A DNA stretch of 64,000 nt, from positions 736,001-800,000 of the forward strand of contig OZ241326.1 of NCBI GenBank assembly GCA_965199855.1, read 5' to 3'. The notes under the pieces were generated by a model. That model worked only from the letters and a program-made list of their open reading frames with translations. It was not told where the DNA came from and made no database searches. The translations under genes and the position numbers were made by a program. Source of the DNA: a bacterium. GTDB taxonomy: Bacteria; UBA8248. Below are positions 1 to 64,000 of this stretch, piece by piece. Within the stretch, counting starts at the first letter, position 1, and each line of letters opens with the position of its first letter.

Positions 1-140
1 AAAATCGCAAGTTCTATTTTGGTTTGCGCGGAGGGGATATTTTCCATAAAGTCTCGATATGCGAAGATCACTTCCCGACTTGACGCCCGAATCGCGGCGG
101 CATTCGTTGGCTGATAAAGATTTCGGAAGGTGAGAGAAGA

Positions 141-884
141 GTGCGCGAATTGATTGCGGAAAAGCCGCTTTCCAACGAATTCATACCCTATTACTACCAA
201 ATCGCCAGCCTCTTGCGCTGGAAAATCGAATGTGGGGACTTGATTCCGGGAATGAAGCTTCCCACGGAGCTCGACCTTTCCAAGCATTTCGGCGTCAGCC
301 GGGTGACCCTTCGGCAGGCACTTTCCGTCCTGGAGAAGGGGGGGCTCGTGAGGCGGGAGCGCCGAAAGGGCACGTTCGTCAACGGCGCAAGCGCGAAGCC
401 GAAAATGATTCATCTCACCGGAGTCATCTGGGAGGAGGACGCCGGCGGCGAGGACATGCGCGTCATATCGATTCGGGACGTGGACGCGCAGCCACGCCTC
501 GGAAAATTCTTCGGTTTGGACGATGGCGAGGCGTTGACGAGAATTCAGCGCCTCAGGATGATGGAGAGCAAGCCCTTCTGCTGCGTGATGAATTATCTGC
601 CCCAAAAACTCGCCGCAAGCGTCACGCGCGAGGACATTCGCACCCGCAGCATGCTTCATATCATCAAGAATCGACTGGGTATCCCTTTGGGCAAGATCCA
701 TCAGACGTTCGAGGCGCGCATCGCCGAGAGCGATGTCGCGAACCATCTTTCCATCGGCGTCATGGAGCCTGTTTTGTATGTGGAGACCTTCGTTCATGGG
801 AAAAGCGGCGAGCCGATAGAGTTCTCCCAGATCTATTATCGCGGAGATCAGCACAAATACAGCGTGGAGCTCGTAGCCGAGTAG
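141..884 (+). CDS. GntR/HutC-family transcriptional regulator (wHTH + UTRA)
   Basis: N-terminal LPTELDLSKHFGVSRVTLRQAL...RRKGTFV GntR HTH; C-terminal UTRA-like region ending YRGDQHKY. Confidence 0.9.
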   Translation: MRELIAEKPLSNEFIPYYYQIASLLRWKIECGDLIPGMKLPTELDLSKHFGVSRVTLRQALSVLEKGGLVRRERRKGTFVNGASAKPKMIHLTGVIWEEDAGGEDMRVISIRDVDAQPRLGKFFGLDDGEALTRIQRLRMMESKPFCCVMNYLPQKLAASVTREDIRTRSMLHIIKNRLGIPLGKIHQTFEARIAESDVANHLSIGVMEPVLYVETFVHGKSGEPIEFSQIYYRGDQHKYSVELVAE

Positions 885-939
885 ATTCCCGCGTCTGCCC
901 TTCGCGTTTCCTGGTTCTCCATTCTCAGAGAGGTGAGAG

Positions 940-1929
940 GTGCCCCCGAAGAAGAGCGCGAAGAAAACCATCGGCTTCATCGGCCTGGGCCTCATGGGAC
1001 AAGCGTTTTCCAAGAACCTCATCGCCGATGGGCATCGCCTCGTGGGAACTGACGCGCGGGCGGCGGCGATGAGGAAATTCAGGCGCCTGGGCGGAGAGGC
1101 TCTCGATACGCCTCGCGCCGTCGCGGAAGCCGCCGATGTTGTGTTCATCTCCGTCCCCGACTCGGGAATATCCCTTCGGACGGCGCGCGGAAAAAACGGG
1201 TATCTGGCCTGTTCTCCCGAATCGGCGCCCGAGGTCGTGCTCGACACGACGACGGCGGATCCGGAGGACTCGAAGAAGCACGCGAATCTGTGCCGGAGAA
1301 AGAAAATTCCCTACCTAGATGCATGCGTGAGCGGCAACAGCGGCTACGTGGCCAATCGGGAAGGCCTGTTTCTCGTCGGAGGAGACAGGAAAGCCTACGA
1401 CAAGATGGTGCCGCTTTTGGGGACGATGCTTTCGGATCAGATATACTGCGGCCCATCCGGCTCCGGTGCCGCCATGAAGGTGGTCGTGAACTACATGACT
1501 TCCATGGGGCGTTGCGTCATCGCCGAAACCCTGAGGCTGGGGATGCGCGGCGGATTCGGGAAAGCGTTTTTGTTCGACGCGCTCGCGAGAAGCCGCGCGG
1601 GTGAATGGAGGATGTTGCGCATCCATGGCGGAAACATGTTACGAGGCCGGTTTCGCCGTCCCCTGAGCACCTTGAACGTCATCGCAAAGGACATCCGGCT
1701 CGGTTTGAGGCAGGCGAGGAGAAACGGAGCGGTGACGCCCGTCGGCGGCGCCTGCGCGCCGATGTTCAGGGAAGGCGAGCGCGCGGGATACGGGGAGCTG
1801 GACAGCACGGCGGTTTATTTGTCGTATCTGGATCGGGAGAACAGAAAACAGAATGTCCTTCGCGCCCGCGCTGACAGAGGGAAAGGGCAAACCCCGCGCC
1901 CTCCTCGAGGGAGAACCGAAAGCGGCTGA
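940..1929 (+). CDS. NAD(P)-dependent oxidoreductase, beta-hydroxyacid dehydrogenase family
   Basis: IGFIGLGLMG, LDACVSG and GSGAAMKVVVN motifs. Confidence 0.85.
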   Translation: MPPKKSAKKTIGFIGLGLMGQAFSKNLIADGHRLVGTDARAAAMRKFRRLGGEALDTPRAVAEAADVVFISVPDSGISLRTARGKNGYLACSPESAPEVVLDTTTADPEDSKKHANLCRRKKIPYLDACVSGNSGYVANREGLFLVGGDRKAYDKMVPLLGTMLSDQIYCGPSGSGAAMKVVVNYMTSMGRCVIAETLRLGMRGGFGKAFLFDALARSRAGEWRMLRIHGGNMLRGRFRRPLSTLNVIAKDIRLGLRQARRNGAVTPVGGACAPMFREGERAGYGELDSTAVYLSYLDRENRKQNVLRARADRGKGQTPRPPRGRTESG

Positions 1930-2061
1930 AATCCGGATATTCTCGAATCGGCGTCAGGGAAGCCGGGGACGCGGCTGGAGATTCCCCCAGGTGAGGGAGT
2001 CGTCTTGTCGTGAGCGCGGCGATTTTGGACCTCTCCTTGAAGGATAAGTGGAAAAGCCGCC

Positions 2062-2805
2062 ATGGAACTGAAGGGGAAAGTGCTGGTGATCACGGGTGCG
2101 GCCCGGGGAATCGGCGCGGAAGCCGCGCGCCGGTTCGCGAGATTGGGCGCGAATGTGGCCGCCGTGGACGTGCGGGAAGGCGAACCATGGCGGCTCGGCG
2201 AGGAATCGGAAGGCACCGTCCTCGGAGTGCGGGCGGATATTTCGGATGCGCGGGGCGTCGAAAGCGCCTTTGACGCGGCGGTGGGGCGATTCGGCGGGGT
2301 GGACGTTTTGATCAACTGCGCCGTTGTTCGCGGGAACGGCCCTCTGGCGGAGGTTGAGGAAGGCGCGATTGACTTGGCTTTGGCCGTGGGACTTAAAGGC
2401 GGCATCCTGTGTGCGCGCCGCGCGGCGCAGGAGATGCGAAAGCGCGGCGGCGGGGCCATCGTGAACATGTCGAGCTTCTACGTCCGCACGCCGGCGAAGG
2501 GGCGCGTGGTCTATGTCGCCGTAAAAGGCGGCGTGGAGGCCCTCACGCGCGCGCTGGCCGTCGAGCTGGCGGACGCGAACGTGCGCGTCAACGCCATCGC
2601 GGCGGGGCCGGTGCTGACCAGACTGAGGGAGGCGCGGGGAGAGGGCGGCCCCGACAGCTTGGCGGATCGCTACCGGAAGTCCCCGATGGGCAGGTTCGGC
2701 CGGGTTGAAGAGGTGCTGGACGCCATGATGTATCTGATGACGGCCCGCTCCTCCTACATGACGGGCCAGGTTCTGGCGCTTGACGGCGGCCTGACCATCG
2801 CCTGA
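2062..2805 (+). CDS. Short-chain dehydrogenase/reductase (SDR)
   Basis: TGAARGIG, YVAVK catalytic motif, VRVNAIAAG, TGQVLALDGG. Confidence 0.9.
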   Translation: MELKGKVLVITGAARGIGAEAARRFARLGANVAAVDVREGEPWRLGEESEGTVLGVRADISDARGVESAFDAAVGRFGGVDVLINCAVVRGNGPLAEVEEGAIDLALAVGLKGGILCARRAAQEMRKRGGGAIVNMSSFYVRTPAKGRVVYVAVKGGVEALTRALAVELADANVRVNAIAAGPVLTRLREARGEGGPDSLADRYRKSPMGRFGRVEEVLDAMMYLMTARSSYMTGQVLALDGGLTIA

Positions 2806-2978
2806 TTCTTTCGCGCGAGCCTTTGCGGCGCGGGGGCTTCCGGCAGGGCGCGCTCGTCGGGAACGCCGCCGCGGGCGATTTGACGGACGCTTCGCGTCGT
2901 TGTATGAAGCCTGCGTGAGGCTGTAGCGGAACTTTCAGGCGGGTTGACTTTCAAATCTCAGGTGAGGAGGGGAGGAAG

Positions 2979-4166
2979 GTGAGGAAAATTCTGACGACTA
3001 TAGCGGCGCTGGCCATGCTGGCTTCGAGCGCGCCCGCGGCGATGGGCGCCGACATGAAGATCGGCGTCCTGCTGGGCTTTACCGGGCCGATCGAATCCCT
3101 GACGCCGGGCATTGCGTCCGGCGCCGAAATCGCCATGAAGGAAGCGTCCGGGAAGCTGCTCGGGGGGAGGAAGATCGTCCCGGTGCGGGGCGATTCGACC
3201 TGCACGGACGCCGCGGCGGCGCGGGCGGCGGCCGAGCGCCTGATCACCTCGGATCGGGTCGCCGCCATCATGGGCGCGGACTGCTCGGGCGTGACCATCG
3301 CCGTCGTCAACAACGTGGCGGTGCCGAACGGCGTGGTCATGATCTCCCCCTCGGCGACCTCGCCGGCGCTTACCACGATCAAGGACAAGGGCTACTTCTT
3401 CCGCACGGCGCCCTCCGACGCCCGGCAGGGCGAGGTGCTGGCGCAGGTGGCCAAGGCGCGCGGCATCAAGAGCATCGCCATCACCTACACGAACAACGAC
3501 TACGGCAAGGGCCTGGCGGAGTCCTTCTCCAGGGCGTTCAAGGCGATCGGGGGCAAGGTCGAGATTTCGGCGGCGCATCAGGACGGCAAGGCCGACTACT
3601 CCGCCGAGGTGGGGGCGCTGGCCGCCTCGGGCGCCAAGCGTCTGGCCGTGTTCGGCTACATCGACAAGGGCGGCAAGGGCGTCATCCAGGCCTCCATCGA
3701 CGCCGGCGCGTTCGACAGGTTCCTCATGGCGGACGGCATGGTCGGGGAGTCGCTGGTCAAGGCCATCGGCAAGCCGCTGAACGGCTCGATCGCCACCGCG
3801 CCGGGCTCGGATTCTCCCAACGCCAAGAAGTTCGCCGCCCTCGCCAAGGCGGCCGGCGTCAAGGGAAGCGCGCCGTTCGTGGCCGAGGCCTATGACGCGG
3901 CGGCGCTGATCATTCTCGCGGCGCAGGCGGCCGGCTCGACGGATCGCGCGGCCATCCGCTCCAAGATCATGTCCGTCGCCAACGCCCCGGGCGAGGAGAT
4001 CGCGCCGGGAGAGCTGGGCAAGGCGCTCAAGCTCCTCGCGGCCGGCAAGGCGGTGAACTTCCAGGGCGCGACGAACGTCGAGCTGAACGCCGTCGGCGAC
4101 CCTTCGGGCAGCTACAAGGAATATGAGGTAAAGGGCGGGAAATTCGCCGTCGTCAAGGTGCATTGA
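2979..4166 (+). CDS. Branched-chain amino acid-type ABC transporter substrate-binding protein
   Basis: Signal peptide; ISPSATSPALT, FFRTAPSD, NNDYG motifs; GGAGG/GGAAGG RBS before GTG. Confidence 0.9.
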   Translation: MRKILTTIAALAMLASSAPAAMGADMKIGVLLGFTGPIESLTPGIASGAEIAMKEASGKLLGGRKIVPVRGDSTCTDAAAARAAAERLITSDRVAAIMGADCSGVTIAVVNNVAVPNGVVMISPSATSPALTTIKDKGYFFRTAPSDARQGEVLAQVAKARGIKSIAITYTNNDYGKGLAESFSRAFKAIGGKVEISAAHQDGKADYSAEVGALAASGAKRLAVFGYIDKGGKGVIQASIDAGAFDRFLMADGMVGESLVKAIGKPLNGSIATAPGSDSPNAKKFAALAKAAGVKGSAPFVAEAYDAAALIILAAQAAGSTDRAAIRSKIMSVANAPGEEIAPGELGKALKLLAAGKAVNFQGATNVELNAVGDPSGSYKEYEVKGGKFAVVKVH

Positions 4167-4186
4167 CGCCGGGCGGGCGCGAGCGG

Positions 4187-4220
4187 GGAGGCGCGCCCGG
4201 CGCGCGCCGGGCGCGCCTCC
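4187..4220. repeat. Perfect GC-rich palindrome after the SBP gene (mRNA stabiliser or weak terminator)
   Basis: GGAGGCGCGCCCGGCGCGCGCCGGGCGCGCCTCC is self-complementary. Confidence 0.5.
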
Positions 4221-4264
4221 TCGGCGCCGGGGACGTTTTGCGGAATCGGGATGGCGAGAGAGCC

Positions 4265-5056
4265 ATGATCCGCGTGGTTGACGCGCACAAGAATTTCGGC
4301 GGCGTGAGAGCCGTGAACGGCGCCAGCCTGGAGATTGAGAAAGGATCCATCACGGGGCTGGTCGGCCCCAACGGCGCGGGCAAGACCACCCTGTTCAACA
4401 TGATCGCCGGCGTCTATCCGCCGACCTCGGGACGCATCTATCTCGGCGGCGAGGACGTCACCGGGCTTCGGCCCCACCAGCTGTTCCACAAGGGCGTCCG
4501 GCGCACCTTCCAGATCGCGCGCGAGTTCTCCACGCTGACCGTCCTGGAGAACCTGATGGCGGCGGCCGTCGATCAGAGCGGCGAGAACCTCCTGGGCGCT
4601 TGGCTGCGTCCGGGGCGCGTCCGCGCCGAGGAGGCGGCGATCCGCCGCAGGGCCGGGGAGGTGCTCGAGTTCCTGAGCCTTGAGGCGGTCGCCGGCGAGC
4701 CGGCCGGCAACCTGTCGGGCGGCCAGAAGAAGCTGGTCGAAATCGCGCGCGTGATGATGACGGACGCCAAGGCGATCCTGCTCGACGAGATAGGAGCGGG
4801 CGTGAACCGGACGCTCCTGCGCTCCATCTCCGGCGCCATACTGAGGCTCAACCTGGAGCGCGGCTATACCTTCTGCATGATAGAGCACGACATGGATCTC
4901 GTCTCGCTGCTCTGCGATCCGGTCATCGTCATGGCCGAGGGGGCGGTGCTCGCCCAGGGCCCGGCCCCGGACATCCGGGCGGACGAGCGCGTCATCGAGG
5001 CCTATCTCGGCGCCGGCTTGAGGAGCAGGCCGGCGCCGGCGGCCGATTCCGCATGA
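4265..5056 (+). CDS. ABC transporter ATP-binding protein (LivG-like)
   Basis: GPNGAGKT, LSGGQ, ILLDE; ATG at 4265 after GAGAGAG. Confidence 0.9.
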   Translation: MIRVVDAHKNFGGVRAVNGASLEIEKGSITGLVGPNGAGKTTLFNMIAGVYPPTSGRIYLGGEDVTGLRPHQLFHKGVRRTFQIAREFSTLTVLENLMAAAVDQSGENLLGAWLRPGRVRAEEAAIRRRAGEVLEFLSLEAVAGEPAGNLSGGQKKLVEIARVMMTDAKAILLDEIGAGVNRTLLRSISGAILRLNLERGYTFCMIEHDMDLVSLLCDPVIVMAEGAVLAQGPAPDIRADERVIEAYLGAGLRSRPAPAADSA

Positions 5057-5757
5057 GCTACCTGAGCGGCGAGAACATGCGCGGCGGCTACGGCGCGGCC
5101 GACATACTGCGCGGGTGCGCCGTCAGCGTGGACAAGGGGGAGATCGCGGTCATCGTGGGGCCGAACGGGGCCGGAAAATCGACGGCCATGAGAGCCCTGT
5201 TCGGAATGCTGCGGCTGCGGGAGGGGGAGGTGCGCCTGGGCGGGCGCGACATCAGCGGCCTCACCCCGCAGGATCGGGTGAGGGAGGGCATGGCCTTCGT
5301 TCCGCAGACGGACAACGTGTTCGCCACCATGACGGTGCAGGAGAACCTGGAGATGGGCGCCCTGTTGCTGCGCGACGACATCTCGGAGAGCATGGAGCGG
5401 ATTTTCGAGTTGTTTCCCGTTCTCGGGGAGAAGCGCCGCCAGACGGCCGGCGAACTCTCCGGCGGCCAGCGCCAGCAGGTCGCCATCGCGCGCGCGCTGA
5501 TGATGCGGCCGGACGTGCTGATGCTGGACGAGCCGACCGCCGGCGTATCGCCGATCGTCATGGACGAGCTGTTCGGCCGCATCCTCGATATCCGGCGCGC
5601 CGGCATCGCCGTCCTGATGGTTGAGCAGAACGCCCGCCAGGCGCTCGGCATCGCCGATCGCGGCTTCGTCCTGGTGACCGGAGAAAACCGCTTCATCGAC
5701 ACCGGCGAGGCGCTGCTCGCCAATCCCGAAGTGCGGCGCTCGTTCCTCGGAGCGTAA
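5053..5757 (+). CDS. ABC transporter ATP-binding protein (LivF-like)
   Basis: GPNGAGKST, LSGGQRQ, LMVEQNA; ATGA overlap with upstream gene. Confidence 0.9.
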   Translation: MSYLSGENMRGGYGAADILRGCAVSVDKGEIAVIVGPNGAGKSTAMRALFGMLRLREGEVRLGGRDISGLTPQDRVREGMAFVPQTDNVFATMTVQENLEMGALLLRDDISESMERIFELFPVLGEKRRQTAGELSGGQRQQVAIARALMMRPDVLMLDEPTAGVSPIVMDELFGRILDIRRAGIAVLMVEQNARQALGIADRGFVLVTGENRFIDTGEALLANPEVRRSFLGA

Positions 5758-5764
5758 GCGGGCG

Positions 5765-6781
5765 GTGATCGTCGATATCGCCAACGCCGTCGTCCTGCTG
5801 CTGAACTTCGTCTTCGTGCCGGCGGTCGCCTACGCCTCGCAGCTCGCCCTGGGCGCGCTCGGCGTCACCCTGGTGTTCGGCATCCTGCGGTTCGCCAATT
5901 TCTCCCACGGCGACCTCATGGCCCTGGGTACGATGGCGGTGATTCTGGCGACGTGGCAGCTGCAGGCCTGGGGCGTCGGCCTCGGCCCGCTGCCGACGGC
6001 GCTGCTGGCGCTTCCGTTCGGGGCGCTGACGGCGATCGCCGTCAGCTTCGCCGTGGACCGCGCGGTGTTCCGCTTCTATCGAATCAAGCGGAGCGCGCCG
6101 ATGGTGCTGAGCATCGTCTCGGTCGGCGTGATGTTCGTGATGAACGGCGCCGTGCGCTTCATCATCGGCCCCGACGACAGAACCTTCGCCGACGGGGCGC
6201 GATACCTGATCACGGCGGGCGAGTTCAAGCGCGCGACCGGCCTCGATGAGGGGCTCTCCATCCGCTTCTCGCAGGTCCTGACCATCGTCGTCGCCGTCGC
6301 CGCGGTGGCGGCGCTGTTCTGGTGCCTCCAGCGCACGCGCATCGGCAAATCGATGCGCGCCTATTCCGACAACGAGGATCTCGCGCTGCTCTCGGGCGTC
6401 GATCCGGATCGTGTGGTGCTCGTGACCTGGGCCATCACCGCGGCGCTCGCGACCATCGCCGGCACGCTCTACGGCCTCGACAAGAGCTTCCAGCCGCTCA
6501 CGTATCTGCATCTTCTGCTCCCGATGTTCGCCGCCGCCATCGTCGGGGGCATCGGCCAGCCTCTGGGAGCGATCGCCGGCGGCTTTCTGGTCGCCTTCTC
6601 CGAGGTCATGGTCACCTACGCCTACAAGAAATTCCTGCGCTACCTGCTGCCCGAGGCCCTGCATCCCGATGGCCTGGTGCAGCTTCTCTCGACCGACTAC
6701 AAGTTCGCGGTCTCGTTCATCATCCTGGTGGCGGCGCTGCTCTGGCGGCCCACCGGCCTGTTCCGGGGGCGGGTCCTGTGA
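5765..6781 (+). CDS. Branched-chain amino acid ABC permease (LivH-like)
   Basis: FANFSHGD, GKSMRAYSDN, hydrophobic helices. Confidence 0.9.
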   Translation: MIVDIANAVVLLLNFVFVPAVAYASQLALGALGVTLVFGILRFANFSHGDLMALGTMAVILATWQLQAWGVGLGPLPTALLALPFGALTAIAVSFAVDRAVFRFYRIKRSAPMVLSIVSVGVMFVMNGAVRFIIGPDDRTFADGARYLITAGEFKRATGLDEGLSIRFSQVLTIVVAVAAVAALFWCLQRTRIGKSMRAYSDNEDLALLSGVDPDRVVLVTWAITAALATIAGTLYGLDKSFQPLTYLHLLLPMFAAAIVGGIGQPLGAIAGGFLVAFSEVMVTYAYKKFLRYLLPEALHPDGLVQLLSTDYKFAVSFIILVAALLWRPTGLFRGRVL

Positions 6782-8142
6782 GCGAGCGAACGCGCGCCAT
6801 CGGCGGCTTCTCGATCATGGCCGCGCTGCTGGTCGCCGTCGGCGTCGGCCAGTCCTGGTCGGTGAGCCTCGCGGTGCTCAACCTGTGCCTGATCTCGGCG
6901 CTGATGACGCTCGGCGTCAACATCCAGTGGGGCTACGCCGGGCTGTTCAACGTGGGTCTCATGGCCTTCGCGGCCCTGGGCGGGCTGGCTGGCGTGCTCG
7001 TCTCCCAGCCGCCCGTAGTTGCGGCCGCGGCGGCGGGCGGCGCGAACCTGCTGTGGGCGGCGGCCGCGGCGTCTCTGACGGGCGGCCTCGTCTGGGCGCT
7101 GCTCCGGCTGATGCCCCGCGGCCGTCTTCGCGCCTTCGCGCTCGCGTGCGTCGTCGTCGCCGGCTTCTTCGCGGCGAGGGCCTTCTTCGACCCCGCCGTC
7201 CGGGCGATTGAGGAGGTGGATTCGTCCACGAGCGGCTATCTCGGGGGGCTGGGCCTTCCCATCATCCTCTCATGGCCCGTCGGCGGCCTGTTCGCGGCGC
7301 TGGCCGCCCGCATGATAGGCCCCGTCGCGCTGGGGCTGCGCTCGGATTATTTCGCCATCGCCACGCTCGGCATTTCCGAAATCGTGGTCTCGGTGCTGAA
7401 GAACGAGGACTGGCTCGCCCGCGGGGTGAAGAACGTGACCGGCCTCGACCGCCCGGTGCCCTACGAGCTGGAGCTGCAGGGGGCGCCCTGGTTTCGGGAT
7501 TTCGTGGCCTCGCTGAACGCCGACGCCCTCGCCGCCCTCGCCGGGACGGAGCGCGCCGGGGCGCTGCGCGAGCTCGTCATCGAAGCGGCGAGCGTTTTCG
7601 TCAAGCTGTGCTACGCGGGCCTGTTCGCCGCCGTTCTCATCGTCATTTTTCTGCTCAGCGAGCGGGCGCTCCGATCTCCCTGGGGACGGATGATGCGCGC
7701 GATACGCGACAGCGAGGAGGCGGCCGAGGCGCTGGGCAAGGACGTCGTCTATCGCCACCGCCAAGTCTTCATTCTCGGCTCGGCGGTCGTGGGCGTCGCC
7801 GGCGCGATGCTCGTCACCCTGGACGGGCAGTTCACGCCCTCCGCCTACAATCCGCTGCGGTTCACCTTCCTGATCTGGGTGATGGTGATCGTCGGCGGCT
7901 CCGGCAACAACCTGGGCGCCGTGCTCGGCGGCTTCTTCATCTGGTTCGTCTGGATCGAGGCCGAGCCGGCCGGCCTGTGGCTGGTGAGCGCGGCGACCTC
8001 GGGGATGGAGCCCGGCGATCCGCTTCGCGCGCGCCTGGTCGCCTCGGCGGCCTACATGCGGCCCATTCTGATGGGGGTCATTCTGCTCGCGGTGATGCGC
8101 TTCAGCCCGCGCGGGATGATACCCGAGACCATCCGGCGCTGA
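6778..8142 (+). CDS. Branched-chain amino acid ABC permease (LivM-like)
   Basis: WGYAGLFNVG, LRSDYFAIATLG, SPWGRMMRAIRD; GTGA overlap with upstream stop. Confidence 0.9.
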   Translation: MSERTRAIGGFSIMAALLVAVGVGQSWSVSLAVLNLCLISALMTLGVNIQWGYAGLFNVGLMAFAALGGLAGVLVSQPPVVAAAAAGGANLLWAAAAASLTGGLVWALLRLMPRGRLRAFALACVVVAGFFAARAFFDPAVRAIEEVDSSTSGYLGGLGLPIILSWPVGGLFAALAARMIGPVALGLRSDYFAIATLGISEIVVSVLKNEDWLARGVKNVTGLDRPVPYELELQGAPWFRDFVASLNADALAALAGTERAGALRELVIEAASVFVKLCYAGLFAAVLIVIFLLSERALRSPWGRMMRAIRDSEEAAEALGKDVVYRHRQVFILGSAVVGVAGAMLVTLDGQFTPSAYNPLRFTFLIWVMVIVGGSGNNLGAVLGGFFIWFVWIEAEPAGLWLVSAATSGMEPGDPLRARLVASAAYMRPILMGVILLAVMRFSPRGMIPETIRR

Positions 8143-8237
8143 GCGGCGCGCTTCGGAGAGGGCGTGGCCAAGAGGCGTCCCCGCGTCCCTGGCTCGGCTT
8201 CAGGGGGCGATTTCCCCGCCTTCGGGCAAGCGGCGCG

Positions 8238-8663
8238 TCAGCACCAGCTCTCCCGCCGACCGCCCGCGTAGGGCCGGGCGTGGCCCGCGTCCATCATCGC
8301 CCGGGCGAAGTCGCGCCCGTCCGCCAGCAGGATGCCCGCGTCCACGCGCCCGCCGAATTTGTCGTCCTTCACCCCGATGAGCCACACCTCCCGACCGATG
8401 ATCCCGCGGGCGTAGTCGCGCGCCGCCTGTCCCTTCCGGCGCTCCGCCTCGCACTTCGGGCGGAAGATTTCGGGCGCGTCCATGCCCAGCACCCGGACGT
8501 TGACCCGTATCGTCTGGCGCGGCCACGGCCTGGCGTCCACCTTGATCGTGTCGCCGTCCACCACGCTCACGACTCTCGCCGGGATGCGCTGGCCCTGGGC
8601 CGCGGCGGGCCCGGACAGGGAGAGGACGAACGGGAATGCCAGGAGGGCGAGGGCGCGGCGCAA
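8238..8663 (-). CDS. Secreted thermonuclease (staphylococcal nuclease-like)
   Basis: Signal peptide then VVDGDT, VRVLGMDAPE, DKFGGR; TTG start inferred because the longer ORF overlaps the tRNA. Confidence 0.8.
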   Translation of the reverse strand: MRRALALLAFPFVLSLSGPAAAQGQRIPARVVSVVDGDTIKVDARPWPRQTIRVNVRVLGMDAPEIFRPKCEAERRKGQAARDYARGIIGREVWLIGVKDDKFGGRVDAGILLADGRDFARAMMDAGHARPYAGGRRESWC

Positions 8664-8699
8664 TTTCCATCCCCGGGGGCGGAGGATGCTCAGACGCGG

Positions 8700-8793
8700 C
8701 GGGAGCGCGTGGGAGTCGAACCCACCGACGAAGTGGTTAGCCCCGTCCACTGGATTTGAAGTCCAGGCGGCACACCGGCGCCGATGCGCTCCC
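8700..8793 (-). tRNA. selC: tRNA-Sec (UCA)
   Basis: 8-bp acceptor stem GGGAGCGC/GCGCTCCC, anticodon arm CTGGA-CTTCAAA-TCCAG, long variable arm, T arm GTGGG-TTCGACT-CCCAC (8/5 fold); CCA not encoded. Confidence 0.95.
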
Positions 8794-8948
8794 AGAGGGA
8801 GAATACACCGGCGGGGCGGTTTCCGAAAGCGCGCTTTCCCGCCCGCGCCCCGCCTGAACGCTCCCGCCCGCGCCGGCCGGCTTGTCCCGGGGGCGCGAAC
8901 GCTCTACAACAACGGAGCGGAACGCAGCCCGGCGAGAGGAGGAGAGGG

Positions 8949-9851
8949 ATGGCGCGGCGCGTGGGAATCGTGGGCATGGGGCTGATGGGCCAGGCGTTCA
9001 TCAAGAACATGCGCGAGACGGGCTTCGAGGTGCAGGGCTTCGACGTGGACGCGGCGCGCATGGATGAGTTGCGCGAGCGGGGAGGCGAGCCGGTCGAGAC
9101 GCCGGCCGCCGCCGCCCGCGGCGTGAACTTCGTGATCGTCTCCCTGCCCGACAGCGAAATCGCGCGCGAGGCGGCGCTGGGAGCGGGCGGCGTCGCCGAG
9201 GGCGCGCGGGAGGGCCTCTACCTTCTCGATACGACGACCTCCCGCCCCGAGGATTCGGTCCGCCTCGCCGGAGACCTGGCGGAGCGGGGCGTCCGCTTTC
9301 TCGACGCCGCCGTGAGCGGGACGAGCGCGATGGCGCGGGAGAAGGATTTGATCGTCGTCGCGGGCGGTGCGGCGGAGGATTTCGACGCCTGCCGCGCCGT
9401 TTTCTCAGGGTTCAGCCGCGCGGCCTACCACATGGGGCCGATCGGCTCGGGGGCGCGGACGAAGCTGGTCGTCAACCTCGTTCTGGCGGGCAACCGGCTC
9501 GCCCTGGCGGAGGGGCTGCTGCTCGGCTCGAAGGCGGGGATCGCGATGGACGCGCTGCTGGAGGTGCTCCAGGACGGGGCGTGCGCCTCCAAGACGATGG
9601 CGGACAAGGGCCCCAAGATGATTCACGCGGATTATTCCAAACAGGGCCAGGTGAAGACCTCGCTCAAGGACGCGCGCCTGATGCTCGAGCAGGGCCGCCT
9701 CCACGGCTCCCCCATGCTGCTGACGGGCCTGTGGGCGCAGGTCGCGCAGATGGCCTATGAGCGGGGCTGCGGGGAGGAGGACACCGTCGCCTTCTACGAG
9801 GTTCTGCGCGAGCTGGCGGGGCTGCCGGCGAGAATCGGGGGGAAGGAGTAA
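8949..9851 (+). CDS. NAD(P)-dependent oxidoreductase, beta-hydroxyacid dehydrogenase family
   Basis: VGIVGMGLMG, FLDAAVSG, GSGARTKLVVN; GGAGAGG RBS. Confidence 0.88.
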   Translation: MARRVGIVGMGLMGQAFIKNMRETGFEVQGFDVDAARMDELRERGGEPVETPAAAARGVNFVIVSLPDSEIAREAALGAGGVAEGAREGLYLLDTTTSRPEDSVRLAGDLAERGVRFLDAAVSGTSAMAREKDLIVVAGGAAEDFDACRAVFSGFSRAAYHMGPIGSGARTKLVVNLVLAGNRLALAEGLLLGSKAGIAMDALLEVLQDGACASKTMADKGPKMIHADYSKQGQVKTSLKDARLMLEQGRLHGSPMLLTGLWAQVAQMAYERGCGEEDTVAFYEVLRELAGLPARIGGKE

Positions 9852-9901
9852 GGCCCCCCGGCGCGGAATCCTTCCCGGGGCGGGGGCGTCCGCGCGCGGG
9901 A

Positions 9902-10200
9902 GGGGCGTTTTTCTTGAAAATCGCGCCCTCGAATTGTTCCACGGAGGAGCCTCGCGCGCATTTGCCCGCAACTGCCCGCATTTGCGAGGCGGCGAGGGCG
10001 GCGGGCCGGGTTATATTCCTGATGCGGCGGAAGTGCGCCCATGGGGGGAAGGAAAACGGGCGAATCGGGGGCCGGCGGGATGCTCAAAGGGGTCTCAAAA
10101 GGGTCGAAAAAGGACGGGAAATAGCTGCGTATTTGTCTGTATCGGCCTTGAATTTGTCTGATTTTGTCGAAATTGGCAAAAGCGCATCCGCCGCTTTCAC
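9902..10200. repeat. Non-coding ~300-bp element, copy 1 (homologous to 13768-14066)
   Basis: Shared blocks CCCGCATTTGCGAGGCGGCGA, GGGCCGGGTTATATTCCTG, TGAATTTGTCTGATTTTGTCGAAATT, GCAAAAGCGCAT, CGCCGCTTTCAC. Confidence 0.8.
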
Positions 10201-10243
10201 CGCGGACGGAAACCCTCCCGGGCGCCCCAAGAAACCCCGCCGT

Positions 10244-11323
10244 CTAGTAGAGCTCCGTCGCGCCCTCGCCGGCGGCCTCCTGCTTGGGCCGCCAGCGCAG
10301 GAGGTAGCGCTCCAGCCGGTTCACGGCGGCGTTGGCGATGAGGACGATGAACATGAGCAGGATGAGGCCCGCGAAGGAGCCCGCGATGTTGAACAGGTTG
10401 CTCGCGTGCTGAATCATGAAGCCCAGCCCCTGGCTCGCCGCCATGAACTCGCCCAGGATGGCGCCGATGATGGCGAAGGGGACGCCGATCTTGAGCCCGG
10501 TCAGTATCCAGGGCATGGAGGCGGGCAGCGTGACCTTCCAGAGAACCTGCATCTCGTTCGCGCCCATGACCTGGGCGAGATTCCTGAGCGCCGGGTCCAC
10601 CCCGCGCAGGCCCGCGTAGGTGTTCATGAAGGTGAGGAAGAGCACCAGGCTCACGGCCAGGACGATCTTCGACTCGACCCCGATGCCGAACCAGATGATC
10701 AGGATGGGTGCCATCGCCACGCGCGGGATGCCGTTCACCGCGACGATGAAGGGGTCGAGTATCTCGGCGAGCGTCTCCAGCCGCGCCAGCACGAACCCCA
10801 GGGCGATCCCCAGCGCGGCGCCGATGACGTAGCCCAGGAACGCCTCGTACATCGTCGTCCAGGTGTCGATGAAGAGGCTGCCCGAGAGGGTGATGTCCAC
10901 CATGTAGTCGAGGACGCGAAGCGGCGAGCCGAACCAGAACGGGTCCACGCAGAGCCACCGCTTGGGGCCGATCTCCCAGGCGCTCAGCTCCCACATGACG
11001 AGAAAGCCGCCCGCGAAGGAGACGCGGTAGGCGAGCATCCGCAGGCGCGGATTCCCGATGAAGCGGCCCGCGCGCGTCATCGAGGCGTCCAGGACGGCGA
11101 TGGCGTGGAAGAACATCCCCGTGACCGAGCAGGCCATGTAGCCGCCCGCCGTCAGCGCGAGCAGGAGGGAGCCCTTGAGGTAGTCGCCCCGCCAGAGCTG
11201 GGGGACGCCCGGCAGGGGCAGGGTGAGGAGAAACGCGCCCCACTTCGGGAGGGCGCGCCGGGCGGGGGGCGCCTGGGGGTCCCTCCGCGGTTCATGCGTC
11301 CGGCGTCCGGTGGCGTCCGCCAT
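10244..11323 (-). CDS. NitT/TauT-family ABC transporter permease
   Basis: IPRVAMAPILIIWFGIG, VTLPASMPWILTGLK, GEFMAASQGLG. Confidence 0.88.
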   Translation of the reverse strand: MADATGRRTHEPRRDPQAPPARRALPKWGAFLLTLPLPGVPQLWRGDYLKGSLLLALTAGGYMACSVTGMFFHAIAVLDASMTRAGRFIGNPRLRMLAYRVSFAGGFLVMWELSAWEIGPKRWLCVDPFWFGSPLRVLDYMVDITLSGSLFIDTWTTMYEAFLGYVIGAALGIALGFVLARLETLAEILDPFIVAVNGIPRVAMAPILIIWFGIGVESKIVLAVSLVLFLTFMNTYAGLRGVDPALRNLAQVMGANEMQVLWKVTLPASMPWILTGLKIGVPFAIIGAILGEFMAASQGLGFMIQHASNLFNIAGSFAGLILLMFIVLIANAAVNRLERYLLRWRPKQEAAGEGATELY

Positions 11324-11352
11324 GTCGATTCCCTCCCCGGCTCGCGGAGCGC

Positions 11353-12156
11353 CTAGGTCGCCGCCCCGTTCTTCATCCATTCCTCGCTGCGCCGCACCTC
11401 CTCGCGCAGCTCCTTCCACAGCTGATCGTAGGTTCGCCTGAACGCCTCCTGGCCGTGGATGGTGAACACGTCCCGCGGACGCGGGATGTCCACCCGGGTG
11501 ACGCTCCGCGTGGCGCCGGGCCGGCTCGTCATGACGACCACCCGATCCGCCAGGGCGATCGCCTCGACGAGGTCGTGCGTGATGAAGATGACGGTCTTGC
11601 GCGCCTCGCGCCAGAGCTGAAGCAGCTGATCCTGAAGGATGATGCGCGTCTGGGCGTCGAGCGGCCCGAAGGGCTCGTCCATCAGGATGACCTCGGGGTC
11701 GTAGATCAGCGTGCGGATGATGTTGGCGCGCTGGCGCATCCCGCCGGAGAGCTCGTGGGGATAGTGATCCTCGAACCCCGCCAGGCCCACCCGCTGGATG
11801 TATTCGCGCGCCTTCGCCTCCCGCGTCCTCTGATCGACCCCGCGCACCTCCAGGGGAAAGGCCACGTTCTTCAGCAGGGTGCGCCAGGCGTAGAGATAGT
11901 CCGACTGCGGCACGTAGCCGATCTCGGTGTTGATGCCCCGGAGCTCGCGCTCGCGGTAGGCGATGGCGCCCGAGGTCGGGCGCACCAGCCCGATGATGGA
12001 GTTGAGCAGCGTGGACTTTCCGCAGCCGCTCGGCCCCACGATGGTGAGGAACTCCCCCTCCTCGACGTCGAGGCTCAGGTTCTCGACGGCGAGCACGCGG
12101 CTACCCCGCGAGAGGAACTCCTTGTGAAGGCCGCGAATCGAGAGAATGGGAGGCAC
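11353..12156 (-). CDS. NitT/TauT-family ABC transporter ATP-binding protein
   Basis: GPSGCGKST, LSGGMRQR, MDEPFGPLDAQTR. Confidence 0.92.
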   Translation of the reverse strand: MPPILSIRGLHKEFLSRGSRVLAVENLSLDVEEGEFLTIVGPSGCGKSTLLNSIIGLVRPTSGAIAYRERELRGINTEIGYVPQSDYLYAWRTLLKNVAFPLEVRGVDQRTREAKAREYIQRVGLAGFEDHYPHELSGGMRQRANIIRTLIYDPEVILMDEPFGPLDAQTRIILQDQLLQLWREARKTVIFITHDLVEAIALADRVVVMTSRPGATRSVTRVDIPRPRDVFTIHGQEAFRRTYDQLWKELREEVRRSEEWMKNGAAT

Positions 12157-12235
12157 GGAGCGTCGTCTCCGCCGCCGGGGAGAAGCCTCGCGCGGCTCCG
12201 CCCCGGCGGATTCGATGGGTGAAAAGGCGTCTCCC

Positions 12236-13276
12236 CTAGCGGGGCAGATAATCGTCCGAGACCAGAACGCTGCGCGGAAAGGGCTTCTTGAGCTTGCCCG
12301 CCGCGACGAGCAGGTTCTGGGTGATATCGACCGCGCGCTGGGTGACCTTCCCGTCCAGCGAGACGGCCTTCTTCACCGCCTCGATGCTGGCGCGCAGGAG
12401 GCGCTTGTCCGTCTTGGCGAAGTATATCTGGATGCTCTCCCGAATCCGCTCGGCGGAATTCTCGGAGATCCACCTGTTCGCCTTGAGGAGCGCGCGCACC
12501 ACCTTGCGGACGGTGTCGGGGTTCTTCTTCGCGTAGTCGGGCCGCACGAGCAGCACCTCCATCATGAACTGATCCATCTTCGGGTCCTCGCCCGCCGAGT
12601 TCGTGATGAAGGGAATGGCGCCGCCCCGGAAGACGGCCGTCTCCGGCACGGGAATGGTCTGGATGGCGATTTGTATCTTGTTCTGCTCGAGGGCGGCGAT
12701 GAGCACCGGCCCCGCGCCCGCGCCGATGAGCTTCACTTCCTTCTGGGGCGCGTAGCCCGCCTCGCGGATCCAGTATTCGCCCTGGTTGTAGGTGAGCGCG
12801 CCGGGGCGCGTGGCGCCCACGACGAGCCCCTTCATCTTCCTGAGCTTCTCCCTGTAGGGGGTGCTCGCGGTGATGCCCAGCTTCTTCGCCACGTCCTTGC
12901 GGATGGCGGAGTTGACGATGCTGCGGTTCAGGCAGCTCATCACGGCGATGAGGCGGCCGCCCGCCTTGACGGCGTTGATCTGGTAGGTGCCCGCCGCGAC
13001 GGAGAACTCCGCCTTGCCCGCGAGGTTGGCCTTGATGTCCGGGCCGCCGCCCCGGGTGGAGATGACCTCGACGGCCAGGCCCTCATCGGCGAAGTAGCCG
13101 TTCGCGCGCGCCACGTAGTTGCTGACGAAGGCGAGACTCTCCACCGCCTGGGTGATGATGACCTTCTTGACGGCCGCCTCCGGGCGGACGGCGGACGCGA
13201 GGATGAGCGCCGCCGCCACCGCGAGCGTCCAGATCGACCTGAAGAGGAAATTCCGCGGATTCGCTCCGTTTCCCAT
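12236..13276 (-). CDS. NitT/TauT (NMT1-like) ABC substrate-binding protein
   Basis: Signal peptide; ANGYFADEGLAVEV motif; operon context. Confidence 0.85.
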   Translation of the reverse strand: MGNGANPRNFLFRSIWTLAVAAALILASAVRPEAAVKKVIITQAVESLAFVSNYVARANGYFADEGLAVEVISTRGGGPDIKANLAGKAEFSVAAGTYQINAVKAGGRLIAVMSCLNRSIVNSAIRKDVAKKLGITASTPYREKLRKMKGLVVGATRPGALTYNQGEYWIREAGYAPQKEVKLIGAGAGPVLIAALEQNKIQIAIQTIPVPETAVFRGGAIPFITNSAGEDPKMDQFMMEVLLVRPDYAKKNPDTVRKVVRALLKANRWISENSAERIRESIQIYFAKTDKRLLRASIEAVKKAVSLDGKVTQRAVDITQNLLVAAGKLKKPFPRSVLVSDDYLPR

Positions 13277-13767
13277 GATCTCAGCCCCCCTTTGGCCGCG
13301 AGGTTCGCGGCTCGCCTCATGGAATTTCCCGAGGCCCCGGGGCGGGACGCGCCCGGCGCGTCGGGAATATGGGACTCTCCTTCGATTCCTCCTCCGCGAG
13401 GAGCGCGGCGGCCCCGAAAGGCCCCTTTCCCGTTCTGATGAGCTGAAAGAATACCACACCCGCCGGGCGCGCCGCAAGACGGCGAAAACCGCCCCTGGTC
13501 CTCGATGGCGGGGAATGAGGCATGGCGGGAGCAGCCCTCTACCCGGCGCCGCCCTCTCGGGGGGCAAGGCGGTTTCGCCTTCGCAGGGGCGGTTCGCGAG
13601 CCGCCCGATTTGACGGCATGGGCCGACAACCCGGCGATCGTCCGTTTGGTTGGCGGGGCGGGTCGTTCCCGAACGACCCCTACGGGATTTTCGCGCCTTG
13701 GCGGGACGGGAATATAGCGCAGACAACCACGGGGGTTCTCCCCACGCCTCCCCCCGGGCGGCGGCCC

Positions 13768-14066
13768 GGGTCCGGAACGGGCGTTTTCCCCGAAAATCCC
13801 GCCGACGAAATGTTCCACGTGGAACAATCGCGAGCGCCTGCGCGCATTCGCCCGCATTTGCGAGGCGGCGATGGCGCCGGGCCGGGTTATATTCCTGGTG
13901 CGGCGAGAGTGCGCCCGCGGGGGGAGGGAAGGCGGACGAACCGGGGATTGAACGGGGTCGTCAAAGGGGTCTCTAAAAGGTGGAAAACAGCTCCCTATTT
14001 GCAGGATAAGGCCGTGAATTTGTCTGATTTTGTCGAAATTCGCAAAAGCGCATACGCCGCTTTCAC
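13768..14066. repeat. Non-coding ~300-bp element, copy 2
   Basis: Direct homology to 9902-10200. Confidence 0.8.
13811..13826. promoter_or_regulatory. parS-like ParB binding site
   Basis: Perfect palindrome TGTTCCACGTGGAACA matches the chromosomal parS consensus TGTTNCACGTGNAACA. Confidence 0.75.
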
Positions 14067-14563
14067 GGAGCGAAAAGGGACGCATGAATGCGTGAGAAGC
14101 GCCCCTCGGCGCTTCACCTACGGGTGATGGCGGCGACGGTCCCGTAGGGGCGGTTCGCGAGCCGCCCGTTTGGGGTGGTCGCCCATGGGCGACGGTCCCG
14201 TAAGGGCGGGGTTCTGTGGCCGCCCGTTTTCAAGAAAGATTCACAGCGGAGGCGGGTCGTTCCCGAACGCCCCCTACGGGATGGCGCGCCGTCGGGATGC
14301 GAACGCGGCGAAGGACAACCACGGGGGGTTGTCCCTGCGAAAGCAATCCGTTCGGCGGGCGGGGTTGGCGACGGTTCCGTAGGGGCGACCCCTCCCCGGG
14401 GCCGCCCCGCAATTCGGGAACCGCCCGCCTGCCGCCGAGCGAAACGGGACGCATATACGCGCCCCGCCTCCCGCCTCCTGCCCCTTCCGTCCTCCCGAAG
14501 CGCCGGAGGATTTCATGGCGCGGGGGCGCGGCAACCCCCTCAAGCCGCCGGGCGCCCCGGCCT

Positions 14564-15472
14564 CTACACGGGCTGATCCCCCTTGATCTGGGTGCGGTGC
14601 ATGACGCGCGGGTGGGTGCCGGCGTGGGGTTCGCGGTAGTGCATGGCGCAGCGGTTGTCCCAGAGGAGCATGTCGCCCGGCCGCCACTCGTGCGCCCAGA
14701 CGAGCTCGGGGCGGCAGGCGTGTTCCCAGAGGAAATCGAGCAGCTCCTCGCTCTCGGCCTCCTCCATGCCGTCGATGTATTGGGAGGGCCAGGCGCGCCT
14801 GCGGCCCAGGTAGAGCGCGCGCCTGCCCGATGCGGGGTGCGTCCGCGCGAGGGGATGATGCGGCCCCGGAACCTCCGAGGGCTTCGTGGGCATCCTGACG
14901 CCCGGGCGAAGCGTCCCCGCCGAGTTGCGGCTGGAGTCGTGGACGGCGGCGCGCCCCTCGATCTTCTCCTTCACCTCGTCGGGCAGGGTCTCGTAGGCGA
15001 GATACTGGTTGCTGAAGCAGGTGTTCCCGCCCGAGGGGGGAAGGACGCGCCCGTAGAGCAGGCTGCCCGCCGGCGGCTCCTCGACGTAGGAGTTGTCGCT
15101 GTGCCAGACGACCTCGCCGCTGCCCAGGCTGTCGTTCTCCTGCACGGGGCTTCCGTTCTCGTCCAGGTTGTGGACGACGGTGATTTCGGGATGCCGCGCC
15201 GCCCAGGACTGCTCCTTGCCCGCCTTGTCGTAGTAGGCTTTGGCGGCGCCCACCATGGGCTCGCCGAAGACGCGCGTGGCGTCCAGGTGCTGCTCCTCGG
15301 TGAGCTCCTGATCCCGGAAGAGCAGGACGAGATGCTCCGTCCAGGCGCCGCGCATGGCGCGGGCGACCTCCTCCGGCACGGGGCGGGCGAAGTCCACCCC
15401 CCTGATCTCCGCGCCCAGGGCGGCGCCCGTCGGGACGACCTGAAATGTGTCGAGTGAATTCTCCGCGCTCAC
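14564..15472 (-). CDS. TauD/TfdA-family Fe(II)/2-oxoglutarate dioxygenase
   Basis: LGAEIRGVD, WHSD, WDNRCAMH, RVMHR. Confidence 0.92.
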   Translation of the reverse strand: MSAENSLDTFQVVPTGAALGAEIRGVDFARPVPEEVARAMRGAWTEHLVLLFRDQELTEEQHLDATRVFGEPMVGAAKAYYDKAGKEQSWAARHPEITVVHNLDENGSPVQENDSLGSGEVVWHSDNSYVEEPPAGSLLYGRVLPPSGGNTCFSNQYLAYETLPDEVKEKIEGRAAVHDSSRNSAGTLRPGVRMPTKPSEVPGPHHPLARTHPASGRRALYLGRRRAWPSQYIDGMEEAESEELLDFLWEHACRPELVWAHEWRPGDMLLWDNRCAMHYREPHAGTHPRVMHRTQIKGDQPV

Positions 15473-15647
15473 CCCCGCTCCTCCCTTTGAAAGGTTTTCG
15501 GCTCCCGTCCCGAAGCGGCGGCCGCCGGGGACGCCTCGTTCGGCGAGGCTGCCGGCCGCGCCGCTTTTCGGACGATGGACGCGCCAGTGTATAGAATCGC
15601 GCCCGCCGCGTAAAGAATCGCCGCGCGCGAGAGCGCGCGCGGATTTC

Positions 15648-16385
15648 ATAGGGGCGACCCCTCCCCGGGGCCGCCCCACAATTCTGGGATGGTTGCCTAC
15701 GGGTGGTGATGGGGTGCAGGGGCGGTCCCTTGTGGCCGCCCGTTGCGCTGATCGCCCTTCGCGCGGGTTCCGCCCCCGACGCGCAGGGATTTTCGCGCGG
15801 CGGCGGGATACGAATGCAGCGAAGGACAACCACAGGGGGTTGTCCCTACGGAGGGGGCCAAATCGCCGTGATTCGCATCGTGGCCGCGAACGGGGCGCGA
15901 ATTCGCGCCCCCTACGGGCGGGGGGCAACGGTTTCGCAGGGGACGCATTCATGCGTCCCGCCCGTCGTTCGGCGGGGATGCGGGTTTCGTGTTTCCGTAG
16001 GGGCGGTTCGAGAACCGCCCGTTTTGACAGTGGGGGACGACAACTTGGCGATTGTCCGTTTGGTTGGTGGGGCGGGGCGTTCCCGAACGCCCCCTACGGG
16101 CGAAATGCGCGAAGGACAACCACGGGACGCGGGATTTCGCAGGGGCGGTTCGAGAACCGCCCGTTGCGATGATCGCCCGCCGATCGGGTTCCGCCCCCGA
16201 TATGCGGGGACAGGTCGCGACCTGTCCCTACGGGATTTTTGGGCCTTGGCGGGATGGAGACGCGGCGCGGACAACCACGGGGGGTTGTCCCTACGATCCG
16301 CATTACAACCCGGAACGGGGCGCGAATTCGCGCCCCCTACGGGCGGGGGGCAACGGTTTCGCAGGGGACGCATTCATGCGTCCCG
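15648..16385. repeat. Second cluster of GTAG-type REP-like palindromes
   Basis: About 12 hairpin units; ~70-bp block GAACGGGGCGCGAATTCGCGCCCCCTAC...GCAGGGGACGCATTCATGCGTCCCG repeated near 15888 and 16314. Confidence 0.8.
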
Positions 16386-16430
16386 CGCCTTTTGGCGTTG
16401 AATGCGCGGCGGGGCGGCTATCGAGGCGCC

Positions 16431-18347
16431 CTAGCGCGCTTCCCGGAGATACACCACCGAGAGGGGGGGGAGCGTCAGCTCCATCGAGAAGGGCTGGCCG
16501 CTCCAGGGCGTCTCCTCCGCGCGGCGGGGGTCGGGATTCCCCATGCCGCCGCCGCCGTAGATTTCCGCGTCGCTGTTCAGCGTCTCGACCCATTCGCCGT
16601 CGGCGGGAACGCCCATGCGGTAGCCCGGGCGCGGCACGGGGGTGAGGTTCGCCGCCACGAGCAGCATGGGCTCGTCCTCCGTGGCGACGCGCGCGAAGCC
16701 CAGCACGCTCTCGGCGGCGGCGTCCGCGCTCACCCAGATGAAGCCGCGCGGGTCGTAGTCGCGGCGGAACAGGGCGCGCTCCCGGCGATAGAGGGCGTTC
16801 AGGTCGCGCACCCACCGCGTCAGCCCCGCCCGGAGCGGCTCCCCGGCGAGGCGCCAGTCGAGCGCGCCCTCGTGGCTCCACTCCCGCCACTGGCCGAACT
16901 CCCCGCCCATGAAGAGGAGCTTCTTGCCGGGCTGGGCGAACATCAGCCCGTAGAGGGCGCGGAGGTTCGCGAACCTGCGCCACTCGTCTCCCGGCATCCT
17001 GCCGAGCAGGGAGCCCTTCCCGTGCACCACCTCGTCGTGGGAGAGCGGGAGCACGAAATTCTCGTTGTAGGCGTACAGCATCCGGAAGGTGAGCAGGTTG
17101 TGGTGGTATTTGCGGTGAACGGGGTCCTTCTTCATGTATTCGAGCGAGTCGTGCATCCAGCCCATGTCCCACTTCATGCCGAAGCCCAGCCCTCCCGCGT
17201 CCACGGGCCGCGAGACCATCGGCCAGGCGGTGGACTCCTCCGCGATGGTCTGCGCGTCGGGGAAGCGGCGATAGACCTCCGCGTTCAGCCGCCTGAGAAA
17301 GGAGATGGCCTCCAGGTTCTCGCGGCCGCCCTCCCGGTTCGGGAGCCACTCGCCCTCCTTTCTCGAATAGTCGAGATAGAGCATCGAGGCCACGGCGTCC
17401 ACGCGCAGCCCGTCGACGTGGAAGCGATCCAGCCAGTAGAGGGCGCTGCTGATGAGGAAGGCGGAAACCTCGTTGCGCCCGTAGTTGAAGATGTGGCTCC
17501 GCCAGTCGGGGTGGAACCCGCGCCTCGGGTCGGCGTGCTCGTAGAGGTGGGTGCCGTCGAAGAAGCCCAGCCCGTGCCCGTCGGTGGGGAAATGCGAGGG
17601 CGCCCAGTCGAATATCACGCCCAGGCCGCGCTGGTGGAGATGGTCGACGAGATACATCAGGTCCTGCGGGCGGCCGTAGCGGCTCGTGGGAGCGAAGTAG
17701 CCCGTGGTCTGATAGCCCCAGGAGCCCTCGAAGGGATGCTCCATGAGCGGCAGGAACTCGACGTGGGTGAAGCCCATGTCGAGCATGTACCCGGCGAGCT
17801 CAGGAGCCAGCTCCCGATAGGTGAGCGGCCGGTTTCCCTCGTGAGCCGCCCTCCGCCAGGAGCCGGCGTGCATCTCGTAGATGGAGATGGGCGCCTCGCG
17901 GCCGTTGCACGCGCCGCGGCACTCCATCCAGTCCGCGTCCCCCCACTCGTAGTCGAGGCTCCAGACGACGGAGCCGCTCCTCGGGGGAACCTCGCAGTAG
18001 AACGCGAACGGATCGGCCTTCTCCGCGCGGTAGTCCGCGACCCGCGAGTGAACGTGATACTTATAGACCTCCCCCGTCCCCACGCCGGGGACGAACCCCG
18101 CCCATATTCCCGAGCTCTCCACCGGCGCCAGGGGGCAGGCGCCCTCCTTCCAGTCGTTGAAGTCTCCGATGACGCTCACGCTTCTCGCGTTGGGCGCCCA
18201 CACGGCGAAGTGGACGCCCGGCTCCCCCTCCGCCGTCATGGGGCGCGCGCCCATCTTCTCATACAGGGCGAAGTGGGAGCCCTGGTTGAACAGGTGGACG
18301 TCGTAGTCCGTGATGTGGGAAAGCGCGGGATAGTGAACGACGCTCAC
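16431..18347 (-). CDS. glgB: 1,4-alpha-glucan branching enzyme
   Basis: FAVWAPNA, SWGYQTTGY, GLRVDAVASMLY, AEESTAW, LSHDEVVHGK; GTGA overlap with glgX stop. Confidence 0.95.
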   Translation of the reverse strand: MSVVHYPALSHITDYDVHLFNQGSHFALYEKMGARPMTAEGEPGVHFAVWAPNARSVSVIGDFNDWKEGACPLAPVESSGIWAGFVPGVGTGEVYKYHVHSRVADYRAEKADPFAFYCEVPPRSGSVVWSLDYEWGDADWMECRGACNGREAPISIYEMHAGSWRRAAHEGNRPLTYRELAPELAGYMLDMGFTHVEFLPLMEHPFEGSWGYQTTGYFAPTSRYGRPQDLMYLVDHLHQRGLGVIFDWAPSHFPTDGHGLGFFDGTHLYEHADPRRGFHPDWRSHIFNYGRNEVSAFLISSALYWLDRFHVDGLRVDAVASMLYLDYSRKEGEWLPNREGGRENLEAISFLRRLNAEVYRRFPDAQTIAEESTAWPMVSRPVDAGGLGFGMKWDMGWMHDSLEYMKKDPVHRKYHHNLLTFRMLYAYNENFVLPLSHDEVVHGKGSLLGRMPGDEWRRFANLRALYGLMFAQPGKKLLFMGGEFGQWREWSHEGALDWRLAGEPLRAGLTRWVRDLNALYRRERALFRRDYDPRGFIWVSADAAAESVLGFARVATEDEPMLLVAANLTPVPRPGYRMGVPADGEWVETLNSDAEIYGGGGMGNPDPRRAEETPWSGQPFSMELTLPPLSVVYLREAR

Positions 18348-20485
18348 GGGCGCGCCTCCTCCCGCGCGGCGGGCGAAGCGTCGGCGCGCTCGAGGAGCGC
18401 CAGGGAGCCTCCCCCGAGAAGATAGGCGCCGTCCGGGCGCAGCCGCTCCCGCAGGGCCTCCTCGTCGCCGTCGTCGAAGGCGTCGATCAGCACGCGCCAC
18501 TCCCTCGCCCTGTCCTCCGCGAGGAAGAAGAAGGGCGCCGCCTCATGGTGAGCGTTCATCAGGACCATCAGCGTATCACGGTTCGCGCCGCGCCGGGCGG
18601 AGGCGCCCTCCTCCCGCGGCGCCCGCAGCCGGAAGCCGAAGCGCTTCACGCGGGGATCCTCCCAGTCGCGCGCCTCCAGCTCGCGGCCCGAGTCGTGGAG
18701 CCAGACGATCTCGGCGTCCTCCGGGTCCTCGCCTCCTCTCGGCGGGAAGAAGCGCGCGCGGCGAAACGCGGGCCGCGCCCGCAGGCGAATGAGCCGCCGG
18801 ACGAAGGCGCGCAGATTCGCGCCGCTCTCCGCCGGCGTCCAGTCCGCCCAGGAGAGGCCGTTGTCCTGGCAGTAGGCGTTGTTGTTTCCGCCCTGGGAGC
18901 GGCCGAACTCGTCGCCCGCCTGGAGCATCGGGACGCCCTGGGCGAGGAACAGGCTCGCCAGCAGGCTTCTCTTCCGCCGCGCGCGCCGCGCCAGGACGCA
19001 GGCCGCGTCCGTCGCCCCCTCCGCCCCGCCGTTCGAGCTGTAGTTCTCGTCCGCGCCGTCCCGGTTGCCCTCCAGGTTCCCCTCGTTTCGCTTCTCGCGG
19101 AAGCTCACCAGGTCCTCGAGGGTGAACCCGTCGTGGCAGGCGATGAAGTTGACGCCCGCCCGGGGGGAGCGTCCGCGGGCCTCGAAGACGTCGCTGCTCC
19201 CCGCCAGGCGCGTGGCGAAATCCGCCGCCCCCCTCTCGTCCCCCCGCCAGAAGCGGCGCGCCGCGTCGCGGAACCTGTCGTTCCATTCCGCCCAGCCGGC
19301 GGGAAAGTTTCCGAGTTGATAGCCTCCCTCGCCCAGATCCCACGGCTCCGCGATGAGCTTGAGGTTCGAGAGGAGAGGATCCGCGGCGACGGCCCGAAAA
19401 AACGGGGCGTTCGGGTCGAAGCCTCCCGCGCCCCGCCCGAGGGAGGGGGCGAGGTCGAACCGGAAGCCGTCCACGCGAAACTCCTCCGCCCAGTAGCGCA
19501 GGCTGTCGAGGATCAGGCGCAGGACCATCGGGTGGGCCGCGTTCAGCGCGTTTCCGCAGCCGGTGGCGTCGGCGTAGCGGCGCATGTCCCCGGGGTCCGC
19601 GCGGTAGTAGGAGCGGTTGTCGATGCCCCGGAACGAAAGGTGCGGCCCCCTGAAGTCACCCTCCCCGGCGTGTCCATAGACCACGTCCAGAATCACCTCG
19701 ACGCCCGCCCGGTGAAGCGCCCGCACCATCTCCTTGAACTCGGCGATCTGCCCGCCCCGGTCGCCGCGGCTGGAGAACCGCGCGTCCGGGGCGAAGAAGC
19801 CTATCGACCCGTAGCCCCAGTAGTTGGAAAGCCCCAGCTCGTGGAGACGATGCTCGGAGACGCGGTGATGGACGGGCAGGAGCTCCACGGCCGTTACGCC
19901 CAAATCCTTGAGGTATTCGACCACGGCCGGACGCGCCAGGCCCGAATACGTCCCCCGCAGACGCTCCGGCGCGCCCGGATGCCGCATGGTGAAGCCCTTG
20001 ACGTGCAGCTCGTAGAGGATGGTCTCCTCCCAGGGCGTCCGCGGCCGGACGTCTCCCTCCCAGTCGAAGGAAGTCTCGGCGAGCACGCTTCGGGGAGTCG
20101 CGTGGGCGTTGTCGCGCTCGTCCATGCGGCGGAGGTCGCCGGGGGGGGCGTGGGCGTACATCTCCGCGCCCCAGCGCGCCTCGCCCGCAATCGCCTTCGC
20201 GTAGGGGTCGAGCAGCACCTTGTGCGGGTTGAAGCGATGCCCCTCCTCGGGGGCGTAGGGGCCGTGGACGCGAAACCCGTAGAGCGCGCCGGCTTCGAGG
20301 CCCTCCGCCTCGGCGCGCCAGACGCCGCCCTCGCCCCTGGCGAGCGGAATCCGCGCCGTCTCCCTGGCGGGCGCCTCGGGGTCGAACAGGCAGAGCTCGA
20401 TCGCCTCGGCGTGCTCCGAGAAAAGCGCGAACCGCGCCCCCCCCTCCCGCAGTTCGGCGCCCAGGCGATCCTCCGGCCGGCTCAT
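18344..20485 (-). CDS. glgX: Glycogen debranching enzyme
   Basis: LLDPYAK, YELHVKGFT, NYWGY, DGFRFDLA, IAEPWDLG, NNNAYCQDN. Confidence 0.93.
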   Translation of the reverse strand: MSRPEDRLGAELREGGARFALFSEHAEAIELCLFDPEAPARETARIPLARGEGGVWRAEAEGLEAGALYGFRVHGPYAPEEGHRFNPHKVLLDPYAKAIAGEARWGAEMYAHAPPGDLRRMDERDNAHATPRSVLAETSFDWEGDVRPRTPWEETILYELHVKGFTMRHPGAPERLRGTYSGLARPAVVEYLKDLGVTAVELLPVHHRVSEHRLHELGLSNYWGYGSIGFFAPDARFSSRGDRGGQIAEFKEMVRALHRAGVEVILDVVYGHAGEGDFRGPHLSFRGIDNRSYYRADPGDMRRYADATGCGNALNAAHPMVLRLILDSLRYWAEEFRVDGFRFDLAPSLGRGAGGFDPNAPFFRAVAADPLLSNLKLIAEPWDLGEGGYQLGNFPAGWAEWNDRFRDAARRFWRGDERGAADFATRLAGSSDVFEARGRSPRAGVNFIACHDGFTLEDLVSFREKRNEGNLEGNRDGADENYSSNGGAEGATDAACVLARRARRKRSLLASLFLAQGVPMLQAGDEFGRSQGGNNNAYCQDNGLSWADWTPAESGANLRAFVRRLIRLRARPAFRRARFFPPRGGEDPEDAEIVWLHDSGRELEARDWEDPRVKRFGFRLRAPREEGASARRGANRDTLMVLMNAHHEAAPFFFLAEDRAREWRVLIDAFDDGDEEALRERLRPDGAYLLGGGSLALLERADASPAAREEARP

Positions 20486-20639
20486 CTTTCTCCCGCTTCC
20501 ATCGGCGAGGCCGCCCCCGCCCGTTCAAAAGGCGCATTCTCTCCCCCCGGCGCCGGGAGGAGATTTTCCGGAAAGCGATGATGCGTTCAACGCGCGCGAA
20601 GGACGCCGCCATCTTCCGGCGCGCCTTCCCGCCGGCTCC

Positions 20640-21074
20640 CTAGAGGCCCAGAAGCCACTTGCCCGCGCATATCAGGACGGCGAGGCCCAGAAACGTGAGG
20701 AACATCATGGTCATCGGGTCTCGCACCCTGACGTTCCGCCGGATTTTGGCCGAGTTCCTGACGAGCTCCCCTCTCGCGTCCATCGCCAGCGCCGCCAGCT
20801 TCTGGACGCCCGTCATCTCCGCGTCCCCGTAGCGCCTCCGCAGCTCCCCGCTCAGGAGATAATACGCGAGCCATCCTCCGGCCAGCGCCAGAACGAGCGT
20901 CATCAGCGACGCCGTCCACTCGCCCCAGCCGACGTTCGGGCAGTCTCCCATGAGCAGGCACCGGCCGCTCCCCGAAACCACCAGCCAGACGGCGAGCAGC
21001 GGGAGAACGATGAGTCCGAAGGTCAGAAACAGGCCGACGAGAACCAGGCCGACGAGAATCATCCAGTAGAGCAC
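20640..21074 (-). CDS. Hypothetical membrane protein
   Basis: Several hydrophobic helices; GAGGAGG RBS upstream. Confidence 0.6.
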   Translation of the reverse strand: MLYWMILVGLVLVGLFLTFGLIVLPLLAVWLVVSGSGRCLLMGDCPNVGWGEWTASLMTLVLALAGGWLAYYLLSGELRRRYGDAEMTGVQKLAALAMDARGELVRNSAKIRRNVRVRDPMTMMFLTFLGLAVLICAGKWLLGL

Positions 21075-21429
21075 CGCCCCGCCTCCTCGCGGCGAACGCG
21101 CCGAATCGCCCGCGCCGGGAGAAATTTCTATATCCTCTCATCGCCGCCGGCAAGCGAGGCCCGCGCCGCTCCCCTCATGCGGCGTTCGCGCAACGCATAC
21201 CACACGCGCGCCCCGTTGTCGCTTCTGCAAGGGCTTGGCGGCGGAGATCGACGCTTTGCGCTATCGGAACCGCGGCCTTCGGGATCTGGGGCTCCGGAAG
21301 AACTGCGACCTCCCCAGGCCGAGGGTGGAATTCAAGGAGAAGAAATAGCGAGGAGACGCGCGGCCGTCAGGAGGAAGCCGGGCGGCGCGAGGGAGGAACT
21401 GGCGGGGGGGGTGATTCTTCCACGGCCGC

Positions 21430-22074
21430 TCATGGATTCCGGAGCGGGATGATTTCAGCCACCGCGCGCTCTCCGCCTTCATTCTCCCGGAAAGCCCATT
21501 GCAGCGGGCGCGGCGCCTCGCCTATGATTTCACCCTGCAGGCTTCTCAGATCGACGACCGCGCCGAATCTGATGAACACGTCAAAGAACGCTTCCTGCCT
21601 CGCGCCCCAATAAACCATCGCGCAGGCCATCGGCGCGCCCTTGCCGTCGGAACTGCCGTTTTCAAGGAACTTGAGGCGGGTGTCATACAGAAAGCACACC
21701 GCGGCGGCTTCTCCCCAAACGTGCTTTTTCCAATGCCCGGTATTCACCGCCACCGGAACCAGAGCCAATACCTCCGCGTCATAGCGCCTGAACGCATGGG
21801 CGCATTTGCCCAGCCAGTCCTTGATAGTAGTCCCGCGCGCGCGATCCGCGCCATAGGGGGGATTGACGTAGATGGCTTCAAAATCCCATTCTCTGGCCAG
21901 GCCGTCAATTTCCGGCAAGGCCCATTCCGTATCGGCCTTCACGACGGACCATTGGTTCGAGCACGGATCGAGCGCGATGGATCCGCGAAACATCTCCTTC
22001 ACCGCCTTCACGTATTTGGGCGGAGTGCACCAGTGGACGCTTTGCGACGCCGCGTTGTTTCGACCCGCCGTCAC
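21430..22074 (-). CDS. DNA N6-adenine methyltransferase (phage Dam-like family)
   Basis: WCTP, LDPCS, YVNPPY motifs; lower GC; GTG 22074 with GGAGA RBS chosen as start. Confidence 0.75.
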   Translation of the reverse strand: MTAGRNNAASQSVHWCTPPKYVKAVKEMFRGSIALDPCSNQWSVVKADTEWALPEIDGLAREWDFEAIYVNPPYGADRARGTTIKDWLGKCAHAFRRYDAEVLALVPVAVNTGHWKKHVWGEAAAVCFLYDTRLKFLENGSSDGKGAPMACAMVYWGARQEAFFDVFIRFGAVVDLRSLQGEIIGEAPRPLQWAFRENEGGERAVAEIIPLRNP

Positions 22075-22227
22075 GACAGAATCTCCCGCCAGTCCTTGTC
22101 GGCAAGAATGTCCAGATCCCTCTTCAGCGCGCGAATCAACAACATCCGGGACTGACAAAACATCGCTTCCGATTCCTGGTTGCATGGTCCTTGCGCGAAC
22201 CTAGACACGACCTCCCTAGCGATGAAT

Positions 22228-23046
22228 TCAAACAGGTTGTTGCAATGAATGATTCTTCTTCGCCAGGAAAGAAGAGACCGCGCCGGCGACGCTGACCAAC
22301 AATTCCGCCTCAACCGTATCCGCCGTTTTCCCTTCCTCGCCGTGCCGAGCGCGCTGGGAAGCGAAACCCCATAGTTTTTCGACAGTAGCGTCGAGAGGCT
22401 TGGGAAGGTCGAGTTTTCCGACAAGTTGACCGAGCGTGGGATTGGATTGCCCGGTTACACCTCGGGCTGTCGCTTCAAGAGCCGCCATCGCATGTTGAAC
22501 TGCGCCCGTTGGATCCGATTCGGGACGACGCGAGATATCTTTGAGCGCCTCGCGCATTTCATTCGCGGCTGTTGGACGATTCGTTTCTTCCAAGACCTTG
22601 ACAGCTCCAGCTGTGGTTTCAGGAAAAACTTCCGAACCCCTGAATACGATTCGGCCATCCCGCATTTCCCACCCGATTCCTTTCTCACGGAAAAACCTAT
22701 TGAGGCGATCGGCGAATTTTTCTGCTTGGTCCCTGTTGTGCCAAGAGCCATAAGATGAGTCATAAAATTTTTCAGCGATATCATACACTCTGAACCACTC
22801 GCAGCTCTCTATAAGGCAATTCACCTCGTCCCAAACGTTAGGATAAGCGGACCAGTTGTTTGACCGATCAGGTTGTTTCAGGAGAACTCCACACACAATG
22901 TCACGCATCTGCTCGGGACCCATACCCATATTTCGCACTATCATCAGAATGGCATGGCGCAACTCCTTGGGAGCATCTTCCCGAACGGTAATTTCAGCGT
23001 CAGGCGCTTGATGCCCATGCCGCTCCGAGAATGTTTCTTCAGACAT
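22228..23046 (-). CDS. AbiJ N-terminal-domain (AbiJ-NTD4-like) protein
   Basis: FSERHG...EITVREDAP..LR start, WFRVYDIAE, C-terminal RARHG; visibly lower GC. Confidence 0.65.
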   Translation of the reverse strand: MSEETFSERHGHQAPDAEITVREDAPKELRHAILMIVRNMGMGPEQMRDIVCGVLLKQPDRSNNWSAYPNVWDEVNCLIESCEWFRVYDIAEKFYDSSYGSWHNRDQAEKFADRLNRFFREKGIGWEMRDGRIVFRGSEVFPETTAGAVKVLEETNRPTAANEMREALKDISRRPESDPTGAVQHAMAALEATARGVTGQSNPTLGQLVGKLDLPKPLDATVEKLWGFASQRARHGEEGKTADTVEAELLVSVAGAVSSFLAKKNHSLQQPV

Positions 23047-23081
23047 GATAGTCTCCGCCGTTAACGATATGTTCGGCGCCC

Positions 23082-24086
23082 CTACGCGAACTCCGGCATG
23101 ACCTCCCGGGCGAAGCGCTCGAGCGTCCGCAGGACGAGCGCCTGCGGCATCCCGGGCCACTGGACGCGGAACGCCATGTGATCGACGCCCAGCTCGTCCC
23201 GGTGGCGGCGGACGTCCTCCGCCACGTCCTCCGCCGAGCCGATGAGGAACCTGTCCGAGCGCAGCTCGTCGAGCGGCATCCGCAGCGTGTCGCTCCGGGG
23301 CAGCGCCTCGCTCTGGCCCCACTTCACGTAGGCGTCGTATTTCACCGCCAGATAGGGGGCGCACTCCCGGAAGGCGCTCTCCCTGTCCGCGCCGATGAAC
23401 ATCTCCTTGATGACGGGCGTCGCCCCGGGCGCGCCCCGGCCCGCCGCCTCCCGCTCGGCGCGGAACATCTCCATCTGTCGCTTGAGGGTGTCGAAGCGCG
23501 CGTGGGGGTTCAGGAACCACGCCTCGCCCATCCGCGCCGCGCGCCGCACCGCGCCGTCTCCGTTCGCCGCTATCCAGATGGGCGGCCTGGGCTTCTGGAC
23601 GGGCCGCAGGCTGAGCCGGACGTCCTCCAGGCGGACGACCTCGCCCTCGTAATCGACCCGCTCCCCCTCGAGCAGGCGGGCGAGCGCCTCCAGCTTCTCC
23701 TCGAACGCCTTGACGCGGTACGGCTTGCCTAGGCCGAAGGCGCGGTATTCGGGCTCGCGGTAGCCCAGCCCCACCCCGAGCACGAAGCGCCCCCGCGTCA
23801 TGGCGTCCAGGGTGGCGGCCTGCTCGGCCGCGTCCACCGGATTCTGCAGGGCGAGGAGGAGGATGCCCGCCCCCACCGTCATCTCGCCCGCGTGCGCCGC
23901 CACCTGGGCGAGGCTCGGCCAGGTCTGCATCATCCACACGTCCTCGGTGAGGTAGTGCTGGCCGCACCACACGCTGTGAAAGCCCAGGTCCCGTATGAGG
24001 CGCACCTGCTCCAGGTGCTCCTCCCAGCGCGCCGCGGGGTCGTCCCCCAGGGCGTGCTGGTTCATCACGAACATGCCGAATTTCAT
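23082..24086 (-). CDS. Luciferase-like (LLM) flavin/F420-dependent oxidoreductase
   Basis: GFHSVWCGQHY, AEQAATLDAMTRGRFVLGVGLGY, PVQKPRPPIWIA. Confidence 0.9.
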   Translation of the reverse strand: MKFGMFVMNQHALGDDPAARWEEHLEQVRLIRDLGFHSVWCGQHYLTEDVWMMQTWPSLAQVAAHAGEMTVGAGILLLALQNPVDAAEQAATLDAMTRGRFVLGVGLGYREPEYRAFGLGKPYRVKAFEEKLEALARLLEGERVDYEGEVVRLEDVRLSLRPVQKPRPPIWIAANGDGAVRRAARMGEAWFLNPHARFDTLKRQMEMFRAEREAAGRGAPGATPVIKEMFIGADRESAFRECAPYLAVKYDAYVKWGQSEALPRSDTLRMPLDELRSDRFLIGSAEDVAEDVRRHRDELGVDHMAFRVQWPGMPQALVLRTLERFAREVMPEFA

Positions 24087-24151
24087 GTCATCCCCCGCTT
24101 TCGGTTCGCGCGTTCATCCCCGGCGCGGCGCGCCGCCTCCCCGCCGCGCCC

Positions 24152-25057
24152 TCAATCCCTCGTTCCGAAGTCCTCCGCCAGGGCGATGACCTTCTCCGCC
24201 GCCTCGACGACGGGATAGTCGATCATCCGCCCGCCCACGGAGACGCTCGCCTCCCCGCGCGCCTTCGCCTCCTCGAAGGCGGCGGCCACCTCGCGCGCCT
24301 TCTCGACCTCCTCGCCCGTCGGCGTGAAGGCGCGGTTCACGACTTCCACCTGGCGGGGATGGATGCAGAACTTGCCGAACATTCCCAGCGCGCGGCACCG
24401 CGCCGCGCTTGCGGCCAATCCCTCGGAATCGTCCAGGGCTATCCACACCGTGTCGAGCGGCTTCTCGAGACCCGCCGCGCGCGAGGCCAGGGCGACGCGC
24501 GAGCGCGGATAGTCGAAGGCGAACTCGTCGCGCGGCCATTCGACGCCGAGGTCGTTCGTGTAGTCTCCCGCCCCGAACGCGAGGCTGAAGCGGCGATCGC
24601 CCGCGTCGGCGGAGGCGACGGCGCGCGCCGCCTCCACCCCCTTCGCGCTCTCGATGATGGCGAGCAGATGGACGCTCCCCGGCGCGAGGCCCGCCCTTCG
24701 CTCCGCGCCGCGCAGCAGGCGGTCGGCCGCGAGTATCTGATCCGCGCGCTCCGCCTTGGGCAGGACGACGCCGCACAGGGCGGGCCGCACCACGGCGTCG
24801 ATGTCCTCCGCGCCGCAGGCGACGGAGAAGCCCGTCGCGTCCTCCAGCGGGTTCACGCGCGCGAAGACGCTCGCCCCGTCCTCCTCCGCGATTTTCTCGA
24901 TCGCCGCGCCCAGGGCGGCGCGCGCGGCCTCCTTCTCCGCCGCCGGCACGGCGTCCTCCAGATCGAGCACGACGGCGTCCGCCCCCGCCTTGCCCACCTT
25001 CGCGAGCATCCGCTCCCTGTTTCCGGGGGCGAAAAGAACGGTTCGATAGAGCTTCAT
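24152..25057 (-). CDS. CitE-family CoA ester lyase (HpcH/HpaI superfamily)
   Basis: LFAPG, DLEDAV, IESAKG, FGAGD, CIHPRQ, GRMID. Confidence 0.88.
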   Translation of the reverse strand: MKLYRTVLFAPGNRERMLAKVGKAGADAVVLDLEDAVPAAEKEAARAALGAAIEKIAEEDGASVFARVNPLEDATGFSVACGAEDIDAVVRPALCGVVLPKAERADQILAADRLLRGAERRAGLAPGSVHLLAIIESAKGVEAARAVASADAGDRRFSLAFGAGDYTNDLGVEWPRDEFAFDYPRSRVALASRAAGLEKPLDTVWIALDDSEGLAASAARCRALGMFGKFCIHPRQVEVVNRAFTPTGEEVEKAREVAAAFEEAKARGEASVSVGGRMIDYPVVEAAEKVIALAEDFGTRD

Positions 25058-25244
25058 GGAGAGGTTCTCCTTCTCTCGCTTTCGGGGTCACGTGGTTTTA
25101 CTCCCGATGGCCGCCCTTGCCAAGCGCGGAAGCCGCGCGGACGCGGCGGATTCCGGGAGCGACAGCCCCGCCGCGCTTCGGCCCCTTCGCCGTCTGGCGT
25201 ATAATCGACCGACGCCCGACCACGCCCATTGACGGAGCGCGCCC

Positions 25245-26918
25245 GTGAACCCCGACGATCTGACGAGACGATCCATCAAGGAGCTGTCCGCCCTCTTCCG
25301 GGCCGGCGAGGCGAAGCCGAGCGAGGCGCTCGAGGGCTGCGTCGCCAGAATCGAGCGCGACGAGGCCGTCATCAACGCCTTCACGCGGCGCGCCTTCGGA
25401 CTCGCCAGGGAGCAGGCGCGAAAATGCGACGAGGCGCTCGCGCGGGGGGAGAGCCTCGGGCCGCTGCACGGGATTCCCCTGGCGATCAAGGACTTGTTCG
25501 ACCTCGCGGGCTTCCCGACCACGGCGGGCAGCCGGATTCTCGCGGACGGCGAGGCGGCGGAAACGGCGGAGCCGGTACGGCGGCTCATCGAGGCGGGCGC
25601 CGTCATCGTCGGGAAGACGAACCTCCAGGAGTTCGCCCGGGGCCCCACCGGGGCGAACAGCTTCCGGGGCCCCACCCGAAACCCCTGGAGCCTGAACCGC
25701 ACGCCGGGCGGCAGCAGCAGCGGCTCGGCCGCGGCCGTCGCGGCGGGCATGGCCGCCGCCGCCCTGGGCTCCGACACCGGAGGCTCGGTGCGCCTGCCCG
25801 CGGCCTTCTGCAATCTGGCGGGCGTCCGCGCCACCTACGGCCGCGTGAGCAGGGCGGGCGCCGTGCCCCTGGGGCTGAGCTTCGACAGCGCGGGGCCCAT
25901 CGCGCGAACGGTGGAGGACGCCGCCCTCATCCTCCAGGTCATCGCCGGCCCCGACCCCAAGGACCCCGCGACGGGCCGCGCGCCCGTCCCCGATTTTCTC
26001 GAAGGCATCGAGGGCGGCGTGGACGGCGCGACGCTCGGCGTGCCGACGAACCACTTCTGGCCGGGGGAGGACGCCGAGGCGGAGGAAGCCGCGCGCGAGG
26101 CCATCGCCCGCCTCGAGGCTCTGGGGGCCAAGCTCGCGGAGGTGGAGATTCCCTGGGCGCGCCTGGGCCAGGCCGCCTACGCCGCGACCGTAGGGCCCGA
26201 AGCGGCGGAATACCACCGGCGGCTGCTCGAGAATCACCGGGACGACTACGTCTCCCCCGGGGCGGACTTCTTCGAGCACGCCCTCTTCGTTCCGGGCTGG
26301 CGCTACGTGCAGGCGCAAAAGGCGCGGACGCTCTTCATCCGGCAGGCGGCGGAGGCGTTCCGGCGGGTGGACGCCGTGCTGACGCCCACCGCCCCCGTCG
26401 CCCCGCCCACGCTTGCGGACTGCCTCGACGGCATGAAGACGTGGGCGTTGATAAGCGACAACACGGCGCCCTTCAGCGCCATCGGCGCGCCCGCCCTTCA
26501 GGTTCCCTGCGGGTTCACGCGGGCGGGCCTGCCCGTGGGCCTCCAGATCGCCGGAAGGTGGGGGGACGAGGCGCGCCTGTTCCGCATAGGCAGGGCGCTC
26601 GAAGCCGACGGCGAGCTCTGGCGCGCCGGGCCGCCCGAAATCAGCGAGCAGCCGCCCCCGGAGGCGCTCCCCGAAGCGGCCGCGGCGCCGCCCGCCCCGC
26701 GTGACGCGCCGCGGGATGAAGCCGCGCGGCATATTCTCCACGCGGCGGAAAGCATGGGCTACGCCGTGAGGCGCGAGCGGCTCGCCGACCTCGCGCGCGG
26801 GGTCGAAGGCGCTCTGGCGGGGCTTCGCGCGCTTGACGGGCTCGACCTTGCGGGCTGCGAGCGCGCGGAGACGCTGAACCTCCTCGAAATGGACTTCGAC
26901 GCCATTCCGAAGCCCTGA
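25245..26918 (+). CDS. Amidase-signature family protein with C-terminal extension
   Basis: LHGIPLAIKD, GGSSSGSAAAVAAG, GSDTGGSVRLPA, GLPVGLQ. Confidence 0.9.
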   Translation: MNPDDLTRRSIKELSALFRAGEAKPSEALEGCVARIERDEAVINAFTRRAFGLAREQARKCDEALARGESLGPLHGIPLAIKDLFDLAGFPTTAGSRILADGEAAETAEPVRRLIEAGAVIVGKTNLQEFARGPTGANSFRGPTRNPWSLNRTPGGSSSGSAAAVAAGMAAAALGSDTGGSVRLPAAFCNLAGVRATYGRVSRAGAVPLGLSFDSAGPIARTVEDAALILQVIAGPDPKDPATGRAPVPDFLEGIEGGVDGATLGVPTNHFWPGEDAEAEEAAREAIARLEALGAKLAEVEIPWARLGQAAYAATVGPEAAEYHRRLLENHRDDYVSPGADFFEHALFVPGWRYVQAQKARTLFIRQAAEAFRRVDAVLTPTAPVAPPTLADCLDGMKTWALISDNTAPFSAIGAPALQVPCGFTRAGLPVGLQIAGRWGDEARLFRIGRALEADGELWRAGPPEISEQPPPEALPEAAAAPPAPRDAPRDEAARHILHAAESMGYAVRRERLADLARGVEGALAGLRALDGLDLAGCERAETLNLLEMDFDAIPKP

Positions 26919-26927
26919 GGGAGGAGG

Positions 26928-28052
26928 CTAGTCCGGCTTCAGGAGCGCCTTCAGGCACGCCCCCGTTCCCGTGACCTCGATGCCCGCCTGCGCCTGGGAG
27001 AGCGGCAGGCGGTGGGTGAAGATGTCGTCGATGGGCAGGGGCGTTCTCAGCAGCATGTCCATCGCCGGCTCGAACTGCGCCTGGGGATACGCCCACGAGC
27101 CGCAGACGTCCACGTCCTTGTTGCAGACCTGGTGGGGCCTGATTTCCACGCTCCCCGGGTCGCCGTAGTGGCCGACCTCCACCAGCTTCCCGCCCCGGCG
27201 AACGATGTCCAGCCCCTCGGCGAAGGCGGCCGGAACCCCCGCCGCCTCGATCACCACGTCGGGCCCCACCCCGTCCGTCCAGGAGAGGACGCGCTCCTTT
27301 CTCTCCTCCCGCGAGAGTTCGGAGAGATTCACCGTCCGCGTGGCGCCGAATTTTCCGGAGAACGCCAGCCGCTCCTCCGCCATGTCGACCGCGATGATCT
27401 CGCCCGCCCCCATCGTCCTCAGAACGGCCACGACCAGCAGCCCGATGGGGCCGACGCCCAGGACGGCGCACCGCGCCCCGGGGCCGAAGCCCTCCCCCGC
27501 GTAGGGAACCCCCGGGGAGAGGGCGCGCGCGGCCGCCCGCTGCGCCACCGCCAGCGGCTCGCAGAGCGCGGCGCGATCGAGCGGGAGGCCCTCCGGCAGC
27601 TTGAGGACGAAGGAGTCGCCGGGGACGTACACGTATTCCGAGAACGCCCCGAAGAGGTGCGGCGCCTCCGCCGAGGTGCGAAACCCGAACACCGTCCGGT
27701 TCGGACACAGCTGGGGCCGGTGCGGAACGTGGACGCAATGCCAGCACCGCCCGCACGCCTGGCTTCCGGGCGCCACGGTGACGGCGTCGCCCTCCCGGAG
27801 GGGGCCGCCCACGACCTTCATGGCCGCGTTCGCGCCCGCGCCGATCTTCTCGACGACGCCGCTGAACTCGTGCCCCGGAATCACCGGCCACCGGACGTCC
27901 AGCCCGCCCCCGAACATGTGCTTGTCGGAGCCGCACACCCCGACGGCGGCCACCTTCATCATCAGCGCGTCGTCGGCGACCTCGGGCATGGGGTATTCGC
28001 GGAGGGTGATTTCGCCCGGCTCCAGAATCGTGACGGCCCGAACGGCGGACAC
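26928..28052 (-). CDS. Zinc-dependent medium-chain alcohol dehydrogenase
   Basis: GVCGSD, GHE, CGRCWHC...C, GVGPIG. Confidence 0.9.
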   Translation of the reverse strand: MSAVRAVTILEPGEITLREYPMPEVADDALMMKVAAVGVCGSDKHMFGGGLDVRWPVIPGHEFSGVVEKIGAGANAAMKVVGGPLREGDAVTVAPGSQACGRCWHCVHVPHRPQLCPNRTVFGFRTSAEAPHLFGAFSEYVYVPGDSFVLKLPEGLPLDRAALCEPLAVAQRAAARALSPGVPYAGEGFGPGARCAVLGVGPIGLLVVAVLRTMGAGEIIAVDMAEERLAFSGKFGATRTVNLSELSREERKERVLSWTDGVGPDVVIEAAGVPAAFAEGLDIVRRGGKLVEVGHYGDPGSVEIRPHQVCNKDVDVCGSWAYPQAQFEPAMDMLLRTPLPIDDIFTHRLPLSQAQAGIEVTGTGACLKALLKPD

Positions 28053-28194
28053 AGGCCCCCCTCCCTCGATGCGGCGGCCCGAAACCCGCGCGGACGCCGC
28101 CGGAAGTTGTGATGAGAGCTACTTTAGCGTATCTGTGATTCCCGCCGCAACGAACGCGGCGCAAGCGAACCCGAAGCGACCGCGGGGAAGCCCC

Positions 28195-29055
28195 ATGCCG
28201 CTCGAGAAGACGCTCGCCATCTTCGGCTGCCCCCTGGGGCACACGCTCTCGCCCGTCATGCACAACGCGGCGGCGCGCGCCCTGGGCCTGCCCTACCGCT
28301 TCATGGCCTACGAGGTGCGCCCGGAGGACTACGAGGAGGCGGTTCGAGGCGCGCGCGCGATGGGCTTCGCCGGCTTCTGCGTCACCATCCCCCACAAGGC
28401 GGCCACCTTCCGGCTGGTGGACGAGGCGAGCGAGGACGCGAGGCTCATGGGCGCGGTGAACGTGGTGACCTTCGAGGAGGGCGGAAGGCTCAGGGGACAC
28501 AACACCGACGGCGCGGGCTGGCTCCGCTCGATGGAGGAGGAGGGCGTCTCGCCCGCGGGGAAGCGCTGCCTCCTGCTGGGCGCGGGGGGCGCCGCGCGCG
28601 CCATCGCCGTCAAGCTCGTCCAGTCGGGCGCCGCCCACGTCGAGATACGAAACCGAACGGCGGAGAAGGCGGCCGCCCTGGCGCGGGAGGTGGAGTCGCG
28701 CTTCCCCGGCGCCCAAGTTCGGGGCGGCGGCCTCGACGCCCTTGAATCCGCCGCGCGGGGGCGGGATATTGTCGTCAACACGACGAGCCTGGGGATGGCG
28801 GGCGACGCGGCCGGGGAGCGGGCGTCGCCCCTGCCCGAGGAGTGGATACCGCCCGGCTGCGTCTGCGCGGACGCGGTCTATCGCCCGCTCGACACCCCGT
28901 TCCTCAAGGCGGCGCGAAGAAGAGGGGCGCGCGCCGTATCGGGGCTGGGCTGGCTCCTGCACCAGGGTGCCGAGGGCTGGAGGCTCTGGACGGGAACCCC
29001 GATGCCGCTCGAACGCGCGCGGGAGAAGATGCTCGAGGCCCTCGGGAGCCGATGA
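28195..29055 (+). CDS. aroE: Shikimate dehydrogenase
   Basis: HTLSPVMHN, VTIPHK, GHNTDG, GAGGAARA, NRT, LLHQG. Confidence 0.9.
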   Translation: MPLEKTLAIFGCPLGHTLSPVMHNAAARALGLPYRFMAYEVRPEDYEEAVRGARAMGFAGFCVTIPHKAATFRLVDEASEDARLMGAVNVVTFEEGGRLRGHNTDGAGWLRSMEEEGVSPAGKRCLLLGAGGAARAIAVKLVQSGAAHVEIRNRTAEKAAALAREVESRFPGAQVRGGGLDALESAARGRDIVVNTTSLGMAGDAAGERASPLPEEWIPPGCVCADAVYRPLDTPFLKAARRRGARAVSGLGWLLHQGAEGWRLWTGTPMPLERAREKMLEALGSR

Positions 29056-29091
29056 ATCCATATTTCGGATGAGAGAAGCGGGAGAGACTCC

Positions 29092-30279
29092 ATGACCATG
29101 CCGCTCGCGGGGATTCGCGTCCTCGATCTTTCGAGAATCCTGGCGGGGCCCTTCTGCACGATGACGCTCGGCGACATGGGCGCCGAGGTCATCAAGGTGG
29201 AGAACCCCGAGGGCGGGGACGACACCCGGGGCTGGCCGCCCTTCTACGAGGGGGGCGAGAGCAGCTATTTCCAGTCCGTGAACCGCAGCAAGAAGAGCCT
29301 CACGCTGAACATGAAGGCGGAGGAGGGGAAGGAGATTCTGCGGGACCTCGTCCGGGAATCGGACGTCCTCATCCAGAACTTCCGGCCGGGCGCCATCGAG
29401 CGGCTCGGCTTCGACTGGGCGGCCTGCCGCGCGCTCAACCCCCGGCTCATCTACGCCAGCGTCTCGGGCTACGGCCAGAGCGGCCCCTCGCGGGAGCGGC
29501 CCGCCTACGACATCCTCCTCCAGGGCGAGGGCGGCCTCATGAGCATCACGGGCGGCGAGGAGGGCGGCTTCAAGACGGGCATCGCCATCGCCGACCTCAC
29601 CACCGCCATGTTCGCCGTCCAGGGAATCCTGCTGGCGGTCATCGCCCGCGAGAAGACGGGCGAGGGCCAGTGCGTCGATACGGCGATTCAGGACGGGCAG
29701 GCGGCGCTGATGTCCCACGCGGCGGGCAACTACTTCGCCACCGGCGTCCCGCCCGGCCGGCTGGGCAACCGCCACCCGAGCATCGCCCCCTACCGCGACT
29801 TTCCCTGCGCGGACGGGGAGCTCATCGTGGCGGCGGCGAACGACTCGCTCTGGCGGCGCTTCGCCCGCGCCATCGGGAGGGAGGAGCTGGCCGAGGACTC
29901 CCGGTGGGCGAAGAACGCGGCGCGCGTCGCGGGCCGCGGCGAACTGGAGGCGGAGATCGAAAAAACGATGCGGACGAAAACCCGCGCCGAGTGGGCGGAG
30001 ATCATATCGGCGGCGGGCGTTCCCTGCGGGCCCGTGCGGACGATCGCGGAGCTGTGCGCGGACCCGCAGATTCGCCACCGCGAGATGGTCGTCGAGATGC
30101 CCCACGCGAAAACCGGCGTCCTGAAGGTGATGGGCAACCCCGTGAAGCTCTCCGGCACCCCCGGCGAAATCCGCCTGCCCCCGCCCCTGCTGGGCGAGCA
30201 CACGGAGGAAATCCTCACCGGCCTGCTGGGGAGGACCGGGGCGGAGGTCGGCGCGCTGCGGGAGCGGGGCGTCGTCTAG
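29092..30279 (+). CDS. Class III CoA transferase (CaiB/BaiF)
   Basis: PLAGIRVLDLSRILAGP, GAEVIKVE, NRSKKS, QNFRPG, PLLGEHT. Confidence 0.92.
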   Translation: MTMPLAGIRVLDLSRILAGPFCTMTLGDMGAEVIKVENPEGGDDTRGWPPFYEGGESSYFQSVNRSKKSLTLNMKAEEGKEILRDLVRESDVLIQNFRPGAIERLGFDWAACRALNPRLIYASVSGYGQSGPSRERPAYDILLQGEGGLMSITGGEEGGFKTGIAIADLTTAMFAVQGILLAVIAREKTGEGQCVDTAIQDGQAALMSHAAGNYFATGVPPGRLGNRHPSIAPYRDFPCADGELIVAAANDSLWRRFARAIGREELAEDSRWAKNAARVAGRGELEAEIEKTMRTKTRAEWAEIISAAGVPCGPVRTIAELCADPQIRHREMVVEMPHAKTGVLKVMGNPVKLSGTPGEIRLPPPLLGEHTEEILTGLLGRTGAEVGALRERGVV

Positions 30280-30303
30280 GGCCTCGCGGCGGCGGGGAGC
30301 GCC

Positions 30304-30332
30304 TTGCCAGACGCCGCGCCCGCCGCTAGGAT
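30304..30332 (+). promoter_or_regulatory. Putative sigma70 promoter of the cof operon
   Basis: TTGCCA-17 bp-TAGGAT. Confidence 0.45.
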
Positions 30333-30390
30333 GCGCGGACAGCCGCGGGCCCTCGCCCGCGCGGGTTCCGCCCGAAGACGGAGACGCGCC

Positions 30391-31392
30391 CTGAGAACGG
30401 TCACGTATTCCTTCAACTTCACCCTGCCCGTCACGAACTGGTGCGTGAACCACTGCGGCTACTGCAGCTTCCGCAGCAGCGCGCCCGTCCTCCTCACGCT
30501 GGAGGAGTGCGAGCGGCGCGCGCGGGAGGCCCGCGCCCGGGGGGTGATCGAGGCCCTCGTCATGACGGGCGAGGGCGTCGACCGGCACAAGGGCCTCAAG
30601 CGCAAGCTCAGGGAATGGGGGTTCGACTCCTACGCCGCCTACGTGGCCCGGGTGTGCCGGATTTGCCTGGAGGTCGGCCTGCTCCCCCACGCCAACATCG
30701 GCACCCTGGAGGCGTGGGAATACGAGATTCTCAAGCCCTGGAACGTCTCGATGGGCATGATGATGGAGACCACGAGCCCCGAAGCCGCGCGCGCAGCCCA
30801 CAGGAGAGCGCCGACGAAGGCGCCCGAAGTCCGGCTCGCCTCCCTCGAGGCGGCGGGGGCGCTCGGCGTCGCGTTCACGACGGGCATCCTCGTCGGCATC
30901 GGGGAGTCGCCCGCCGAGCGCGTCGAGACGCTCGAGGCCATCGCCGGGGTCCACGCCCGCCACGGGCACGTCCAGGAGGTCATCCTCCAGCCCCTGAACC
31001 CCCAGCCCATGACGCCCATGGCGCGCTGGCAGGCGCCGCCCGACGAGGAGATCGCCGCGCTGATCCCCCACGTCCGAAGGCTCATGCCGGGCGTCCGCGT
31101 CCAGGTTCCGCCGAACTTGGTGGACGACCTGGCGGGCCTCATCCTGGCGGGGGCGGACGACATCGGCGGCGTGGCGCCCGAGCCCGATCACATCAACCCG
31201 AACCGCGGCTGGCCCAGGCTCGGCAATCTCGACGAGGCCCTCCACGGGGAGGACATCGCCCTGCGCCTGCGGATGCCGCTCTACGACGAGTTCATCGAGG
31301 CGGGCTGGGCGCCGCCCGAAACCCGGCCCGCGCTCCGCCGGATGCTGGAGGCGCGCGAATCCCTCGAAGCCCTCCCCGCGGAGATCGCGTGA
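30391..31392 (+). CDS. cofG: FO synthase subunit 1 (radical SAM)
   Basis: VTYS...CVNHCGYC, LLPHANIG, FTTGILVGIGE, GHVQEVI, VQVPPNL; start uncertain (CTG 30391, ATG 30331 or TTG 30304). Confidence 0.88.
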   Translation: MRTVTYSFNFTLPVTNWCVNHCGYCSFRSSAPVLLTLEECERRAREARARGVIEALVMTGEGVDRHKGLKRKLREWGFDSYAAYVARVCRICLEVGLLPHANIGTLEAWEYEILKPWNVSMGMMMETTSPEAARAAHRRAPTKAPEVRLASLEAAGALGVAFTTGILVGIGESPAERVETLEAIAGVHARHGHVQEVILQPLNPQPMTPMARWQAPPDEEIAALIPHVRRLMPGVRVQVPPNLVDDLAGLILAGADDIGGVAPEPDHINPNRGWPRLGNLDEALHGEDIALRLRMPLYDEFIEAGWAPPETRPALRRMLEARESLEALPAEIA

Positions 31393-32642
31393 GCGCGGCG
31401 GCCGCCCGCGAGGTTCTCGACGCCTTCGAGGCGGGCGAGGAGATTTCGCGCGAGGGCGCGGAGGCGCTGCTCGCCGGGCGGGGCCCGGAGTTCGCCGAGC
31501 GCCTCTACGGGGCGGCGGACGCGGAGCGCGCCCGCGCCGTGGGCGAGGAGGCGAGCTACGTCGTCAACGCGAACGTCAACTTCACGAACGTCTGCTACGC
31601 GGACTGCAAATACTGCGGCTTCTGGCGGCGGCCGAACGCACCGGACGCCTACACGCACGACGACGGCGTTCTGCGCGCGAAGTTCGAGCGGGCGCGCGGC
31701 TTCGGGGCGCGCGAAATCTGCATGCAGGGGGGGCTGAACCCGAGCGTCTCCATCGACCGCTACGAGGAGGTGCTCCGGCTCGCGCGCGAGGTCATCCCGG
31801 GCGTCCACATGCACGCCTACTCGCCGGCGGAGATCGACCACATCCAGCGCAAGACGCGGCTTCCTCTGGAGGAAGTCCTCGCGCGGCTGAAGGAGGCGGG
31901 GCTGGGCTCCATCCCCGGAACGGCGGCGGAAATCCTCGTGGAGCGGGTGAAGAGGCTGATCAGCCCGGGGCGGATTCCCGTCCAGCGCTGGTGCGAGATC
32001 ATCCGCGCCGCCCACGCCGTCGGCATCTCGACGACCTCCACCGTCATGTACGGCCACATCGAGAGCGGCGCCGACCTGGCCGAGCACATGGACATCCTGC
32101 GCGACATGCAGAAAGACTCGCTGAAGGCGGGCGGGGAGGGCCGCTTCACGGAGTTCGTCCCCCTGCCCTTCATCCCCTACGACAACAAGATGGGCGAGGA
32201 GTTCGGCATCCGGGAAATGGCGGATCTCGAGACCATCTTCCGGCTTCACGCCGTCGCCCGGCTCTTCTTCCGGGGCGCCATCGCCAACATCCAGGTGGCC
32301 TGGCCCAAAATCGGCATCCGCGCCGCCCGCAAGGCGCTCTCCCTGGGGGTGAACGACCTGGGCGGAACGCTGATCGAGGAGAACATCTCCCGGGAGTCGG
32401 GCTCGGAATACGGGCAGAGCCTCACCCCCCGCCAGTTCAACGAGGCGATACGGGAGGCGGGGCGGATTCCTGTCCAGCGCACGACCACCTACGACATCAT
32501 CCGGGAGGACGACCCGAGATACCGCCCCCCCCGACCGGACGACGAGGCGCTGCTCGGCGCGGGCGCGGCGGGCGGACAGAAGGCGGGCGGCCTCATCCCC
32601 GAGAGCCGCCTGGGCGCCCCGGCCCCGCGCGGCGCCCGCTGA
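31389..32642 (+). CDS. cofH: FO synthase subunit 2 (radical SAM)
   Basis: NVNFTNVCYADCKYC, PGTAAEIL, MYGHIE, NDLGGTLIEENI. Confidence 0.9.
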   Translation: MSAAAAREVLDAFEAGEEISREGAEALLAGRGPEFAERLYGAADAERARAVGEEASYVVNANVNFTNVCYADCKYCGFWRRPNAPDAYTHDDGVLRAKFERARGFGAREICMQGGLNPSVSIDRYEEVLRLAREVIPGVHMHAYSPAEIDHIQRKTRLPLEEVLARLKEAGLGSIPGTAAEILVERVKRLISPGRIPVQRWCEIIRAAHAVGISTTSTVMYGHIESGADLAEHMDILRDMQKDSLKAGGEGRFTEFVPLPFIPYDNKMGEEFGIREMADLETIFRLHAVARLFFRGAIANIQVAWPKIGIRAARKALSLGVNDLGGTLIEENISRESGSEYGQSLTPRQFNEAIREAGRIPVQRTTTYDIIREDDPRYRPPRPDDEALLGAGAAGGQKAGGLIPESRLGAPAPRGAR

Positions 32643-32662
32643 TCCGCCGGAGAGAACCCCCC

Positions 32663-34105
32663 TTGAGCGAACTTCACCACCCCTCCTTCAAGGACATGAT
32701 GAACGACGTGGTGGACGCGGGCAGCTGCTGCGAGTGCGGCAGCTGCGTCCTCGTGTGTCCGCACAACGTCATCGAATACGTCGACGCCAAGCCGAAGCAG
32801 ACGGCCAAGGCGAAGGCCGCCTTCGACTACTGCGGCGTGAGCGAGGGGGTGGGCTGCGACGTGTGCGCGGCGGCGTGCCCGAGGCTCTGGCCGCGGGAGA
32901 TCCATCTGAGGGACGCCGCGTTCGGGGAGAAGAGGGAGCGGGCCTACGAGGGCGTCTTCGGCTCCTACCGGCACATCTTCATGGCGAGAACCCGGCGCGG
33001 GGACGTGATGCGGCGCGCCCAGGACGGCGGCGTCGTCACGGCGCTGCTCGCGTGGGCGCTCGAGCGCGGCGTCATCGACGGCGCGGTGGTCTCCGCCGTC
33101 GGAGAGGACGACCCGCCCTGCGACCCCAGCCCGAAGGTCGCCGTCTCCGCCGAGGAGATCCTGGCGAGCGCGGGCAGCTGGTACACCTACTGCGCGAACA
33201 ACCTGGCGCTGGAGGACGTGAAGAAAAGGGACCTCAGGAAGGTGGGCTTCGTGGGCGTCCCCTGCCAGATCACCCCGCTTCGCAAGATGGAGCTCATCGA
33301 CCCCTCCTTTCTACTCTCGGGCAGGAAGCGGCCCCAGCACATCGAGAAGCAGCGCGGGTTCCTCCGGGGCTTCGCCGACCGCGTGGCGCTCCAGATCGGC
33401 CTGTTCTGCACGGAGGTGTTCACCTTCGACCTGATGACGGAGAAGATCGAAAAGGAGATGGGCATCCCCCTCGCCGACGTGGCGAAGTTCAACGTGAAGG
33501 GCGAGGTGCTCGTCCACAAGAAGGACGGGGAGCTCGTCACCTTCCCGCTCCGGGAGGCGATGGAGAACTACCAGCGGCCCGAATGCGGACACTGCGCGGA
33601 CTTCTCCGCCGAGCTCGCCGACATCGCCTGCGGGGGGGTGGGCACGCGGGGCTGGACGATCGTGGTCCTGCGAACCGACCGGGGCGTCTCCGTCTGGCGC
33701 GACTTCGAGCGGGAGGGCCTCGCGGAGGTTCGCCCGATAGAGGAGAACAGGCGCGCCTGGAACATCCTGAACATTCTCGCCGGACGCCAGCGAAACCGCG
33801 CGCCGCGGCTGGCGCCGAGGAGCGGCACGGCGCCCGGCCTCCCCCAATACGACCCCTTCGGGGGGGCGGACTTCGCCGCGCGCCGCATGGCCGACGCCCC
33901 CAAGACGCCCGAAGAGCTCGAAGAGTGCCTCGCCACGGCCTACGGCGGCGAGGCGCGCCCCGAAGGCGCGCGCGGCTACATGGCGGGGACGCCGATTCCG
34001 GGCGACCCGGGCGCGCCGCCCCCCGGCGAGAAGCGCAAGCTCCCCCCGCCGCCTTCCCCGACCGAGGGCGGCGCGCCGCCGGGCTGGCGGGCCTCCGGGT
34101 CGTAA
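32663..34105 (+). CDS. Coenzyme F420 hydrogenase/dehydrogenase beta-subunit (FrhB/FdhB/FpoF-like) Fe-S flavoprotein
   Basis: CCECGSCVLVCP ferredoxin motif, QDGGVVT, VGVPCQ, IGLFC, CGHCADF, ADIACG. Confidence 0.85.
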   Translation: MSELHHPSFKDMMNDVVDAGSCCECGSCVLVCPHNVIEYVDAKPKQTAKAKAAFDYCGVSEGVGCDVCAAACPRLWPREIHLRDAAFGEKRERAYEGVFGSYRHIFMARTRRGDVMRRAQDGGVVTALLAWALERGVIDGAVVSAVGEDDPPCDPSPKVAVSAEEILASAGSWYTYCANNLALEDVKKRDLRKVGFVGVPCQITPLRKMELIDPSFLLSGRKRPQHIEKQRGFLRGFADRVALQIGLFCTEVFTFDLMTEKIEKEMGIPLADVAKFNVKGEVLVHKKDGELVTFPLREAMENYQRPECGHCADFSAELADIACGGVGTRGWTIVVLRTDRGVSVWRDFEREGLAEVRPIEENRRAWNILNILAGRQRNRAPRLAPRSGTAPGLPQYDPFGGADFAARRMADAPKTPEELEECLATAYGGEARPEGARGYMAGTPIPGDPGAPPPGEKRKLPPPPSPTEGGAPPGWRASGS

Positions 34106-34107
34106 GG

Positions 34108-34746
34108 GTGGCCGCCCCCGACCTTCGGGACGAAAAGCCCGCGCTGGCCATGCCGCTCGGCGAGGCGCTGCGGAAAAGGCGCTCCGTCCGCCGCTTCGCC
34201 GAAAAGCCCGTTCCGATGGAGATTCTCGACGCCGCGCTCGACGCCGCGCGCCTCGCCCCCAGCCCGCACGGAACGCGGCCCTGGCGCTTCTGCGTCCTCG
34301 ACTCCCGGGAGGCGAAAAAGACGCTCGCCCGCCGCATGGGCGCGGACTTTCTGCGCGACATGGAGGCGGAGGGCGTCCCCGAGGCGGAGCGCAGGCGGCG
34401 GCACGGGGGGAGCCTCCGCCTTCTGACGCGCGCGCCCGCCCTCGTTCTCGCCTCGCTCTCCTACGCCGACCTCGACGAATACGAGGAGGCGGAGAAGCAG
34501 GCCCGGGAATGGATGATGGCCGAGCACAGCCTGGGCGGCGCGCTCCAGAGCCTCATGCTCGCCCTGGCGGCGCAGGGGGTGGCCTCCGTGTGGCGCTGCG
34601 CGCCCCTGTTCTGCCCCGAAACGGCGCGGAAGGCGCTGGACCTGCCCGCCGACTGGACGCCCCGCGCCCTCATCGCGGCCGGCTATCCCGCGCGGCCGCC
34701 CGCGCCCCGCGCCGAGGCGCCCGCGCCCGGGGCGATCGTCCGGTGA
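34108..34746 (+). CDS. Nitroreductase-fold protein, FbiB C-terminal/FbiE-like dehydro-F420-0 reductase
   Basis: RRSVRRF, APSPHGTRPWRF, WRCAPLFCPE; inside the cof operon; start could be ATG 34150. Confidence 0.75.
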   Translation: MAAPDLRDEKPALAMPLGEALRKRRSVRRFAEKPVPMEILDAALDAARLAPSPHGTRPWRFCVLDSREAKKTLARRMGADFLRDMEAEGVPEAERRRRHGGSLRLLTRAPALVLASLSYADLDEYEEAEKQAREWMMAEHSLGGALQSLMLALAAQGVASVWRCAPLFCPETARKALDLPADWTPRALIAAGYPARPPAPRAEAPAPGAIVR

Positions 34747-35687
34747 GCCTCTCGGGCCCGGTCGTCGCGCTCGCGGGCGGGGTGGGCGGGGCGAAGCTCG
34801 CCGCGGGCCTCGCGCGCGTCCTGCCCGAGGGCGGCCTCTCCGTGGTCGTGAACACCGCGGACGACCTCTCGCTTCACGGCCTGCGCATCAGCCCCGACGT
34901 GGACACGGTGATGTACAACCTGGCGGGCGTGTCGAACCCCGAGACGGGCTGGGGCATCGCGGGCGACCGCGAAAGCGCCCTCGAGCTGCTCGGCCGCTAC
35001 GGGGGGCCGACCTGGTTCCGGCTGGGCGATCAGGATCTGGCGACCCACGTCCGCCGCACGCAGCGGCTCGCCGAGGGCGCGCGGCTGACGGAGGTGACGC
35101 GGGAGCTCTGCGCCTCGCTGGGGGTCGGGGCGAACGTCCTGCCCATGACGGACGCCCCCGTCGCCACCCGGGTCATGACGCCCGAGGGCGAGCTCGAGTT
35201 TCAGGACTACTTCGTGGCGCGGGGGACGAGGCCGGAGGTGCGCGGCGTGCGCTTCCAGGGCGCGGAGGAGGCGAAGGCCGCGCCCGAGGCCCTGCGCGCG
35301 ATCGACGAGGCGCGGGCGATCGTGTTCTGCCCGTCGAACCCGATTGTGAGCATCGGCCCCATCCTCGCCCTCGCGGACCTCCGCGAGCGCATCCGCCGCG
35401 CGGGCGTCCCGCGCGTGGGGGTGAGCCCCATCATCGGAGGCGCGGCGCTCAGAGGCCCCGCCGCCGGGATGATGCGGAGCCTGGGGCACGAGGCGTCCGC
35501 CCTGGGCGTCGCCCGCATCCTGAAGGACGTCCTCGACGGGTTCGTCGTGGACGAGGAGGACGCGGCGCTCGTCCCGGCCATCGAGGCCATTGATCTGCGG
35601 AGCCTCGCCCTGCCCAGCGTGATGACGGACGTCGCCTCCAAGGAGGCGCTGGCGCGCGGCGTTCTGGAGTTCGCCTTCTCCCTTTGA
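34743..35687 (+). CDS. cofD: 2-phospho-L-lactate/PEP transferase
   Basis: LAGGVGGAKL, NTADD, SPDVDT, WFRLGDQD, PSNPIVSIGPI. Confidence 0.93.
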   Translation: MSLSGPVVALAGGVGGAKLAAGLARVLPEGGLSVVVNTADDLSLHGLRISPDVDTVMYNLAGVSNPETGWGIAGDRESALELLGRYGGPTWFRLGDQDLATHVRRTQRLAEGARLTEVTRELCASLGVGANVLPMTDAPVATRVMTPEGELEFQDYFVARGTRPEVRGVRFQGAEEAKAAPEALRAIDEARAIVFCPSNPIVSIGPILALADLRERIRRAGVPRVGVSPIIGGAALRGPAAGMMRSLGHEASALGVARILKDVLDGFVVDEEDAALVPAIEAIDLRSLALPSVMTDVASKEALARGVLEFAFSL

Positions 35688-35751
35688 GCCCCGTCCCGGG
35701 AAAATTCGGGTATAATCCGCTCCGTTTCCGCTTCCAAACGCTCCGGGATGG

Positions 35752-36408
35752 ATGATGAGCCTTTCGAGCCGCTGCGTCGCCCTGATACCCGTCCGCGATT
35801 TCCGGACGGGAAAGTCGAGGCTCGCGCGGACGCTGGACGAGACGGCGCGGAACCGGCTGGGCCGCTGGATGCTCGAGCGCGTCCTGGCCGCCGTGGGCGC
35901 GGCGAGCCGGGTGGATGAAATCGCGGTGCTGAGCGATTCGGCGGAAATCCTCGACCTGGCGGGGGAGCACGGCGCCGTCGGGCTGTTCCGGGAATCGGGC
36001 GGCCTGAACGCCGACCTCGAAACCGGCCGCTCCTGGGCGCGGCGAAGGGCGGCGCGCTCCCTCTTCATCGTCCACGCGGATTTGCCGTTCCTGAAGGCCG
36101 GGGAGGTGAACGACTTTCTGGCCGGGGACGCGGCTTCCGAGGGCGCCGGCCGCCTCGTCCGCATCGCCCGCTCGAAGGACGCGGGCACGAACGCGCTGCT
36201 CGTCCGGCCCGTCGACGCGATTCCCTTCCTGTTCGGGGCGCGCAGCTTCGAGAAGCACCGCGCCGCCGCGAGGCGGAGCCGCTGCGCCGCCCAGACCCGC
36301 GAGTCGTTCGGCTTCGCCCACGACATCGACTCGCCCGGGGACATCGAGCGCCTGCTCGCCCGCGAGGGGGAGGCGCCCGCCTGGCTCGCCTCCGCCGTCC
36401 CGGGATGA
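35752..36408 (+). CDS. cofC: 2-phospho-L-lactate/PEP guanylyltransferase
   Basis: KSRL, GLNADL, HADLP, GTNALL, DIDSPGD. Confidence 0.88.
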   Translation: MMSLSSRCVALIPVRDFRTGKSRLARTLDETARNRLGRWMLERVLAAVGAASRVDEIAVLSDSAEILDLAGEHGAVGLFRESGGLNADLETGRSWARRRAARSLFIVHADLPFLKAGEVNDFLAGDAASEGAGRLVRIARSKDAGTNALLVRPVDAIPFLFGARSFEKHRAAARRSRCAAQTRESFGFAHDIDSPGDIERLLAREGEAPAWLASAVPG

Positions 36409-37166
36409 AGCGCGTCGAGCTCATCCCCGTCGCCGGCCTGCCGGAAATCCGGGAGGGCGACCCGCTCGCCTCCCTGATTCTCGGGGCGCTCGAGGCGGGC
36501 GGCGAGCGAATCCGGGAGGGCGACGCTCTCGTCCTCGCCCAGAAGATCGTCAGCAAGGCCGAGGGCCGGCTTCTCGACCTGAACGACGTCCGGCCCTCGC
36601 GGGAGGCCCGCGCCATCGCCCGGCGCGACGGGCGCGACCCCAGGCTGGTGGAGGCGGTGCTGCGCGAGTCGAACGAGGTCGTCGCCGCCTCGGAGCGCGC
36701 CCTCATCACGGAGCACCGCACGGGGGCGGTGTGCGCCCACGCCGGCATCGACCGCTCCAACGTCGGGGGGGGCGCGGATCGCGCGCTGCTCCTGCCGCGG
36801 GACCCCGACCTCTCCGCCCGCAGGCTCCGCGAGGAGGTGCGGCGCGCGGCGGGGCGGCTCATCCCCGTGCTCATCGCCGACACCCAGGGGCGCGCCTTTC
36901 GCCGCGGCGTCGTGGGCGTGGCGATAGGGTGCGCCGGCCTGGAGCCTCTCGCGGACCTGCGGGGCGTGAAGGATCGCGCGGGCCGCGCCCTCGAGATCAC
37001 CATCCTCGCCCACGCGGACGAAATCGCGGCGGCGGCGAGCCTCGTGATGGGACAGGACAGCGAGGGGACGCCCGCCGTCCTCATCCGCGGGCTTCGCTGG
37101 CACGAGGGAGACCGGCCCGCCAGCGTCCTCTACCGCGCGAAGGAGGAGGATTTGTTTCGCCCGTGA
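36405..37166 (+). CDS. cofE: F420-0:L-glutamate ligase
   Basis: LPEIREGD, QKIVSKAEG, AGIDRSN, DTQGRAFRRG, ADEIAAAA, DLFR. Confidence 0.92.
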   Translation: MKRVELIPVAGLPEIREGDPLASLILGALEAGGERIREGDALVLAQKIVSKAEGRLLDLNDVRPSREARAIARRDGRDPRLVEAVLRESNEVVAASERALITEHRTGAVCAHAGIDRSNVGGGADRALLLPRDPDLSARRLREEVRRAAGRLIPVLIADTQGRAFRRGVVGVAIGCAGLEPLADLRGVKDRAGRALEITILAHADEIAAAASLVMGQDSEGTPAVLIRGLRWHEGDRPASVLYRAKEEDLFRP

Positions 37167-37202
37167 AGCCGCCCGCGCCCTTGAGGGGAGGAGAGCGCGC
37201 CC

Positions 37203-37535
37203 ATGCCGATACGCCGCTGGAGCGAGATTGAGGAGAAGCCCCTGAACAACGTCATCCGGGGCAGAATCGTCGAGACGCCGAACGTCATGGCGTGCAGGAT
37301 CACGGCGCGCGCCGGAAGCCCCATCAAGACCCACGTCCACGACTTCGACCAGATCACCCACATGATTCGGGGAAAACTGAGGTTCCACTCGGGAGACGAG
37401 CCGCCCCGAATCGTCGGGCCGGGAGACGTCATGGCGTTTCCCGCGGGGACGCCGCACGGCGGGGAAGTTCTGGAGGAAGCGGAGTATATCGACGTCTTCT
37501 CGCCACCGAACCCGGATTTCCGGTGGGATGAATAG
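37203..37535 (+). CDS. Cupin domain protein
   Basis: HVHDFDQ...G, PAGTPHG, DVFSPP. Confidence 0.85.
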   Translation: MPIRRWSEIEEKPLNNVIRGRIVETPNVMACRITARAGSPIKTHVHDFDQITHMIRGKLRFHSGDEPPRIVGPGDVMAFPAGTPHGGEVLEEAEYIDVFSPPNPDFRWDE

Positions 37536-37613
37536 CCCCTGAAGCCCGCCGGAGTCGGCCGATGGCTTCGCGGGGCGGTTCGGGAGCCGCCCGTTTTTCA
37601 TGCCCCCCGGCGC

Positions 37614-37814
37614 TCATCGCATGAACCGCCTCAAGTCCGCGCTCCCCGTCCCCTTCCCCCCGCCCGCGCGCTCGAGCGCCAGGCCGGCCTCGAGCGCCTC
37701 CTGGTTGAAGCGGAACTCCTCCCAGGAGCATCCGGCGAGAAGGTGCGGGGGGAGGCCGTAGGCTTTGGCCTGAAAGTGGATGAGCGCGAGGAGGTCGCGC
37801 CTCGCCCTACGGAA
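37614..37814 (-). other. Startless +1-frame ORF: putative frameshift extension of the tail assembly chaperone
   Basis: Reads FRRARRDLLALIHFQAKAYGLPPHLL... to TGA at 37614; entered via TTTC just before the chaperone stop. Confidence 0.55.
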
Positions 37815-38196
37815 ACGCGCCGCCTTCGGGCGCGTCCTCCCCGGTCGGCGGGGCGGCCGCCTCGCCCTGCAGCGCCGTGACCGCGCTGAAGATGGCGTCG
37901 GCGTCCCCGGGGGCGAGCTCGTAGATGCTGAGCTCGTCGGGCAGGCAGCGCGCCGGCTCCTTTTCCGTCATCGAGCCGCGCTCGGGAATGAAGCAGCGCC
38001 GCAGGACGCAGCGAATCCACTCCCCCGTCAGCGCGTATTGCGCCTCCTCGTCCGCCGCCGCGTCCTCCGCGGCGCCGGCGATGAGCTTCGGATGCGCCGC
38101 CAGGTCGAGCAGGTTGGGCGCGCGGACGAAGCCCCTGAGCCCCGAGGGCAGGGTGACGGGCCTGCGGCCCCGGTTCCTGTATTCCGATATCTCCAC
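37807..38196 (-). CDS. Putative phage tail assembly chaperone
   Basis: Directly downstream of the tail tube gene; N-terminal VTLPSG; ends TTT CCG TAG. Confidence 0.6.
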   Translation of the reverse strand: MEISEYRNRGRRPVTLPSGLRGFVRAPNLLDLAAHPKLIAGAAEDAAADEEAQYALTGEWIRCVLRRCFIPERGSMTEKEPARCLPDELSIYELAPGDADAIFSAVTALQGEAAAPPTGEDAPEGGAFP

Positions 38197-38251
38197 GAAA
38201 AATCTCCCTTTGGCTTTCGATGAAGGAAGGCGCGCCCGGACGGCGGGCGGC

Positions 38252-39391
38252 TCAGGTGAACACGATCTTGAGTTCGTCGTCGCCCGCGTCGCGCGTCAGG
38301 CGAAACGGGGCGTCGAAGGTCAGCACGCCGTCCCGCTCCCCGAATCCCAGATCCGCGTATTGGCACTTGGGCGCGGTGATGGAGCAGACGTTCCCCGCGC
38401 TTCGGCCGACGCGGACGCTCAGGGGAAGCCGCTCGCCGCGCTCCCAGTCGCCGAAGACGTCCTCCGCGGCCCTGAGCACGGCTTCGGGGTCGAAGGAGCC
38501 GGAGGGGGCGCGGCCCGTCACCAGCGCGGCCACGTGCCCGCCGGAGGCGTTCGCGCTCTGGCGCAGCGCCACGCTGTTGTTCATCTCGAAGCGGACGTTC
38601 GCCGCGTCGAAGTGGAAGCCGCCGAGCGAGAAGCCGCTCATGAGCGCGGGGGCGGGCAGCTGGGCGTCGTAGGAGTCGCCCGAAAGAAGGGGCGCGTCGC
38701 TCACCTCGAAGTCGGCCGCCTCGAACTCCCAGTCGATGGTGGGGACGCCGTCCAGGGGGCAGTTGACGGAGAAGGTGCCCATGCAGCCCAGATACATCAC
38801 CCGCAGGCCGTCAACGTAGGCCGTCAGGCAGAGCCGCGCGTAGCTCGCCCTGTCGGAGGAGGGCGCGTAGGCGACGGAGACGCCCGCGGAGATCGTCTCC
38901 GCCATCGCGCACCCCCGGAAGAGCAGCCCGTAGTCCGGCGCGACGCCGGCGGCGCCCGAGCCCCTGAGCTCGGTGGAGAAGGAAAGCCGGGCGGAGCGCC
39001 TGCCCGGCAGCGCGGGAAGCGGCGAGAGGCTCGCGTCCTTCACGGCGCGCTCGAGCCGCTCCACGCTGACCTCGTGGGAGAAGCCGCCCGCCCGGAAGAG
39101 CTCGGAGGCGCGGGCGGGCCGATCCAGCAGATAGGCCGTGCCCGAGGCGGGCCTGGCGTCCCAGGCGGCGTCCACGGTGAGGGTGTCCGAGGCGGCGTCG
39201 AAGTCGCGCACCCGCCGCTTCTGGCCGAGGCCCGCCCCCCGAATCGTCCGCAGCACCGCGCCGTTCCAGTAGTCGTCGCGCTCATCGAGCGCGGCGTCCG
39301 CGAGGGTGGAGGCGCCCGCGGCGTCCGCCGTCAGCTCCTTCTCCTCCGTCGCGCCGATAGTTTGCCGATCCGTCAGCATCGCGTTGCTCAT
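38252..39391 (-). CDS. Phage major tail tube protein (siphovirus type)
   Basis: SFSTELRGSGAAGVAPDYGLLFRGC, GSFDPE, GDDELKIVFT C-terminus; RBS + ATG at 39391. Confidence 0.75.
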   Translation of the reverse strand: MSNAMLTDRQTIGATEEKELTADAAGASTLADAALDERDDYWNGAVLRTIRGAGLGQKRRVRDFDAASDTLTVDAAWDARPASGTAYLLDRPARASELFRAGGFSHEVSVERLERAVKDASLSPLPALPGRRSARLSFSTELRGSGAAGVAPDYGLLFRGCAMAETISAGVSVAYAPSSDRASYARLCLTAYVDGLRVMYLGCMGTFSVNCPLDGVPTIDWEFEAADFEVSDAPLLSGDSYDAQLPAPALMSGFSLGGFHFDAANVRFEMNNSVALRQSANASGGHVAALVTGRAPSGSFDPEAVLRAAEDVFGDWERGERLPLSVRVGRSAGNVCSITAPKCQYADLGFGERDGVLTFDAPFRLTRDAGDDELKIVFT

Positions 39392-39558
39392 TCCCCGCTC
39401 TCCTCCCGCTTCGGGTTTCCCTTGGGCGCGGGGGCGGCCTGCGCCCCCCGCGCCTCCTTCTCCGTCCTCCCCTCCCCGGGCGTCCCTCCGCCCGGGGCGG
39501 ACGCGGCGCGGCGCGCTTCCGCCGGCCGCGCCCGCGTCTCCTCCTTCGCCGGCTTCAA
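39388..39558 (-). CDS. Small low-complexity protein in the virion operon
   Basis: GAGGAGGGAGAGG RBS, TTG start, stop overlaps the tail tube ATG (ATGA); not in the ORF track. Confidence 0.4.
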   Translation of the reverse strand: MKPAKEETRARPAEARRAASAPGGGTPGEGRTEKEARGAQAAPAPKGNPKREESGE

Positions 39559-39570
39559 GCCTCTCCCTCC

Positions 39571-40104
39571 TCAGCCGCGCCGGATCCGCTCTATGGCCTC
39601 GATGCGGATTTCGGCGTAGTGGCAAAGCGCGCCCCCGAACGTCCTGAGCTCGATCAGGTCCACCTGCGGGGGCCGCAGACGCTCCAGGGAGCGGACGCGC
39701 GGCGCGCCGGACTCATCGAGGAGGCGAAGGGCCCGCTCGTCCCGGAAGCGGCCGCAAATCTCCTCGATCGCGTCCTGGAAGGCGAGCTCGCTGCCCGCCG
39801 CGTCCTCCGCGCCCATGATTCCGAACAGCAGGAAGGTGTGGGTTCTGCGGTTGAGTCCCCCCGGAGCGAAGCCGCCCCCCGCGCGCGAGCCGATGGAGGC
39901 GGCCTCCTCCCGCGCCCTTTCCCGCGTGAGCGTCCAGCCCCGGATCTGGACGACGCCGCCCCCCGCCTCCCAGCGGAAGAGGTCGAGATAGCCGCCCAGG
40001 TCGGCCGACCAGCGCTGATAGGCGTGCACCCGCCCCGCTCCCGCCGCCTTCGATACCTCCGCCAGAATGGCGTCGCCGATTTCCCTGTATCGAGATTCAG
40101 CCAC
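39571..40104 (-). CDS. Putative tail completion/terminator protein
   Basis: Position before tail tube; C-terminal FGGALCHYAEIRI resembles phage tail-completion proteins. Confidence 0.55.
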   Translation of the reverse strand: MAESRYREIGDAILAEVSKAAGAGRVHAYQRWSADLGGYLDLFRWEAGGGVVQIRGWTLTRERAREEAASIGSRAGGGFAPGGLNRRTHTFLLFGIMGAEDAAGSELAFQDAIEEICGRFRDERALRLLDESGAPRVRSLERLRPPQVDLIELRTFGGALCHYAEIRIEAIERIRRG

Positions 40105-40597
40105 CGACTCTCTCCGCGATCTCTCTCGCCAGCGCGTCGAGGCGCCGCTCGATGCGGCTCCCGTTCTCATCCAGCACGCGGGCGAACATGAAGCGGCCCC
40201 GGACGCCCCGCCCGGCTATGGCGCGCGCGGCGAGAAAGGCCGCGCTCTGCGGGCTCCCCCCGCGCGGCGCCAGCTTCCGCGCCGCCCACAGGTAGAGGGG
40301 CGACCCCTTCCTCCAGGGAGGAAGGGGGCTTCCCGGCGGGCGGCCGAACTCCACGGGGGCGGCGTAGGGGCAGCGCGAGGCGACCATGCCGGTCACCGCG
40401 CCCCGCCCGTCTCCCCGGATCCCGGTGAAAACGCTTCCCCGCAATTCGCCGGTCGCCCCCGAGGGCGTCCTCCTCCTCGCCTCGCGCCCGAGCGTCTCCA
40501 CGACTTCGGCCATCGCCTCGCGCGCGAGCCGGAGAACCTCCGCCTCGAGAGCGCCCGGCCGCGCGTTCAGGAGTCCCCCGAAATTCCCTCGCCGCAT
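40097..40597 (-). CDS. HK97 gp10-like neck/tail-completion protein
   Basis: TPSGATGELRGS, YAAPVEFG, ARAIAGRG motifs. Confidence 0.7.
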   Translation of the reverse strand: MRRGNFGGLLNARPGALEAEVLRLAREAMAEVVETLGREARRRTPSGATGELRGSVFTGIRGDGRGAVTGMVASRCPYAAPVEFGRPPGSPLPPWRKGSPLYLWAARKLAPRGGSPQSAAFLAARAIAGRGVRGRFMFARVLDENGSRIERRLDALAREIAERVGG

Positions 40598-40613
40598 TCG
40601 CCCTCTCCTCCGC

Positions 40614-41324
40614 CTAGCGCTCGTCGGGCGCGCCGCGCGTGACGTATTCGCCGCGCCGCCCGGAGAGGCTCGCGTCCCAGTCGAGCGAGGCGCCCGCGGC
40701 CGCCGCCGGCTCGCCCTCCTTCTGGCCGACGTGGTTTCGATACTTGCGCTCGAGCTCCCGCGCCAGGCGCGCGTATTCGCCGGACTTGCCCGGGTAGTCC
40801 GCCGAATCCGCCGCCAGGGTGGGGGGCGCGGACTGGGCGAAGCGGCGCGCCAGAAGGCCGCAGCCCTCGGCGGCGGCGAGCCAGGCCACGGCGGTCAGGT
40901 CGTTTCGGGGGACGCTCGCGCCCTCCTCGTCCGCCGCGTGTCCGATCGTGTAGAACAGGCGCGCCCGCTCGCCCCTGCGCGGGACGCTCCGCAGGAGCCT
41001 GAGCTTCGCGCCGGGGGCGCCCTTCGCGTAGATGCTCCAGTCGCGCCTCTGCAGGAAGGAGGGCGTCCGCCTTCCCTGGGGATATTCCACCGCCCGGACG
41101 ACCGAGAGGGAATCGTCCCAGTCTCCGGGCAGGGGGAAGTCGAACGAGGCGCCGTCGCCCTCGAAGTCGGCGAAGGCGGCGCGCGGCCTGTCCCGGCTGT
41201 AGCGCGCGAGGGCGGCGCTCACCAGGCCGGCGTAGTCCGCCTCCTCCAGCCCGAACTCCCGGGGCAGCGCGCCCGCCTTCAGGAGCGCCTTCGCCTCCTC
41301 GATGATCGTCTGCCTGCTGGCCAT
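40614..41324 (-). CDS. Putative head-tail adaptor protein
   Basis: ALARYSRDRP, VEYP, LAADSADY; lies between capsid and neck genes. Confidence 0.55.
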   Translation of the reverse strand: MASRQTIIEEAKALLKAGALPREFGLEEADYAGLVSAALARYSRDRPRAAFADFEGDGASFDFPLPGDWDDSLSVVRAVEYPQGRRTPSFLQRRDWSIYAKGAPGAKLRLLRSVPRRGERARLFYTIGHAADEEGASVPRNDLTAVAWLAAAEGCGLLARRFAQSAPPTLAADSADYPGKSGEYARLARELERKYRNHVGQKEGEPAAAAGASLDWDASLSGRRGEYVTRGAPDER

Positions 41325-41352
41325 CCGCGTCTCCTCTCCGCCCTCGGGCGGC

Positions 41353-41694
41353 TCAGGTCTTGAGCGCGAGCTTCGCCGAGAAGGTGAACGAGGCGCCCTC
41401 CCCTCCCACCGCCCAGGCGAGCCTGAGCCAGGGGCCGAAGTTCTCGAGCTTGAGGAGGGCCTTGCCCGCCTCGTCGATTCGCGCGGCCCTCGCGTGGACG
41501 AACGCCGCCTCATCGGCCGCCGGGCCGACCTCGACCGCCAGGTCGAGAGCGGGCGAGGCGCCCGAGGCCGCCGTCACGTCGATGAACAGCAGCGCCTCGG
41601 CGAAGCGGCTCACCTCGAACGCCGCGCTGCTCCCGCCCGCGGCGCGGGCCGCCGGGGGCGCGAGGACGATGGCGTGGACTCTCCTGTCGGGCAT
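41353..41694 (-). CDS. Small beta-rich virion protein (possible head decoration)
   Basis: Immediately after capsid; AGGAG RBS; IDVTAASGASPALD...WLRLAW pattern. Confidence 0.5.
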   Translation of the reverse strand: MPDRRVHAIVLAPPAARAAGGSSAAFEVSRFAEALLFIDVTAASGASPALDLAVEVGPAADEAAFVHARAARIDEAGKALLKLENFGPWLRLAWAVGGEGASFTFSAKLALKT

Positions 41695-41723
41695 GGCTTC
41701 TCCTGTGAACGAGGCCGCGCGGG

Positions 41724-43790
41724 CTAGCCGGCGGGCGCGCCGCGGTAGAAGCCGCGGTAGTCCAGGACGGCGCCGCCGTAGACGTGCCTGATCTTGTAGC
41801 GAATCTTGTCCGCGCTGAATCCGCTGCCGGCCGAGGGGTTGTCCTCGATGAACAGCTCGGGCTCGCGCATGTCGTCCATGAAGCCGATCTCGATGGTGTC
41901 CATCAGCCCCGGGTCGGCGACGAGGAACCAGTTGTTCGCGTCGGTGAACTCCGGCACCCACAGGGGCTCCAGCCCCAGGCGGTTGATGACGCTGGGCTGG
42001 GTGGAGTTCTCTCCCGATACGACCTTGACGGAGGACTGGGTGACCTCGAAGGCCTCCTCGAGCAGCTCCGTCGGGTGGAGCAGATACCTGGGCCGCGCCT
42101 GCGCCGCCGCCTCGACGCCCGCCTCCCCGTAGAAGGTCTGCTGGCCCATCGCCTTGACGCCGGCGATGACGTTGTCGTAGGCGAGCGCGTTCGCCGACGT
42201 GTTGTTGTGGCTGGCGTGGAACAGGGCGGTTCCGTCATAGATGGCGGCGTTGCCCGTGAGGAAGCCGAAGACGAAGGCGTTCAGGGTGCGCTGCGCCGCG
42301 CGCGCCAGACGCTGGGGAATCATGCGGATCGCGCCCATGTCGTCGTTCTGTATCATCTCCCAGGTGAGCTCCTCGATGCCGCCGCGCTTGGACACGGAGT
42401 AGGTCACCTCCTCGTCCGTCGGAGAGGCCAGCGCGGGATACGACGCCTGCTCGGCGACCGTCTGCAGGTCGCCGTAGCCGCCCACGCGCACCCGGCGGTT
42501 CGTCCGGAAGTCCTTGACGGGCGCGGAGGAGGAGACGATCTTCCTCCACTGGTGAAACCGCTCGTCGCGGAAGTCCCGCAGCATGGCGCGCCGGATGGAA
42601 TCCCCGAACGCCTCGCCCCAGGAGCTCGCCTGAAGGGAGGCGGAGAGGCGGCGCGCCCCGCCGCGCTCCTCGCCGGCGCGGGGATGGTGGAAGGTCTCGG
42701 CGAAGAACCGGCCCGGGGTGAGGCGCCGGCCCGTGAAGTCCTGAAACGCCTCGCTCATGAAGCGGTAGGGCCGCTCGCCCTCCAGGGGCGCGTCGGACGA
42801 GCGCCAGAGGCCGTCCAGCGCCGCCCTCTTGCGATCCGCCTCGTCCCGAACCGCCTCCGCCCGCGCGCCGAACCCGCGCAGCGCGCCGCTCGCGGTGAGC
42901 TTCTCGAGCGTGGCGGCCTCGAGGCGAATCGCCTCCTCCGCCTCCGCCTCCGAGCAGCCGCCGCCGAGCTGCGCGCGCAGCTTCTCCCGCACGGGCTCCG
43001 GCAGGGCGGAGGCGTCGAGCTTCCGCGCGAGCGTCCGCCGCGCTCCCTCCTCCCGCGGCGCCTCCTCCGGCGCGCCGCCGTCTTCCCCGAGGTCCAGCTC
43101 GAGGCCCGCCTCCTCGCAGGCCGCGAGCAGCTGCCGCGGCGTCCAGCGCCCGCCGGGCTCCCCGGCCGATTCAGACGCCGCGCTCTTCAGTTTCCTCGCC
43201 AGTTTCTCGAACATCTTCGCCTCCGATCTGGTGGAATGGTGGGCGGCGAGACCCAATATCCCGCCTCCGAGCCTGCCCTTGTGCACGATATCGACGGAAT
43301 GCACCGCCAGAATTTCCTCGAAATGCAGGACGAGCCTCTCCTCCTCCTCGCGGAACTCCGCCCGGGCGAGCACGTCGAAGGAGAACCCGAACGGCTCCTT
43401 CAGCCCCCGCGCCAGGGCGTCCTGGGCGAGCGCCTGAAACCACGCGGCCGAGCGCGCGACCGCGAACCTGCTCATCAGCCCCTCCTCGCCCATGCGGACG
43501 CCGCGGTGCCAGCCGACCAGATCCCGAATGTCGGGGCCGCCGGGGGGCGCGTGGTTCGCGAACGCCTGCGCGCCCTCGAACAGGGGCGCGGCGCGGCGCA
43601 GCACCTCCCGGGGCAGGAACCACTCCCCGTCCTTCGAGTAGCCCGGCCGCGCGATGAGCACCTCGAAATCCCAGACCTCGCCCCCAGGCCCGGACGCCTT
43701 CGAGAGGGGGCGGACGAGGCGCCCCCGCAGGCGGAGGGGACGCGCCTCCCCGCCCGCGCGCGCCCGCGTTCGATTCACCCGTCTTTTCAA
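41724..43790 (-). CDS. Fused prohead protease-scaffold-major capsid protein (Mu gpT-like capsid domain)
   Basis: N-terminal FANH...VGW...G.SFD...SIDIV protease-like region; C-terminal TWEMIQNDDMGAI..IP..LARAA, LFHASHNN, WFLVADP, IRYKIRHVYG...DYRG; GGAGG RBS + TTG. Confidence 0.8.
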   Translation of the reverse strand: MKRRVNRTRARAGGEARPLRLRGRLVRPLSKASGPGGEVWDFEVLIARPGYSKDGEWFLPREVLRRAAPLFEGAQAFANHAPPGGPDIRDLVGWHRGVRMGEEGLMSRFAVARSAAWFQALAQDALARGLKEPFGFSFDVLARAEFREEEERLVLHFEEILAVHSVDIVHKGRLGGGILGLAAHHSTRSEAKMFEKLARKLKSAASESAGEPGGRWTPRQLLAACEEAGLELDLGEDGGAPEEAPREEGARRTLARKLDASALPEPVREKLRAQLGGGCSEAEAEEAIRLEAATLEKLTASGALRGFGARAEAVRDEADRKRAALDGLWRSSDAPLEGERPYRFMSEAFQDFTGRRLTPGRFFAETFHHPRAGEERGGARRLSASLQASSWGEAFGDSIRRAMLRDFRDERFHQWRKIVSSSAPVKDFRTNRRVRVGGYGDLQTVAEQASYPALASPTDEEVTYSVSKRGGIEELTWEMIQNDDMGAIRMIPQRLARAAQRTLNAFVFGFLTGNAAIYDGTALFHASHNNTSANALAYDNVIAGVKAMGQQTFYGEAGVEAAAQARPRYLLHPTELLEEAFEVTQSSVKVVSGENSTQPSVINRLGLEPLWVPEFTDANNWFLVADPGLMDTIEIGFMDDMREPELFIEDNPSAGSGFSADKIRYKIRHVYGGAVLDYRGFYRGAPAG

Positions 43791-43878
43791 GGGAGCCTCC
43801 TTTTCTCCTGTCCCCGCGATTGTCGATTTCCGCGCCGCGCCGGAGGCCGTCCGAAGGGGCGGCGGGCGCGACGGCGAC

Positions 43879-43933
43879 AATCTAGGACAGGCGGACCCGG
43901 AGGCGGGCGGCGCAAATGCGGGCAAATGCGCGC
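43879..43933 (-). promoter_or_regulatory. Putative activator-dependent promoter of the capsid/tail island
   Basis: GCGCGCATTTGCCCGCATTTGCGCC (43933-43909), 24 bp, then TAGATT (43884-43879). Confidence 0.65.
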
Positions 43934-44110
43934 CCGGGCGCTTTTTTTCGCCGAAAATCGCCGATTTCGCGCTTCGCCCGTTTGCGGGCGCGTCAAAAGT
44001 GCGGCAACATGGGGGAACGCAACGGACGGCGGCGCTTCGCCCGCCGCCGCGACTCGCAGCTTCTCCGGGGATTCGGGCCGCCCTCCGGCGGCCCGGACGA
44101 GGCTCATCTC

Positions 44111-45373
44111 ATGTGGGGCGCCGCGCATCCGGCCTTGAACTTCCTCCAGAGCCTCTCCTGGAGCCACCTGATCGACATCGGCATCATGTGGTTCCTGCTC
44201 TACCAGGTCTATATCCGCTTCCGGGGCACCCAGGCCATGCGCCTTCTCGCGCGCGTGTTCGGGGCGTGGCTCGTCTATCTCGCCTCCCGGGCCGCCGGGC
44301 TGCACCTCACCTCGTTTCTGCTCTGGGCCATCTGGATCGCCGCGCTCATCCTGTTTCTCATCAACTTCCACGGGGAGATTCAGAGGATATTCTTCCAGCT
44401 CAATCCGGTGCGCCGCGTCTCCACCCTGCTGCGCCGGGCGATGCGCATCCGCCTGCCGGAGGAGAGCGTGGCCGCCGTCGCCGAATCCGCCGTCGCGCTC
44501 GCTCGCGCGAGCCTGGGCGCCATCCTCGTCGTGGAGCGCCGCGACTCGACCGAGGCGCTGCTGAGCAGCCCGGGCGAGAGGATCGACGCGGACATCCGCC
44601 CGGCGCTTCTGGAGACCATCTTCCTCAAGGGCGCGCCCTGCCACGACGGCGCCGCCGTGATCCGCGGAAGCAAAATCGCGCGCGCGGGATGCCTCCTCCC
44701 CCTCTCGGAGAACCCGGCGCTGCCCCCCTCGTTCGGCGCGCGCCACAGGGCGGCGGCGGGGGTCGCCGAGCGCTGCGACGCCCTGGCCATCGTCGTCTCC
44801 GAGGAGCGCGGCGAGATCACCTGCCTGGAAGGCGGCCAGACGAAGCGGGCGGCGAGCGGGGAGGAGCTCGTCTCCTGGCTCTCCGCGCGCCTGCGCGCGG
44901 ACAGGGGAGCGGCGCAGGCGGGGCGCCGCATGTCGCCCGGGCGCGCCCTGGAGAACTGGAAGCCCAAGCTCGCCGCCCTGGCCGCCGTCCTCTTTCTCTG
45001 GACGCTGGGGGGGCAGGGGGGGCGGAGCCCGCAGACGCTCTTCCCGGGGCTGGAAAGCCGGGCGGAGGAGGCGTTTCGCGTCCCGCTCCGCTTCTACAAC
45101 CTCCCGGAGGGCGCCGCCCTTCCCTCCGACGCGCCGCAAGCCGTGCGGGTCCGCATCGGGGGCAGGCGCGACCTTCTGAACTTCCTCGACGCCTCGCGCC
45201 TGCGGGTGAGCGTGAACCTCGCCGCCATGGCGCCCGGGGCGCGCGAGCGCGCCCTCACCGGCCGCGACATCGACCTGCCGGGCGGCCTCGAATTTCTGGG
45301 GGCGGAGCCGGCCACGCTGCGCTTCACCCTGGGGAAGGCGGGCGCGAAGGAGGAGAAGCGGGAGGCGCCCTGA
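44111..45373 (+). CDS. Membrane diadenylate cyclase (CdaA-like) fused to a CdaR/YbbR-like domain
   Basis: Three TM helices, HDGA and RHRAA DAC motifs, VVSEERG, then ENWKPKL..TM and YbbR-like region; start uncertain. Confidence 0.85.
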   Translation: MWGAAHPALNFLQSLSWSHLIDIGIMWFLLYQVYIRFRGTQAMRLLARVFGAWLVYLASRAAGLHLTSFLLWAIWIAALILFLINFHGEIQRIFFQLNPVRRVSTLLRRAMRIRLPEESVAAVAESAVALARASLGAILVVERRDSTEALLSSPGERIDADIRPALLETIFLKGAPCHDGAAVIRGSKIARAGCLLPLSENPALPPSFGARHRAAAGVAERCDALAIVVSEERGEITCLEGGQTKRAASGEELVSWLSARLRADRGAAQAGRRMSPGRALENWKPKLAALAAVLFLWTLGGQGGRSPQTLFPGLESRAEEAFRVPLRFYNLPEGAALPSDAPQAVRVRIGGRRDLLNFLDASRLRVSVNLAAMAPGARERALTGRDIDLPGGLEFLGAEPATLRFTLGKAGAKEEKREAP

Positions 45374-45418
45374 ACATTTTTCGCTTGCGTTTCCCGCGCG
45401 AAGGGGCGATATTGACAG

Positions 45419-45715
45419 CGTGGGATGGAAAAAGCCTGGACGCCGCCCGGCGCGAGCCGGAAGGAGCCGACGTGGAAAGCGGCTCCGGCTGATGGGCTGG
45501 CGCGAACGAACGGGAGGGTGCGATGATCTTCATCATCAATCGCTTCACCCGCGCGGAGTTTCCGCCCTCCCCGGCCCAGCGCGTCGGCCGGGCGGGGAGG
45601 AGACGGCAAGGCCGACGCCCATCCAAGGCGACCAGTCGCCTTTGCGGGTGAGCCTTCTCACCCGAAGAAAAGCCGAAAAGAGAGCGGGGCCCCTCTCGGG
45701 TCCCGCTCTTCTTTT
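45419..45715 (+). ncRNA. Candidate structured non-coding RNA (family not recognised)
   Basis: Nested stems GGATGG/CCATCC, CCGCCCGG/CCGGGCGG, GGAGCCG/CGGCTCC, TGGGCTGG/CCGGCCCA, GGGAGGG/CCCTCCC, two 3' hairpins and a terminator. Confidence 0.35.
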
Positions 45716-45716
45716 C
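45676..45716. terminator. Bidirectional intrinsic terminator
   Basis: AAAAGAGAGCGGGGCCC-loop-GGGTCCCGCTCTTCTTTT. Confidence 0.7.
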
Positions 45717-45740
45717 TCGCCGCTCCGCGAGCCTGCGGCC

Positions 45741-45944
45741 TCAGCCCTTCGCCGCCAGCTTCCGCATTTCGATCTCCAGCTGCTGGAGCCTGTTCTTGAC
45801 CACGTTGAAGTCGTATTCAAGCCCCTCGGCGAGCAGAACGAGGCCCTCGCAGAGCCTGCGCTTCCCGGGCGCCTCCTCCTCGCTCACCGAATCGAGAAGT
45901 TCGGCGAAAGCCTCCCTCGCGTGATGAAAGCTCAAGGCGCGCAC
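45741..45944 (-). CDS. Small helical/coiled-coil hypothetical protein
   Basis: Host-like codon usage, amphipathic sequence, ends at the terminator. Confidence 0.55.
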   Translation of the reverse strand: MRALSFHHAREAFAELLDSVSEEEAPGKRRLCEGLVLLAEGLEYDFNVVKNRLQQLEIEMRKLAAKG

Positions 45945-46069
45945 CCCCTCTTTTTGAATGGACGCTGCGAAAGCGGAAAAATTCCCCGGCGGGGAGAGAT
46001 CCTACCCGCGTCTCTGCTAGAATCAAGCGCATCGACCAACGGGCCAGCGGCCCTTTCGAGGAGCCTCCC

Positions 46070-46564
46070 ATGCCGGAACGACCGAACGCGCCGCAGGTCA
46101 TCCTGCGCCTCATCCAGGGAACCCAGCTTCAGATGCTCACCACCACGGGCAGGCACTCCTACGTGCTGGACGAGCCGGAAAGCCGGGGCGGAACCGACCT
46201 CGCCGCCACGCCCTTCGAGTTCTTCGTCGCGGGCCACGCGGGCTGAGGCCTCTACACGCTGCTGGGAGCGGCGAAGAGCAGGGGCGTCCGCATCGACGAC
46301 GTGGAGGTTCACGCGGAGTTCAAGCGCAACGTCACGCCGAAATTCCACGCGGACTATCACGGCGACCCCGAGCGGAGGAAGCTGGCCATCGGCGTCATCC
46401 GAACGAGCTACTACGTTCGCGGCGACGTCTCCGAGGAGCAGCGGGCGGCGCTCCTGGAGGAACTCGCCAACTGCCCCATCCACAACACGCTGACGACGCC
46501 GCCCAGGCTCGAGGAGCGCATCGTCGTTCTGGCCGAAGGCGAGGCGCCGCCCCGGGAGGCTTGA
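46070..46564 (+). CDS. OsmC/Ohr-family selenoprotein (in-frame UGA = Sec59)
   Basis: GAGGAG RBS + ATG 46070; DEPESRGGTDLAATPFEFFVAGHAG-TGA(46244-46246) at the conserved first Cys position; same frame continues to CPIHNTL; SECIS-like hairpin follows. Confidence 0.85.
46250..46278 (+). promoter_or_regulatory. Bacterial SECIS-like hairpin
   Basis: CTCT..CGCTGCT-GGG-AGCGGCG.AGAG; G-containing apical loop 17 nt after UGA. Confidence 0.65.
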
Positions 46565-46706
46565 GGCCCGGCGGGGAAAGGGGAGCCGCTCCCGAAGAAT
46601 TTCCCCGCGCGGACGCGGGGAGGCTCCGCGGAAAAGGACTGGACGCCCGGGCGCGAACGCGCCGTCGCCGGACGGGAACGCTCCCCGCTTGACGAGGAAG
46701 CGAGAG

Positions 46707-47606
46707 ATGAGAATCGGATTCATCGGATTGGGAAAGATGGGCGCCGGCATGGCGGCCAGCCTCCAGAGGGCGGGCCGCGCCCTCGTCGTTCACGACGTCG
46801 TCCGGGAGGCGGCGGAGGCGCACCTCGCGCGCGGGGCGCGGTGGGCGGATTCTCCCGCGGAGGTCGCCCGCGCGTGCGAAATCGTCCTCACCTCGCTTCC
46901 GGGGCCCCGGGAGGTGGAGAGCGTCGCCACGGGCTCCGGGGGCGTCCTCGAGGGCGCGGGCGCGGAAAGCGTCCTCATCGACCTCAGCACGGGCGCCCCC
47001 GCCGTCATCCGGCGGATTCACGAAAAATTCGCCGGGCGCGGGGCGCGCGTGCTCGACGCCCCCGTGAGCGGCTCCACCATCGGCGCGAGGACGGGCCGCC
47101 TCGCCATCATGGCGGGGGGCGAGCGGGAGGTCTTCGAGCGCTGCCGGCCCGTTCTCGAGGACATCGGGGATCGCCTCATCTACGCCGGCGAAATCGGCAG
47201 CGGCGCCGTCTGCAAGCTCGCCCACAACTGCCTGGGCTACGGCATTCAGGCGATCGCGGCGGAATGCTACACCCTGGGCGTCAAGGCGGGCGCGGCGCCC
47301 GAGGCCGTGGCCGAGGCGATTCTGAACGGCGCCGTGGGCCGGGGGGTGCACTTCAGCTTCCTCTTCCCCGAAACCTTCCTCAAGGGGAAATTCGACGAGC
47401 CGCACTTTCCGCTGAAGGGCGCGGTGAAGGACGTGGGGCTCGCCCTCGATATGGCCCGGGAGCACCGGGTGCCCATGACGATGGGCGGCATCGCCTACCG
47501 GGAGCTCGTCGCGGGCCTGAACCGGGGATGGGGAGAGGACGACGCGCGCCGCGCCATGACCCTCCAGGAGGAGCGCGCCGGCGTCCGGGTGCGGATTTCC
47601 GGATGA
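46707..47606 (+). CDS. NAD(P)-dependent oxidoreductase, 3-hydroxyisobutyrate dehydrogenase family
   Basis: IGFIGLGKMG, LDAPVSG, GSGAVCKLAHN. Confidence 0.9.
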   Translation: MRIGFIGLGKMGAGMAASLQRAGRALVVHDVVREAAEAHLARGARWADSPAEVARACEIVLTSLPGPREVESVATGSGGVLEGAGAESVLIDLSTGAPAVIRRIHEKFAGRGARVLDAPVSGSTIGARTGRLAIMAGGEREVFERCRPVLEDIGDRLIYAGEIGSGAVCKLAHNCLGYGIQAIAAECYTLGVKAGAAPEAVAEAILNGAVGRGVHFSFLFPETFLKGKFDEPHFPLKGAVKDVGLALDMAREHRVPMTMGGIAYRELVAGLNRGWGEDDARRAMTLQEERAGVRVRISG

Positions 47607-47693
47607 GGGGGCCGCGCGCCCCGGACGATGACGCGCGCCTTCGCCCCTGAGGCGCCCCCTCTCCCGCCGGAGCGCGAAGCGAGGAGCATCGGC

Positions 47694-48689
47694 ATGAAGC
47701 ACGGCATCGCCCTGCTGCCGCCCGAGCCGGCGGCCTACGCCCGCTGGTGCCGCCTCGCCGAGGAGGCGGGCTTCGCCGTCCTCTGGGTGCCCGACTCCCA
47801 GTCGCTCTACCGGGAGCTCTACGTCTCCTGCGCCGTCTGCGCCGCGAACACGAAGCGCGCCCTGCTGGGGCCCAACGTCACGAACCCGCTCACGCGGCAT
47901 CCGGCGGCGGCCGCGAGCGCCATCGCCACGGTGGACGAGCTCTCCGGCGGACGCGCGCTCTTCGGAATCGGCACGGGCGACAGCGCGGCGCTGAACCTGG
48001 GGCTGCGCCCCGGCCGGGTGGATGACCTGCGGGACTACGTCCTCGCCCTGCGCGGGACGCTCGAGGAGGGCGCCGCGCGCTGGCGGGGAAAGCCCTGCTC
48101 CCTGACCTGGCATCGAAAGCGCATCCCCATCTACCTCTCCGCCGAGGGGCCGCGAACGCTCATGCTCGCGGGCGAGATCGCCGACGGCGTCACCATCGGC
48201 TCCGGCCTCCGTCCCGAGGACGGCGCGCGCTCCGCGGGCCGCAAGGCGGACGACCTCGACGTCTGGTGGCTGGTGAAGGCGAACGTGGGCGAGGACGGGG
48301 CGCGGGCGCGCGAGGAGATTCGCGCCGCCCTCGCCGCCAGCGCGCATCACGCCTTCCGCTTCACGCTCGAGGGCCGGGGCGTTCCGAAGGAGCTGCGCTC
48401 CGCCGTCCGGACCCTGAAGAAGGAATACGCGTTCCACGAGCACGAGATGACGGACAAGCGCGCGAACGCGGAGCTCGTGGACAGGCTGGGCCTGCGCGAA
48501 TATCTGCTGAACCGCTTCGCCGTCGCCGGGACGCCCGCCGAGTGCCGAGAGCGCATCGCGGAGCTCGGGGCGATCGGCGTCGGGAACCTGAGAATCTCCG
48601 CCCACGTCCCGGACAAGCCCGCCTTCATCGAGAGATGGGGCCGCGAGGTGATGGGCCGGGACGCGCAGCCCGAAAGGACGCTTCCATGA
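47694..48689 (+). CDS. LLM-class (Mer-like, probably F420-dependent) oxidoreductase, paralog 1
   Basis: PDSQ, VTNPLTRHP, GIGTGDSA, AEGPRTL..AGEIADG. Confidence 0.85.
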   Translation: MKHGIALLPPEPAAYARWCRLAEEAGFAVLWVPDSQSLYRELYVSCAVCAANTKRALLGPNVTNPLTRHPAAAASAIATVDELSGGRALFGIGTGDSAALNLGLRPGRVDDLRDYVLALRGTLEEGAARWRGKPCSLTWHRKRIPIYLSAEGPRTLMLAGEIADGVTIGSGLRPEDGARSAGRKADDLDVWWLVKANVGEDGARAREEIRAALAASAHHAFRFTLEGRGVPKELRSAVRTLKKEYAFHEHEMTDKRANAELVDRLGLREYLLNRFAVAGTPAECRERIAELGAIGVGNLRISAHVPDKPAFIERWGREVMGRDAQPERTLP

Positions 48690-49687
48690 GACACGGCATT
48701 TCGTTCCGCCCGCCCGATACCGCCTCGTTCGCCCGCTGGTGCCGCCGCGCGGAGGAGGGCGGCTTCGACGCGGTGTTCATCCCCGACTCGCAGTCCCTCT
48801 ACCGGGAGGTCTATGTGTCGAGCGCGATATGCGCGATGGAGACGAAGAGCGTCCTCTTCGGCCCGTGCGTCACGAACCCGCTCACGAGGCACCCGGCCGT
48901 GGCGGCGAGCGCCATCGCCACCATCAGCGAGCTCTCCGGCGGGCGCGCCTTCTGGGGCATCGCCACGGGCGACAGCGCGGTGCTGAACCTGGGGCTCAGG
49001 CCCGCGAAGCTCGCCGACATGCGCGAATACGTCCTCGCCGTCCGGGGGATGCTCGAGGAGGGAAGCGCGCGCTACAAGGGCAAGGACTGCCGGCTGAGCT
49101 GGCATCGCGCCCGCGTTCCCATCCACGTCGCCGCCGAGGGCCCCAGGACCCTGCGCCTGGCGGGCGAGGTGGCCGACGGCGTCATCATCGGGACCGGCCT
49201 CTTGCCCGAGGTGGTCGCCGACGCGCTCCAGTTCATCGACGAGGGGGCGCGCGAATCCGGCAGGCGCGCGGAGGATCTCGACCTCTGGTGGCTCGCCGAC
49301 GCCCACGTGGACGCGGACGGGGAGCGCGCCCGCGAGGACGTCCGCACCGCCCTCGCCGCCAGCGCGCACCATTCGTTCTCCTTCACGCTGGAGGGCAAGC
49401 GCGTCCCGAAAGAGCTGGAAGCGGGCGTCCGCGCCCTCCGGGAGGGCTACCGCTTCTCCGAGCACGGCCTGATGGACAAGTCGAACAACGCCGCCCTGGT
49501 GGACGAATACGGCCTGCGGGAGTATCTGGCGGCGCGCTTCGCCATCGTCGGCACCCCCGCCGAATGCCGGAAAAGGCTCGCGGAGCTTGCGGCGCTCGGC
49601 GTCCGGGGCCTGCGCATCAACAACAACCTGCCCGACCGCGTCGAGTTCATGGACGCCTGGAGCAGGGAGGTGCGGGGGATGGGGTGA
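48686..49687 (+). CDS. LLM-class (Mer-like, probably F420-dependent) oxidoreductase, paralog 2
   Basis: Same motifs; ATGA overlap with paralog 1. Confidence 0.88.
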   Translation: MRHGISFRPPDTASFARWCRRAEEGGFDAVFIPDSQSLYREVYVSSAICAMETKSVLFGPCVTNPLTRHPAVAASAIATISELSGGRAFWGIATGDSAVLNLGLRPAKLADMREYVLAVRGMLEEGSARYKGKDCRLSWHRARVPIHVAAEGPRTLRLAGEVADGVIIGTGLLPEVVADALQFIDEGARESGRRAEDLDLWWLADAHVDADGERAREDVRTALAASAHHSFSFTLEGKRVPKELEAGVRALREGYRFSEHGLMDKSNNAALVDEYGLREYLAARFAIVGTPAECRKRLAELAALGVRGLRINNNLPDRVEFMDAWSREVRGMG

Positions 49688-49743
49688 GAGGGGGGAGCGA
49701 AGCAGTTTTCCTTCGGCCGGACGCCCTGAACAACCCGGCCGCT

Positions 49744-50277
49744 CTAACGGGAAGACGCGGCTTCCAGTTCCTCGACCCGCTCGCCGTCCTCGCTTTCCTG
49801 TCGGCGGCGTCGCCCGGCGGCTTCAATCGCCCGGGCGATGACGGAGAACGACTTCGGGGGGCCATACGAGCCTCTCACGTCCAGTTGCCGCAGTTTGTCC
49901 GTTTCCCAATCCGCGAGACGCCTGAACACCCTGGAGACGACCTGCTGCCGGGATTTGACGCGGGAGACGTCCTCCCCTTCCTCCTCCAGGAAGGCGCGGA
50001 CGCTGTTGACGTTCGGCATGAACCTCTTTTCCTCGTATTTCCTCGCAAGCGCCATGAGAGCGTTCTTTTTTCCCTCATCCGGCAACGCAAGGGATTCCAC
50101 GATGGCCACGGCGTTCGGCCTGGGTCGCGGCTTTCTCGCCCGCTTGACGGAAGCATTTATTGAGACGGGCGCGTTTGCCCGGGCGGGGCCGCAATCCTCC
50201 AGCGCTCTGCGAACCGCCTCGTATCCGCAATCCTCGACAAGGACCGACAGCAGGCTTCTCAAAGCGGTTTTTTTCAC
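49744..50277 (-). CDS. Hypothetical protein coupled to the ParA-like gene
   Basis: GTGA overlap with the ParA stop; lower GC. Confidence 0.6.
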   Translation of the reverse strand: MKKTALRSLLSVLVEDCGYEAVRRALEDCGPARANAPVSINASVKRARKPRPRPNAVAIVESLALPDEGKKNALMALARKYEEKRFMPNVNSVRAFLEEEGEDVSRVKSRQQVVSRVFRRLADWETDKLRQLDVRGSYGPPKSFSVIARAIEAAGRRRRQESEDGERVEELEAASSR

Positions 50278-51140
50278 GGCGAACCCTCCTGCGACTTAAA
50301 ACCCATCATCTTCAAAAACTCGTCGGCGATTTCTCGGAACTCACCAGGAGCATTGCCAGTATGGGTAGGGTACGCTTCTTTCATAAGTTTGGGATACCCA
50401 TCCGAATGCCACATCTGATTTCGCATGATACGCCATTTATTGTTCTTCGCTTCAGCCCGAATATCAGCCAAGGCGGCCTTATGATGCGGCCCTGGCCGCG
50501 AGCCCGATCTTCTCGTATTGTTAATCAGGACGCCGCACACGTCTATGACATGAGCGAGATTGTCTAACCTGAATTTTTCCAGGGATTCTTTCAACAAAGG
50601 AAAGCCGATGGTGGAGAAGAACTCCGTTCGCACAGGAACAAGAACGTAGCGCGAGGCGTGATAGGCCGTTCGGGTGAATCTCGATTCGGTCGGGGCGCAA
50701 TCAATCAACACGAGATCCTTATCGCCCATTTCCTCGGCGATGTATCTCGCCAGAACTCGCTCATCAACAGGGATAGAAGAAATCAGATTGTCCGAGAAAT
50801 CGAACCTCGACGGAATGAGGCTCAGGTTTCCTCCGTGTCCGACCTTTCTGATGACTTGACCCAAAGGCGCGGGTGCCGACTGCGTAGGGGATGGCGGCCG
50901 ATAGCCGTTGAAAAGCTCCACGATGGAGGGTTCCTTGTTGCCCATGAAATCCTTATAGTCGTCTTCATCCATGAGCGCCTGACTCAAATTCGCCTGCGGA
51001 TCCAAATCCACGGCCAGCACCTTCAAACCCTTCCTCGCGGCGTGTCTCGCCAACAACGCCACGACGGTCGTCTTTCCGACGCCGCCCTTCAGGTTGATCA
51101 CCGACGCCACGACAGGCTTTTTCCCGGCTTCCCCGGACAC
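50274..51140 (-). CDS. ParA/Soj-family ATPase
   Basis: NLKGGVGKTT, VDLDPQAN, LIDCAP; lower GC than flanks. Confidence 0.88.
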   Translation of the reverse strand: MSGEAGKKPVVASVINLKGGVGKTTVVALLARHAARKGLKVLAVDLDPQANLSQALMDEDDYKDFMGNKEPSIVELFNGYRPPSPTQSAPAPLGQVIRKVGHGGNLSLIPSRFDFSDNLISSIPVDERVLARYIAEEMGDKDLVLIDCAPTESRFTRTAYHASRYVLVPVRTEFFSTIGFPLLKESLEKFRLDNLAHVIDVCGVLINNTRRSGSRPGPHHKAALADIRAEAKNNKWRIMRNQMWHSDGYPKLMKEAYPTHTGNAPGEFREIADEFLKMMGFKSQEGSP

Positions 51141-51454
51141 GCTTTTCTCCTCGGTTATCCGATGCCGCGAATTTTCATGAGCGCATCGTCAACGCGCTCT
51201 CCCCTATTATGCGCCCTCGCGCGCGATTTTGAAAATTCGAGAAACCCCCAGAACCGTTCCCCTCCGCCGCGGCGTGGCGTAGAGCGGACGGAAGCTTGCG
51301 GGATGGGGGCGCGTCCCTGGTCACGCCGCCGCGCCGAGGATGAAGAAGCGCCGCCGAACGTATCTCGCCCCCTGATCGTTCTTCTCACAAGGCTGACGAT
51401 ACCCTGATCCCGAACGGAAACGGCATCAAGCCGCCGCAAAAATTCACGCCCCCC

Positions 51455-52801
51455 TCACCCCTCGAGGCTCATGCCGAACTGGCCGGCGATGTGGCGGACG
51501 AGCCTGCCGGCGGCCGCGTCGCTCATCCAGCCGCGCGCGGTCGCCGCGGCGAGCGCCTCGCTCACGCGCGCGAGCGCCTGGGAGAGCTTCTCGGCGTCGC
51601 GGACGGATATCTCCGGCAGGACGGGCGAGACGCCCGCGCGCAGCGCCTCCTCCGGCAGCGCGCCCGCGCGATGGGCCTCCTCGAGCTGCCTGTCGGCCAT
51701 GGCCTGGAGGACGTGGCGCACGGCGCGCTGGCGCCGCGTCATCTTCTTCAGGGTGGGCTGATCCATCGATTCGGCGGAGGCGCGGTTCACGTCCTCGCCC
51801 TGGGCGAACCAGTGGGAGGGAATCCCCGCGCCGCCCAGCAGAAGCCCCCGCACCAGCTTGGCGACCCCCTGAAGGCCGCTCTCGCCCCCCTTCAGGTCGG
51901 GCGAGACGGCCTGCCAGTGCTCCTTCTCGTTGTGGACGCGCACGCTCGAGGGGCGCGGGGCGACGCCGTTCTCGGCGAGCCAGTCGGCGATCTGCTCCGG
52001 CCCCGCCCCCTTCAGGGTGACGTCGTAGATGAAGCTGTTCTGAAGGCGGGCGCGCTCGACGGCGTCGAAGACGAAGCGCTCGTAGGCGTCTATCCAGTCG
52101 ATGGCGGCGAGGAGGTCGGAGGAGCCGCGGGCGGCGTCGCTCGCCTTGTTGATTTGGAAGAGGAACGCCTCGCCGTCCGTGAAGCGCGCGCGCTCCCTTT
52201 GGGCGGCCGCGCTCAGGTAGCCGCGCGGGTCGCCGCCCAGCGCCGTCCGCAGCCGCCTGCCCCTCCGCCCCGCTCCGCCCGGCCCCTCGGCGCGCAGGAC
52301 GACCCCCAGCGCCAGGGCGCAGTTGTCCGGGTCCATCACCACCTCCTCGATCAGGCGGGGGCTGACGTAGCCCAGGCGCACGCGCCCCTCGAAGCGCGAG
52401 ACGGCGAGCGGCAGGAGGAGCTCGCCGAAGACGCCGAGCTCCGAGACGAGCCGCTCGAAGCGGATGTCCATCTGGTTCACGGGGTCGCCCCAGAACGCCC
52501 GGACGGCGCGCAGGGCGCGCTCATCCTCCGAGTGCCAGCTCACCCCCTCGCCCACGACGTGGTCGGTGACGATCTCGATGAGGCGCTGGCCCATCAGGTT
52601 CGTGAGCCAGAGCTCGTGCGCGAGGAACTGCATCCGCGCGTGGTCGCGGCGCGGCAGCGCGCCCGTCTCCGCTCCCAGGGGCCGCCAGACGCCCTCGTCG
52701 GGGTCTATCGCCGCGCTCATCCGCCCGGCGCCGCGCGAGGCGGCCCCCGCCGCGCGCCTCCTCCTCCGCGCGGGGCTTTCCTTCGCCTTCGCGTTCTCCA
52801 T
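51455..52801 (-). CDS. Phage portal protein
   Basis: Follows terminase; TN..G.RLIEI.TDHVVGEG, FW.DPVN, ELGVFGE, RGSSDL, VRVHNEKE.W, G.DVNRASA. Confidence 0.75.
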   Translation of the reverse strand: MENAKAKESPARRRRRAAGAASRGAGRMSAAIDPDEGVWRPLGAETGALPRRDHARMQFLAHELWLTNLMGQRLIEIVTDHVVGEGVSWHSEDERALRAVRAFWGDPVNQMDIRFERLVSELGVFGELLLPLAVSRFEGRVRLGYVSPRLIEEVVMDPDNCALALGVVLRAEGPGGAGRRGRRLRTALGGDPRGYLSAAAQRERARFTDGEAFLFQINKASDAARGSSDLLAAIDWIDAYERFVFDAVERARLQNSFIYDVTLKGAGPEQIADWLAENGVAPRPSSVRVHNEKEHWQAVSPDLKGGESGLQGVAKLVRGLLLGGAGIPSHWFAQGEDVNRASAESMDQPTLKKMTRRQRAVRHVLQAMADRQLEEAHRAGALPEEALRAGVSPVLPEISVRDAEKLSQALARVSEALAAATARGWMSDAAAGRLVRHIAGQFGMSLEG

Positions 52802-52803
52802 TC

Positions 52804-53445
52804 TCACTCCCTCCTGAGCATTCGCCGGCCCGGCGCCCGCGGAGGCGCGGTTCCCCCGGCGGCGGGGGCCAGCATCCCCTCGCTCCGCGCCAGGGACTCG
52901 GCCAGCCGCGCGTAGGCGCAGGCGAAGCCGAAGTGGTTCTCGTTGCGCTCGTAGGACAGGACGGTCTCGCCCGAGGCGCGCAGGCGCGGCCTTTTCCGCA
53001 GGTTCATCAGGTGGCGATCCACGCGGGCGAGGAGCGCCTCCTCCTCCGCGCTCCCGGGCGTGGGCATCAGGACGCGCTCCGGCCCCTGGTGAAGCTCCTC
53101 CACCAGATGATCCAGCAAATCCTCGCGGCTCACGCGCGCGTGGCGGCGCGGCGCGCCCAGAAACGCGACCTCCCTGATCCGCGCCTCCCCCTCGGCGTGC
53201 CGCCAGATGAAGCCGCCCTCCGGATGCAGGTCATAGACCGCCCGCGCGGCCTGGGTGTGGGGGCCGCCGTCGATGACGAACGCCTCGACCCCCAGACCCT
53301 CGAACACGGCGCGGCACCGGGGGAGGAGCCGCTCGATGGGCGGCTCCTCGAAGTATATCCACCGGACGCGCCGCCCCGCCTCGCGCACCGCGAGAGCGCA
53401 GACGTCGCCCGTGTCGATTCCGCAGAAGCGGTGGGGCGCGCTCAC
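52804..53445 (-). CDS. Terminase large subunit, stand-alone C-terminal nuclease domain
   Basis: CGIDTG, FVIDGGP, ENHFGFACAY RNase H-like motifs; own GGAGG RBS and GTG overlapping the upstream TGA. Confidence 0.65.
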   Translation of the reverse strand: MSAPHRFCGIDTGDVCALAVREAGRRVRWIYFEEPPIERLLPRCRAVFEGLGVEAFVIDGGPHTQAARAVYDLHPEGGFIWRHAEGEARIREVAFLGAPRRHARVSREDLLDHLVEELHQGPERVLMPTPGSAEEEALLARVDRHLMNLRKRPRLRASGETVLSYERNENHFGFACAYARLAESLARSEGMLAPAAGGTAPPRAPGRRMLRRE

Positions 53446-54500
53446 GCGGGCGCCTCCGCCGGCGGATAGGGCGCGGCGGCGCGCAGGCTTTCCAGCAGCT
53501 CCCGCGTGACGGGTTGCGCGTCTCCCGCGTCGGGCATGGCGAGCGACGAGCAGCGGAAGCGCGCCTTCTCGCTCGGAAGCCGCGCGGCGGCCCACTTCGC
53601 CGCGATCCGGCGCAGGCGGACGGCGCCGACCGCGAGCTGGGAGAGGCGGTAGCTCCTGTGCCGGGGCAGGGCGCGCGCCGCCTCCCATCGCCCCGCTCCC
53701 CGCGCGAGCGGCGCGCCGCACGCCGGGCAGACGAGCGCCGAGGCGCGCAGGACGCGGGGCCAGTGCTCCTCCAGGGCGCTCTCCGCGCGGCAGGCGGGGC
53801 AGCGCGCGAGCCAGCGCCTCTGATCCCCCGCCTCGTACATGGCGTGAATGCCCGCCCCGGGCGTTCTCCCCACCGCGAGGTTCAGCGTCAGGGCGAGCGG
53901 CGAGGCGTCGAGGCGGTCGTTCGACCACGCGAGGTTCTCCGGCGGGAGGTCGTCCACCTCGTCCCGAATCAGCACGTCGAGCGGCAGCGAGATGGCGCTG
54001 CCCACGTCCCGGAGCCCCAGGATGTAGAGGAACCGCGACCCCCCGGGGCCGGGAAACTCCTTGAGTCCCCTCGGCGAGGCGCCCCGGTAGGCGCCGTGGC
54101 GCATGAGGCGGGCGATTCGCCCGCGCCGCAGCACCGGGCGCACGCGCGTCTGATCGAAGCGGTTGGCGAAGTCCTGGTCGGGCAGAAAATAGCCCACGTT
54201 CAGGCGGCGGACGATGACGCCGTAGAGCGCCGCGCCTATCGCCAGGGTGGTGAGGCCCACCTGCGCCCCCTTGAGGATGGTGATGGTCTCATCGGGCGCG
54301 CCCCTCTCGAAGACGGCGTCGAGGGCGGCCGCGGGCTCCAGCAGCGCCTCGCGCCCCTCGAAGGTGAAGGGGCCGCCGTCGGCGCGAATCTCGCTCGCGA
54401 GAAACCGCGCCAGCCCGCGCGCCGCGCCGGCGAAGCGCGCGGGGGCGCCCGCCGCCAGGGCGAGGCTCGGGGCGCGAATGATTTTTCGGGACTTTCGCAA
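53442..54500 (-). CDS. Terminase large subunit, ATPase domain (lambda gpA-like)
   Basis: ILKGAQVGLTT Walker A, VLIRDEVD Walker B, GDQRRW, two CPAC Zn motifs, G.W.A. Confidence 0.78.
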   Translation of the reverse strand: MRKSRKIIRAPSLALAAGAPARFAGAARGLARFLASEIRADGGPFTFEGREALLEPAAALDAVFERGAPDETITILKGAQVGLTTLAIGAALYGVIVRRLNVGYFLPDQDFANRFDQTRVRPVLRRGRIARLMRHGAYRGASPRGLKEFPGPGGSRFLYILGLRDVGSAISLPLDVLIRDEVDDLPPENLAWSNDRLDASPLALTLNLAVGRTPGAGIHAMYEAGDQRRWLARCPACRAESALEEHWPRVLRASALVCPACGAPLARGAGRWEAARALPRHRSYRLSQLAVGAVRLRRIAAKWAAARLPSEKARFRCSSLAMPDAGDAQPVTRELLESLRAAAPYPPAEAPA

Positions 54501-54551
54501 TCCTGAAACTCCTCCCCGCCGGAGACGCGCGCCGCGTCCCCGCAGGGGAGG

Positions 54552-54606
54552 AATATAGGGCGCGGACGCCGCCGTCCGCGAGGCGCAAATGCGGGCAAAT
54601 GCGCGC
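54552..54606 (-). promoter_or_regulatory. Putative activator-dependent promoter of the terminase/portal island
   Basis: Identical 25-mer GCGCGCATTTGCCCGCATTTGCGCC (54606-54582), 24 bp, then TATATT (54557-54552). Confidence 0.65.
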
Positions 54607-54666
54607 GGGGGGAGGGTTTTCGCGCGAGCGGCGGCGGAGGAGGGATTTTCGGGGGCGGGGATGTCC

Positions 54667-55152
54667 CTAGTCGCGCATGTTCTCGAACTGGAGGGCGAGC
54701 GGGAGGTTCAGCCCCCGGCACAGGGCGATGACCGCCTGGAGGTCGTCTCGCTTCTTGCCGCTCACCCGGAGCCGATCCCCCTGAACGGCGACCTGCACCT
54801 TCATCTTCGCCGCCTTCACCTTCTTGACGATCTCTCGCGCGGCGTCCGCGTCCACCCCCTGCTTCACGACGACCGTCTGCCGCAGGGCGCCGCCCGAGGC
54901 GGCCTCGGGCTCCCCGAAGTCGAGGGCGCGCGCGTCCACCTTGCGCCGCGCGAGCCAGCCGCCCATCAGATCGCGCATCTGCCGGAGCCTGAAGTCGTCG
55001 TCCGCCAGAAGGGTGATGACCCCCTCCTTGCGATCGATGGCGCACCGGGTTCCCTTGAAGTCGAAGCGCTGGGCGATCTCGCGGCGCGCGCCGTTCATCG
55101 CGTTGTCCACTTCCTGCAGGTCCGTCCTTGAAACGATGTCGAATGAAGGCAT
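54667..55152 (-). CDS. yajQ: YajQ family nucleotide-binding protein
   Basis: MPSFDIVS, EVDNA, RFDFKG, RVSGKKRDDLQ, LQFENMRD. Confidence 0.95.
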   Translation of the reverse strand: MPSFDIVSRTDLQEVDNAMNGARREIAQRFDFKGTRCAIDRKEGVITLLADDDFRLRQMRDLMGGWLARRKVDARALDFGEPEAASGGALRQTVVVKQGVDADAAREIVKKVKAAKMKVQVAVQGDRLRVSGKKRDDLQAVIALCRGLNLPLALQFENMRD

Positions 55153-55465
55153 CCGTTCCCGAAGCTCCTCTGGCGGGCGGCGGAGCGGCGAGGGCCGCCC
55201 CTGCGAAACTCCACGCGGGAGAGGACGGACGGCGAGAGCGCCCCGTCCCCCGAAATCTCCCGCTCCCATGCTACGCGCCCCGCGCGCGGGATGCTATACT
55301 GCGCGCCGCGCGCGCGCATCGCCTGGAGCGGCTCCGGCGGCCCCCAAGGCCGCGCCGTTCGAGGGTGGCGTCGGGGGCGCGGGGGTGGTAGAAGCCGGCA
55401 TCCTCGCCCGGGCGCGCGCTTTTTCCCGACGGACAAGTCAACGCATCTGAAAGGAGACCGAAGAG

Positions 55466-56755
<1,290 letters not shown>

Positions 56756-56957
56756 TCCGACCGCACCCTCTCCCGCGGCGGGGCGGGCCCCGGAACGCGC
56801 GAGCCTCTCCCAAGGCGCCGGAGGGGGGGACATCCCCGTCCGCCGCGCAAGCCGGACGCATGAGAAAATCATCGGTTCCGGATTGCGGCGACCGCCCTCT
56901 GCCGCGGTCGACGCAACAGTGACGAGCCTGGGGGCGCTCGGCGCGTCAAGCGGGAAG

Positions 56958-57215
56958 TCAGGGCAGCAGTTTTATCAGGGCGACGTTCAGACTGACGATG
57001 CCGAGGGCCACGAGCAGGATGAAGCGATACATGTCCGTTCGCAGTTTTGCGTGGTCGAGCTTCAGTTCGTTGCAGACCTCGGCGAGGTCGGCCTTGGTGG
57101 CGACGTTCTCGGCGACGGCGTCGCGCACGGTGGCGACCACGGCCTCGGCCTGGGTTTCGTCGAAGCCGGACTCCTTGAGCAGCTTCGTCGCCTTGAGGGT
57201 GTCGAACGCGGGCAT
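56958..57215 (-). CDS. DUF1640/CCDC90-like coiled-coil membrane-anchored protein
   Basis: FDTLK..K.L.ESGF...QAEA, ATKADL, C-terminal TM; GGAGG RBS. Confidence 0.75.
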   Translation of the reverse strand: MPAFDTLKATKLLKESGFDETQAEAVVATVRDAVAENVATKADLAEVCNELKLDHAKLRTDMYRFILLVALGIVSLNVALIKLLP

Positions 57216-57524
57216 GGCCTCATCCTCCGGCCATCTACTATAGCCCGTAGGCTTCGCCGACGCAAGCATCCGCGTCATAGGCGGGTTTTCAGGCGGCATT
57301 CGCCGGAGGGAAACTCCCGCCGTCATCGCAGCGGTATTTTTGAACGGCAAAACGATGCGGTCTTGTCGTCCTCGTTCCGACAGGCGCAGGCCAAAGGCCG
57401 CCCTTCGGGACGCGGAGACGGCGGCGCAGGCGGACGCGGCGGCGGGCGAGCCTTGACCGCAGACGCGCTCCACGTCCGCGGAATGCCCGCAGTTCCGGCT
57501 CTTCATCGTCGGCGCGCCGCCCGT

Positions 57525-57896
57525 CTATGCGGCGCCTCCTTCCTCCGCGTCCAGCAGGCTCCGCAGCTTGGGAAGGAGATCGGGAGCGCCGACCTCGATC
57601 ATGTCCCAGATGAGGTCGTCGTTCATGCCCAGATAGCCATGAGCCAGCTGGTTTCGCGCGCCGATGATGTCACCCCAGTGAATCCCGGGATGCCGCTCGC
57701 GCGCCGCTTCCGGGACGTGGGTCGCCGCCTCGCCGATGAGTTCCAGGTTTCGCAGGGTGGCGTCGTAGGTGCGCGCGTCGGCGACGAACGCGGCCTGATC
57801 CAGCCCGGCCGTATAGGAGAGCGCCCTCTCGCCGAATTCGATCATGTCCCGGATGTAGAAGAGCCATTCGCGCCCCTGATGAACGCCGTCAGACAT
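57525..57896 (-). CDS. HepT-like (DUF86, HEPN) ribonuclease toxin
   Basis: LELIGEA, RNQLAHGY (RX4HXY). Confidence 0.88.
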   Translation of the reverse strand: MSDGVHQGREWLFYIRDMIEFGERALSYTAGLDQAAFVADARTYDATLRNLELIGEAATHVPEAARERHPGIHWGDIIGARNQLAHGYLGMNDDLIWDMIEVGAPDLLPKLRSLLDAEEGGAA

Positions 57897-58179
57897 GAAT
57901 GAGATCCCGCTCGACGTAGGGGCGCAGCTCGGCGCGCACCATCTTGTCGGTCGCCAGATCGACCTTTCGTCCCAGCAGATCCTCGATGTAGAACTGCGCG
58001 CCGAAATACTTCGTCGTCGTCGTCCGCCCCTCGAAGCGCACGAGAACGTCGAGGTCGCTCCCCTCGCCCGCCTCGTCGCGGGCGAAGGAGCCGAAGATGG
58101 CGAGCTCGGCCACCCCGAAGCGCTCCGAGAGGGTCGCCTTGTGCGTCCGGAGCAGATGAAGCACGTCGTCTCTCTTCAT
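57889..58179 (-). CDS. MntA-like minimal nucleotidyltransferase antitoxin
   Basis: FGSFARDE...SDLDVLV, LLGRKVDL. Confidence 0.9.
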   Translation of the reverse strand: MKRDDVLHLLRTHKATLSERFGVAELAIFGSFARDEAGEGSDLDVLVRFEGRTTTTKYFGAQFYIEDLLGRKVDLATDKMVRAELRPYVERDLIHV

Positions 58180-58282
58180 CGTCCCCTCCCGCGGCGTTCG
58201 GAAACGGCGCGCCGCCCCTCGCTTCGACCGCCCGGCGGCGCGGACGATTCCCCTCCGATGCTCGGGGCGCGCGGGCCGGATG

Positions 58283-60154
58283 TCAACCCCCGCCCTCTCG
58301 CGCCCCCCGCGGAGCGGGGGCGGACGCCGCGAGCTTCTCGAAATGCGCCCGCGCCTCCTCGGGCAGGGAGGTGAAGCGCAGGGTGAGCCGCTCCCCTTTC
58401 GCCTCCACGACCTTCGCGTAGATTTCCGGGACGCCCGCCTCCTCCGCCACCCGCAGCATGAGGTTCGTCCCCCTCCCGAAGGCGGCCTCCGCCGACGCTT
58501 CCGCGCAGTTGCGCGAGACGCGCTCGATGCGGCCGCGCGCCGCCCGCTCCGACACGCGCTTTCCCTCCACCTCGAAGATGCGCGCGGGAAGGGGCGGCTC
58601 GACGTCGGCGAACGCCTCGGGCGGGGGCTCGGGCATCTTGCAGGCGTATTCGCCGCTCACCCCGCGCGCCTCATAGACGCGCACCGGCTCGGCCATGCCC
58701 TTGAAGAGCAGATCCTGCGCCTCGCCCACCCGGACGACGTCCCTCGTCTTGCGCCAGGTCTCGGGGCTGATGAGCACCTGCCCGCTCACGGTGTTCGACT
58801 CGATGCGGTAGGCCATGTTGATGGCCGCGCCCATCGCGCCGTATTTCGTACGCTTCTCCGAGCCGATGTTGCCGACGATCACCTCGCCCGTGTTGACGCC
58901 GATGCCCATGTGCAGCTCGGGCAGCCCGCTCGCGCGCTGCTCCTCGTTGATGCCCGCCAGCGCCCACTGCATCCCCACCGCGCACGCCACCGCGCGCACC
59001 GGGTCGTCCGGGGCGGCGAGGGGCGCGCCGAAGAACGCGAGAATCCCGTCCCCCTGGAACTCGTCGACCGTCCCCCGGTAGCGGGTGATGATCTCCACCA
59101 TCGGCTCGAGGAAGCGGTTCACCATCTCGACGACCTCGTCCGGCCCCAGGCGGTTGGAGAGCGCGGTGAAGCCCCTGAGATCCGAGACCAGGAAGGTCAC
59201 CTCGCGCACCTCGCCACCCAGCTTGAGGCCGTCGGGCGAGTTGAGCAGCTCGTCCACGATCTCCTCGCTGATGTAGCGCCCGAAGGTGTCGCGGATGAAG
59301 TCGCGCTGCCGCAGCCCCTCGACCATCCCCTCGAAGGAGTCGGCGAGGCGGCCCGCCTCGTCGTTCCCGCGCTTCGCGGGAATCGACACGTCGAGATTGC
59401 CCCGGCTCACCTCCGCCGCCGCCGCGGTGAGGCTTCTGAGCAGGCGCAGCATCCGCGCGGAGGCGAACCCGAAGAGGACGAGGCCCAGCGCCAGCAGCGC
59501 CGCCGTGAAGCCGAAGAGCCGGATGGTGTTCATCCGCACCTGCTCGGCCACGGGGTTGGCGAACTTGTTGAGCATCAGGATGGCCACCACCCGCCCGTTC
59601 AGCTTGAGCGGCGCGTTGACCTGGAGGAAGCGGTCGAACTCGCGATCCCCCAGCCTTCCGCCGAAGAGCCGCGAGTGCATCATCTCGCCCCTGTTCCAGG
59701 TGTCGTTCGTGGCCTTGTAGGTGGCGGGGAAGAGCCTGTGGATGTGGGCGTCCTCGCCCACCTCGAAGCCGTCGTGCCCGGCGGCGACGTAGTGGTAGCG
59801 GCCGTCGGCGCCCCGGCGCATGATGACGGCGTTGTCCACGCCCGAGCGCAGCTTGAGGCGCCGCAGCGCGCCCAGGACGGCGCGGTAGGCTTCCGTGTTC
59901 CTGTCGGCGGGCCTTCGCAGGCTGTGGACGGCTTCCACGTCCATGAAGGCCGCCCCGCGCTCGGCGAACACCTCGAGCTTCGAGGCCAGCAGGCGGATCT
60001 CGTAGGCGCGGCTCGACTGGAAGTATTTGTACGCGAGGGGAACCATGGCCACGAGGAGAATCGCCAGGAAAAGCGCCAGGTTCTTGAAGACGATGGAGCG
60101 GTGGAACCCCCCGGGCTTTCGGACGCCCGGCTCGGACGCGCTCGGCTTCGACAT
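58283..60154 (-). CDS. Membrane class III adenylate/guanylate cyclase with HAMP domain and PilZ-like C-terminus
   Basis: Two TMs, HAMP (DEAGRLADSF), SDLRGFT, FQGDG, GIGVNTG, GNIGS, INMAYRIE. Confidence 0.88.
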   Translation of the reverse strand: MSKPSASEPGVRKPGGFHRSIVFKNLALFLAILLVAMVPLAYKYFQSSRAYEIRLLASKLEVFAERGAAFMDVEAVHSLRRPADRNTEAYRAVLGALRRLKLRSGVDNAVIMRRGADGRYHYVAAGHDGFEVGEDAHIHRLFPATYKATNDTWNRGEMMHSRLFGGRLGDREFDRFLQVNAPLKLNGRVVAILMLNKFANPVAEQVRMNTIRLFGFTAALLALGLVLFGFASARMLRLLRSLTAAAAEVSRGNLDVSIPAKRGNDEAGRLADSFEGMVEGLRQRDFIRDTFGRYISEEIVDELLNSPDGLKLGGEVREVTFLVSDLRGFTALSNRLGPDEVVEMVNRFLEPMVEIITRYRGTVDEFQGDGILAFFGAPLAAPDDPVRAVACAVGMQWALAGINEEQRASGLPELHMGIGVNTGEVIVGNIGSEKRTKYGAMGAAINMAYRIESNTVSGQVLISPETWRKTRDVVRVGEAQDLLFKGMAEPVRVYEARGVSGEYACKMPEPPPEAFADVEPPLPARIFEVEGKRVSERAARGRIERVSRNCAEASAEAAFGRGTNLMLRVAEEAGVPEIYAKVVEAKGERLTLRFTSLPEEARAHFEKLAASAPAPRGAREGGG

Positions 60155-60190
60155 CCTCTCTCGCCTCCGGCGACGGCTCGGAAGGGCATG
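60122..60190. repeat. Direct repeat copy A (contains cyclase RBS and ATG)
   Basis: CGGCTTCGACATCCTCTCTCGCCTCCGGCGACGGCTCGGA recurs near 61290 and 62930. Confidence 0.85.
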
Positions 60191-60405
60191 ATACATCATT
60201 CCCGCGCGGGAGGCGAAGGCGGGGGCGTTCGAGGGGATGCGATTGCGGCGGACGGCTTCAAGCCCCGGCGCCGGAAAACGCCCGCGACCCGGACGCTGCG
60301 GGGAGGCTTTCGTCAAGAAAGAGCGCTGAAAAATACCCGCTTCATTTTTCCTCCCATGCGGCGCCGGACGTCCCGGATTCCCTGACCGGGCTGGCGCTTG
60401 AATCG

Positions 60406-61176
60406 TCATTTCGCTCCCGGTTCTGGTTTGAAGCATTGGTTGGAGTCCAGAAATTTCTTCTCCTCGGCGTCCGCCCGAAGACCCCAGTAAAGTTTCAGGG
60501 CCGCCCACGTCTTCAGATAATCGCAGTGGTATGCCCGGTTCGGCGGAAGCCAGTGGACGGGGTCTTTGCTCCCCTTGGATCGGCTGCTTGAGGACGAAAC
60601 GGCGATCAACGTATCGGGGTTGGAAAGATCATTCGCGTATTCTCGCCGCTGCGCGGGCGTCCAGCCGGCGCCGCCGCTGCGATGCGCTTCGGCCAACGGA
60701 ATGAAATGGTCAATGTCCAGATATTTGGGATCGGTGAATACGCGACCCGTATACGGATCCTCCCATCGACCGGAGACGACCTCGCAGCCCGCCGCGTCGA
60801 GTTTCACGGGTCGGGTGCTCTCGGCTATCAGGACCTCATGCCTGGTATTCTGGCAGTCGCCGTCCTGATCGATCCAGCCCCCGTAGAGCTCCCTGCTGTA
60901 AGGAACCGCCTGGGCGGCCTCCCCGGATGAAGAACGATTCGTTTCCTTGGGGACGTTTCCCCGCCTCCGCCGGCCAAGCATGGGAGTTTCCGGCGAGCCG
61001 GCCCCGGGACGATGGCATCCGCCCCCTTTCCCGCCCCGATGGCAGCCGAATCTATCGAGTCCCCCGCCGCGAGCATGTGCGGGTTCGATTGAGACATGGG
61101 AGAGAAAGGCGAGGGTGAGAAAAAATACGGCTACGACAGAATTGCAAAGCTGATACGATCTGCCGTCTGCGGCCAT
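60406..61176 (-). CDS. Secreted HNH (DUF1524-like) endonuclease with YHYH-like N-terminal motif
   Basis: TM/signal, GGGLDRFGCH, DGDCQNTRHEVL, DIDHFIPLAEA, RSKGSKDP..WLPPN. Confidence 0.8.
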   Translation of the reverse strand: MAADGRSYQLCNSVVAVFFLTLAFLSHVSIEPAHARGGGLDRFGCHRGGKGGGCHRPGAGSPETPMLGRRRRGNVPKETNRSSSGEAAQAVPYSRELYGGWIDQDGDCQNTRHEVLIAESTRPVKLDAAGCEVVSGRWEDPYTGRVFTDPKYLDIDHFIPLAEAHRSGGAGWTPAQRREYANDLSNPDTLIAVSSSSSRSKGSKDPVHWLPPNRAYHCDYLKTWAALKLYWGLRADAEEKKFLDSNQCFKPEPGAK

Positions 61177-61271
61177 CTTTTTCTTTCCTGTTTGCTCAAG
61201 CCTTACGCAAAAATAGCAAAAGCCCAATCCGGGAAATCGTGCTCCCGCTCTTCCGAGAAAATCCCCCGTTT

Positions 61272-61388
61272 GACGCCCGGCTCGGACGCGCCCGGCTTCG
61301 ACATCCTCTCTCGCCTCCGGCGACGGCTCGGAGCGGCATGACGCATCAACGCGGCCCCGGTGATTCCTTCATATCGACAACTCTTCCT
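61272..61388. repeat. Direct repeat copy B
   Basis: Matches copy A over ~65 bp and copy C over ~100 bp. Confidence 0.85.
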
Positions 61389-62829
61389 GCTTCGCGTCCG
61401 GTTGCTGGAAAGCGGCTCTTTTCCCCGGCGCTACCCTGAGAGGAGGGACTTTCACCGGCAAGCCTTCGGACTCGAAGAACTGCTCGATGGTGGCCACCTG
61501 AACGCGGGGAAACCTTCCGAAGTCGCATTCGTAAAAGCCCGCCGAGGCGGCCTGGGCCGTCATCGGCTGCGTCGGCGGCGCGAGCGTGATCAAAAAGCCC
61601 ATCGCCGCGCCTTCGGCGTCCAGGGTGGCCGTCAGCTCTCTGACCATGCCGACGCCGACGTTTTTGCCTCCCTTGACGGAAACAACGCAGAGTTCGTGTT
61701 TTTTCTCGCCCGTCATAATGTAGAAGAATCCATCTACGCCGCCGTCCGCCCCCTTCTTGCCCAAGCGCCATGGCTTGCCGTCGGGCATGAGGGTAACAGC
61801 CCAGAGTTCAAACTGATGCTTGTCCTGATCGGCCAAAGCGCGCGCGCCGGGGATATCCTGGGGCTGACCGTGAATCTCGTATCTCGCGCCCGGGAAAGCG
61901 CCTCGGAGCCGATCCCGAATCTCCCGAACGGCCAGATGGGTGATATCAATCCCCATCCATCGGCGGCCCAATTTCTCGGCCGCATGAACTGTCGTGCCGC
62001 AGCCGCAAAACGGGTCGAGCACCATATCGCCGGGGTTGGAGGAAGCCGAGACTATGCGCTCAAGCAGGGCGAGAGGCTTTTGCGTAGGATAGCCCAGACG
62101 CTCCCTTGATGAAGGCGCCAGAACAGGGATGCGCCAAACGGCGTCCAATGGAACGGCGGAATCTTCCCCGGTCTCCACTGTCGGATTTCTCGCCCCGCCT
62201 TCTCCAAAGGTTGCCCGCTGCCTTTTGCCCTTCCATCTTTTCCGGGAACTTTCCGACTGCTCGCGGTAAAGCTCGTTGAATGTTCCGGGCGCCGCGTTCC
62301 TGGAGTAATAAAGAATGATATCGTGCATTCGCTGAAACCTGCGCGCCTTCGTGGGCCAGCGACGATAGCTCCAGACAATCTCATTCCGGAAGCGATCTTT
62401 CCCGAACACGGCGTCCAGCAGAATTTTGAGATAATGGCTCGCCGTCGGGTCGCAGTGCAGGTAGAGGCTGCCCGTGGGCTTCAGCACCCGATGCAGTTCC
62501 AGCAGCCGCGCGGCCATCATCGCCAGATAGGCCATCATGTCGTTTTCACGCAAAAAAGAGCGCATCGCGTTCAGCATTCCGGCCGCGTCGGAATGACCCG
62601 AGCGCAATACCTCCTCGAAAGCCTCTTCCGCCTTCCGCCCCCAGTGCCAGGTGTCGTCGAACGCTTCGATCTGCGCGCCGCTGTTTTCTCCGGCGGGGGA
62701 CTTGAAAAGCACGTTGTATGCAGCGTTGGAATTGAACGGAGGATCGAGATAAATCAAATCCACGCTTTCATCGGGGACGCTTTCGCGCAGCACCGGCAGG
62801 TTGTCGCCATAGTAGAGCTGATTGGTCAT
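61369..62829 (-). CDS. N6/N4 DNA methyltransferase (beta class) with C-terminal Mrr-like domain
   Basis: YLDPPF, GYPTQKP, DPFCGCGT, then KKGADGGVDG...VSVKGG; lower GC. Confidence 0.88.
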   Translation of the reverse strand: MTNQLYYGDNLPVLRESVPDESVDLIYLDPPFNSNAAYNVLFKSPAGENSGAQIEAFDDTWHWGRKAEEAFEEVLRSGHSDAAGMLNAMRSFLRENDMMAYLAMMAARLLELHRVLKPTGSLYLHCDPTASHYLKILLDAVFGKDRFRNEIVWSYRRWPTKARRFQRMHDIILYYSRNAAPGTFNELYREQSESSRKRWKGKRQRATFGEGGARNPTVETGEDSAVPLDAVWRIPVLAPSSRERLGYPTQKPLALLERIVSASSNPGDMVLDPFCGCGTTVHAAEKLGRRWMGIDITHLAVREIRDRLRGAFPGARYEIHGQPQDIPGARALADQDKHQFELWAVTLMPDGKPWRLGKKGADGGVDGFFYIMTGEKKHELCVVSVKGGKNVGVGMVRELTATLDAEGAAMGFLITLAPPTQPMTAQAASAGFYECDFGRFPRVQVATIEQFFESEGLPVKVPPLRVAPGKRAAFQQPDAKQEELSI

Positions 62830-62926
62830 ATCGACGCGCCTCCGGTCATGTCCGCTCCGCCCGACCCTTCGCGCAACTTAAAGCAAACTCCGGCCGAAGG
62901 AAATCCCGCGCCGGGACAGGCGCGGG

Positions 62927-63028
62927 CGCGCCCGGCTTCGACGTCCTCTCTCGCCTCCGGCGACGGCCCGGAGGGGCATGACGCATCAATGCGGCCCCGG
63001 TGATTCCTTCATATCGACAACTCTTCCT
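62927..63028. repeat. Direct repeat copy C (includes a duplicate of the MTase 3' end)
   Basis: GCATGACGCATCAA.GCGGCCCCGGTGATTCCTTCATATCGACAACTCTTCCT shared with copy B. Confidence 0.85.
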
Positions 63029-63357
63029 CCGCTCGAATCGTCGGCCCGCGCCGGGGCGTCCTCCCGCAGAAGAATACCATACGTTTCCCCGGCTCTTGCG
63101 GGGATGCGGAAAAATCGCCCCGGCCCCCTTCGCCGCGGGAAGCGGGGCGTCTCTCGCGGGAGGGGAAATCAGAGCCTTCGGGAGCCGCCGCCCTTCATCC
63201 GGTTCTCGTCGAAAAACCCCTCCGGCGGCCCGAATATGGCGATCAAGCGCGAAAGGAGCCGGCCCCGGCTTCTCGATGCCGGCCGTCCGCGCGGGGCTGT
63301 CTCCAATCCCGCCGTCGCCGCGCCGGCAAACGAAAGGGAGCGTCAAAACGTCCCCCC

Positions 63358-63927
63358 TCAAATGCGCTCCTCCAGGGCGCGGGCGGCCTCCGCGGTGATC
63401 TCCTCCACCTTCGCCAGCACGTCGGGATGGTCGAGGAGCGACTCGCGCACCTCGGCGAGAATCGCCATCTTGGCGGCGGCGAAGCCGTCCTCATACCGGA
63501 GCCTCAGCCGTCCCGCCGAGATGCGGGTGCGCTCGAGGGCGTTCACCATCCCCGCGAGCTTCTCCGGCGTGAGCTCCTCGAAGGATTCGCTCCTCATGCG
63601 CGAGACGGCCTCGACCGCCTGCGCCATCAGCATCCGCCGGGCGGCGGCCGCCGCCTTCTCGCCCGGGTCGCTCCCCTCGCCGTCGTAGGCGACGACCTCC
63701 TCGATGAGCTCGTCCACCATGGCCTCCACGCGCCTGCTCCTGCGGATGGCCGCGCGCAGCCTGCCGTTGCGGTTCTTCATCGAGCTGATGGAGATGCTCT
63801 CTCCCGTCGCCTCCTCGAAGGCGCGCGCCACCTCCCTGTAGGGCTTCCCGGCGGCGAGCATGGAATCGACCAGCTCCTCGGCGCCGTATTCCACGATCTT
63901 CGACCTGCGGCCCCGCTTTCTCTCCAT
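63358..63927 (-). CDS. Mu gp27/DUF3486-like putative small terminase subunit
   Basis: RGRRSKI N-terminus, HTH-like region (Y.EVA...ISISS), helical C-terminus; TGATG coupling to upstream gene. Confidence 0.65.
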   Translation of the reverse strand: MERKRGRRSKIVEYGAEELVDSMLAAGKPYREVARAFEEATGESISISSMKNRNGRLRAAIRRSRRVEAMVDELIEEVVAYDGEGSDPGEKAAAAARRMLMAQAVEAVSRMRSESFEELTPEKLAGMVNALERTRISAGRLRLRYEDGFAAAKMAILAEVRESLLDHPDVLAKVEEITAEAARALEERI

Positions 63928-64000
63928 CACAGCGCCCCCGCGAGAATGTCCGCCGGAAGCGGCACCGCGCCCTCGAGCGCGCCCCGCCCCCGGCGGGTGA
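63927..64000 (-). CDS. C-terminus of a Mu gp26-like protein (cut by window end)
   Basis: Reads TRRGRGALEGAVPLP...AL-stop, resembling the T..G...EG...P end of Mu gp26-like proteins that precede DUF3486. Confidence 0.4.
   Translation of the reverse strand, partial: TRRGRGALEGAVPLPADILAGAL

Follow-up and report, generated by a model that had tools for sequence, protein, structure and literature searches.

We found that genes predicted to encode phage head, tail, packaging and lysis proteins are scattered among the host genes of an uncultured bacterial lineage, which is labelled Nitrospinota or Tectomicrobia in public records and is found in sponge metagenomes. We consider it likely, with a probability of roughly 65%, that together they constitute an independently domesticated, co-regulated and chromosomally fixed viriform resembling gene transfer agents (GTAs), known from its genes alone. 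The window, by which we mean the whole 64,000-nucleotide stretch of DNA that was analysed, holds three minus-strand islands among host genes: a TerS-like gene, a split large terminase (TerL) with the portal, and a series from protease-capsid to tail tube and chaperone. Pfam and PHROG profile matches placed the genes named in a preliminary description of this DNA in all three islands, at the positions it had given. Its call to look for further islands elsewhere in the genome was also productive, revealing an endolysin and a 3TM holin at 0.80 Mb and a fourth island with tail-tip genes and the tape measure at 2.58 Mb. The approximately 20 element genes form at least 5 or 6 transcription units, which occupy two chromosome regions separated by 1.78 Mb, with host genes interspersed:

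Endolysin and 3TM holin
gp26-like gene and TerS-like gene
TerL ATPase, TerL nuclease and portal
Protease-capsid through tube and G/GT chaperone
Five tail-tip genes
Tape measure

The genes between and beside the non-contiguous islands are host or defence genes. As described previously, the blocks that separate the islands carry DAC, OsmC-like, HIBADH-like, two luciferase-like monooxygenase, DUF520/YajQ, AmtB and HAMP-cyclase genes, together with cargo islets of lower GC (0.54–0.63) containing ParA, GmrSD_C, an MTase-Mrr fusion and HepT/MNT; the third island ends at the cof operon (cupin and CofE, PF01996 5.5e-73), and the island genes have the GC3 of host genes (0.85–0.96). The tape measure, noted as missing from the window, was located at genome positions 2,589,032–2,590,855 (607 aa), and the window indeed contains no integrase, the only two tyrosine recombinases of the genome (PF00589) lying at 1.60 and 1.86 Mb. 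The element does not have the make-up of an intact temperate prophage, namely a contiguous genome with an integrase or transposase and lysogeny and replication modules. Islands 1–3 span only approximately 28 kb, within the capacity of a T=7 head, and have low-GC cargo between them, as would be expected of one large, still-mobile prophage with host-like morons; however, the tail-tip and tape-measure genes are 1.78 Mb distant, relatives devoid of islands retain these host genes in unchanged order, and the position and flanks of the element are fixed across species that are approximately 75% identical in protein, with no integrase near. An assembly artefact is countered by contigs from three other studies, which bridge all junctions between 36.5 and 56.4 kb (short contig 'joints' with 20–23 letters on one side were taken as repeat noise), and by identical junctions in six complete genomes. 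For this genus, a mobile prophage or an artefact is already refuted, and we assign either next to no probability.

In the window, the element comprises the following genes:

63927–64000, minus strand: 3′ part of a gp26-like gene, 110 aa (GC3 0.94 and frame plot; no family match)
63358–63930, minus strand: small-terminase-like/Mu gp27-like protein, 190 aa (phrog_426 5e-6, full length)
53442–54500, minus strand: TerL ATPase domain as a separate gene, 352 aa (PF05876 4.1e-16; phrog_675 1.7e-49)
52804–53445, minus strand: TerL nuclease domain as a separate gene, 213 aa (phrog_675 6.3e-8, profile positions 362–547 of 576)
51455–52807, minus strand: portal, 450 aa (phrog_10963 1.2e-43); start overlaps the nuclease gene stop
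41724–43790, minus strand: protease/scaffold and HK97-type major capsid fusion, 688 aa (PF25209 1.4e-46; phrog_29592 6.9e-122; phrog_4523 1.9e-49)
41353–41715, minus strand: short ORF of 120 aa, located between the capsid gene and orf299 (GC3 frame plot; weak phrog_9522 4.7e-4)
40614–41513, conserved from about 41330, minus strand: orf299, conserved virion-module protein (no family match)
40097–40597, minus strand: HK97 gp10-like tail completion/neck protein (phrog_5 3e-11; PF04883 21.9 bits, cut-off 21.4)
39571–40170, minus strand: orf199, conserved virion-module protein, 199 aa (head–tail joining position; no family match)
38252–39625, minus strand: tail tube protein (PF18906 2.1e-9; phrog_290 4.7e-14)
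37614–38196, minus strand: tail assembly chaperone pair, G at 37807–38196 (129 aa) and T extension to 37614 in the +1 frame

These matches sustained the earlier identification of TerL, portal, capsid, completion and tube proteins, whereas the labels 'decoration', 'adaptor' and 'neck' derived from gene position only. Pfam and PHROG searches returned no family for the chaperone gene at 37807–38196, orf199, orf299 or the gp26-like ORF, and just the weak phrog_9522 match for the 120-aa ORF, which is possibly a decoration or connector protein. The gp26-like gene runs past the window end to window-equivalent position 64259 and is 83–87% identical in 4 relatives. Its neighbour, the TerS-like gene, matches a PHROG labelled 'terminase small subunit', and its match to PF11985 (1.3e-4, 22.8 bits) is under the cut-off of 28. 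The two TerL genes are joined by a GTGA/ATGA stop–start overlap with a GGAGG, conserved in 7 genomes, and the nuclease is called as a stand-alone protein of approximately 215 aa in 47 public clusters; a literature search on split terminases yielded nothing specific. The capsid gene, matching a PHROG annotated as 'major head and protease protein', starts with TTG behind AAGGAGG, and both start and Shine–Dalgarno (SD) sequence are kept in 7 genomes. Downstream, orf299 and orf199 show 65–80% and 75–87% identity across the genus, respectively, and the tube protein, whose coordinates are those of the longest ORF with the conserved portion beginning near 39400, shows 68–78% identity in 6 genomes. 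The chaperone T extension lacks a separate start codon, GC3 switches frame there, and the T frame is open and 72–85% conserved in 6 relatives; TTTCC just ahead of the G stop is kept in 7/7 genomes. From this recoding layout and the position after the tube gene we infer a chaperone role. Two other candidate genes were rejected: 'orf474' probably results from reading a second LLM paralog in the wrong frame, and 'orf100' (37429–37731) found no support.

The preliminary description predicted orthologs in related genomes, and the same interleaved layout is present in 6/6 complete genomes of the genus and approximately 15 further loci. Capsid, portal, TerL ATPase and the tail-tip gene i4_403 are each present as a single copy in one identical set of 20/22 genus relatives; G008 and G009 are devoid of all four, with the host backbone in the same order and small remnants retained. 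The element is dispensable, having been lost in these two species, which would serve as natural knock-outs for comparison; they may be sisters, so the co-loss may have been a single event. The contiguous gene order, which we take to be ancestral, persists in G032, G027, L058 and L056. In G032 and G027, homologs of orf299 (33–35%) come after the capsid gene, and homologs of orf199 (29%) lie in the contiguous clusters of the same two genomes. Such genomes would form a natural gradient, with a contiguous prophage at one end and dispersed genes wired into the host at the other.

Selection on the element was examined through dN/dS (omega), which had been predicted to lie well below 1. It does so, at 0.052–0.319 for phage genes (median 0.13, n=19) and 0.048–0.196 for host neighbours (median 0.097, n=15) with similar tree lengths, values that are based on 4–7 taxa with synonymous sites near saturation. 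The portal gives 0.052, the TerS-like, capsid and tube genes 0.10, the TerL ATPase 0.11, orf299 and orf199 0.13 and the gp10-like gene 0.26; the top value, 0.319, belongs to orf131, a supposed island gene later rejected as a spurious frame antisense to a glycine-zipper lipoprotein gene. The prediction of a host-congruent phylogeny held in part. Patristic distances of phage genes and linked host-flank genes, the latter serving as host reference, are correlated with r=0.98 and a slope of 1.03 (120 pairs, 16 taxa), and both trees share the same deep backbone, but AU tests rejected identical topologies (p=0.03 and 0.008; RF 10), indicating some recombination or noise at shallow nodes. Inheritance thus appears to have been mostly vertical, with co-diversification with the host, as in GTAs, although the shallow nodes rule out strictly identical trees.

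These data also bear on whether the islands are defective remnants of a prophage, retained by chance or through hitch-hiking and unable to produce particles. Decay is seen in some lineages (portal stops in G015, broken genes in G023, and a frameshifted TerL with partial decay in G041), and dispensability in G008 and G009 fits the same idea. By contrast, in the 6 complete relatives 0/18 aligned element genes are interrupted, the lone stop, in orf199 of G019, being of a type also found in host-gene alignments; the tail-tip ORF i4_403 (401–403 aa) is stop-free in 20/20 genomes; omega is host-like; the promoter motif, SD sites, stop–start overlaps and frameshift site are all conserved; and where the system is gone, all parts are lost together. 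Persistence as inert remnants is therefore already disfavoured, and we regard it as very improbable. The layout, omega, divergence, junctions and lack of a nearby integrase instead agree with the earlier proposal of a non-excisable, vertically inherited, phage-derived system.

Ahead of the element transcription units we found a common direct-repeat motif, located 25–26 nt upstream of a −10 box. Sites in the window are:

43911–43929, minus strand: promoter motif GCATTTGCCCGCATTTGCG, then 26 nt and TAGATT; 139 nt upstream of the capsid start, in 7/7 genomes
54584–54602, minus strand: promoter motif, then 26 nt and TATATT; 102 nt upstream of the TerL ATPase start, in 7/7 genomes

The motif precedes capsid, TerL and i4_359 in 7/7 genomes, the tape measure in 4/7, gp26 in 3 and lys in G000, and its spacing to the −10 box is 26 nt at 24/31 sites and 25 nt at 3. 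The tandem repeat GCATTTSCCCGCATTTGC lies at about −57 to −39, with no recognisable −35. The chance expectation is 0, and a reversed motif gave 0 matches in 41 genomes. All 3 matches in G015 (≤2 mismatches) are at islands, as are 5/33 strict matches in G000, where approximately 20 others fall in a repeat element; the island-less G009 keeps a degenerate remnant at the position upstream of the TerL ATPase. Sites outside islands and repeats precede an S41 peptidase, a radical SAM protein, an MFS transporter and an SDR, giving no coherent picture. The motif is thus not island-exclusive and could mark a wider regulon. With its fixed spacing, it would provide a clean cis-regulatory handle for finding the regulator.

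The same promoter recurs in a 0.6-kb repeat, present in approximately 20 copies, and in a second repeat family, at which Rfam detected no family. This sharing is one argument that the particles, although domesticated and co-regulated, have another job, such as packaging of specific DNA, supplying virions to satellites as a helper, or lysis-linked killing or signalling. The retained TerS-like protein could confer specificity, and selection on structural genes is silent on what is packaged. Yet in G015 and G019 the motif is nearly confined to islands, so the repeats are not required for the system, the intact terminase, portal and capsid favour DNA-filled heads, and no satellite-like element was seen adjoining the islands; we judge another job unlikely, though by no means negligible. 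Distinctly unlikely, in our estimate, is the more specific idea that the tandem-repeat promoter marks a 'GTA regulon' copied to 15–39 places by small repeats in most species of the genus or, alternatively, that the repeats are preferred packaging start sites of the TerS-like protein. If the former were true, particle induction would also switch on dozens of other loci; if the latter, a domesticated phage would mobilise chosen parts of the chromosome, not random DNA, and the conserved division of the large terminase into two genes would belong to the same adaptation.

For the GTA-like viriform that we favour, we propose an origin from a siphovirus-type prophage, still contiguous in related lineages. 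One putative regulator would bind the tandem repeat and switch on all units together; procapsids would be assembled from the protease-capsid fusion and portal and filled with DNA by the two-piece terminase and TerS-like protein; tails would take shape on the 607-aa tape measure, aided by the +1-frameshift chaperone; and the holin, which matches PF11351, a Pfam family named after GTA release, would release the particles with the endolysin. Because the genes could not travel together in one particle and are not accompanied by integration or replication genes, such particles should be unable to propagate the element; its dispersal over more than 1 Mb would make joint packaging impossible, whatever the head size. 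From this non-propagating layout, the cargo is most likely host DNA.

Kogay et al. 2022 (PMC9662315) define GTAs and viriforms by virion-like proteins, endogenised genes often at several loci, mostly vertical inheritance, particles with mostly random host DNA and its delivery to other cells, and by an element too large for one particle, for which packaged DNA length is compared with locus size. The element has predicted caudovirus-like proteins that should be able to form particles, and its genes are fully endogenised at several loci, in at least 5 or 6 units and two regions. RcGTA-like agents (Rhodogtaviriformidae, Alphaproteobacteria) likewise consist of siphovirus-type genes that are chromosome-fixed, multi-locus, host-inherited, under purifying selection and free of integration or replication genes. 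They differ in host phylum and, at the level of gene families, in structural genes: here TerL is of gpA type and split, protease and capsid are fused, and TerS is Mu gp27-like. RcGTA keeps a core cluster of approximately 15 kb and is controlled through CtrA/GafA sites, whereas here host genes interrupt even the head–tail core, and control would act through a tandem repeat. BaGTA (Bartonella) and BhGTA/VSH-1 (Brachyspira) are described as independent domestications, genus-conserved and with genes partly outside the main cluster (PMC9662315). The element is likewise independent, dispersed and genus-conserved, and not homologous to them as far as compared. BaGTA is associated with a run-off replication origin. 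Bobay et al. 2014 reportedly described domesticated defective prophages under purifying selection; these and PBSX-type elements are likewise vertically inherited, with structural genes kept by selection, but stay single contiguous loci, unlike the dispersed element with its dedicated promoter and co-lost parts. To our knowledge, few GTAs are known, almost all from Alphaproteobacteria, and our literature search found no paper linking GTAs to this lineage. The element would represent an independent GTA domestication in an uncultured lineage, and would suggest that genome sequences suffice to recognise such systems, the signs being an all-or-none distribution, omega values like those of host genes and a common promoter.

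The Mu-like ancestry proposed at the outset fared less well. A sub-threshold gp27 match and non-significant GpT matches (a PDB profile search with query A1 returned Mu GpT capsids only, E=0.2) hint faintly at Mu, whereas the siphovirus-like tail and lambdoid-like TerL and capsid point elsewhere. The features of a Mu-like transposable phage (MuA/B transposase, MuF, contractile tail with baseplate, GpT capsid) do not characterise the element; no sheath or baseplate family occurs among its genes, the tail module being tube, G/GT and tape measure. The nearest capsid-domain match among 50,697 phage records is Microcystis phage Mae-JY22 (43% identity), with lambdoid mEp043 and mEp213 at 30–31%; the match spans only 43% of the protein, and no record covers ≥80%. 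All three are free, contiguous phage genomes, and mEp043 and mEp213 have protease-capsid fusions like that of the element.

PDB profile searches with queries A2 and A3 gave nothing useful. AlphaFold2 models of the tail-tip proteins i4_403 and i4_359 (7-row alignments) had mean pLDDT values of 40.0 and 52.6, too poor for use, and Foldseek with the low-confidence i4_359 model matched nothing in the PDB at E≤0.001, its matches in BFVD having TM≤0.26. A low-confidence hint of a CBM/F5-8-type beta-sandwich domain was seen in a tail-tip model, and an Atlas hint, at rank 24, was of the same kind.

The preliminary description had claimed three minus-strand islands of virion genes, set apart by host genes and lower-GC cargo islets, with no integrase in the window. 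Gene picking by third-position GC (GC3), followed by scans against Pfam and PHROGs, bore this out: the three islands were recovered, family matches identified the intervening host and cargo genes, the genes adjoining the islands were annotated as host or defence only, and the genome (a single contig of 3,043,534 bases with 67% G+C, of which the window covers 736001-800000) carries just two genes for tyrosine recombinases, located at 1.60 Mb and 1.86 Mb.

Phage-derived genes and the genes between them (window coordinates unless genome coordinates are stated)
Crossing window end, minus: island 1, gp26-like gene, 110 aa
63358-63930, minus: island 1, TerS-like/Mu gp27-like gene (phrog_426, 5e-6; PF11985 below cut-off)
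53442-54500, minus: island 2, TerL ATPase (PF05876, 4.1e-16; phrog_675, 1.7e-49)
52804-53445, minus: island 2, TerL nuclease (phrog_675 positions 362-547 of 576)
51455-52807, minus: island 2, portal (phrog_10963, 1.2e-43)
41724-43790, minus: first gene of island 3, protease-capsid fusion (PF25209, 1.4e-46; phrog_4523, 'major head and protease protein')
Island 3 after the capsid fusion, minus: 120-aa ORF and two conserved family-less proteins
Island 3, minus: HK97 gp10-like neck/completion protein (phrog_5, 3e-11)
Island 3, minus: tube protein (PF18906, phrog_290)
Island 3 after the tube, minus: 129-aa ORF in the chaperone position
Genome 801259-801723, just past the window end: endolysin, lys (PF00959, 2e-12; phrog_7, 7.3e-20)
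Coupled to the endolysin: holin, 144 aa (PF11351, 'Holin of 3TMs, for gene-transfer release', 1.3e-11, 45.5 bits, cut-off 24.8)
Genome 2,581,916-2,586,393: island 4, five ORFs of 359, 168, 403, 313 and 231 aa
2.6 kb beyond the island-4 tail-tip genes: tape measure, 607-aa ORF (four tape-measure PHROGs, best 2.1e-12)
Between islands, host genes: diadenylate cyclase (DAC), OsmC-like, HIBADH-like, luciferase-like (LLM) oxidoreductases, DUF520/YajQ, AmtB, HAMP-cyclase
Between islands, low-GC islets: ParA, HepT/MNT, GmrSD_C, MTase-Mrr fusion

As the list indicates, a search of the rest of the genome recovered lysis, tail-tip and tape-measure genes, all outside the window. Island 4 was located with the tail genes of G032, a distant relative with a contiguous cluster, as queries; none of its five ORFs has a Pfam or PHROG name, and the likeness of its 403-aa protein (i4_403) to TipJ/Phage-tail_3 clusters, suggested by language-model features, is a lead only. 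The related public contig L058 has capsid ... tube, followed by chaperone, tape measure and i4_359 (the 359-aa ORF of island 4); the ancestral order was therefore canonical, with i4_359 at a distal-tail position. The tape measure is separated from the last tail-tip gene by 2.6 kb of lower GC (genome 2586393-2589032, GC 0.60) with four plus-strand ORFs of ~180 aa each, with no family match; this gap is 0.6-1.5 kb in other species. A minus-strand ORF, orf131, was rejected as an island gene, being an antisense shadow (GC3 0.91) of a glycine-zipper/17-kDa-antigen-like lipoprotein gene (L117:4051-4542, plus strand, equivalent to window positions 66051-66542) that diverges from the lys promoter, and it shows how deceptive ORFs can be at 70% GC.

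Dispersal could in principle reflect misassembly at the island junctions, an explanation excluded by independent contigs from three other studies that bridge them. One of these, 21 kb long (X7, record 15), extends from cofE to amtB by way of island 3, the host block and island 2. It carries 1.3 kb of other sequence where our genome has the ParA islet (49700-51450; GC 0.54, with two further small ORFs) directly behind the portal; this islet is missing from all six complete relatives, and the site is a variable cargo hot-spot. Defence-type genes also surround island 1 (56958-63361, L001:3400-7000), comprising HepT/MNT (PDC-S09), GmrSD_C and an N6/N4 MTase-Mrr fusion, with a C5 methylase just beyond the window end; they are strain-variable and common at most to the closest relative, G001.

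Orthologs were found in related genomes, all metagenome-assembled, and in the six complete ones of the genus they keep the same interleaved layout. The order is cofE-cupin-[chaperone ... capsid]-DAC-osmC-HIBADH-LLM-LLM-[portal, TerL]-(yajQ)-amtB, followed by cyclase-variable-[TerS, gp26]-p176-[holin, lys]- ... -LysR-large 1536-aa gene, where p176 is the gene between island 1 and the lysis genes. It holds through amtB in 6/6 complete genomes and past the cyclase in five or fewer (that portion of G010 lies outside the stretch compared). Island 4 is flanked by Ppx/GppA and hexapeptide transferase genes in all six, and a collection scan returned the order cofE-cupin-island 3-DAC-osmC-HIBADH-LLM in fifteen more loci. 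Identity across the six genomes is 53-91% for phage genes and 64-91% for host neighbours.

Four genes each occur once in the same 20 of 22 other genomes of the genus: the capsid fusion, at 75-80% identity; i4_403, at 67-80%, an ORF of 401-403 aa without stops; the portal, at 80-89%; and the TerL ATPase, at 74-84%. None of the four is found in G008 (99% complete) or G009 (95% complete). Those two genomes retain the host genes in unchanged order with the islands missing, and G009 still has 34 residues of TerS and, just upstream of amtB, a degenerate TerL promoter motif; the absence is therefore secondary loss. Decay is also visible elsewhere: stop codons interrupt the portal of G015 (G015:C31:16099-17449), which retains the promoter motif at three islands; a frameshift disrupts the TerL ATPase of G041 (G041:C1:3141644-3142662); and G023, from another genus, has no capsid and carries broken portal, nuclease and i4_403 genes, its contig (L109, contig C132) lacking the whole segment from capsid to chaperone. 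These are independent events. G023 and G043 also show the junctions amtB/TerL, portal/LLM and DAC/capsid or tail genes, so the block of host genes that separates portal from capsid predates the genus; the related contigs L056 and L058 are without it.

Selection was estimated with IQ-TREE GY+F3X4 codon models (4-7 taxa, fast search). Omega ranged from 0.052 to 0.319 across 19 element genes (median 0.13; a mis-called ORF accounts for the maximum, and the next value is 0.262) and from 0.048 to 0.196 for 15 host neighbours (median 0.097), so that dN/dS lies well below 1 for both; synonymous sites are near-saturated, and the comparison with host genes is therefore the sound part of these values. 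Codon-model tree lengths are similar for both sets (1.2-3.7 substitutions per codon). The expectation of a host-congruent phylogeny held in part: 16-taxon maximum-likelihood trees, one built from six proteins of island 3 (1761 columns) and one from six proteins of the host flanks (1489 columns), have a common deep backbone and branch lengths (patristic r=0.98, slope 1.03) but disagree at shallow nodes (RF 10), the AU test rejecting for each data set the topology of the other (p=0.030 and 0.008). We read this pattern as vertical inheritance with some recombination between close relatives.

Two coding arrangements are taken as speaking for function. TerL consists of two translationally coupled genes, the nuclease GTG/ATG overlapping the ATPase TGA with GGAGG ahead, in 7/7 complete genomes of the genus. 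The nuclease is called as a stand-alone protein of ~205-238 aa in 47 public clusters, all at least 50% identical and all unnamed, and the split seems to be present in related genera too; G032 has a different, unsplit TerL of 560 aa. In a shallow literature search, no account of a conserved terminase split of this kind came up. The second arrangement concerns the chaperone gene, which is followed by a 65-residue +1-frame extension without a start codon, 72-85% conserved; TTTCC precedes the stop of the chaperone gene (G) in 7/7 genomes, consistent with a putative G/GT-type programmed +1 frameshift.

The islands also share a promoter motif, GCATTTGCCCGCATTTGCG, made of two 10-bp direct repeats upstream of each unit's first gene and followed by a TAnAnT box and, ~50-110 nt on, by an SD and start codon. 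Within the examined stretches of seven genomes it precedes the capsid, TerL ATPase and i4_359 in 7/7, the tape measure in 4/7, gp26 in three and lys in our genome. By regular expression, the spacer between motif and box is 26 nt at 24 of 31 sites and 25 nt at three; four lack a box, two of them capsid promoters carrying TAGTTT. No -35-like hexamer lies at 17 nt, and we therefore propose the motif, at about -57 to -39, as a candidate site for an activator. Exact matches in the window are confined to 43911-43929 and 54584-54602 (shuffles give 0). In a strict scan of 41 genomes, 18 island-bearing relatives carry the pattern 15-39 times each and G019 carries it once; it has no match in G008, G009, G015 or 18 genomes outside the genus, and the reversed-motif control gave 0 in every genome. 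Allowing up to two mismatches, G015 has three matches, all directly upstream of the capsid, TerL and tail-tip island, and G019 has six, two at islands. Together with the genome-wide pattern, this points to the islands as the motif's core regulon.

Known phages offer only partial counterparts. The nearest of 50,697 phage records align with the C-terminal 43% of the capsid fusion only; the Microcystis phage Mae-JY22 capsid is 43% identical to that C-terminal part, and the protease-capsid fusions of lambdoid phages reach 30-31% identity to it. Sequence evidence speaks for three of the six gene transfer agent (GTA) criteria given in PMC9662315. Metagenome runs containing the window sequence are mostly labelled sponge metagenome, and homologous public proteins, like the related records, come from sources named Nitrospinota bacterium or Candidatus Tectomicrobia bacterium. 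None of the papers searched mentions GTAs together with Tectomicrobia, nor does any of the 15 listed on Nitrospinota and sponge symbionts mention them with Nitrospinota or Nitrospinae; phages go unmentioned in a survey of Tectomicrobia. The preliminary observation is confirmed and now extends beyond the window to lysis genes, island 4 and the tape measure. Most likely, a phage was domesticated independently here into a dispersed, co-regulated particle system of the GTA type; for the genomic part of that reading we put the probability at about 0.9, and the full claim, that the system would make DNA-filled particles, is more likely than not but at distinctly lower confidence.

The motif reaches beyond the islands. 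Our genome has 33 strict matches, five at islands, ~20 in a ~0.6-kb repeat and several in a second repeat family, and these repeats look like a later spread. The ~20 copies of the ~0.6-kb repeat (e.g. genome 837434-838094) are 82-99% alike, with the island promoter motif and GAGAAT at one end, and a degenerate second motif at the opposite end; they also have GACAAATTCA-type iterons and an AT-rich stretch. The second family has two plus-strand copies in the window (9968-10200 and 13844-14100) and further copies at, for example, genome 1129703 and 1384891; in the window copies the motif, with 1-2 mismatches, is followed by TATATT and ~150 conserved nt. Rfam gave no family match there, and this family may represent a small RNA or one more repeat that bears the promoter.

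Follow-up and report, generated by a model that had tools for sequence, protein, structure and literature searches.

Gene transfer agents (GTAs) are known from a handful of lineages, and their regulation has been worked out mainly in Alphaproteobacteria. Among phages, the Mu late promoters Plys, PI, PP and Pmom carry C sites upstream of a -10 element and have no -35, Mor acts on the middle promoter, and the sites of both C and Mor are dyads. Activators of the RinA/ArpU/LtrC type in Gram-positive phages are encoded by small genes immediately upstream of terS and activate packaging, morphogenesis and lysis genes; there, a single promoter drives one long operon. The repeats bound by CII straddle the -35 region. 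They conform to the motif TTGC-N6-TTGC (PMC2629481). In Rhodobacter capsulatus, the particle genes of RcGTA are split over a core cluster and loci for head spikes, tail fibres and lysis that are co-induced, with one dedicated activator, GafA, binding the promoter of the structural cluster (PMC6363796; PMC9638019). BaGTA of Bartonella comprises loci of separate origin tied together by antitermination, and a single run-off replication origin is coupled to packaging (bioRxiv 10.1101/2024.11.20.624540).

Within the window, the whole 64,000-nt stretch of bacterial DNA analysed here, the original prediction had singled out an identical minus-strand 25-mer ahead of two separated virion islands, each copy followed after a fixed 24-nt gap by TAGATT or TATATT. 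Both copies proved exact and free of mismatches, direct reading confirmed the gap and the hexamers, and the first genes downstream are indeed a protease-capsid fusion (PF25209) and the large terminase TerL (PF05876). The promoter elements are:

43909-43933, minus strand: box 1, GCGCGCATTTGCCCGCATTTGCGCC, exact 25-mer match, ahead of the capsid operon
43879-43884, minus strand: -10-like hexamer TAGATT of the capsid promoter, read from the sequence
54582-54606, minus strand: box 2, the same 25-mer GCGCGCATTTGCCCGCATTTGCGCC, exact match, ahead of the terminase-portal operon
54552-54557, minus strand: -10-like hexamer TATATT of the TerL promoter, read from the sequence

Box 1 is made up of CGCATTTGC twice in tandem with a 10-bp period, and the 24 nt between 25-mer and hexamer (26 nt counted from the 20-mer core) are dissimilar in sequence at the two sites. 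The chance expectation for GCGCGCATTTGCCCGCATTTGCGCC is 0.00 (100 dinucleotide-preserving shuffles); a third match in the window, with 3 mismatches, lies at 13840-13864 on the plus strand. Genome-wide, the proximal unit has 532 matches with at most one mismatch, and in 64 of them a -10-like hexamer follows at a distance of 25 or 26 nt. All other spacings collect 1-5 matches each except 35/36 and 45/46 nt, distances that match the second and third box units, and the 25/26-nt spacing is far from chance. The consensus box comprises two helically phased CGCATTT(G/C)C units with a sigma-70-type -10 (TAnAnT or nAGAAT) exactly 25-26 nt past it; counted from the sequence and assuming a start 7 nt after the hexamer, the box occupies about -58 to -39.

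These promoters have no -35 element. With a 16-18-nt spacer, the best TTGACA match does not exceed 3/6 in any of the 64 units and is only 2/6 at the capsid promoter; among TAnnnT hexamers overall, 469 of 4574 have a match of at least 4/6. The housekeeping promoters of this genome are ordinary TTGACA-N17-TAnnnT; TTGACn-N16-18 plus a -10 occurs at the 16S promoter and at 18 of 49 tRNA/tmRNA genes, and no box is found at 16S, tRNA or tmRNA promoters. A site just upstream of or overlapping the -35 position, combined with a -10 that lacks a -35, is the arrangement of Mor/C-dependent late promoters, and with the start assumed above the box promoters show it as well. UP elements, A/T-rich tracts located around -40 to -60, strengthen otherwise complete promoters, typically those of rRNA. 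The position of the box and its ATTT cores near -43 and -53 would fit such an alpha-CTD site, but its G/C flanks are conserved, a -35 is missing and 16S/tRNA promoters have no box, all of which argue for a specific factor.

Downstream of the two boxes and at the window end, the following phage-derived genes were identified:

41724-43790, minus strand: prohead protease-major capsid fusion, 688 aa (PF25209, E 1.2e-46; phrog_4523 'major head and protease protein', E 1.6e-49)
37807-41513, minus strand: remainder of this capsid island, about 6 ORFs from the codon-position GC frame plot; island end near 37650
40097-40597, minus strand: HK97 gp10-like neck/tail-completion protein (PF04883, phrog_5)
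38252-39625, minus strand: tail-tube-like protein (PF18906, phrog_290)
53442-54500, minus strand: ATPase part of the large terminase, 352 aa (PF05876, E 4e-16; phrog_675, E 1.7e-49, profile positions 25-343)
52804-53445, minus strand: nuclease part of the large terminase in another frame (phrog_675 profile positions 360-547; frame change visible in the frame plot)
51455-52807, minus strand: portal protein (phrog_10963, E 1.2e-43)
63358-63930, minus strand: small-terminase-like protein, Mu gp27-like (phrog_426 'terminase small subunit', E 5e-6; PF11985, E 1.3e-4, below cut-off)
63927-64000, minus strand: 3' part of p110, a 110-aa ORF directly upstream of the TerS-like gene that runs off the window

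The capsid gene starts with TTG at 43790 behind the ribosome-binding site AAAGGAGG, and its product has counterparts at 28 loci in other genomes, with 57-82% identity overall and 74-82% for the 20 closest. Below 37560, the island is flanked by plus-strand host genes (cofD/cofC/cofE and cupin); in the related genomes G008 and G009, cofE-(cupin)-DAC are adjacent with no island between them. The ATPase part of TerL starts with TTG at 54500, and a possible GTG start of the nuclease part at 53445 overlaps the TGA stop of the ATPase ORF (GTGA). This split is conserved: the ATPase ORF stops at the same point in relatives, where matches cover the full 352 residues of the query and open frames in 14 of the 20 genomes are just 357-365 aa long. 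The TerS-like gene is the last of a lysis/TerS locus whose box lies 1.8 kb past the window end (window-equivalent 65833-65852, minus strand) and whose operon encodes an endolysin (PF00959, E 2e-12) and a holin (PF11351 GTA_holin_3TM, E 3.4e-11, above cut-off). A tail operon and a gene for a tape-measure-like protein (phrog_1535, E 2e-12), each with a box unit, are located 1.8 Mb away; about eight tail ORFs have no known family. At all five phage-like operons, the box unit precedes a start codon with a strong ribosome-binding site by 45-90 nt. No recognizable box stands ahead of the p110-TerS pair in this genome, while relatives have one.

A scan of the genome, as called for by the original prediction, yielded 61 distinct box-N25/26-(-10) units and 33 exact copies of the 20-mer core. 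Five units lie directly ahead of phage-like operons (capsid-neck-tube, TerL-portal, endolysin-holin, tail and tape measure), the last three of which are additions to the predicted pair. About 55 of the 61, however, reside in non-coding repeat elements that also bear a cluster of GACAAATTC-type repeats. In these box-M elements, the box is accompanied by three to four GACAAATTC repeats, iteron-like and recurring every 10 or 21-22 nt, and by an AT-rich stretch; the elements fall into families T (27 to 33 copies) and G (about 18-21 copies). Two T-type elements lie in the window:

9930-10200, plus strand: three box units at 9957-9986, TATATT at 10012-10017, then GAATTTGTC-type units
13806-14066, plus strand: box at 13843-13862, TATATT at 13888-13893, GAATTTGTC-type units near 14015-14035

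These two plus-strand boxes, the lysis-operon box past the window end and the genome-wide abundance of the motif had been overlooked before. Box-M elements are spaced over the chromosome more evenly than by chance. Relative to neighbouring genes, called crudely by codon-position GC over 76% of the genome, 15 T elements are convergent and 12 co-directional, and 10 G elements are convergent and 11 co-directional, so that orientation is random. Since about 55 units precede neither phage genes nor any gene and are randomly oriented, the box is not simply a virion-gene promoter; and as the same promoter class heads the box-M elements, whatever binds the box would also act there. Abundance without enrichment before phage-like genes was to have spoken against a regulon. 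The motif is abundant, with 61 units, but its enrichment ahead of phage genes is extreme; the reading as a late-type promoter of the islands stands, and has to be widened to include the repeat elements.

Across the genus, box, N26 and -10 precede TerL at 21 of 21 loci (CTATATTCCTCCCC is conserved in all 21), the tail operon at 22 of 22 and the lysis locus at 19 of 19 loci in relatives, and capsid orthologues at 22 of 27 loci, where TAGATT is kept. The DNA 5' of the box at orthologous phage operons is unrelated between species (about 20 related species). The box was found in 19 of the 22 other genomes of the genus versus 0 of 18 outside it, and a reversed control pattern gave 0 matches. TerL, the tail gene and the tape measure each occur in 21 of 23 genomes and the endolysin in 19; the phage-derived ORFs share 62-84% protein identity and the same four-locus layout in 19-21 of 23, with the order and the 10-23-kb separations of the three neighbouring loci kept. 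In G008 and G009, phage genes, box and repeat elements are all absent together, which may be a single event, as the two may be sister species.

As to the activator, no match to the Mor family (PF08765) was obtained at E values up to 1 in the complete genome. The best positional candidate is p110, the most conserved gene of the lysis locus (83-93% identical in 12 of 19 lysis loci). It has no Pfam or PHROG match and a poor predicted structure (pLDDT 55), and the closest relative, G001, lacks p110 yet has 26 boxes. The original prediction of an own activator-dependent late promoter for each island holds, with activator dependence suggested by promoter anatomy; a Mor/C homologue was not found.

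On the basis of the sequence anatomy, the genome-wide census, the conservation across species and the joint absence from two genomes, we propose that these dispersed, vertically inherited, GTA-like genes are tied together by a class of late-type promoters that depend on a factor, a reading to which we assign a probability of roughly 0.7. The box would form the upstream half of a dedicated promoter that is silent with RNA polymerase alone. The -35-less promoter would fire only once a sequence-specific factor has bound both repeat units, probably in head-to-tail order along the same helix face, and recruits polymerase. Because every phage-derived operon has its own copy of the box, one signal would switch on all loci together, even though host genes lie between the four chromosomal places where they sit. 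The gene set most likely makes GTA-like particles, which would transfer DNA. An own factor-dependent promoter at each island implies selection for a regulon rather than random break-up of a prophage, in agreement with the original view, with the presence of the same unit before three further phage-like operons and with its conservation, spacing included, before the orthologous operons in about 20 species.

The nature of the gene set and the function of the box each allow other explanations. Phage-origin head, packaging, tail and lysis genes are present (TerS-like, TerL in two parts, portal, protease-capsid, neck, tube-like, tape-measure-like, endolysin and holin, with several tail ORFs lacking a family). 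No integrase, replication or repressor gene adjoins any of the loci, and all flanking genes are host-type; the genome encodes no phage integrase, and its two tyrosine recombinases lie far off, at about 0.8 and 1.07 Mb from the window loci. Each marker is present in 19-21 of 23 genomes, with order and distances kept, consistent with vertical inheritance. The set most likely resembles a GTA, although sequence alone does not distinguish this from a defective prophage that has been conserved. That it is a prophage in decay, broken into fragments and served by ordinary late promoters, is unlikely. Decay would explain why TerL is read in two frames and why the p110-TerS pair has lost its box in this genome, and phage late operons often each have an activator site, such as the four C-dependent ones in Mu; but the TerL split is itself conserved, the four-locus layout is seen in 19-21 of 23 genomes of the genus, integrase, replication and repressor genes are missing beside every locus and no close phage relative was found, either in IMG/VR (single-protein query) or among GenBank phages (at most 43% identity over the capsid domain).

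For the box itself, an operator for a repressor or nucleoid-type silencer, which would leave weak constitutive promoters to be de-repressed, appears quite unlikely. In-phase tandem repeats also suit cooperative repressors, and silencing could nucleate at the numerous boxes within the AT-richer repeat elements. The box, however, does not overlap the core promoter but lies entirely upstream of it, a position from which repressors seldom work by themselves; a promoter without a -35 needs help to fire, and a strict distance to the -10 is demanded by polymerase contact, not by a silencer. It is highly unlikely that an alternative sigma factor reads the box directly, treating it as a '-35' at an unusual distance and needing no activator besides, even though TTGACA is absent from box promoters and the genome has four sigma-70-family genes. 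Promoters of this family have spacers of 16-19 nt, far exceeded by the 26-nt gap, and the -10 follows the housekeeping pattern TAnAnT. Of the three non-RpoD sigma factors, two (208 and 305 aa) also occur in the boxless G008 and G009. Direct repeats arranged in tandem at a 10-bp period are typical targets of dimeric DNA-binding proteins. Very improbable is a non-regulatory box that belongs to a mobile or repetitive intergenic element (REP/MITE-like) and lies upstream of phage genes by chance. Most units do sit in families T and G irrespective of gene orientation, and complete T elements are almost confined to this genome. The phage-operon sites, on the other hand, share only box and -10: no repeat sequence flanks them, they stay singletons with the BLAST threshold set at 100 nt, and 0-1 M units follow them; the unit recurs at orthologous positions with base-exact spacing despite diverged flanks in about 20 species, and the genome contains no rve-type transposase.

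The factor-dependent promoter class would add a strong GTA candidate in an uncultured, sponge-associated lineage, for which the sequencing runs listed are DNA runs from sponge and marine metagenomes; among the papers listed by literature searches, none linked gene transfer agents to Tectomicrobia and just one, on an unrelated matter, to Nitrospinota. The cis-element is unusually crisp, making the whole regulon readable from sequence, including the parts 1.8 Mb away. Its 20-bp tandem repeat with fixed geometry is a ready bait for the activator, and the box is a practical marker for dispersed domesticated phages missed by gene-order-based prophage or GTA finders. The dozens of evenly spaced non-coding units under the same element are a puzzle; through them, particle production may be coupled to places on the host chromosome. 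More speculatively, and with low probability, box-M elements could be cis-acting stations of the phage-derived system that mark starts of host-DNA packaging or local over-replication, or else minimal satellites. As stations, they would let activator firing sample the whole chromosome into particles; in either case, dozens of DNA sites on the chromosome would belong to one regulon with the virion genes, an arrangement that to our knowledge has been described for no known GTA.

The promoter class resembles that of Mu in that each of several late operons (lysis/packaging, head, tail) has a site of its own upstream of a promoter without a -35, and the TerS-like protein weakly matches Mu gp27; the site here, however, is a direct repeat instead of a dyad, and this genome has neither a PF08765 protein nor a transposase. 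With lambda/P22 CII sites, the box shares TTGC-N6-TTGC as a direct repeat and probably also activator dependence, whereas CII drives lysogeny promoters and not virion genes. CII-type activation was rejected, as 26-27 nt separate the repeat from the -10, which puts the repeat about 15 nt upstream of the CII position, and the genome has no Phage_CII homologue (best E 0.54). The location of p110 directly upstream of the TerS-like gene recalls RinA/ArpU/LtrC, but p110 has no detectable family and is missing from G001, and several dispersed operons replace the one long operon. The dispersed phage-derived loci are reminiscent of RcGTA, and the holin belongs to the same Pfam family (PF11351, 'Holin of 3TMs, for gene-transfer release'). 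Unlike RcGTA, this set comes from another phylum (MAG records labelled Nitrospinota/Tectomicrobia), has a PF25209 capsid fused to a protease and displays a sharp tandem-repeat box at every locus that is also common to about 55 non-coding elements; the word 'consensus' is absent from the main text of PMC6363796. As described for BaGTA, a shared transcriptional device would join the loci, and cis-acting chromosomal elements may be involved; whereas BaGTA relies on antitermination and a single origin, the system here has a promoter box and about 55 candidate cis elements.

In the window, the 25-mer GCGCGCATTTGCCCGCATTTGCGCC is found exactly at positions 43909-43933 and 54582-54606, both on the minus strand, and the plus strand has a copy with three mismatches at 13840-13864; shuffled sequence would be expected to contain no copy at all. 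Direct reading places 24 differing bases after each exact copy, then the hexamer TAGATT or TATATT and, ~90 and ~50 nt past the hexamers, a strong ribosome-binding site with a TTG start. The two boxes stand before the following genes:

window 41724-43790, protease-capsid fusion, 688 aa
window 53442-54500, large terminase (TerL), ATPase part

Exact matching and sequence reading thereby agree on what had originally been described, namely two identical 25-mers at fixed spacing from a -10-like hexamer, ahead of capsid and TerL.

The chromosome is complete (3.04 Mb, 67% GC), the window covering its bases 736001-800000, and the whole genome contains 33 exact copies of the 20-mer core CGCATTTGCCCGCATTTGCG, 96 copies with up to three mismatches including overlapping registers, and 76 merged sites. 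The box is built of two tandem units with a 10-bp period. For the 532 matches to its proximal unit, a -10-like hexamer follows 25 nt downstream in 22 cases and 26 nt downstream in 42, other spacings occurring one to five times each except for 35/36 and 45/46 nt; these two peaks, one and two helical turns further, are the distal units. Hexamers of the form TAnnnT are rare in this genome (4574 on one strand). After removal of double counts, 61 distinct units of box, N25/26 and -10 remain, which fall into two classes: 5 directly before phage-like operons and ~55 in non-coding elements. The scan for the box with its spaced hexamer revealed the same unit before three further phage-like operons, bringing the count to five operons at four loci:

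genome 801833-801852, minus strand, box unit of the lysis locus (N26-TAGAAT), 1.8 kb beyond the window end
genome 2581769, plus strand, box unit of the tail operon (TATAGT), before ~8 ORFs
genome 2588896, plus strand, box unit of a tape-measure-like gene (TACACT)

Behind the lysis-locus box come an endolysin (PF00959), a holin of family PF11351 ('Holin of 3TMs, for gene-transfer release'), and then a 110-aa ORF, p110, and a TerS-like gene (window 63358-63930). One of the ~8 tail-operon ORFs matches a PHROG of unknown function and the others are without family. Taken together, the loci supply genes for head, packaging, neck, tube, tail, tape measure and lysis. All four loci are flanked by host genes (cofD/C/E, diadenylate cyclase, OsmC, dehydrogenases, YajQ, Amt, fatty-acid synthesis, CinA), and the conserved layout places three of them 8-23 kb apart and one 1.8 Mb away. 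No integrase was detected near any locus; the genome has only two tyrosine recombinases, both distant, and no rve transposase. A single-protein query of IMG/VR with the capsid returned no relative, and its relatives in GenBank phages are distant (at most 43% identity over the capsid domain), so that no ancestral phage is usable for tracing an activator; the titles under which the other capsid relatives are recorded are those of MAGs with the label Nitrospinota, Nitrospinaceae or Candidatus Tectomicrobia. By its predicted genes, the set matches a domesticated, GTA-like element rather than a recent prophage, with particle production and DNA transfer as putative functions.

The large terminase is laid out in two frames (window 52804-54500, minus strand). 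The TGA at 53444-53442 closes its ATPase ORF; a possible start for the nuclease part is GTG 53445 (GTGA overlap), after which an FCGIDTGD motif follows. In relatives the ATPase ORF has the same end point, with open frames of 357-365 aa in 14 of 20 relatives' genomes, so the split or programmed shift is conserved and does not represent a recent break. The portal gene is closely followed (window 49744-51140, minus strand) by a ParA-like ATPase (PF13614; phrog_164) and a 177-aa ORF without family, both in a stretch of lower GC (61%); these two genes may belong to the island. Between the TerL and lysis loci we observe a HepT/MNT-type toxin-antitoxin pair (57525-58179, minus strand) and a fused DNA methylase-Mrr-like restriction protein (61369-62829, minus strand). 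Second-messenger genes surround the islands (44009-45373, plus strand; 54667-55269 and 58283-60508, minus strand): a diadenylate cyclase gene (DAC domain) and the capsid promoter diverge, an arrangement retained in relatives; at least eight genomes have a YajQ/DUF520 gene immediately 5' of the TerL box; and a HAMP-adenylate/guanylate cyclase is also nearby.

The box, allowing one mismatch, is present in 19 of 22 other genomes of the genus and in 0 of 18 outside it. TerL, the first tail gene and the tape measure each occur in 21 of the 23 genomes of the genus and the endolysin in 19 of 23, the marker proteins being 61-84% identical to those of this genome. A box followed by 26 nt and a -10 precedes TerL in 21/21 loci, the tail operon in 22/22 and the capsid in 22/27, and all 19 lysis loci have at least one such unit. 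Capsid loci devoid of it are short or more distant contigs, and two distant ones (69% identity) carry a GAATTTC-type variant at the same spacing. For 17 of these 19 lysis loci an additional ORF comes after the first unit, which is placed ~475 nt ahead of the endolysin; 13 loci have a second unit, which precedes p110-TerS wherever the locus reaches that far. In this genome no box is seen before p110-TerS; relatives have a box promoter in the gap between holin and p110, which here (window-equivalent 64258-64830; 501-1031, plus strand, of extracted locus L072) is occupied by a hydrophobic ORF of 176 aa encoded on the opposite strand.

The DNA 5' of the box is completely different between species, and retention of the box next to it is a signature of selection on the box itself. 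Preservation of box, spacing and -10 before orthologous operons in ~20 species bears out a selected regulon rather than random prophage fragments. The original prediction that each island has its own copy of a late-type promoter is likewise supported, and extended to ~20 species, but the box is also common to the ~55 non-coding elements.

The box, the four markers and both families of repeat elements are all missing from two genomes of the genus, G008 and G009 (99% and 95% complete); at the position of the capsid-neck-tube cluster these have cofE-(cupin)-DAC next to one another. The two genomes do not look like outliers, because their housekeeping sigma factor is about as similar to that of this genome as are those of the box-bearing G007 and G019. 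Their co-absence may represent a single event. The intergenic cofE-DAC region of G008 (locus L167) contains a single CCGCATTTGCGC unit, oriented as the missing capsid promoter; this unit could be left over from an island since lost, or be there by chance.

The second class of box units comprises two main families, T and G, and divergent singletons beyond them:

T family, 27-33 copies, window 9930-10200 and 13806-14066, plus strand, non-coding, box promoter with M repeat cluster
G family, ~18-21 copies, non-coding, box promoter with M repeat cluster

Each such box-M element consists of a box of 2-4 units, a -10, 100-300 variable bases, the M cluster and an AT-rich stretch. The M cluster is formed by 3-4 GACAAATTC/GAATTTGTC units at 10- or 21-22-nt periods, and has the same orientation as the promoter in the T family and the opposite one in the G family. 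Of 26 M clusters, 24 have a box promoter at a distance of no more than 600 nt; among 5000 random 450-nt windows, only 0.7% contain at least two M units. The T family is nearly confined to this genome, and the G-type architecture is genus-wide with a drifted M unit, GATAAATTC. A constant box in relatives as opposed to a drifting M unit suggests two different binders or two different constraints.

A structured small RNA in the T elements was considered and dropped, as RNAalifold, applied to 27 T-element transcripts, predicted nothing credible (-2.7 kcal/mol; compensatory changes on both sides of a pair were absent). At gathering thresholds, the sole Rfam match in the window was tRNA-Sec, and the repeat elements had none. 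A small ORF with a strong ribosome-binding site heads G-type elements; it was rejected as coding, its length and frame varying among the copies read. Element orientation is random with respect to neighbouring genes. Against a null model that takes no account of gene density, the 55 non-phage units are more evenly spaced than random (gap CV 0.655 versus 0.974; 4 of 5000 simulations as low), and their largest gap is 147 kb, compared with a simulated median of 243 kb. Given the shared late-type promoter, the co-absence with the phage genes and the even spread, a functional tie of the box-M elements to the phage-derived system is plausible. They could act as start sites for packaging or replication, as minimal satellites, or as decoys, a reading to which we give a low probability. 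Two CAGAAT-type box-M elements (genome 2300268, plus strand, and 2306031, minus strand; locus L019) face each other across 5.7 kb of ordinary-looking genes (EamA, multihaem cytochrome, HNH endonuclease, EPSP synthase, Tag glycosylase). GC-rich REP-like hairpin repeats, such as GGGGCGTTCGGGAACGCCCC and GGGACAACCCCCTGTGGTTGTCCC, accompany many box-M elements (window 14100-14340 and many intergenic sites).

The box promoters differ from the standard type. Across all 64 units, TTGACA is matched at no more than 3 of 6 positions at a 16-18 nt spacer; for any TAnnnT in the background, 10% reach at least 4 of 6. The 16S promoter reads TTGACA-N17-GATAGT and has a T-rich upstream region, and TTGACn-N16-18 with a -10 occurs within 150 nt of 18 of the 49 tRNA/tmRNA genes, none of which has a box. 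tRNA genes as box targets were discarded, none being situated downstream of boxes. As far as sequence tells, the box promoters are a special promoter class. Assuming a start ~7 nt after the hexamer, the box is positioned at about -58 to -39, where class-I/II activators bind and where the Mu C/Mor and P2 Ogr sites are located. Its direct repeat with a 10-bp period would suit a dimer bound head-to-tail along a single face of the helix, and we infer that a factor activates these promoters. A sigma-54 reading was rejected on inspection: the two TTGC are 10 nt apart and not 11, and the conserved -10 located 26 nt downstream would be left unexplained. The public runs in which the sequence occurs come from sponge and marine metagenomes, and no RNA run is recorded among them. 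In the TerL leader (window 54505-54545, minus strand) and orthologous 5' leaders (L051-L071), a hairpin is located just after the predicted start and before the ribosome-binding site; among 19 sequences, 2 of its 8 predicted pairs show pair-keeping changes on both sides. Similar GC-rich hairpins are seen by eye in the capsid and tail-operon leaders.

As to the box-binding factor, the genome encodes no homologue of Mor/C (PF08765) or of Phage_CII (PF05269) and has no match to PF02316 (HTH_Tnp_Mu_1). Its sigma-70-family genes number four, a 326-aa sigma among them; the 208-aa and 305-aa factors were rejected as box-specific, both being present in box-free genomes as well. In Gram-positive phages, late activators of the RinA type are encoded right before terS, and p110 resembles them in occupying this position. 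It is the best-conserved gene of the lysis locus (83-93% identical across species), belongs to no Pfam or PHROG family, and yields an AlphaFold model too poor for fold comparison (mean pLDDT 55). Its Atlas neighbours with winged-helix families score below 0.9, under the trust level, so a winged helix is a lead only. Because p110 is missing from G001, a genome whose boxes remain, and its model is unusable, we regard it as a candidate box-binding activator, no more.

In the literature searched, no paper links 'gene transfer agent' to Tectomicrobia, and a single, unrelated one links it to Nitrospinota. In promoter anatomy, the Mu C-dependent late promoters are the closest analogues. Mu C and Mor sites are dyads, however, in contrast to the direct repeat here, and a Mor-family gene is absent from this genome. 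Compared with CII sites, the box lies ~15 nt further upstream. The CII motif itself, given as TTGC-N6-TTGC (PMC2629481), is contained in the box. In RcGTA, dispersed loci are co-induced and a dedicated activator, GafA, binds the cluster promoter (PMC6363796). RcGTA with GafA is the closest functional analogue of the phage-derived set described here, which differs from RcGTA in capsid family and phylum. The system is a member of neither the RcGTA nor the Mu C class.
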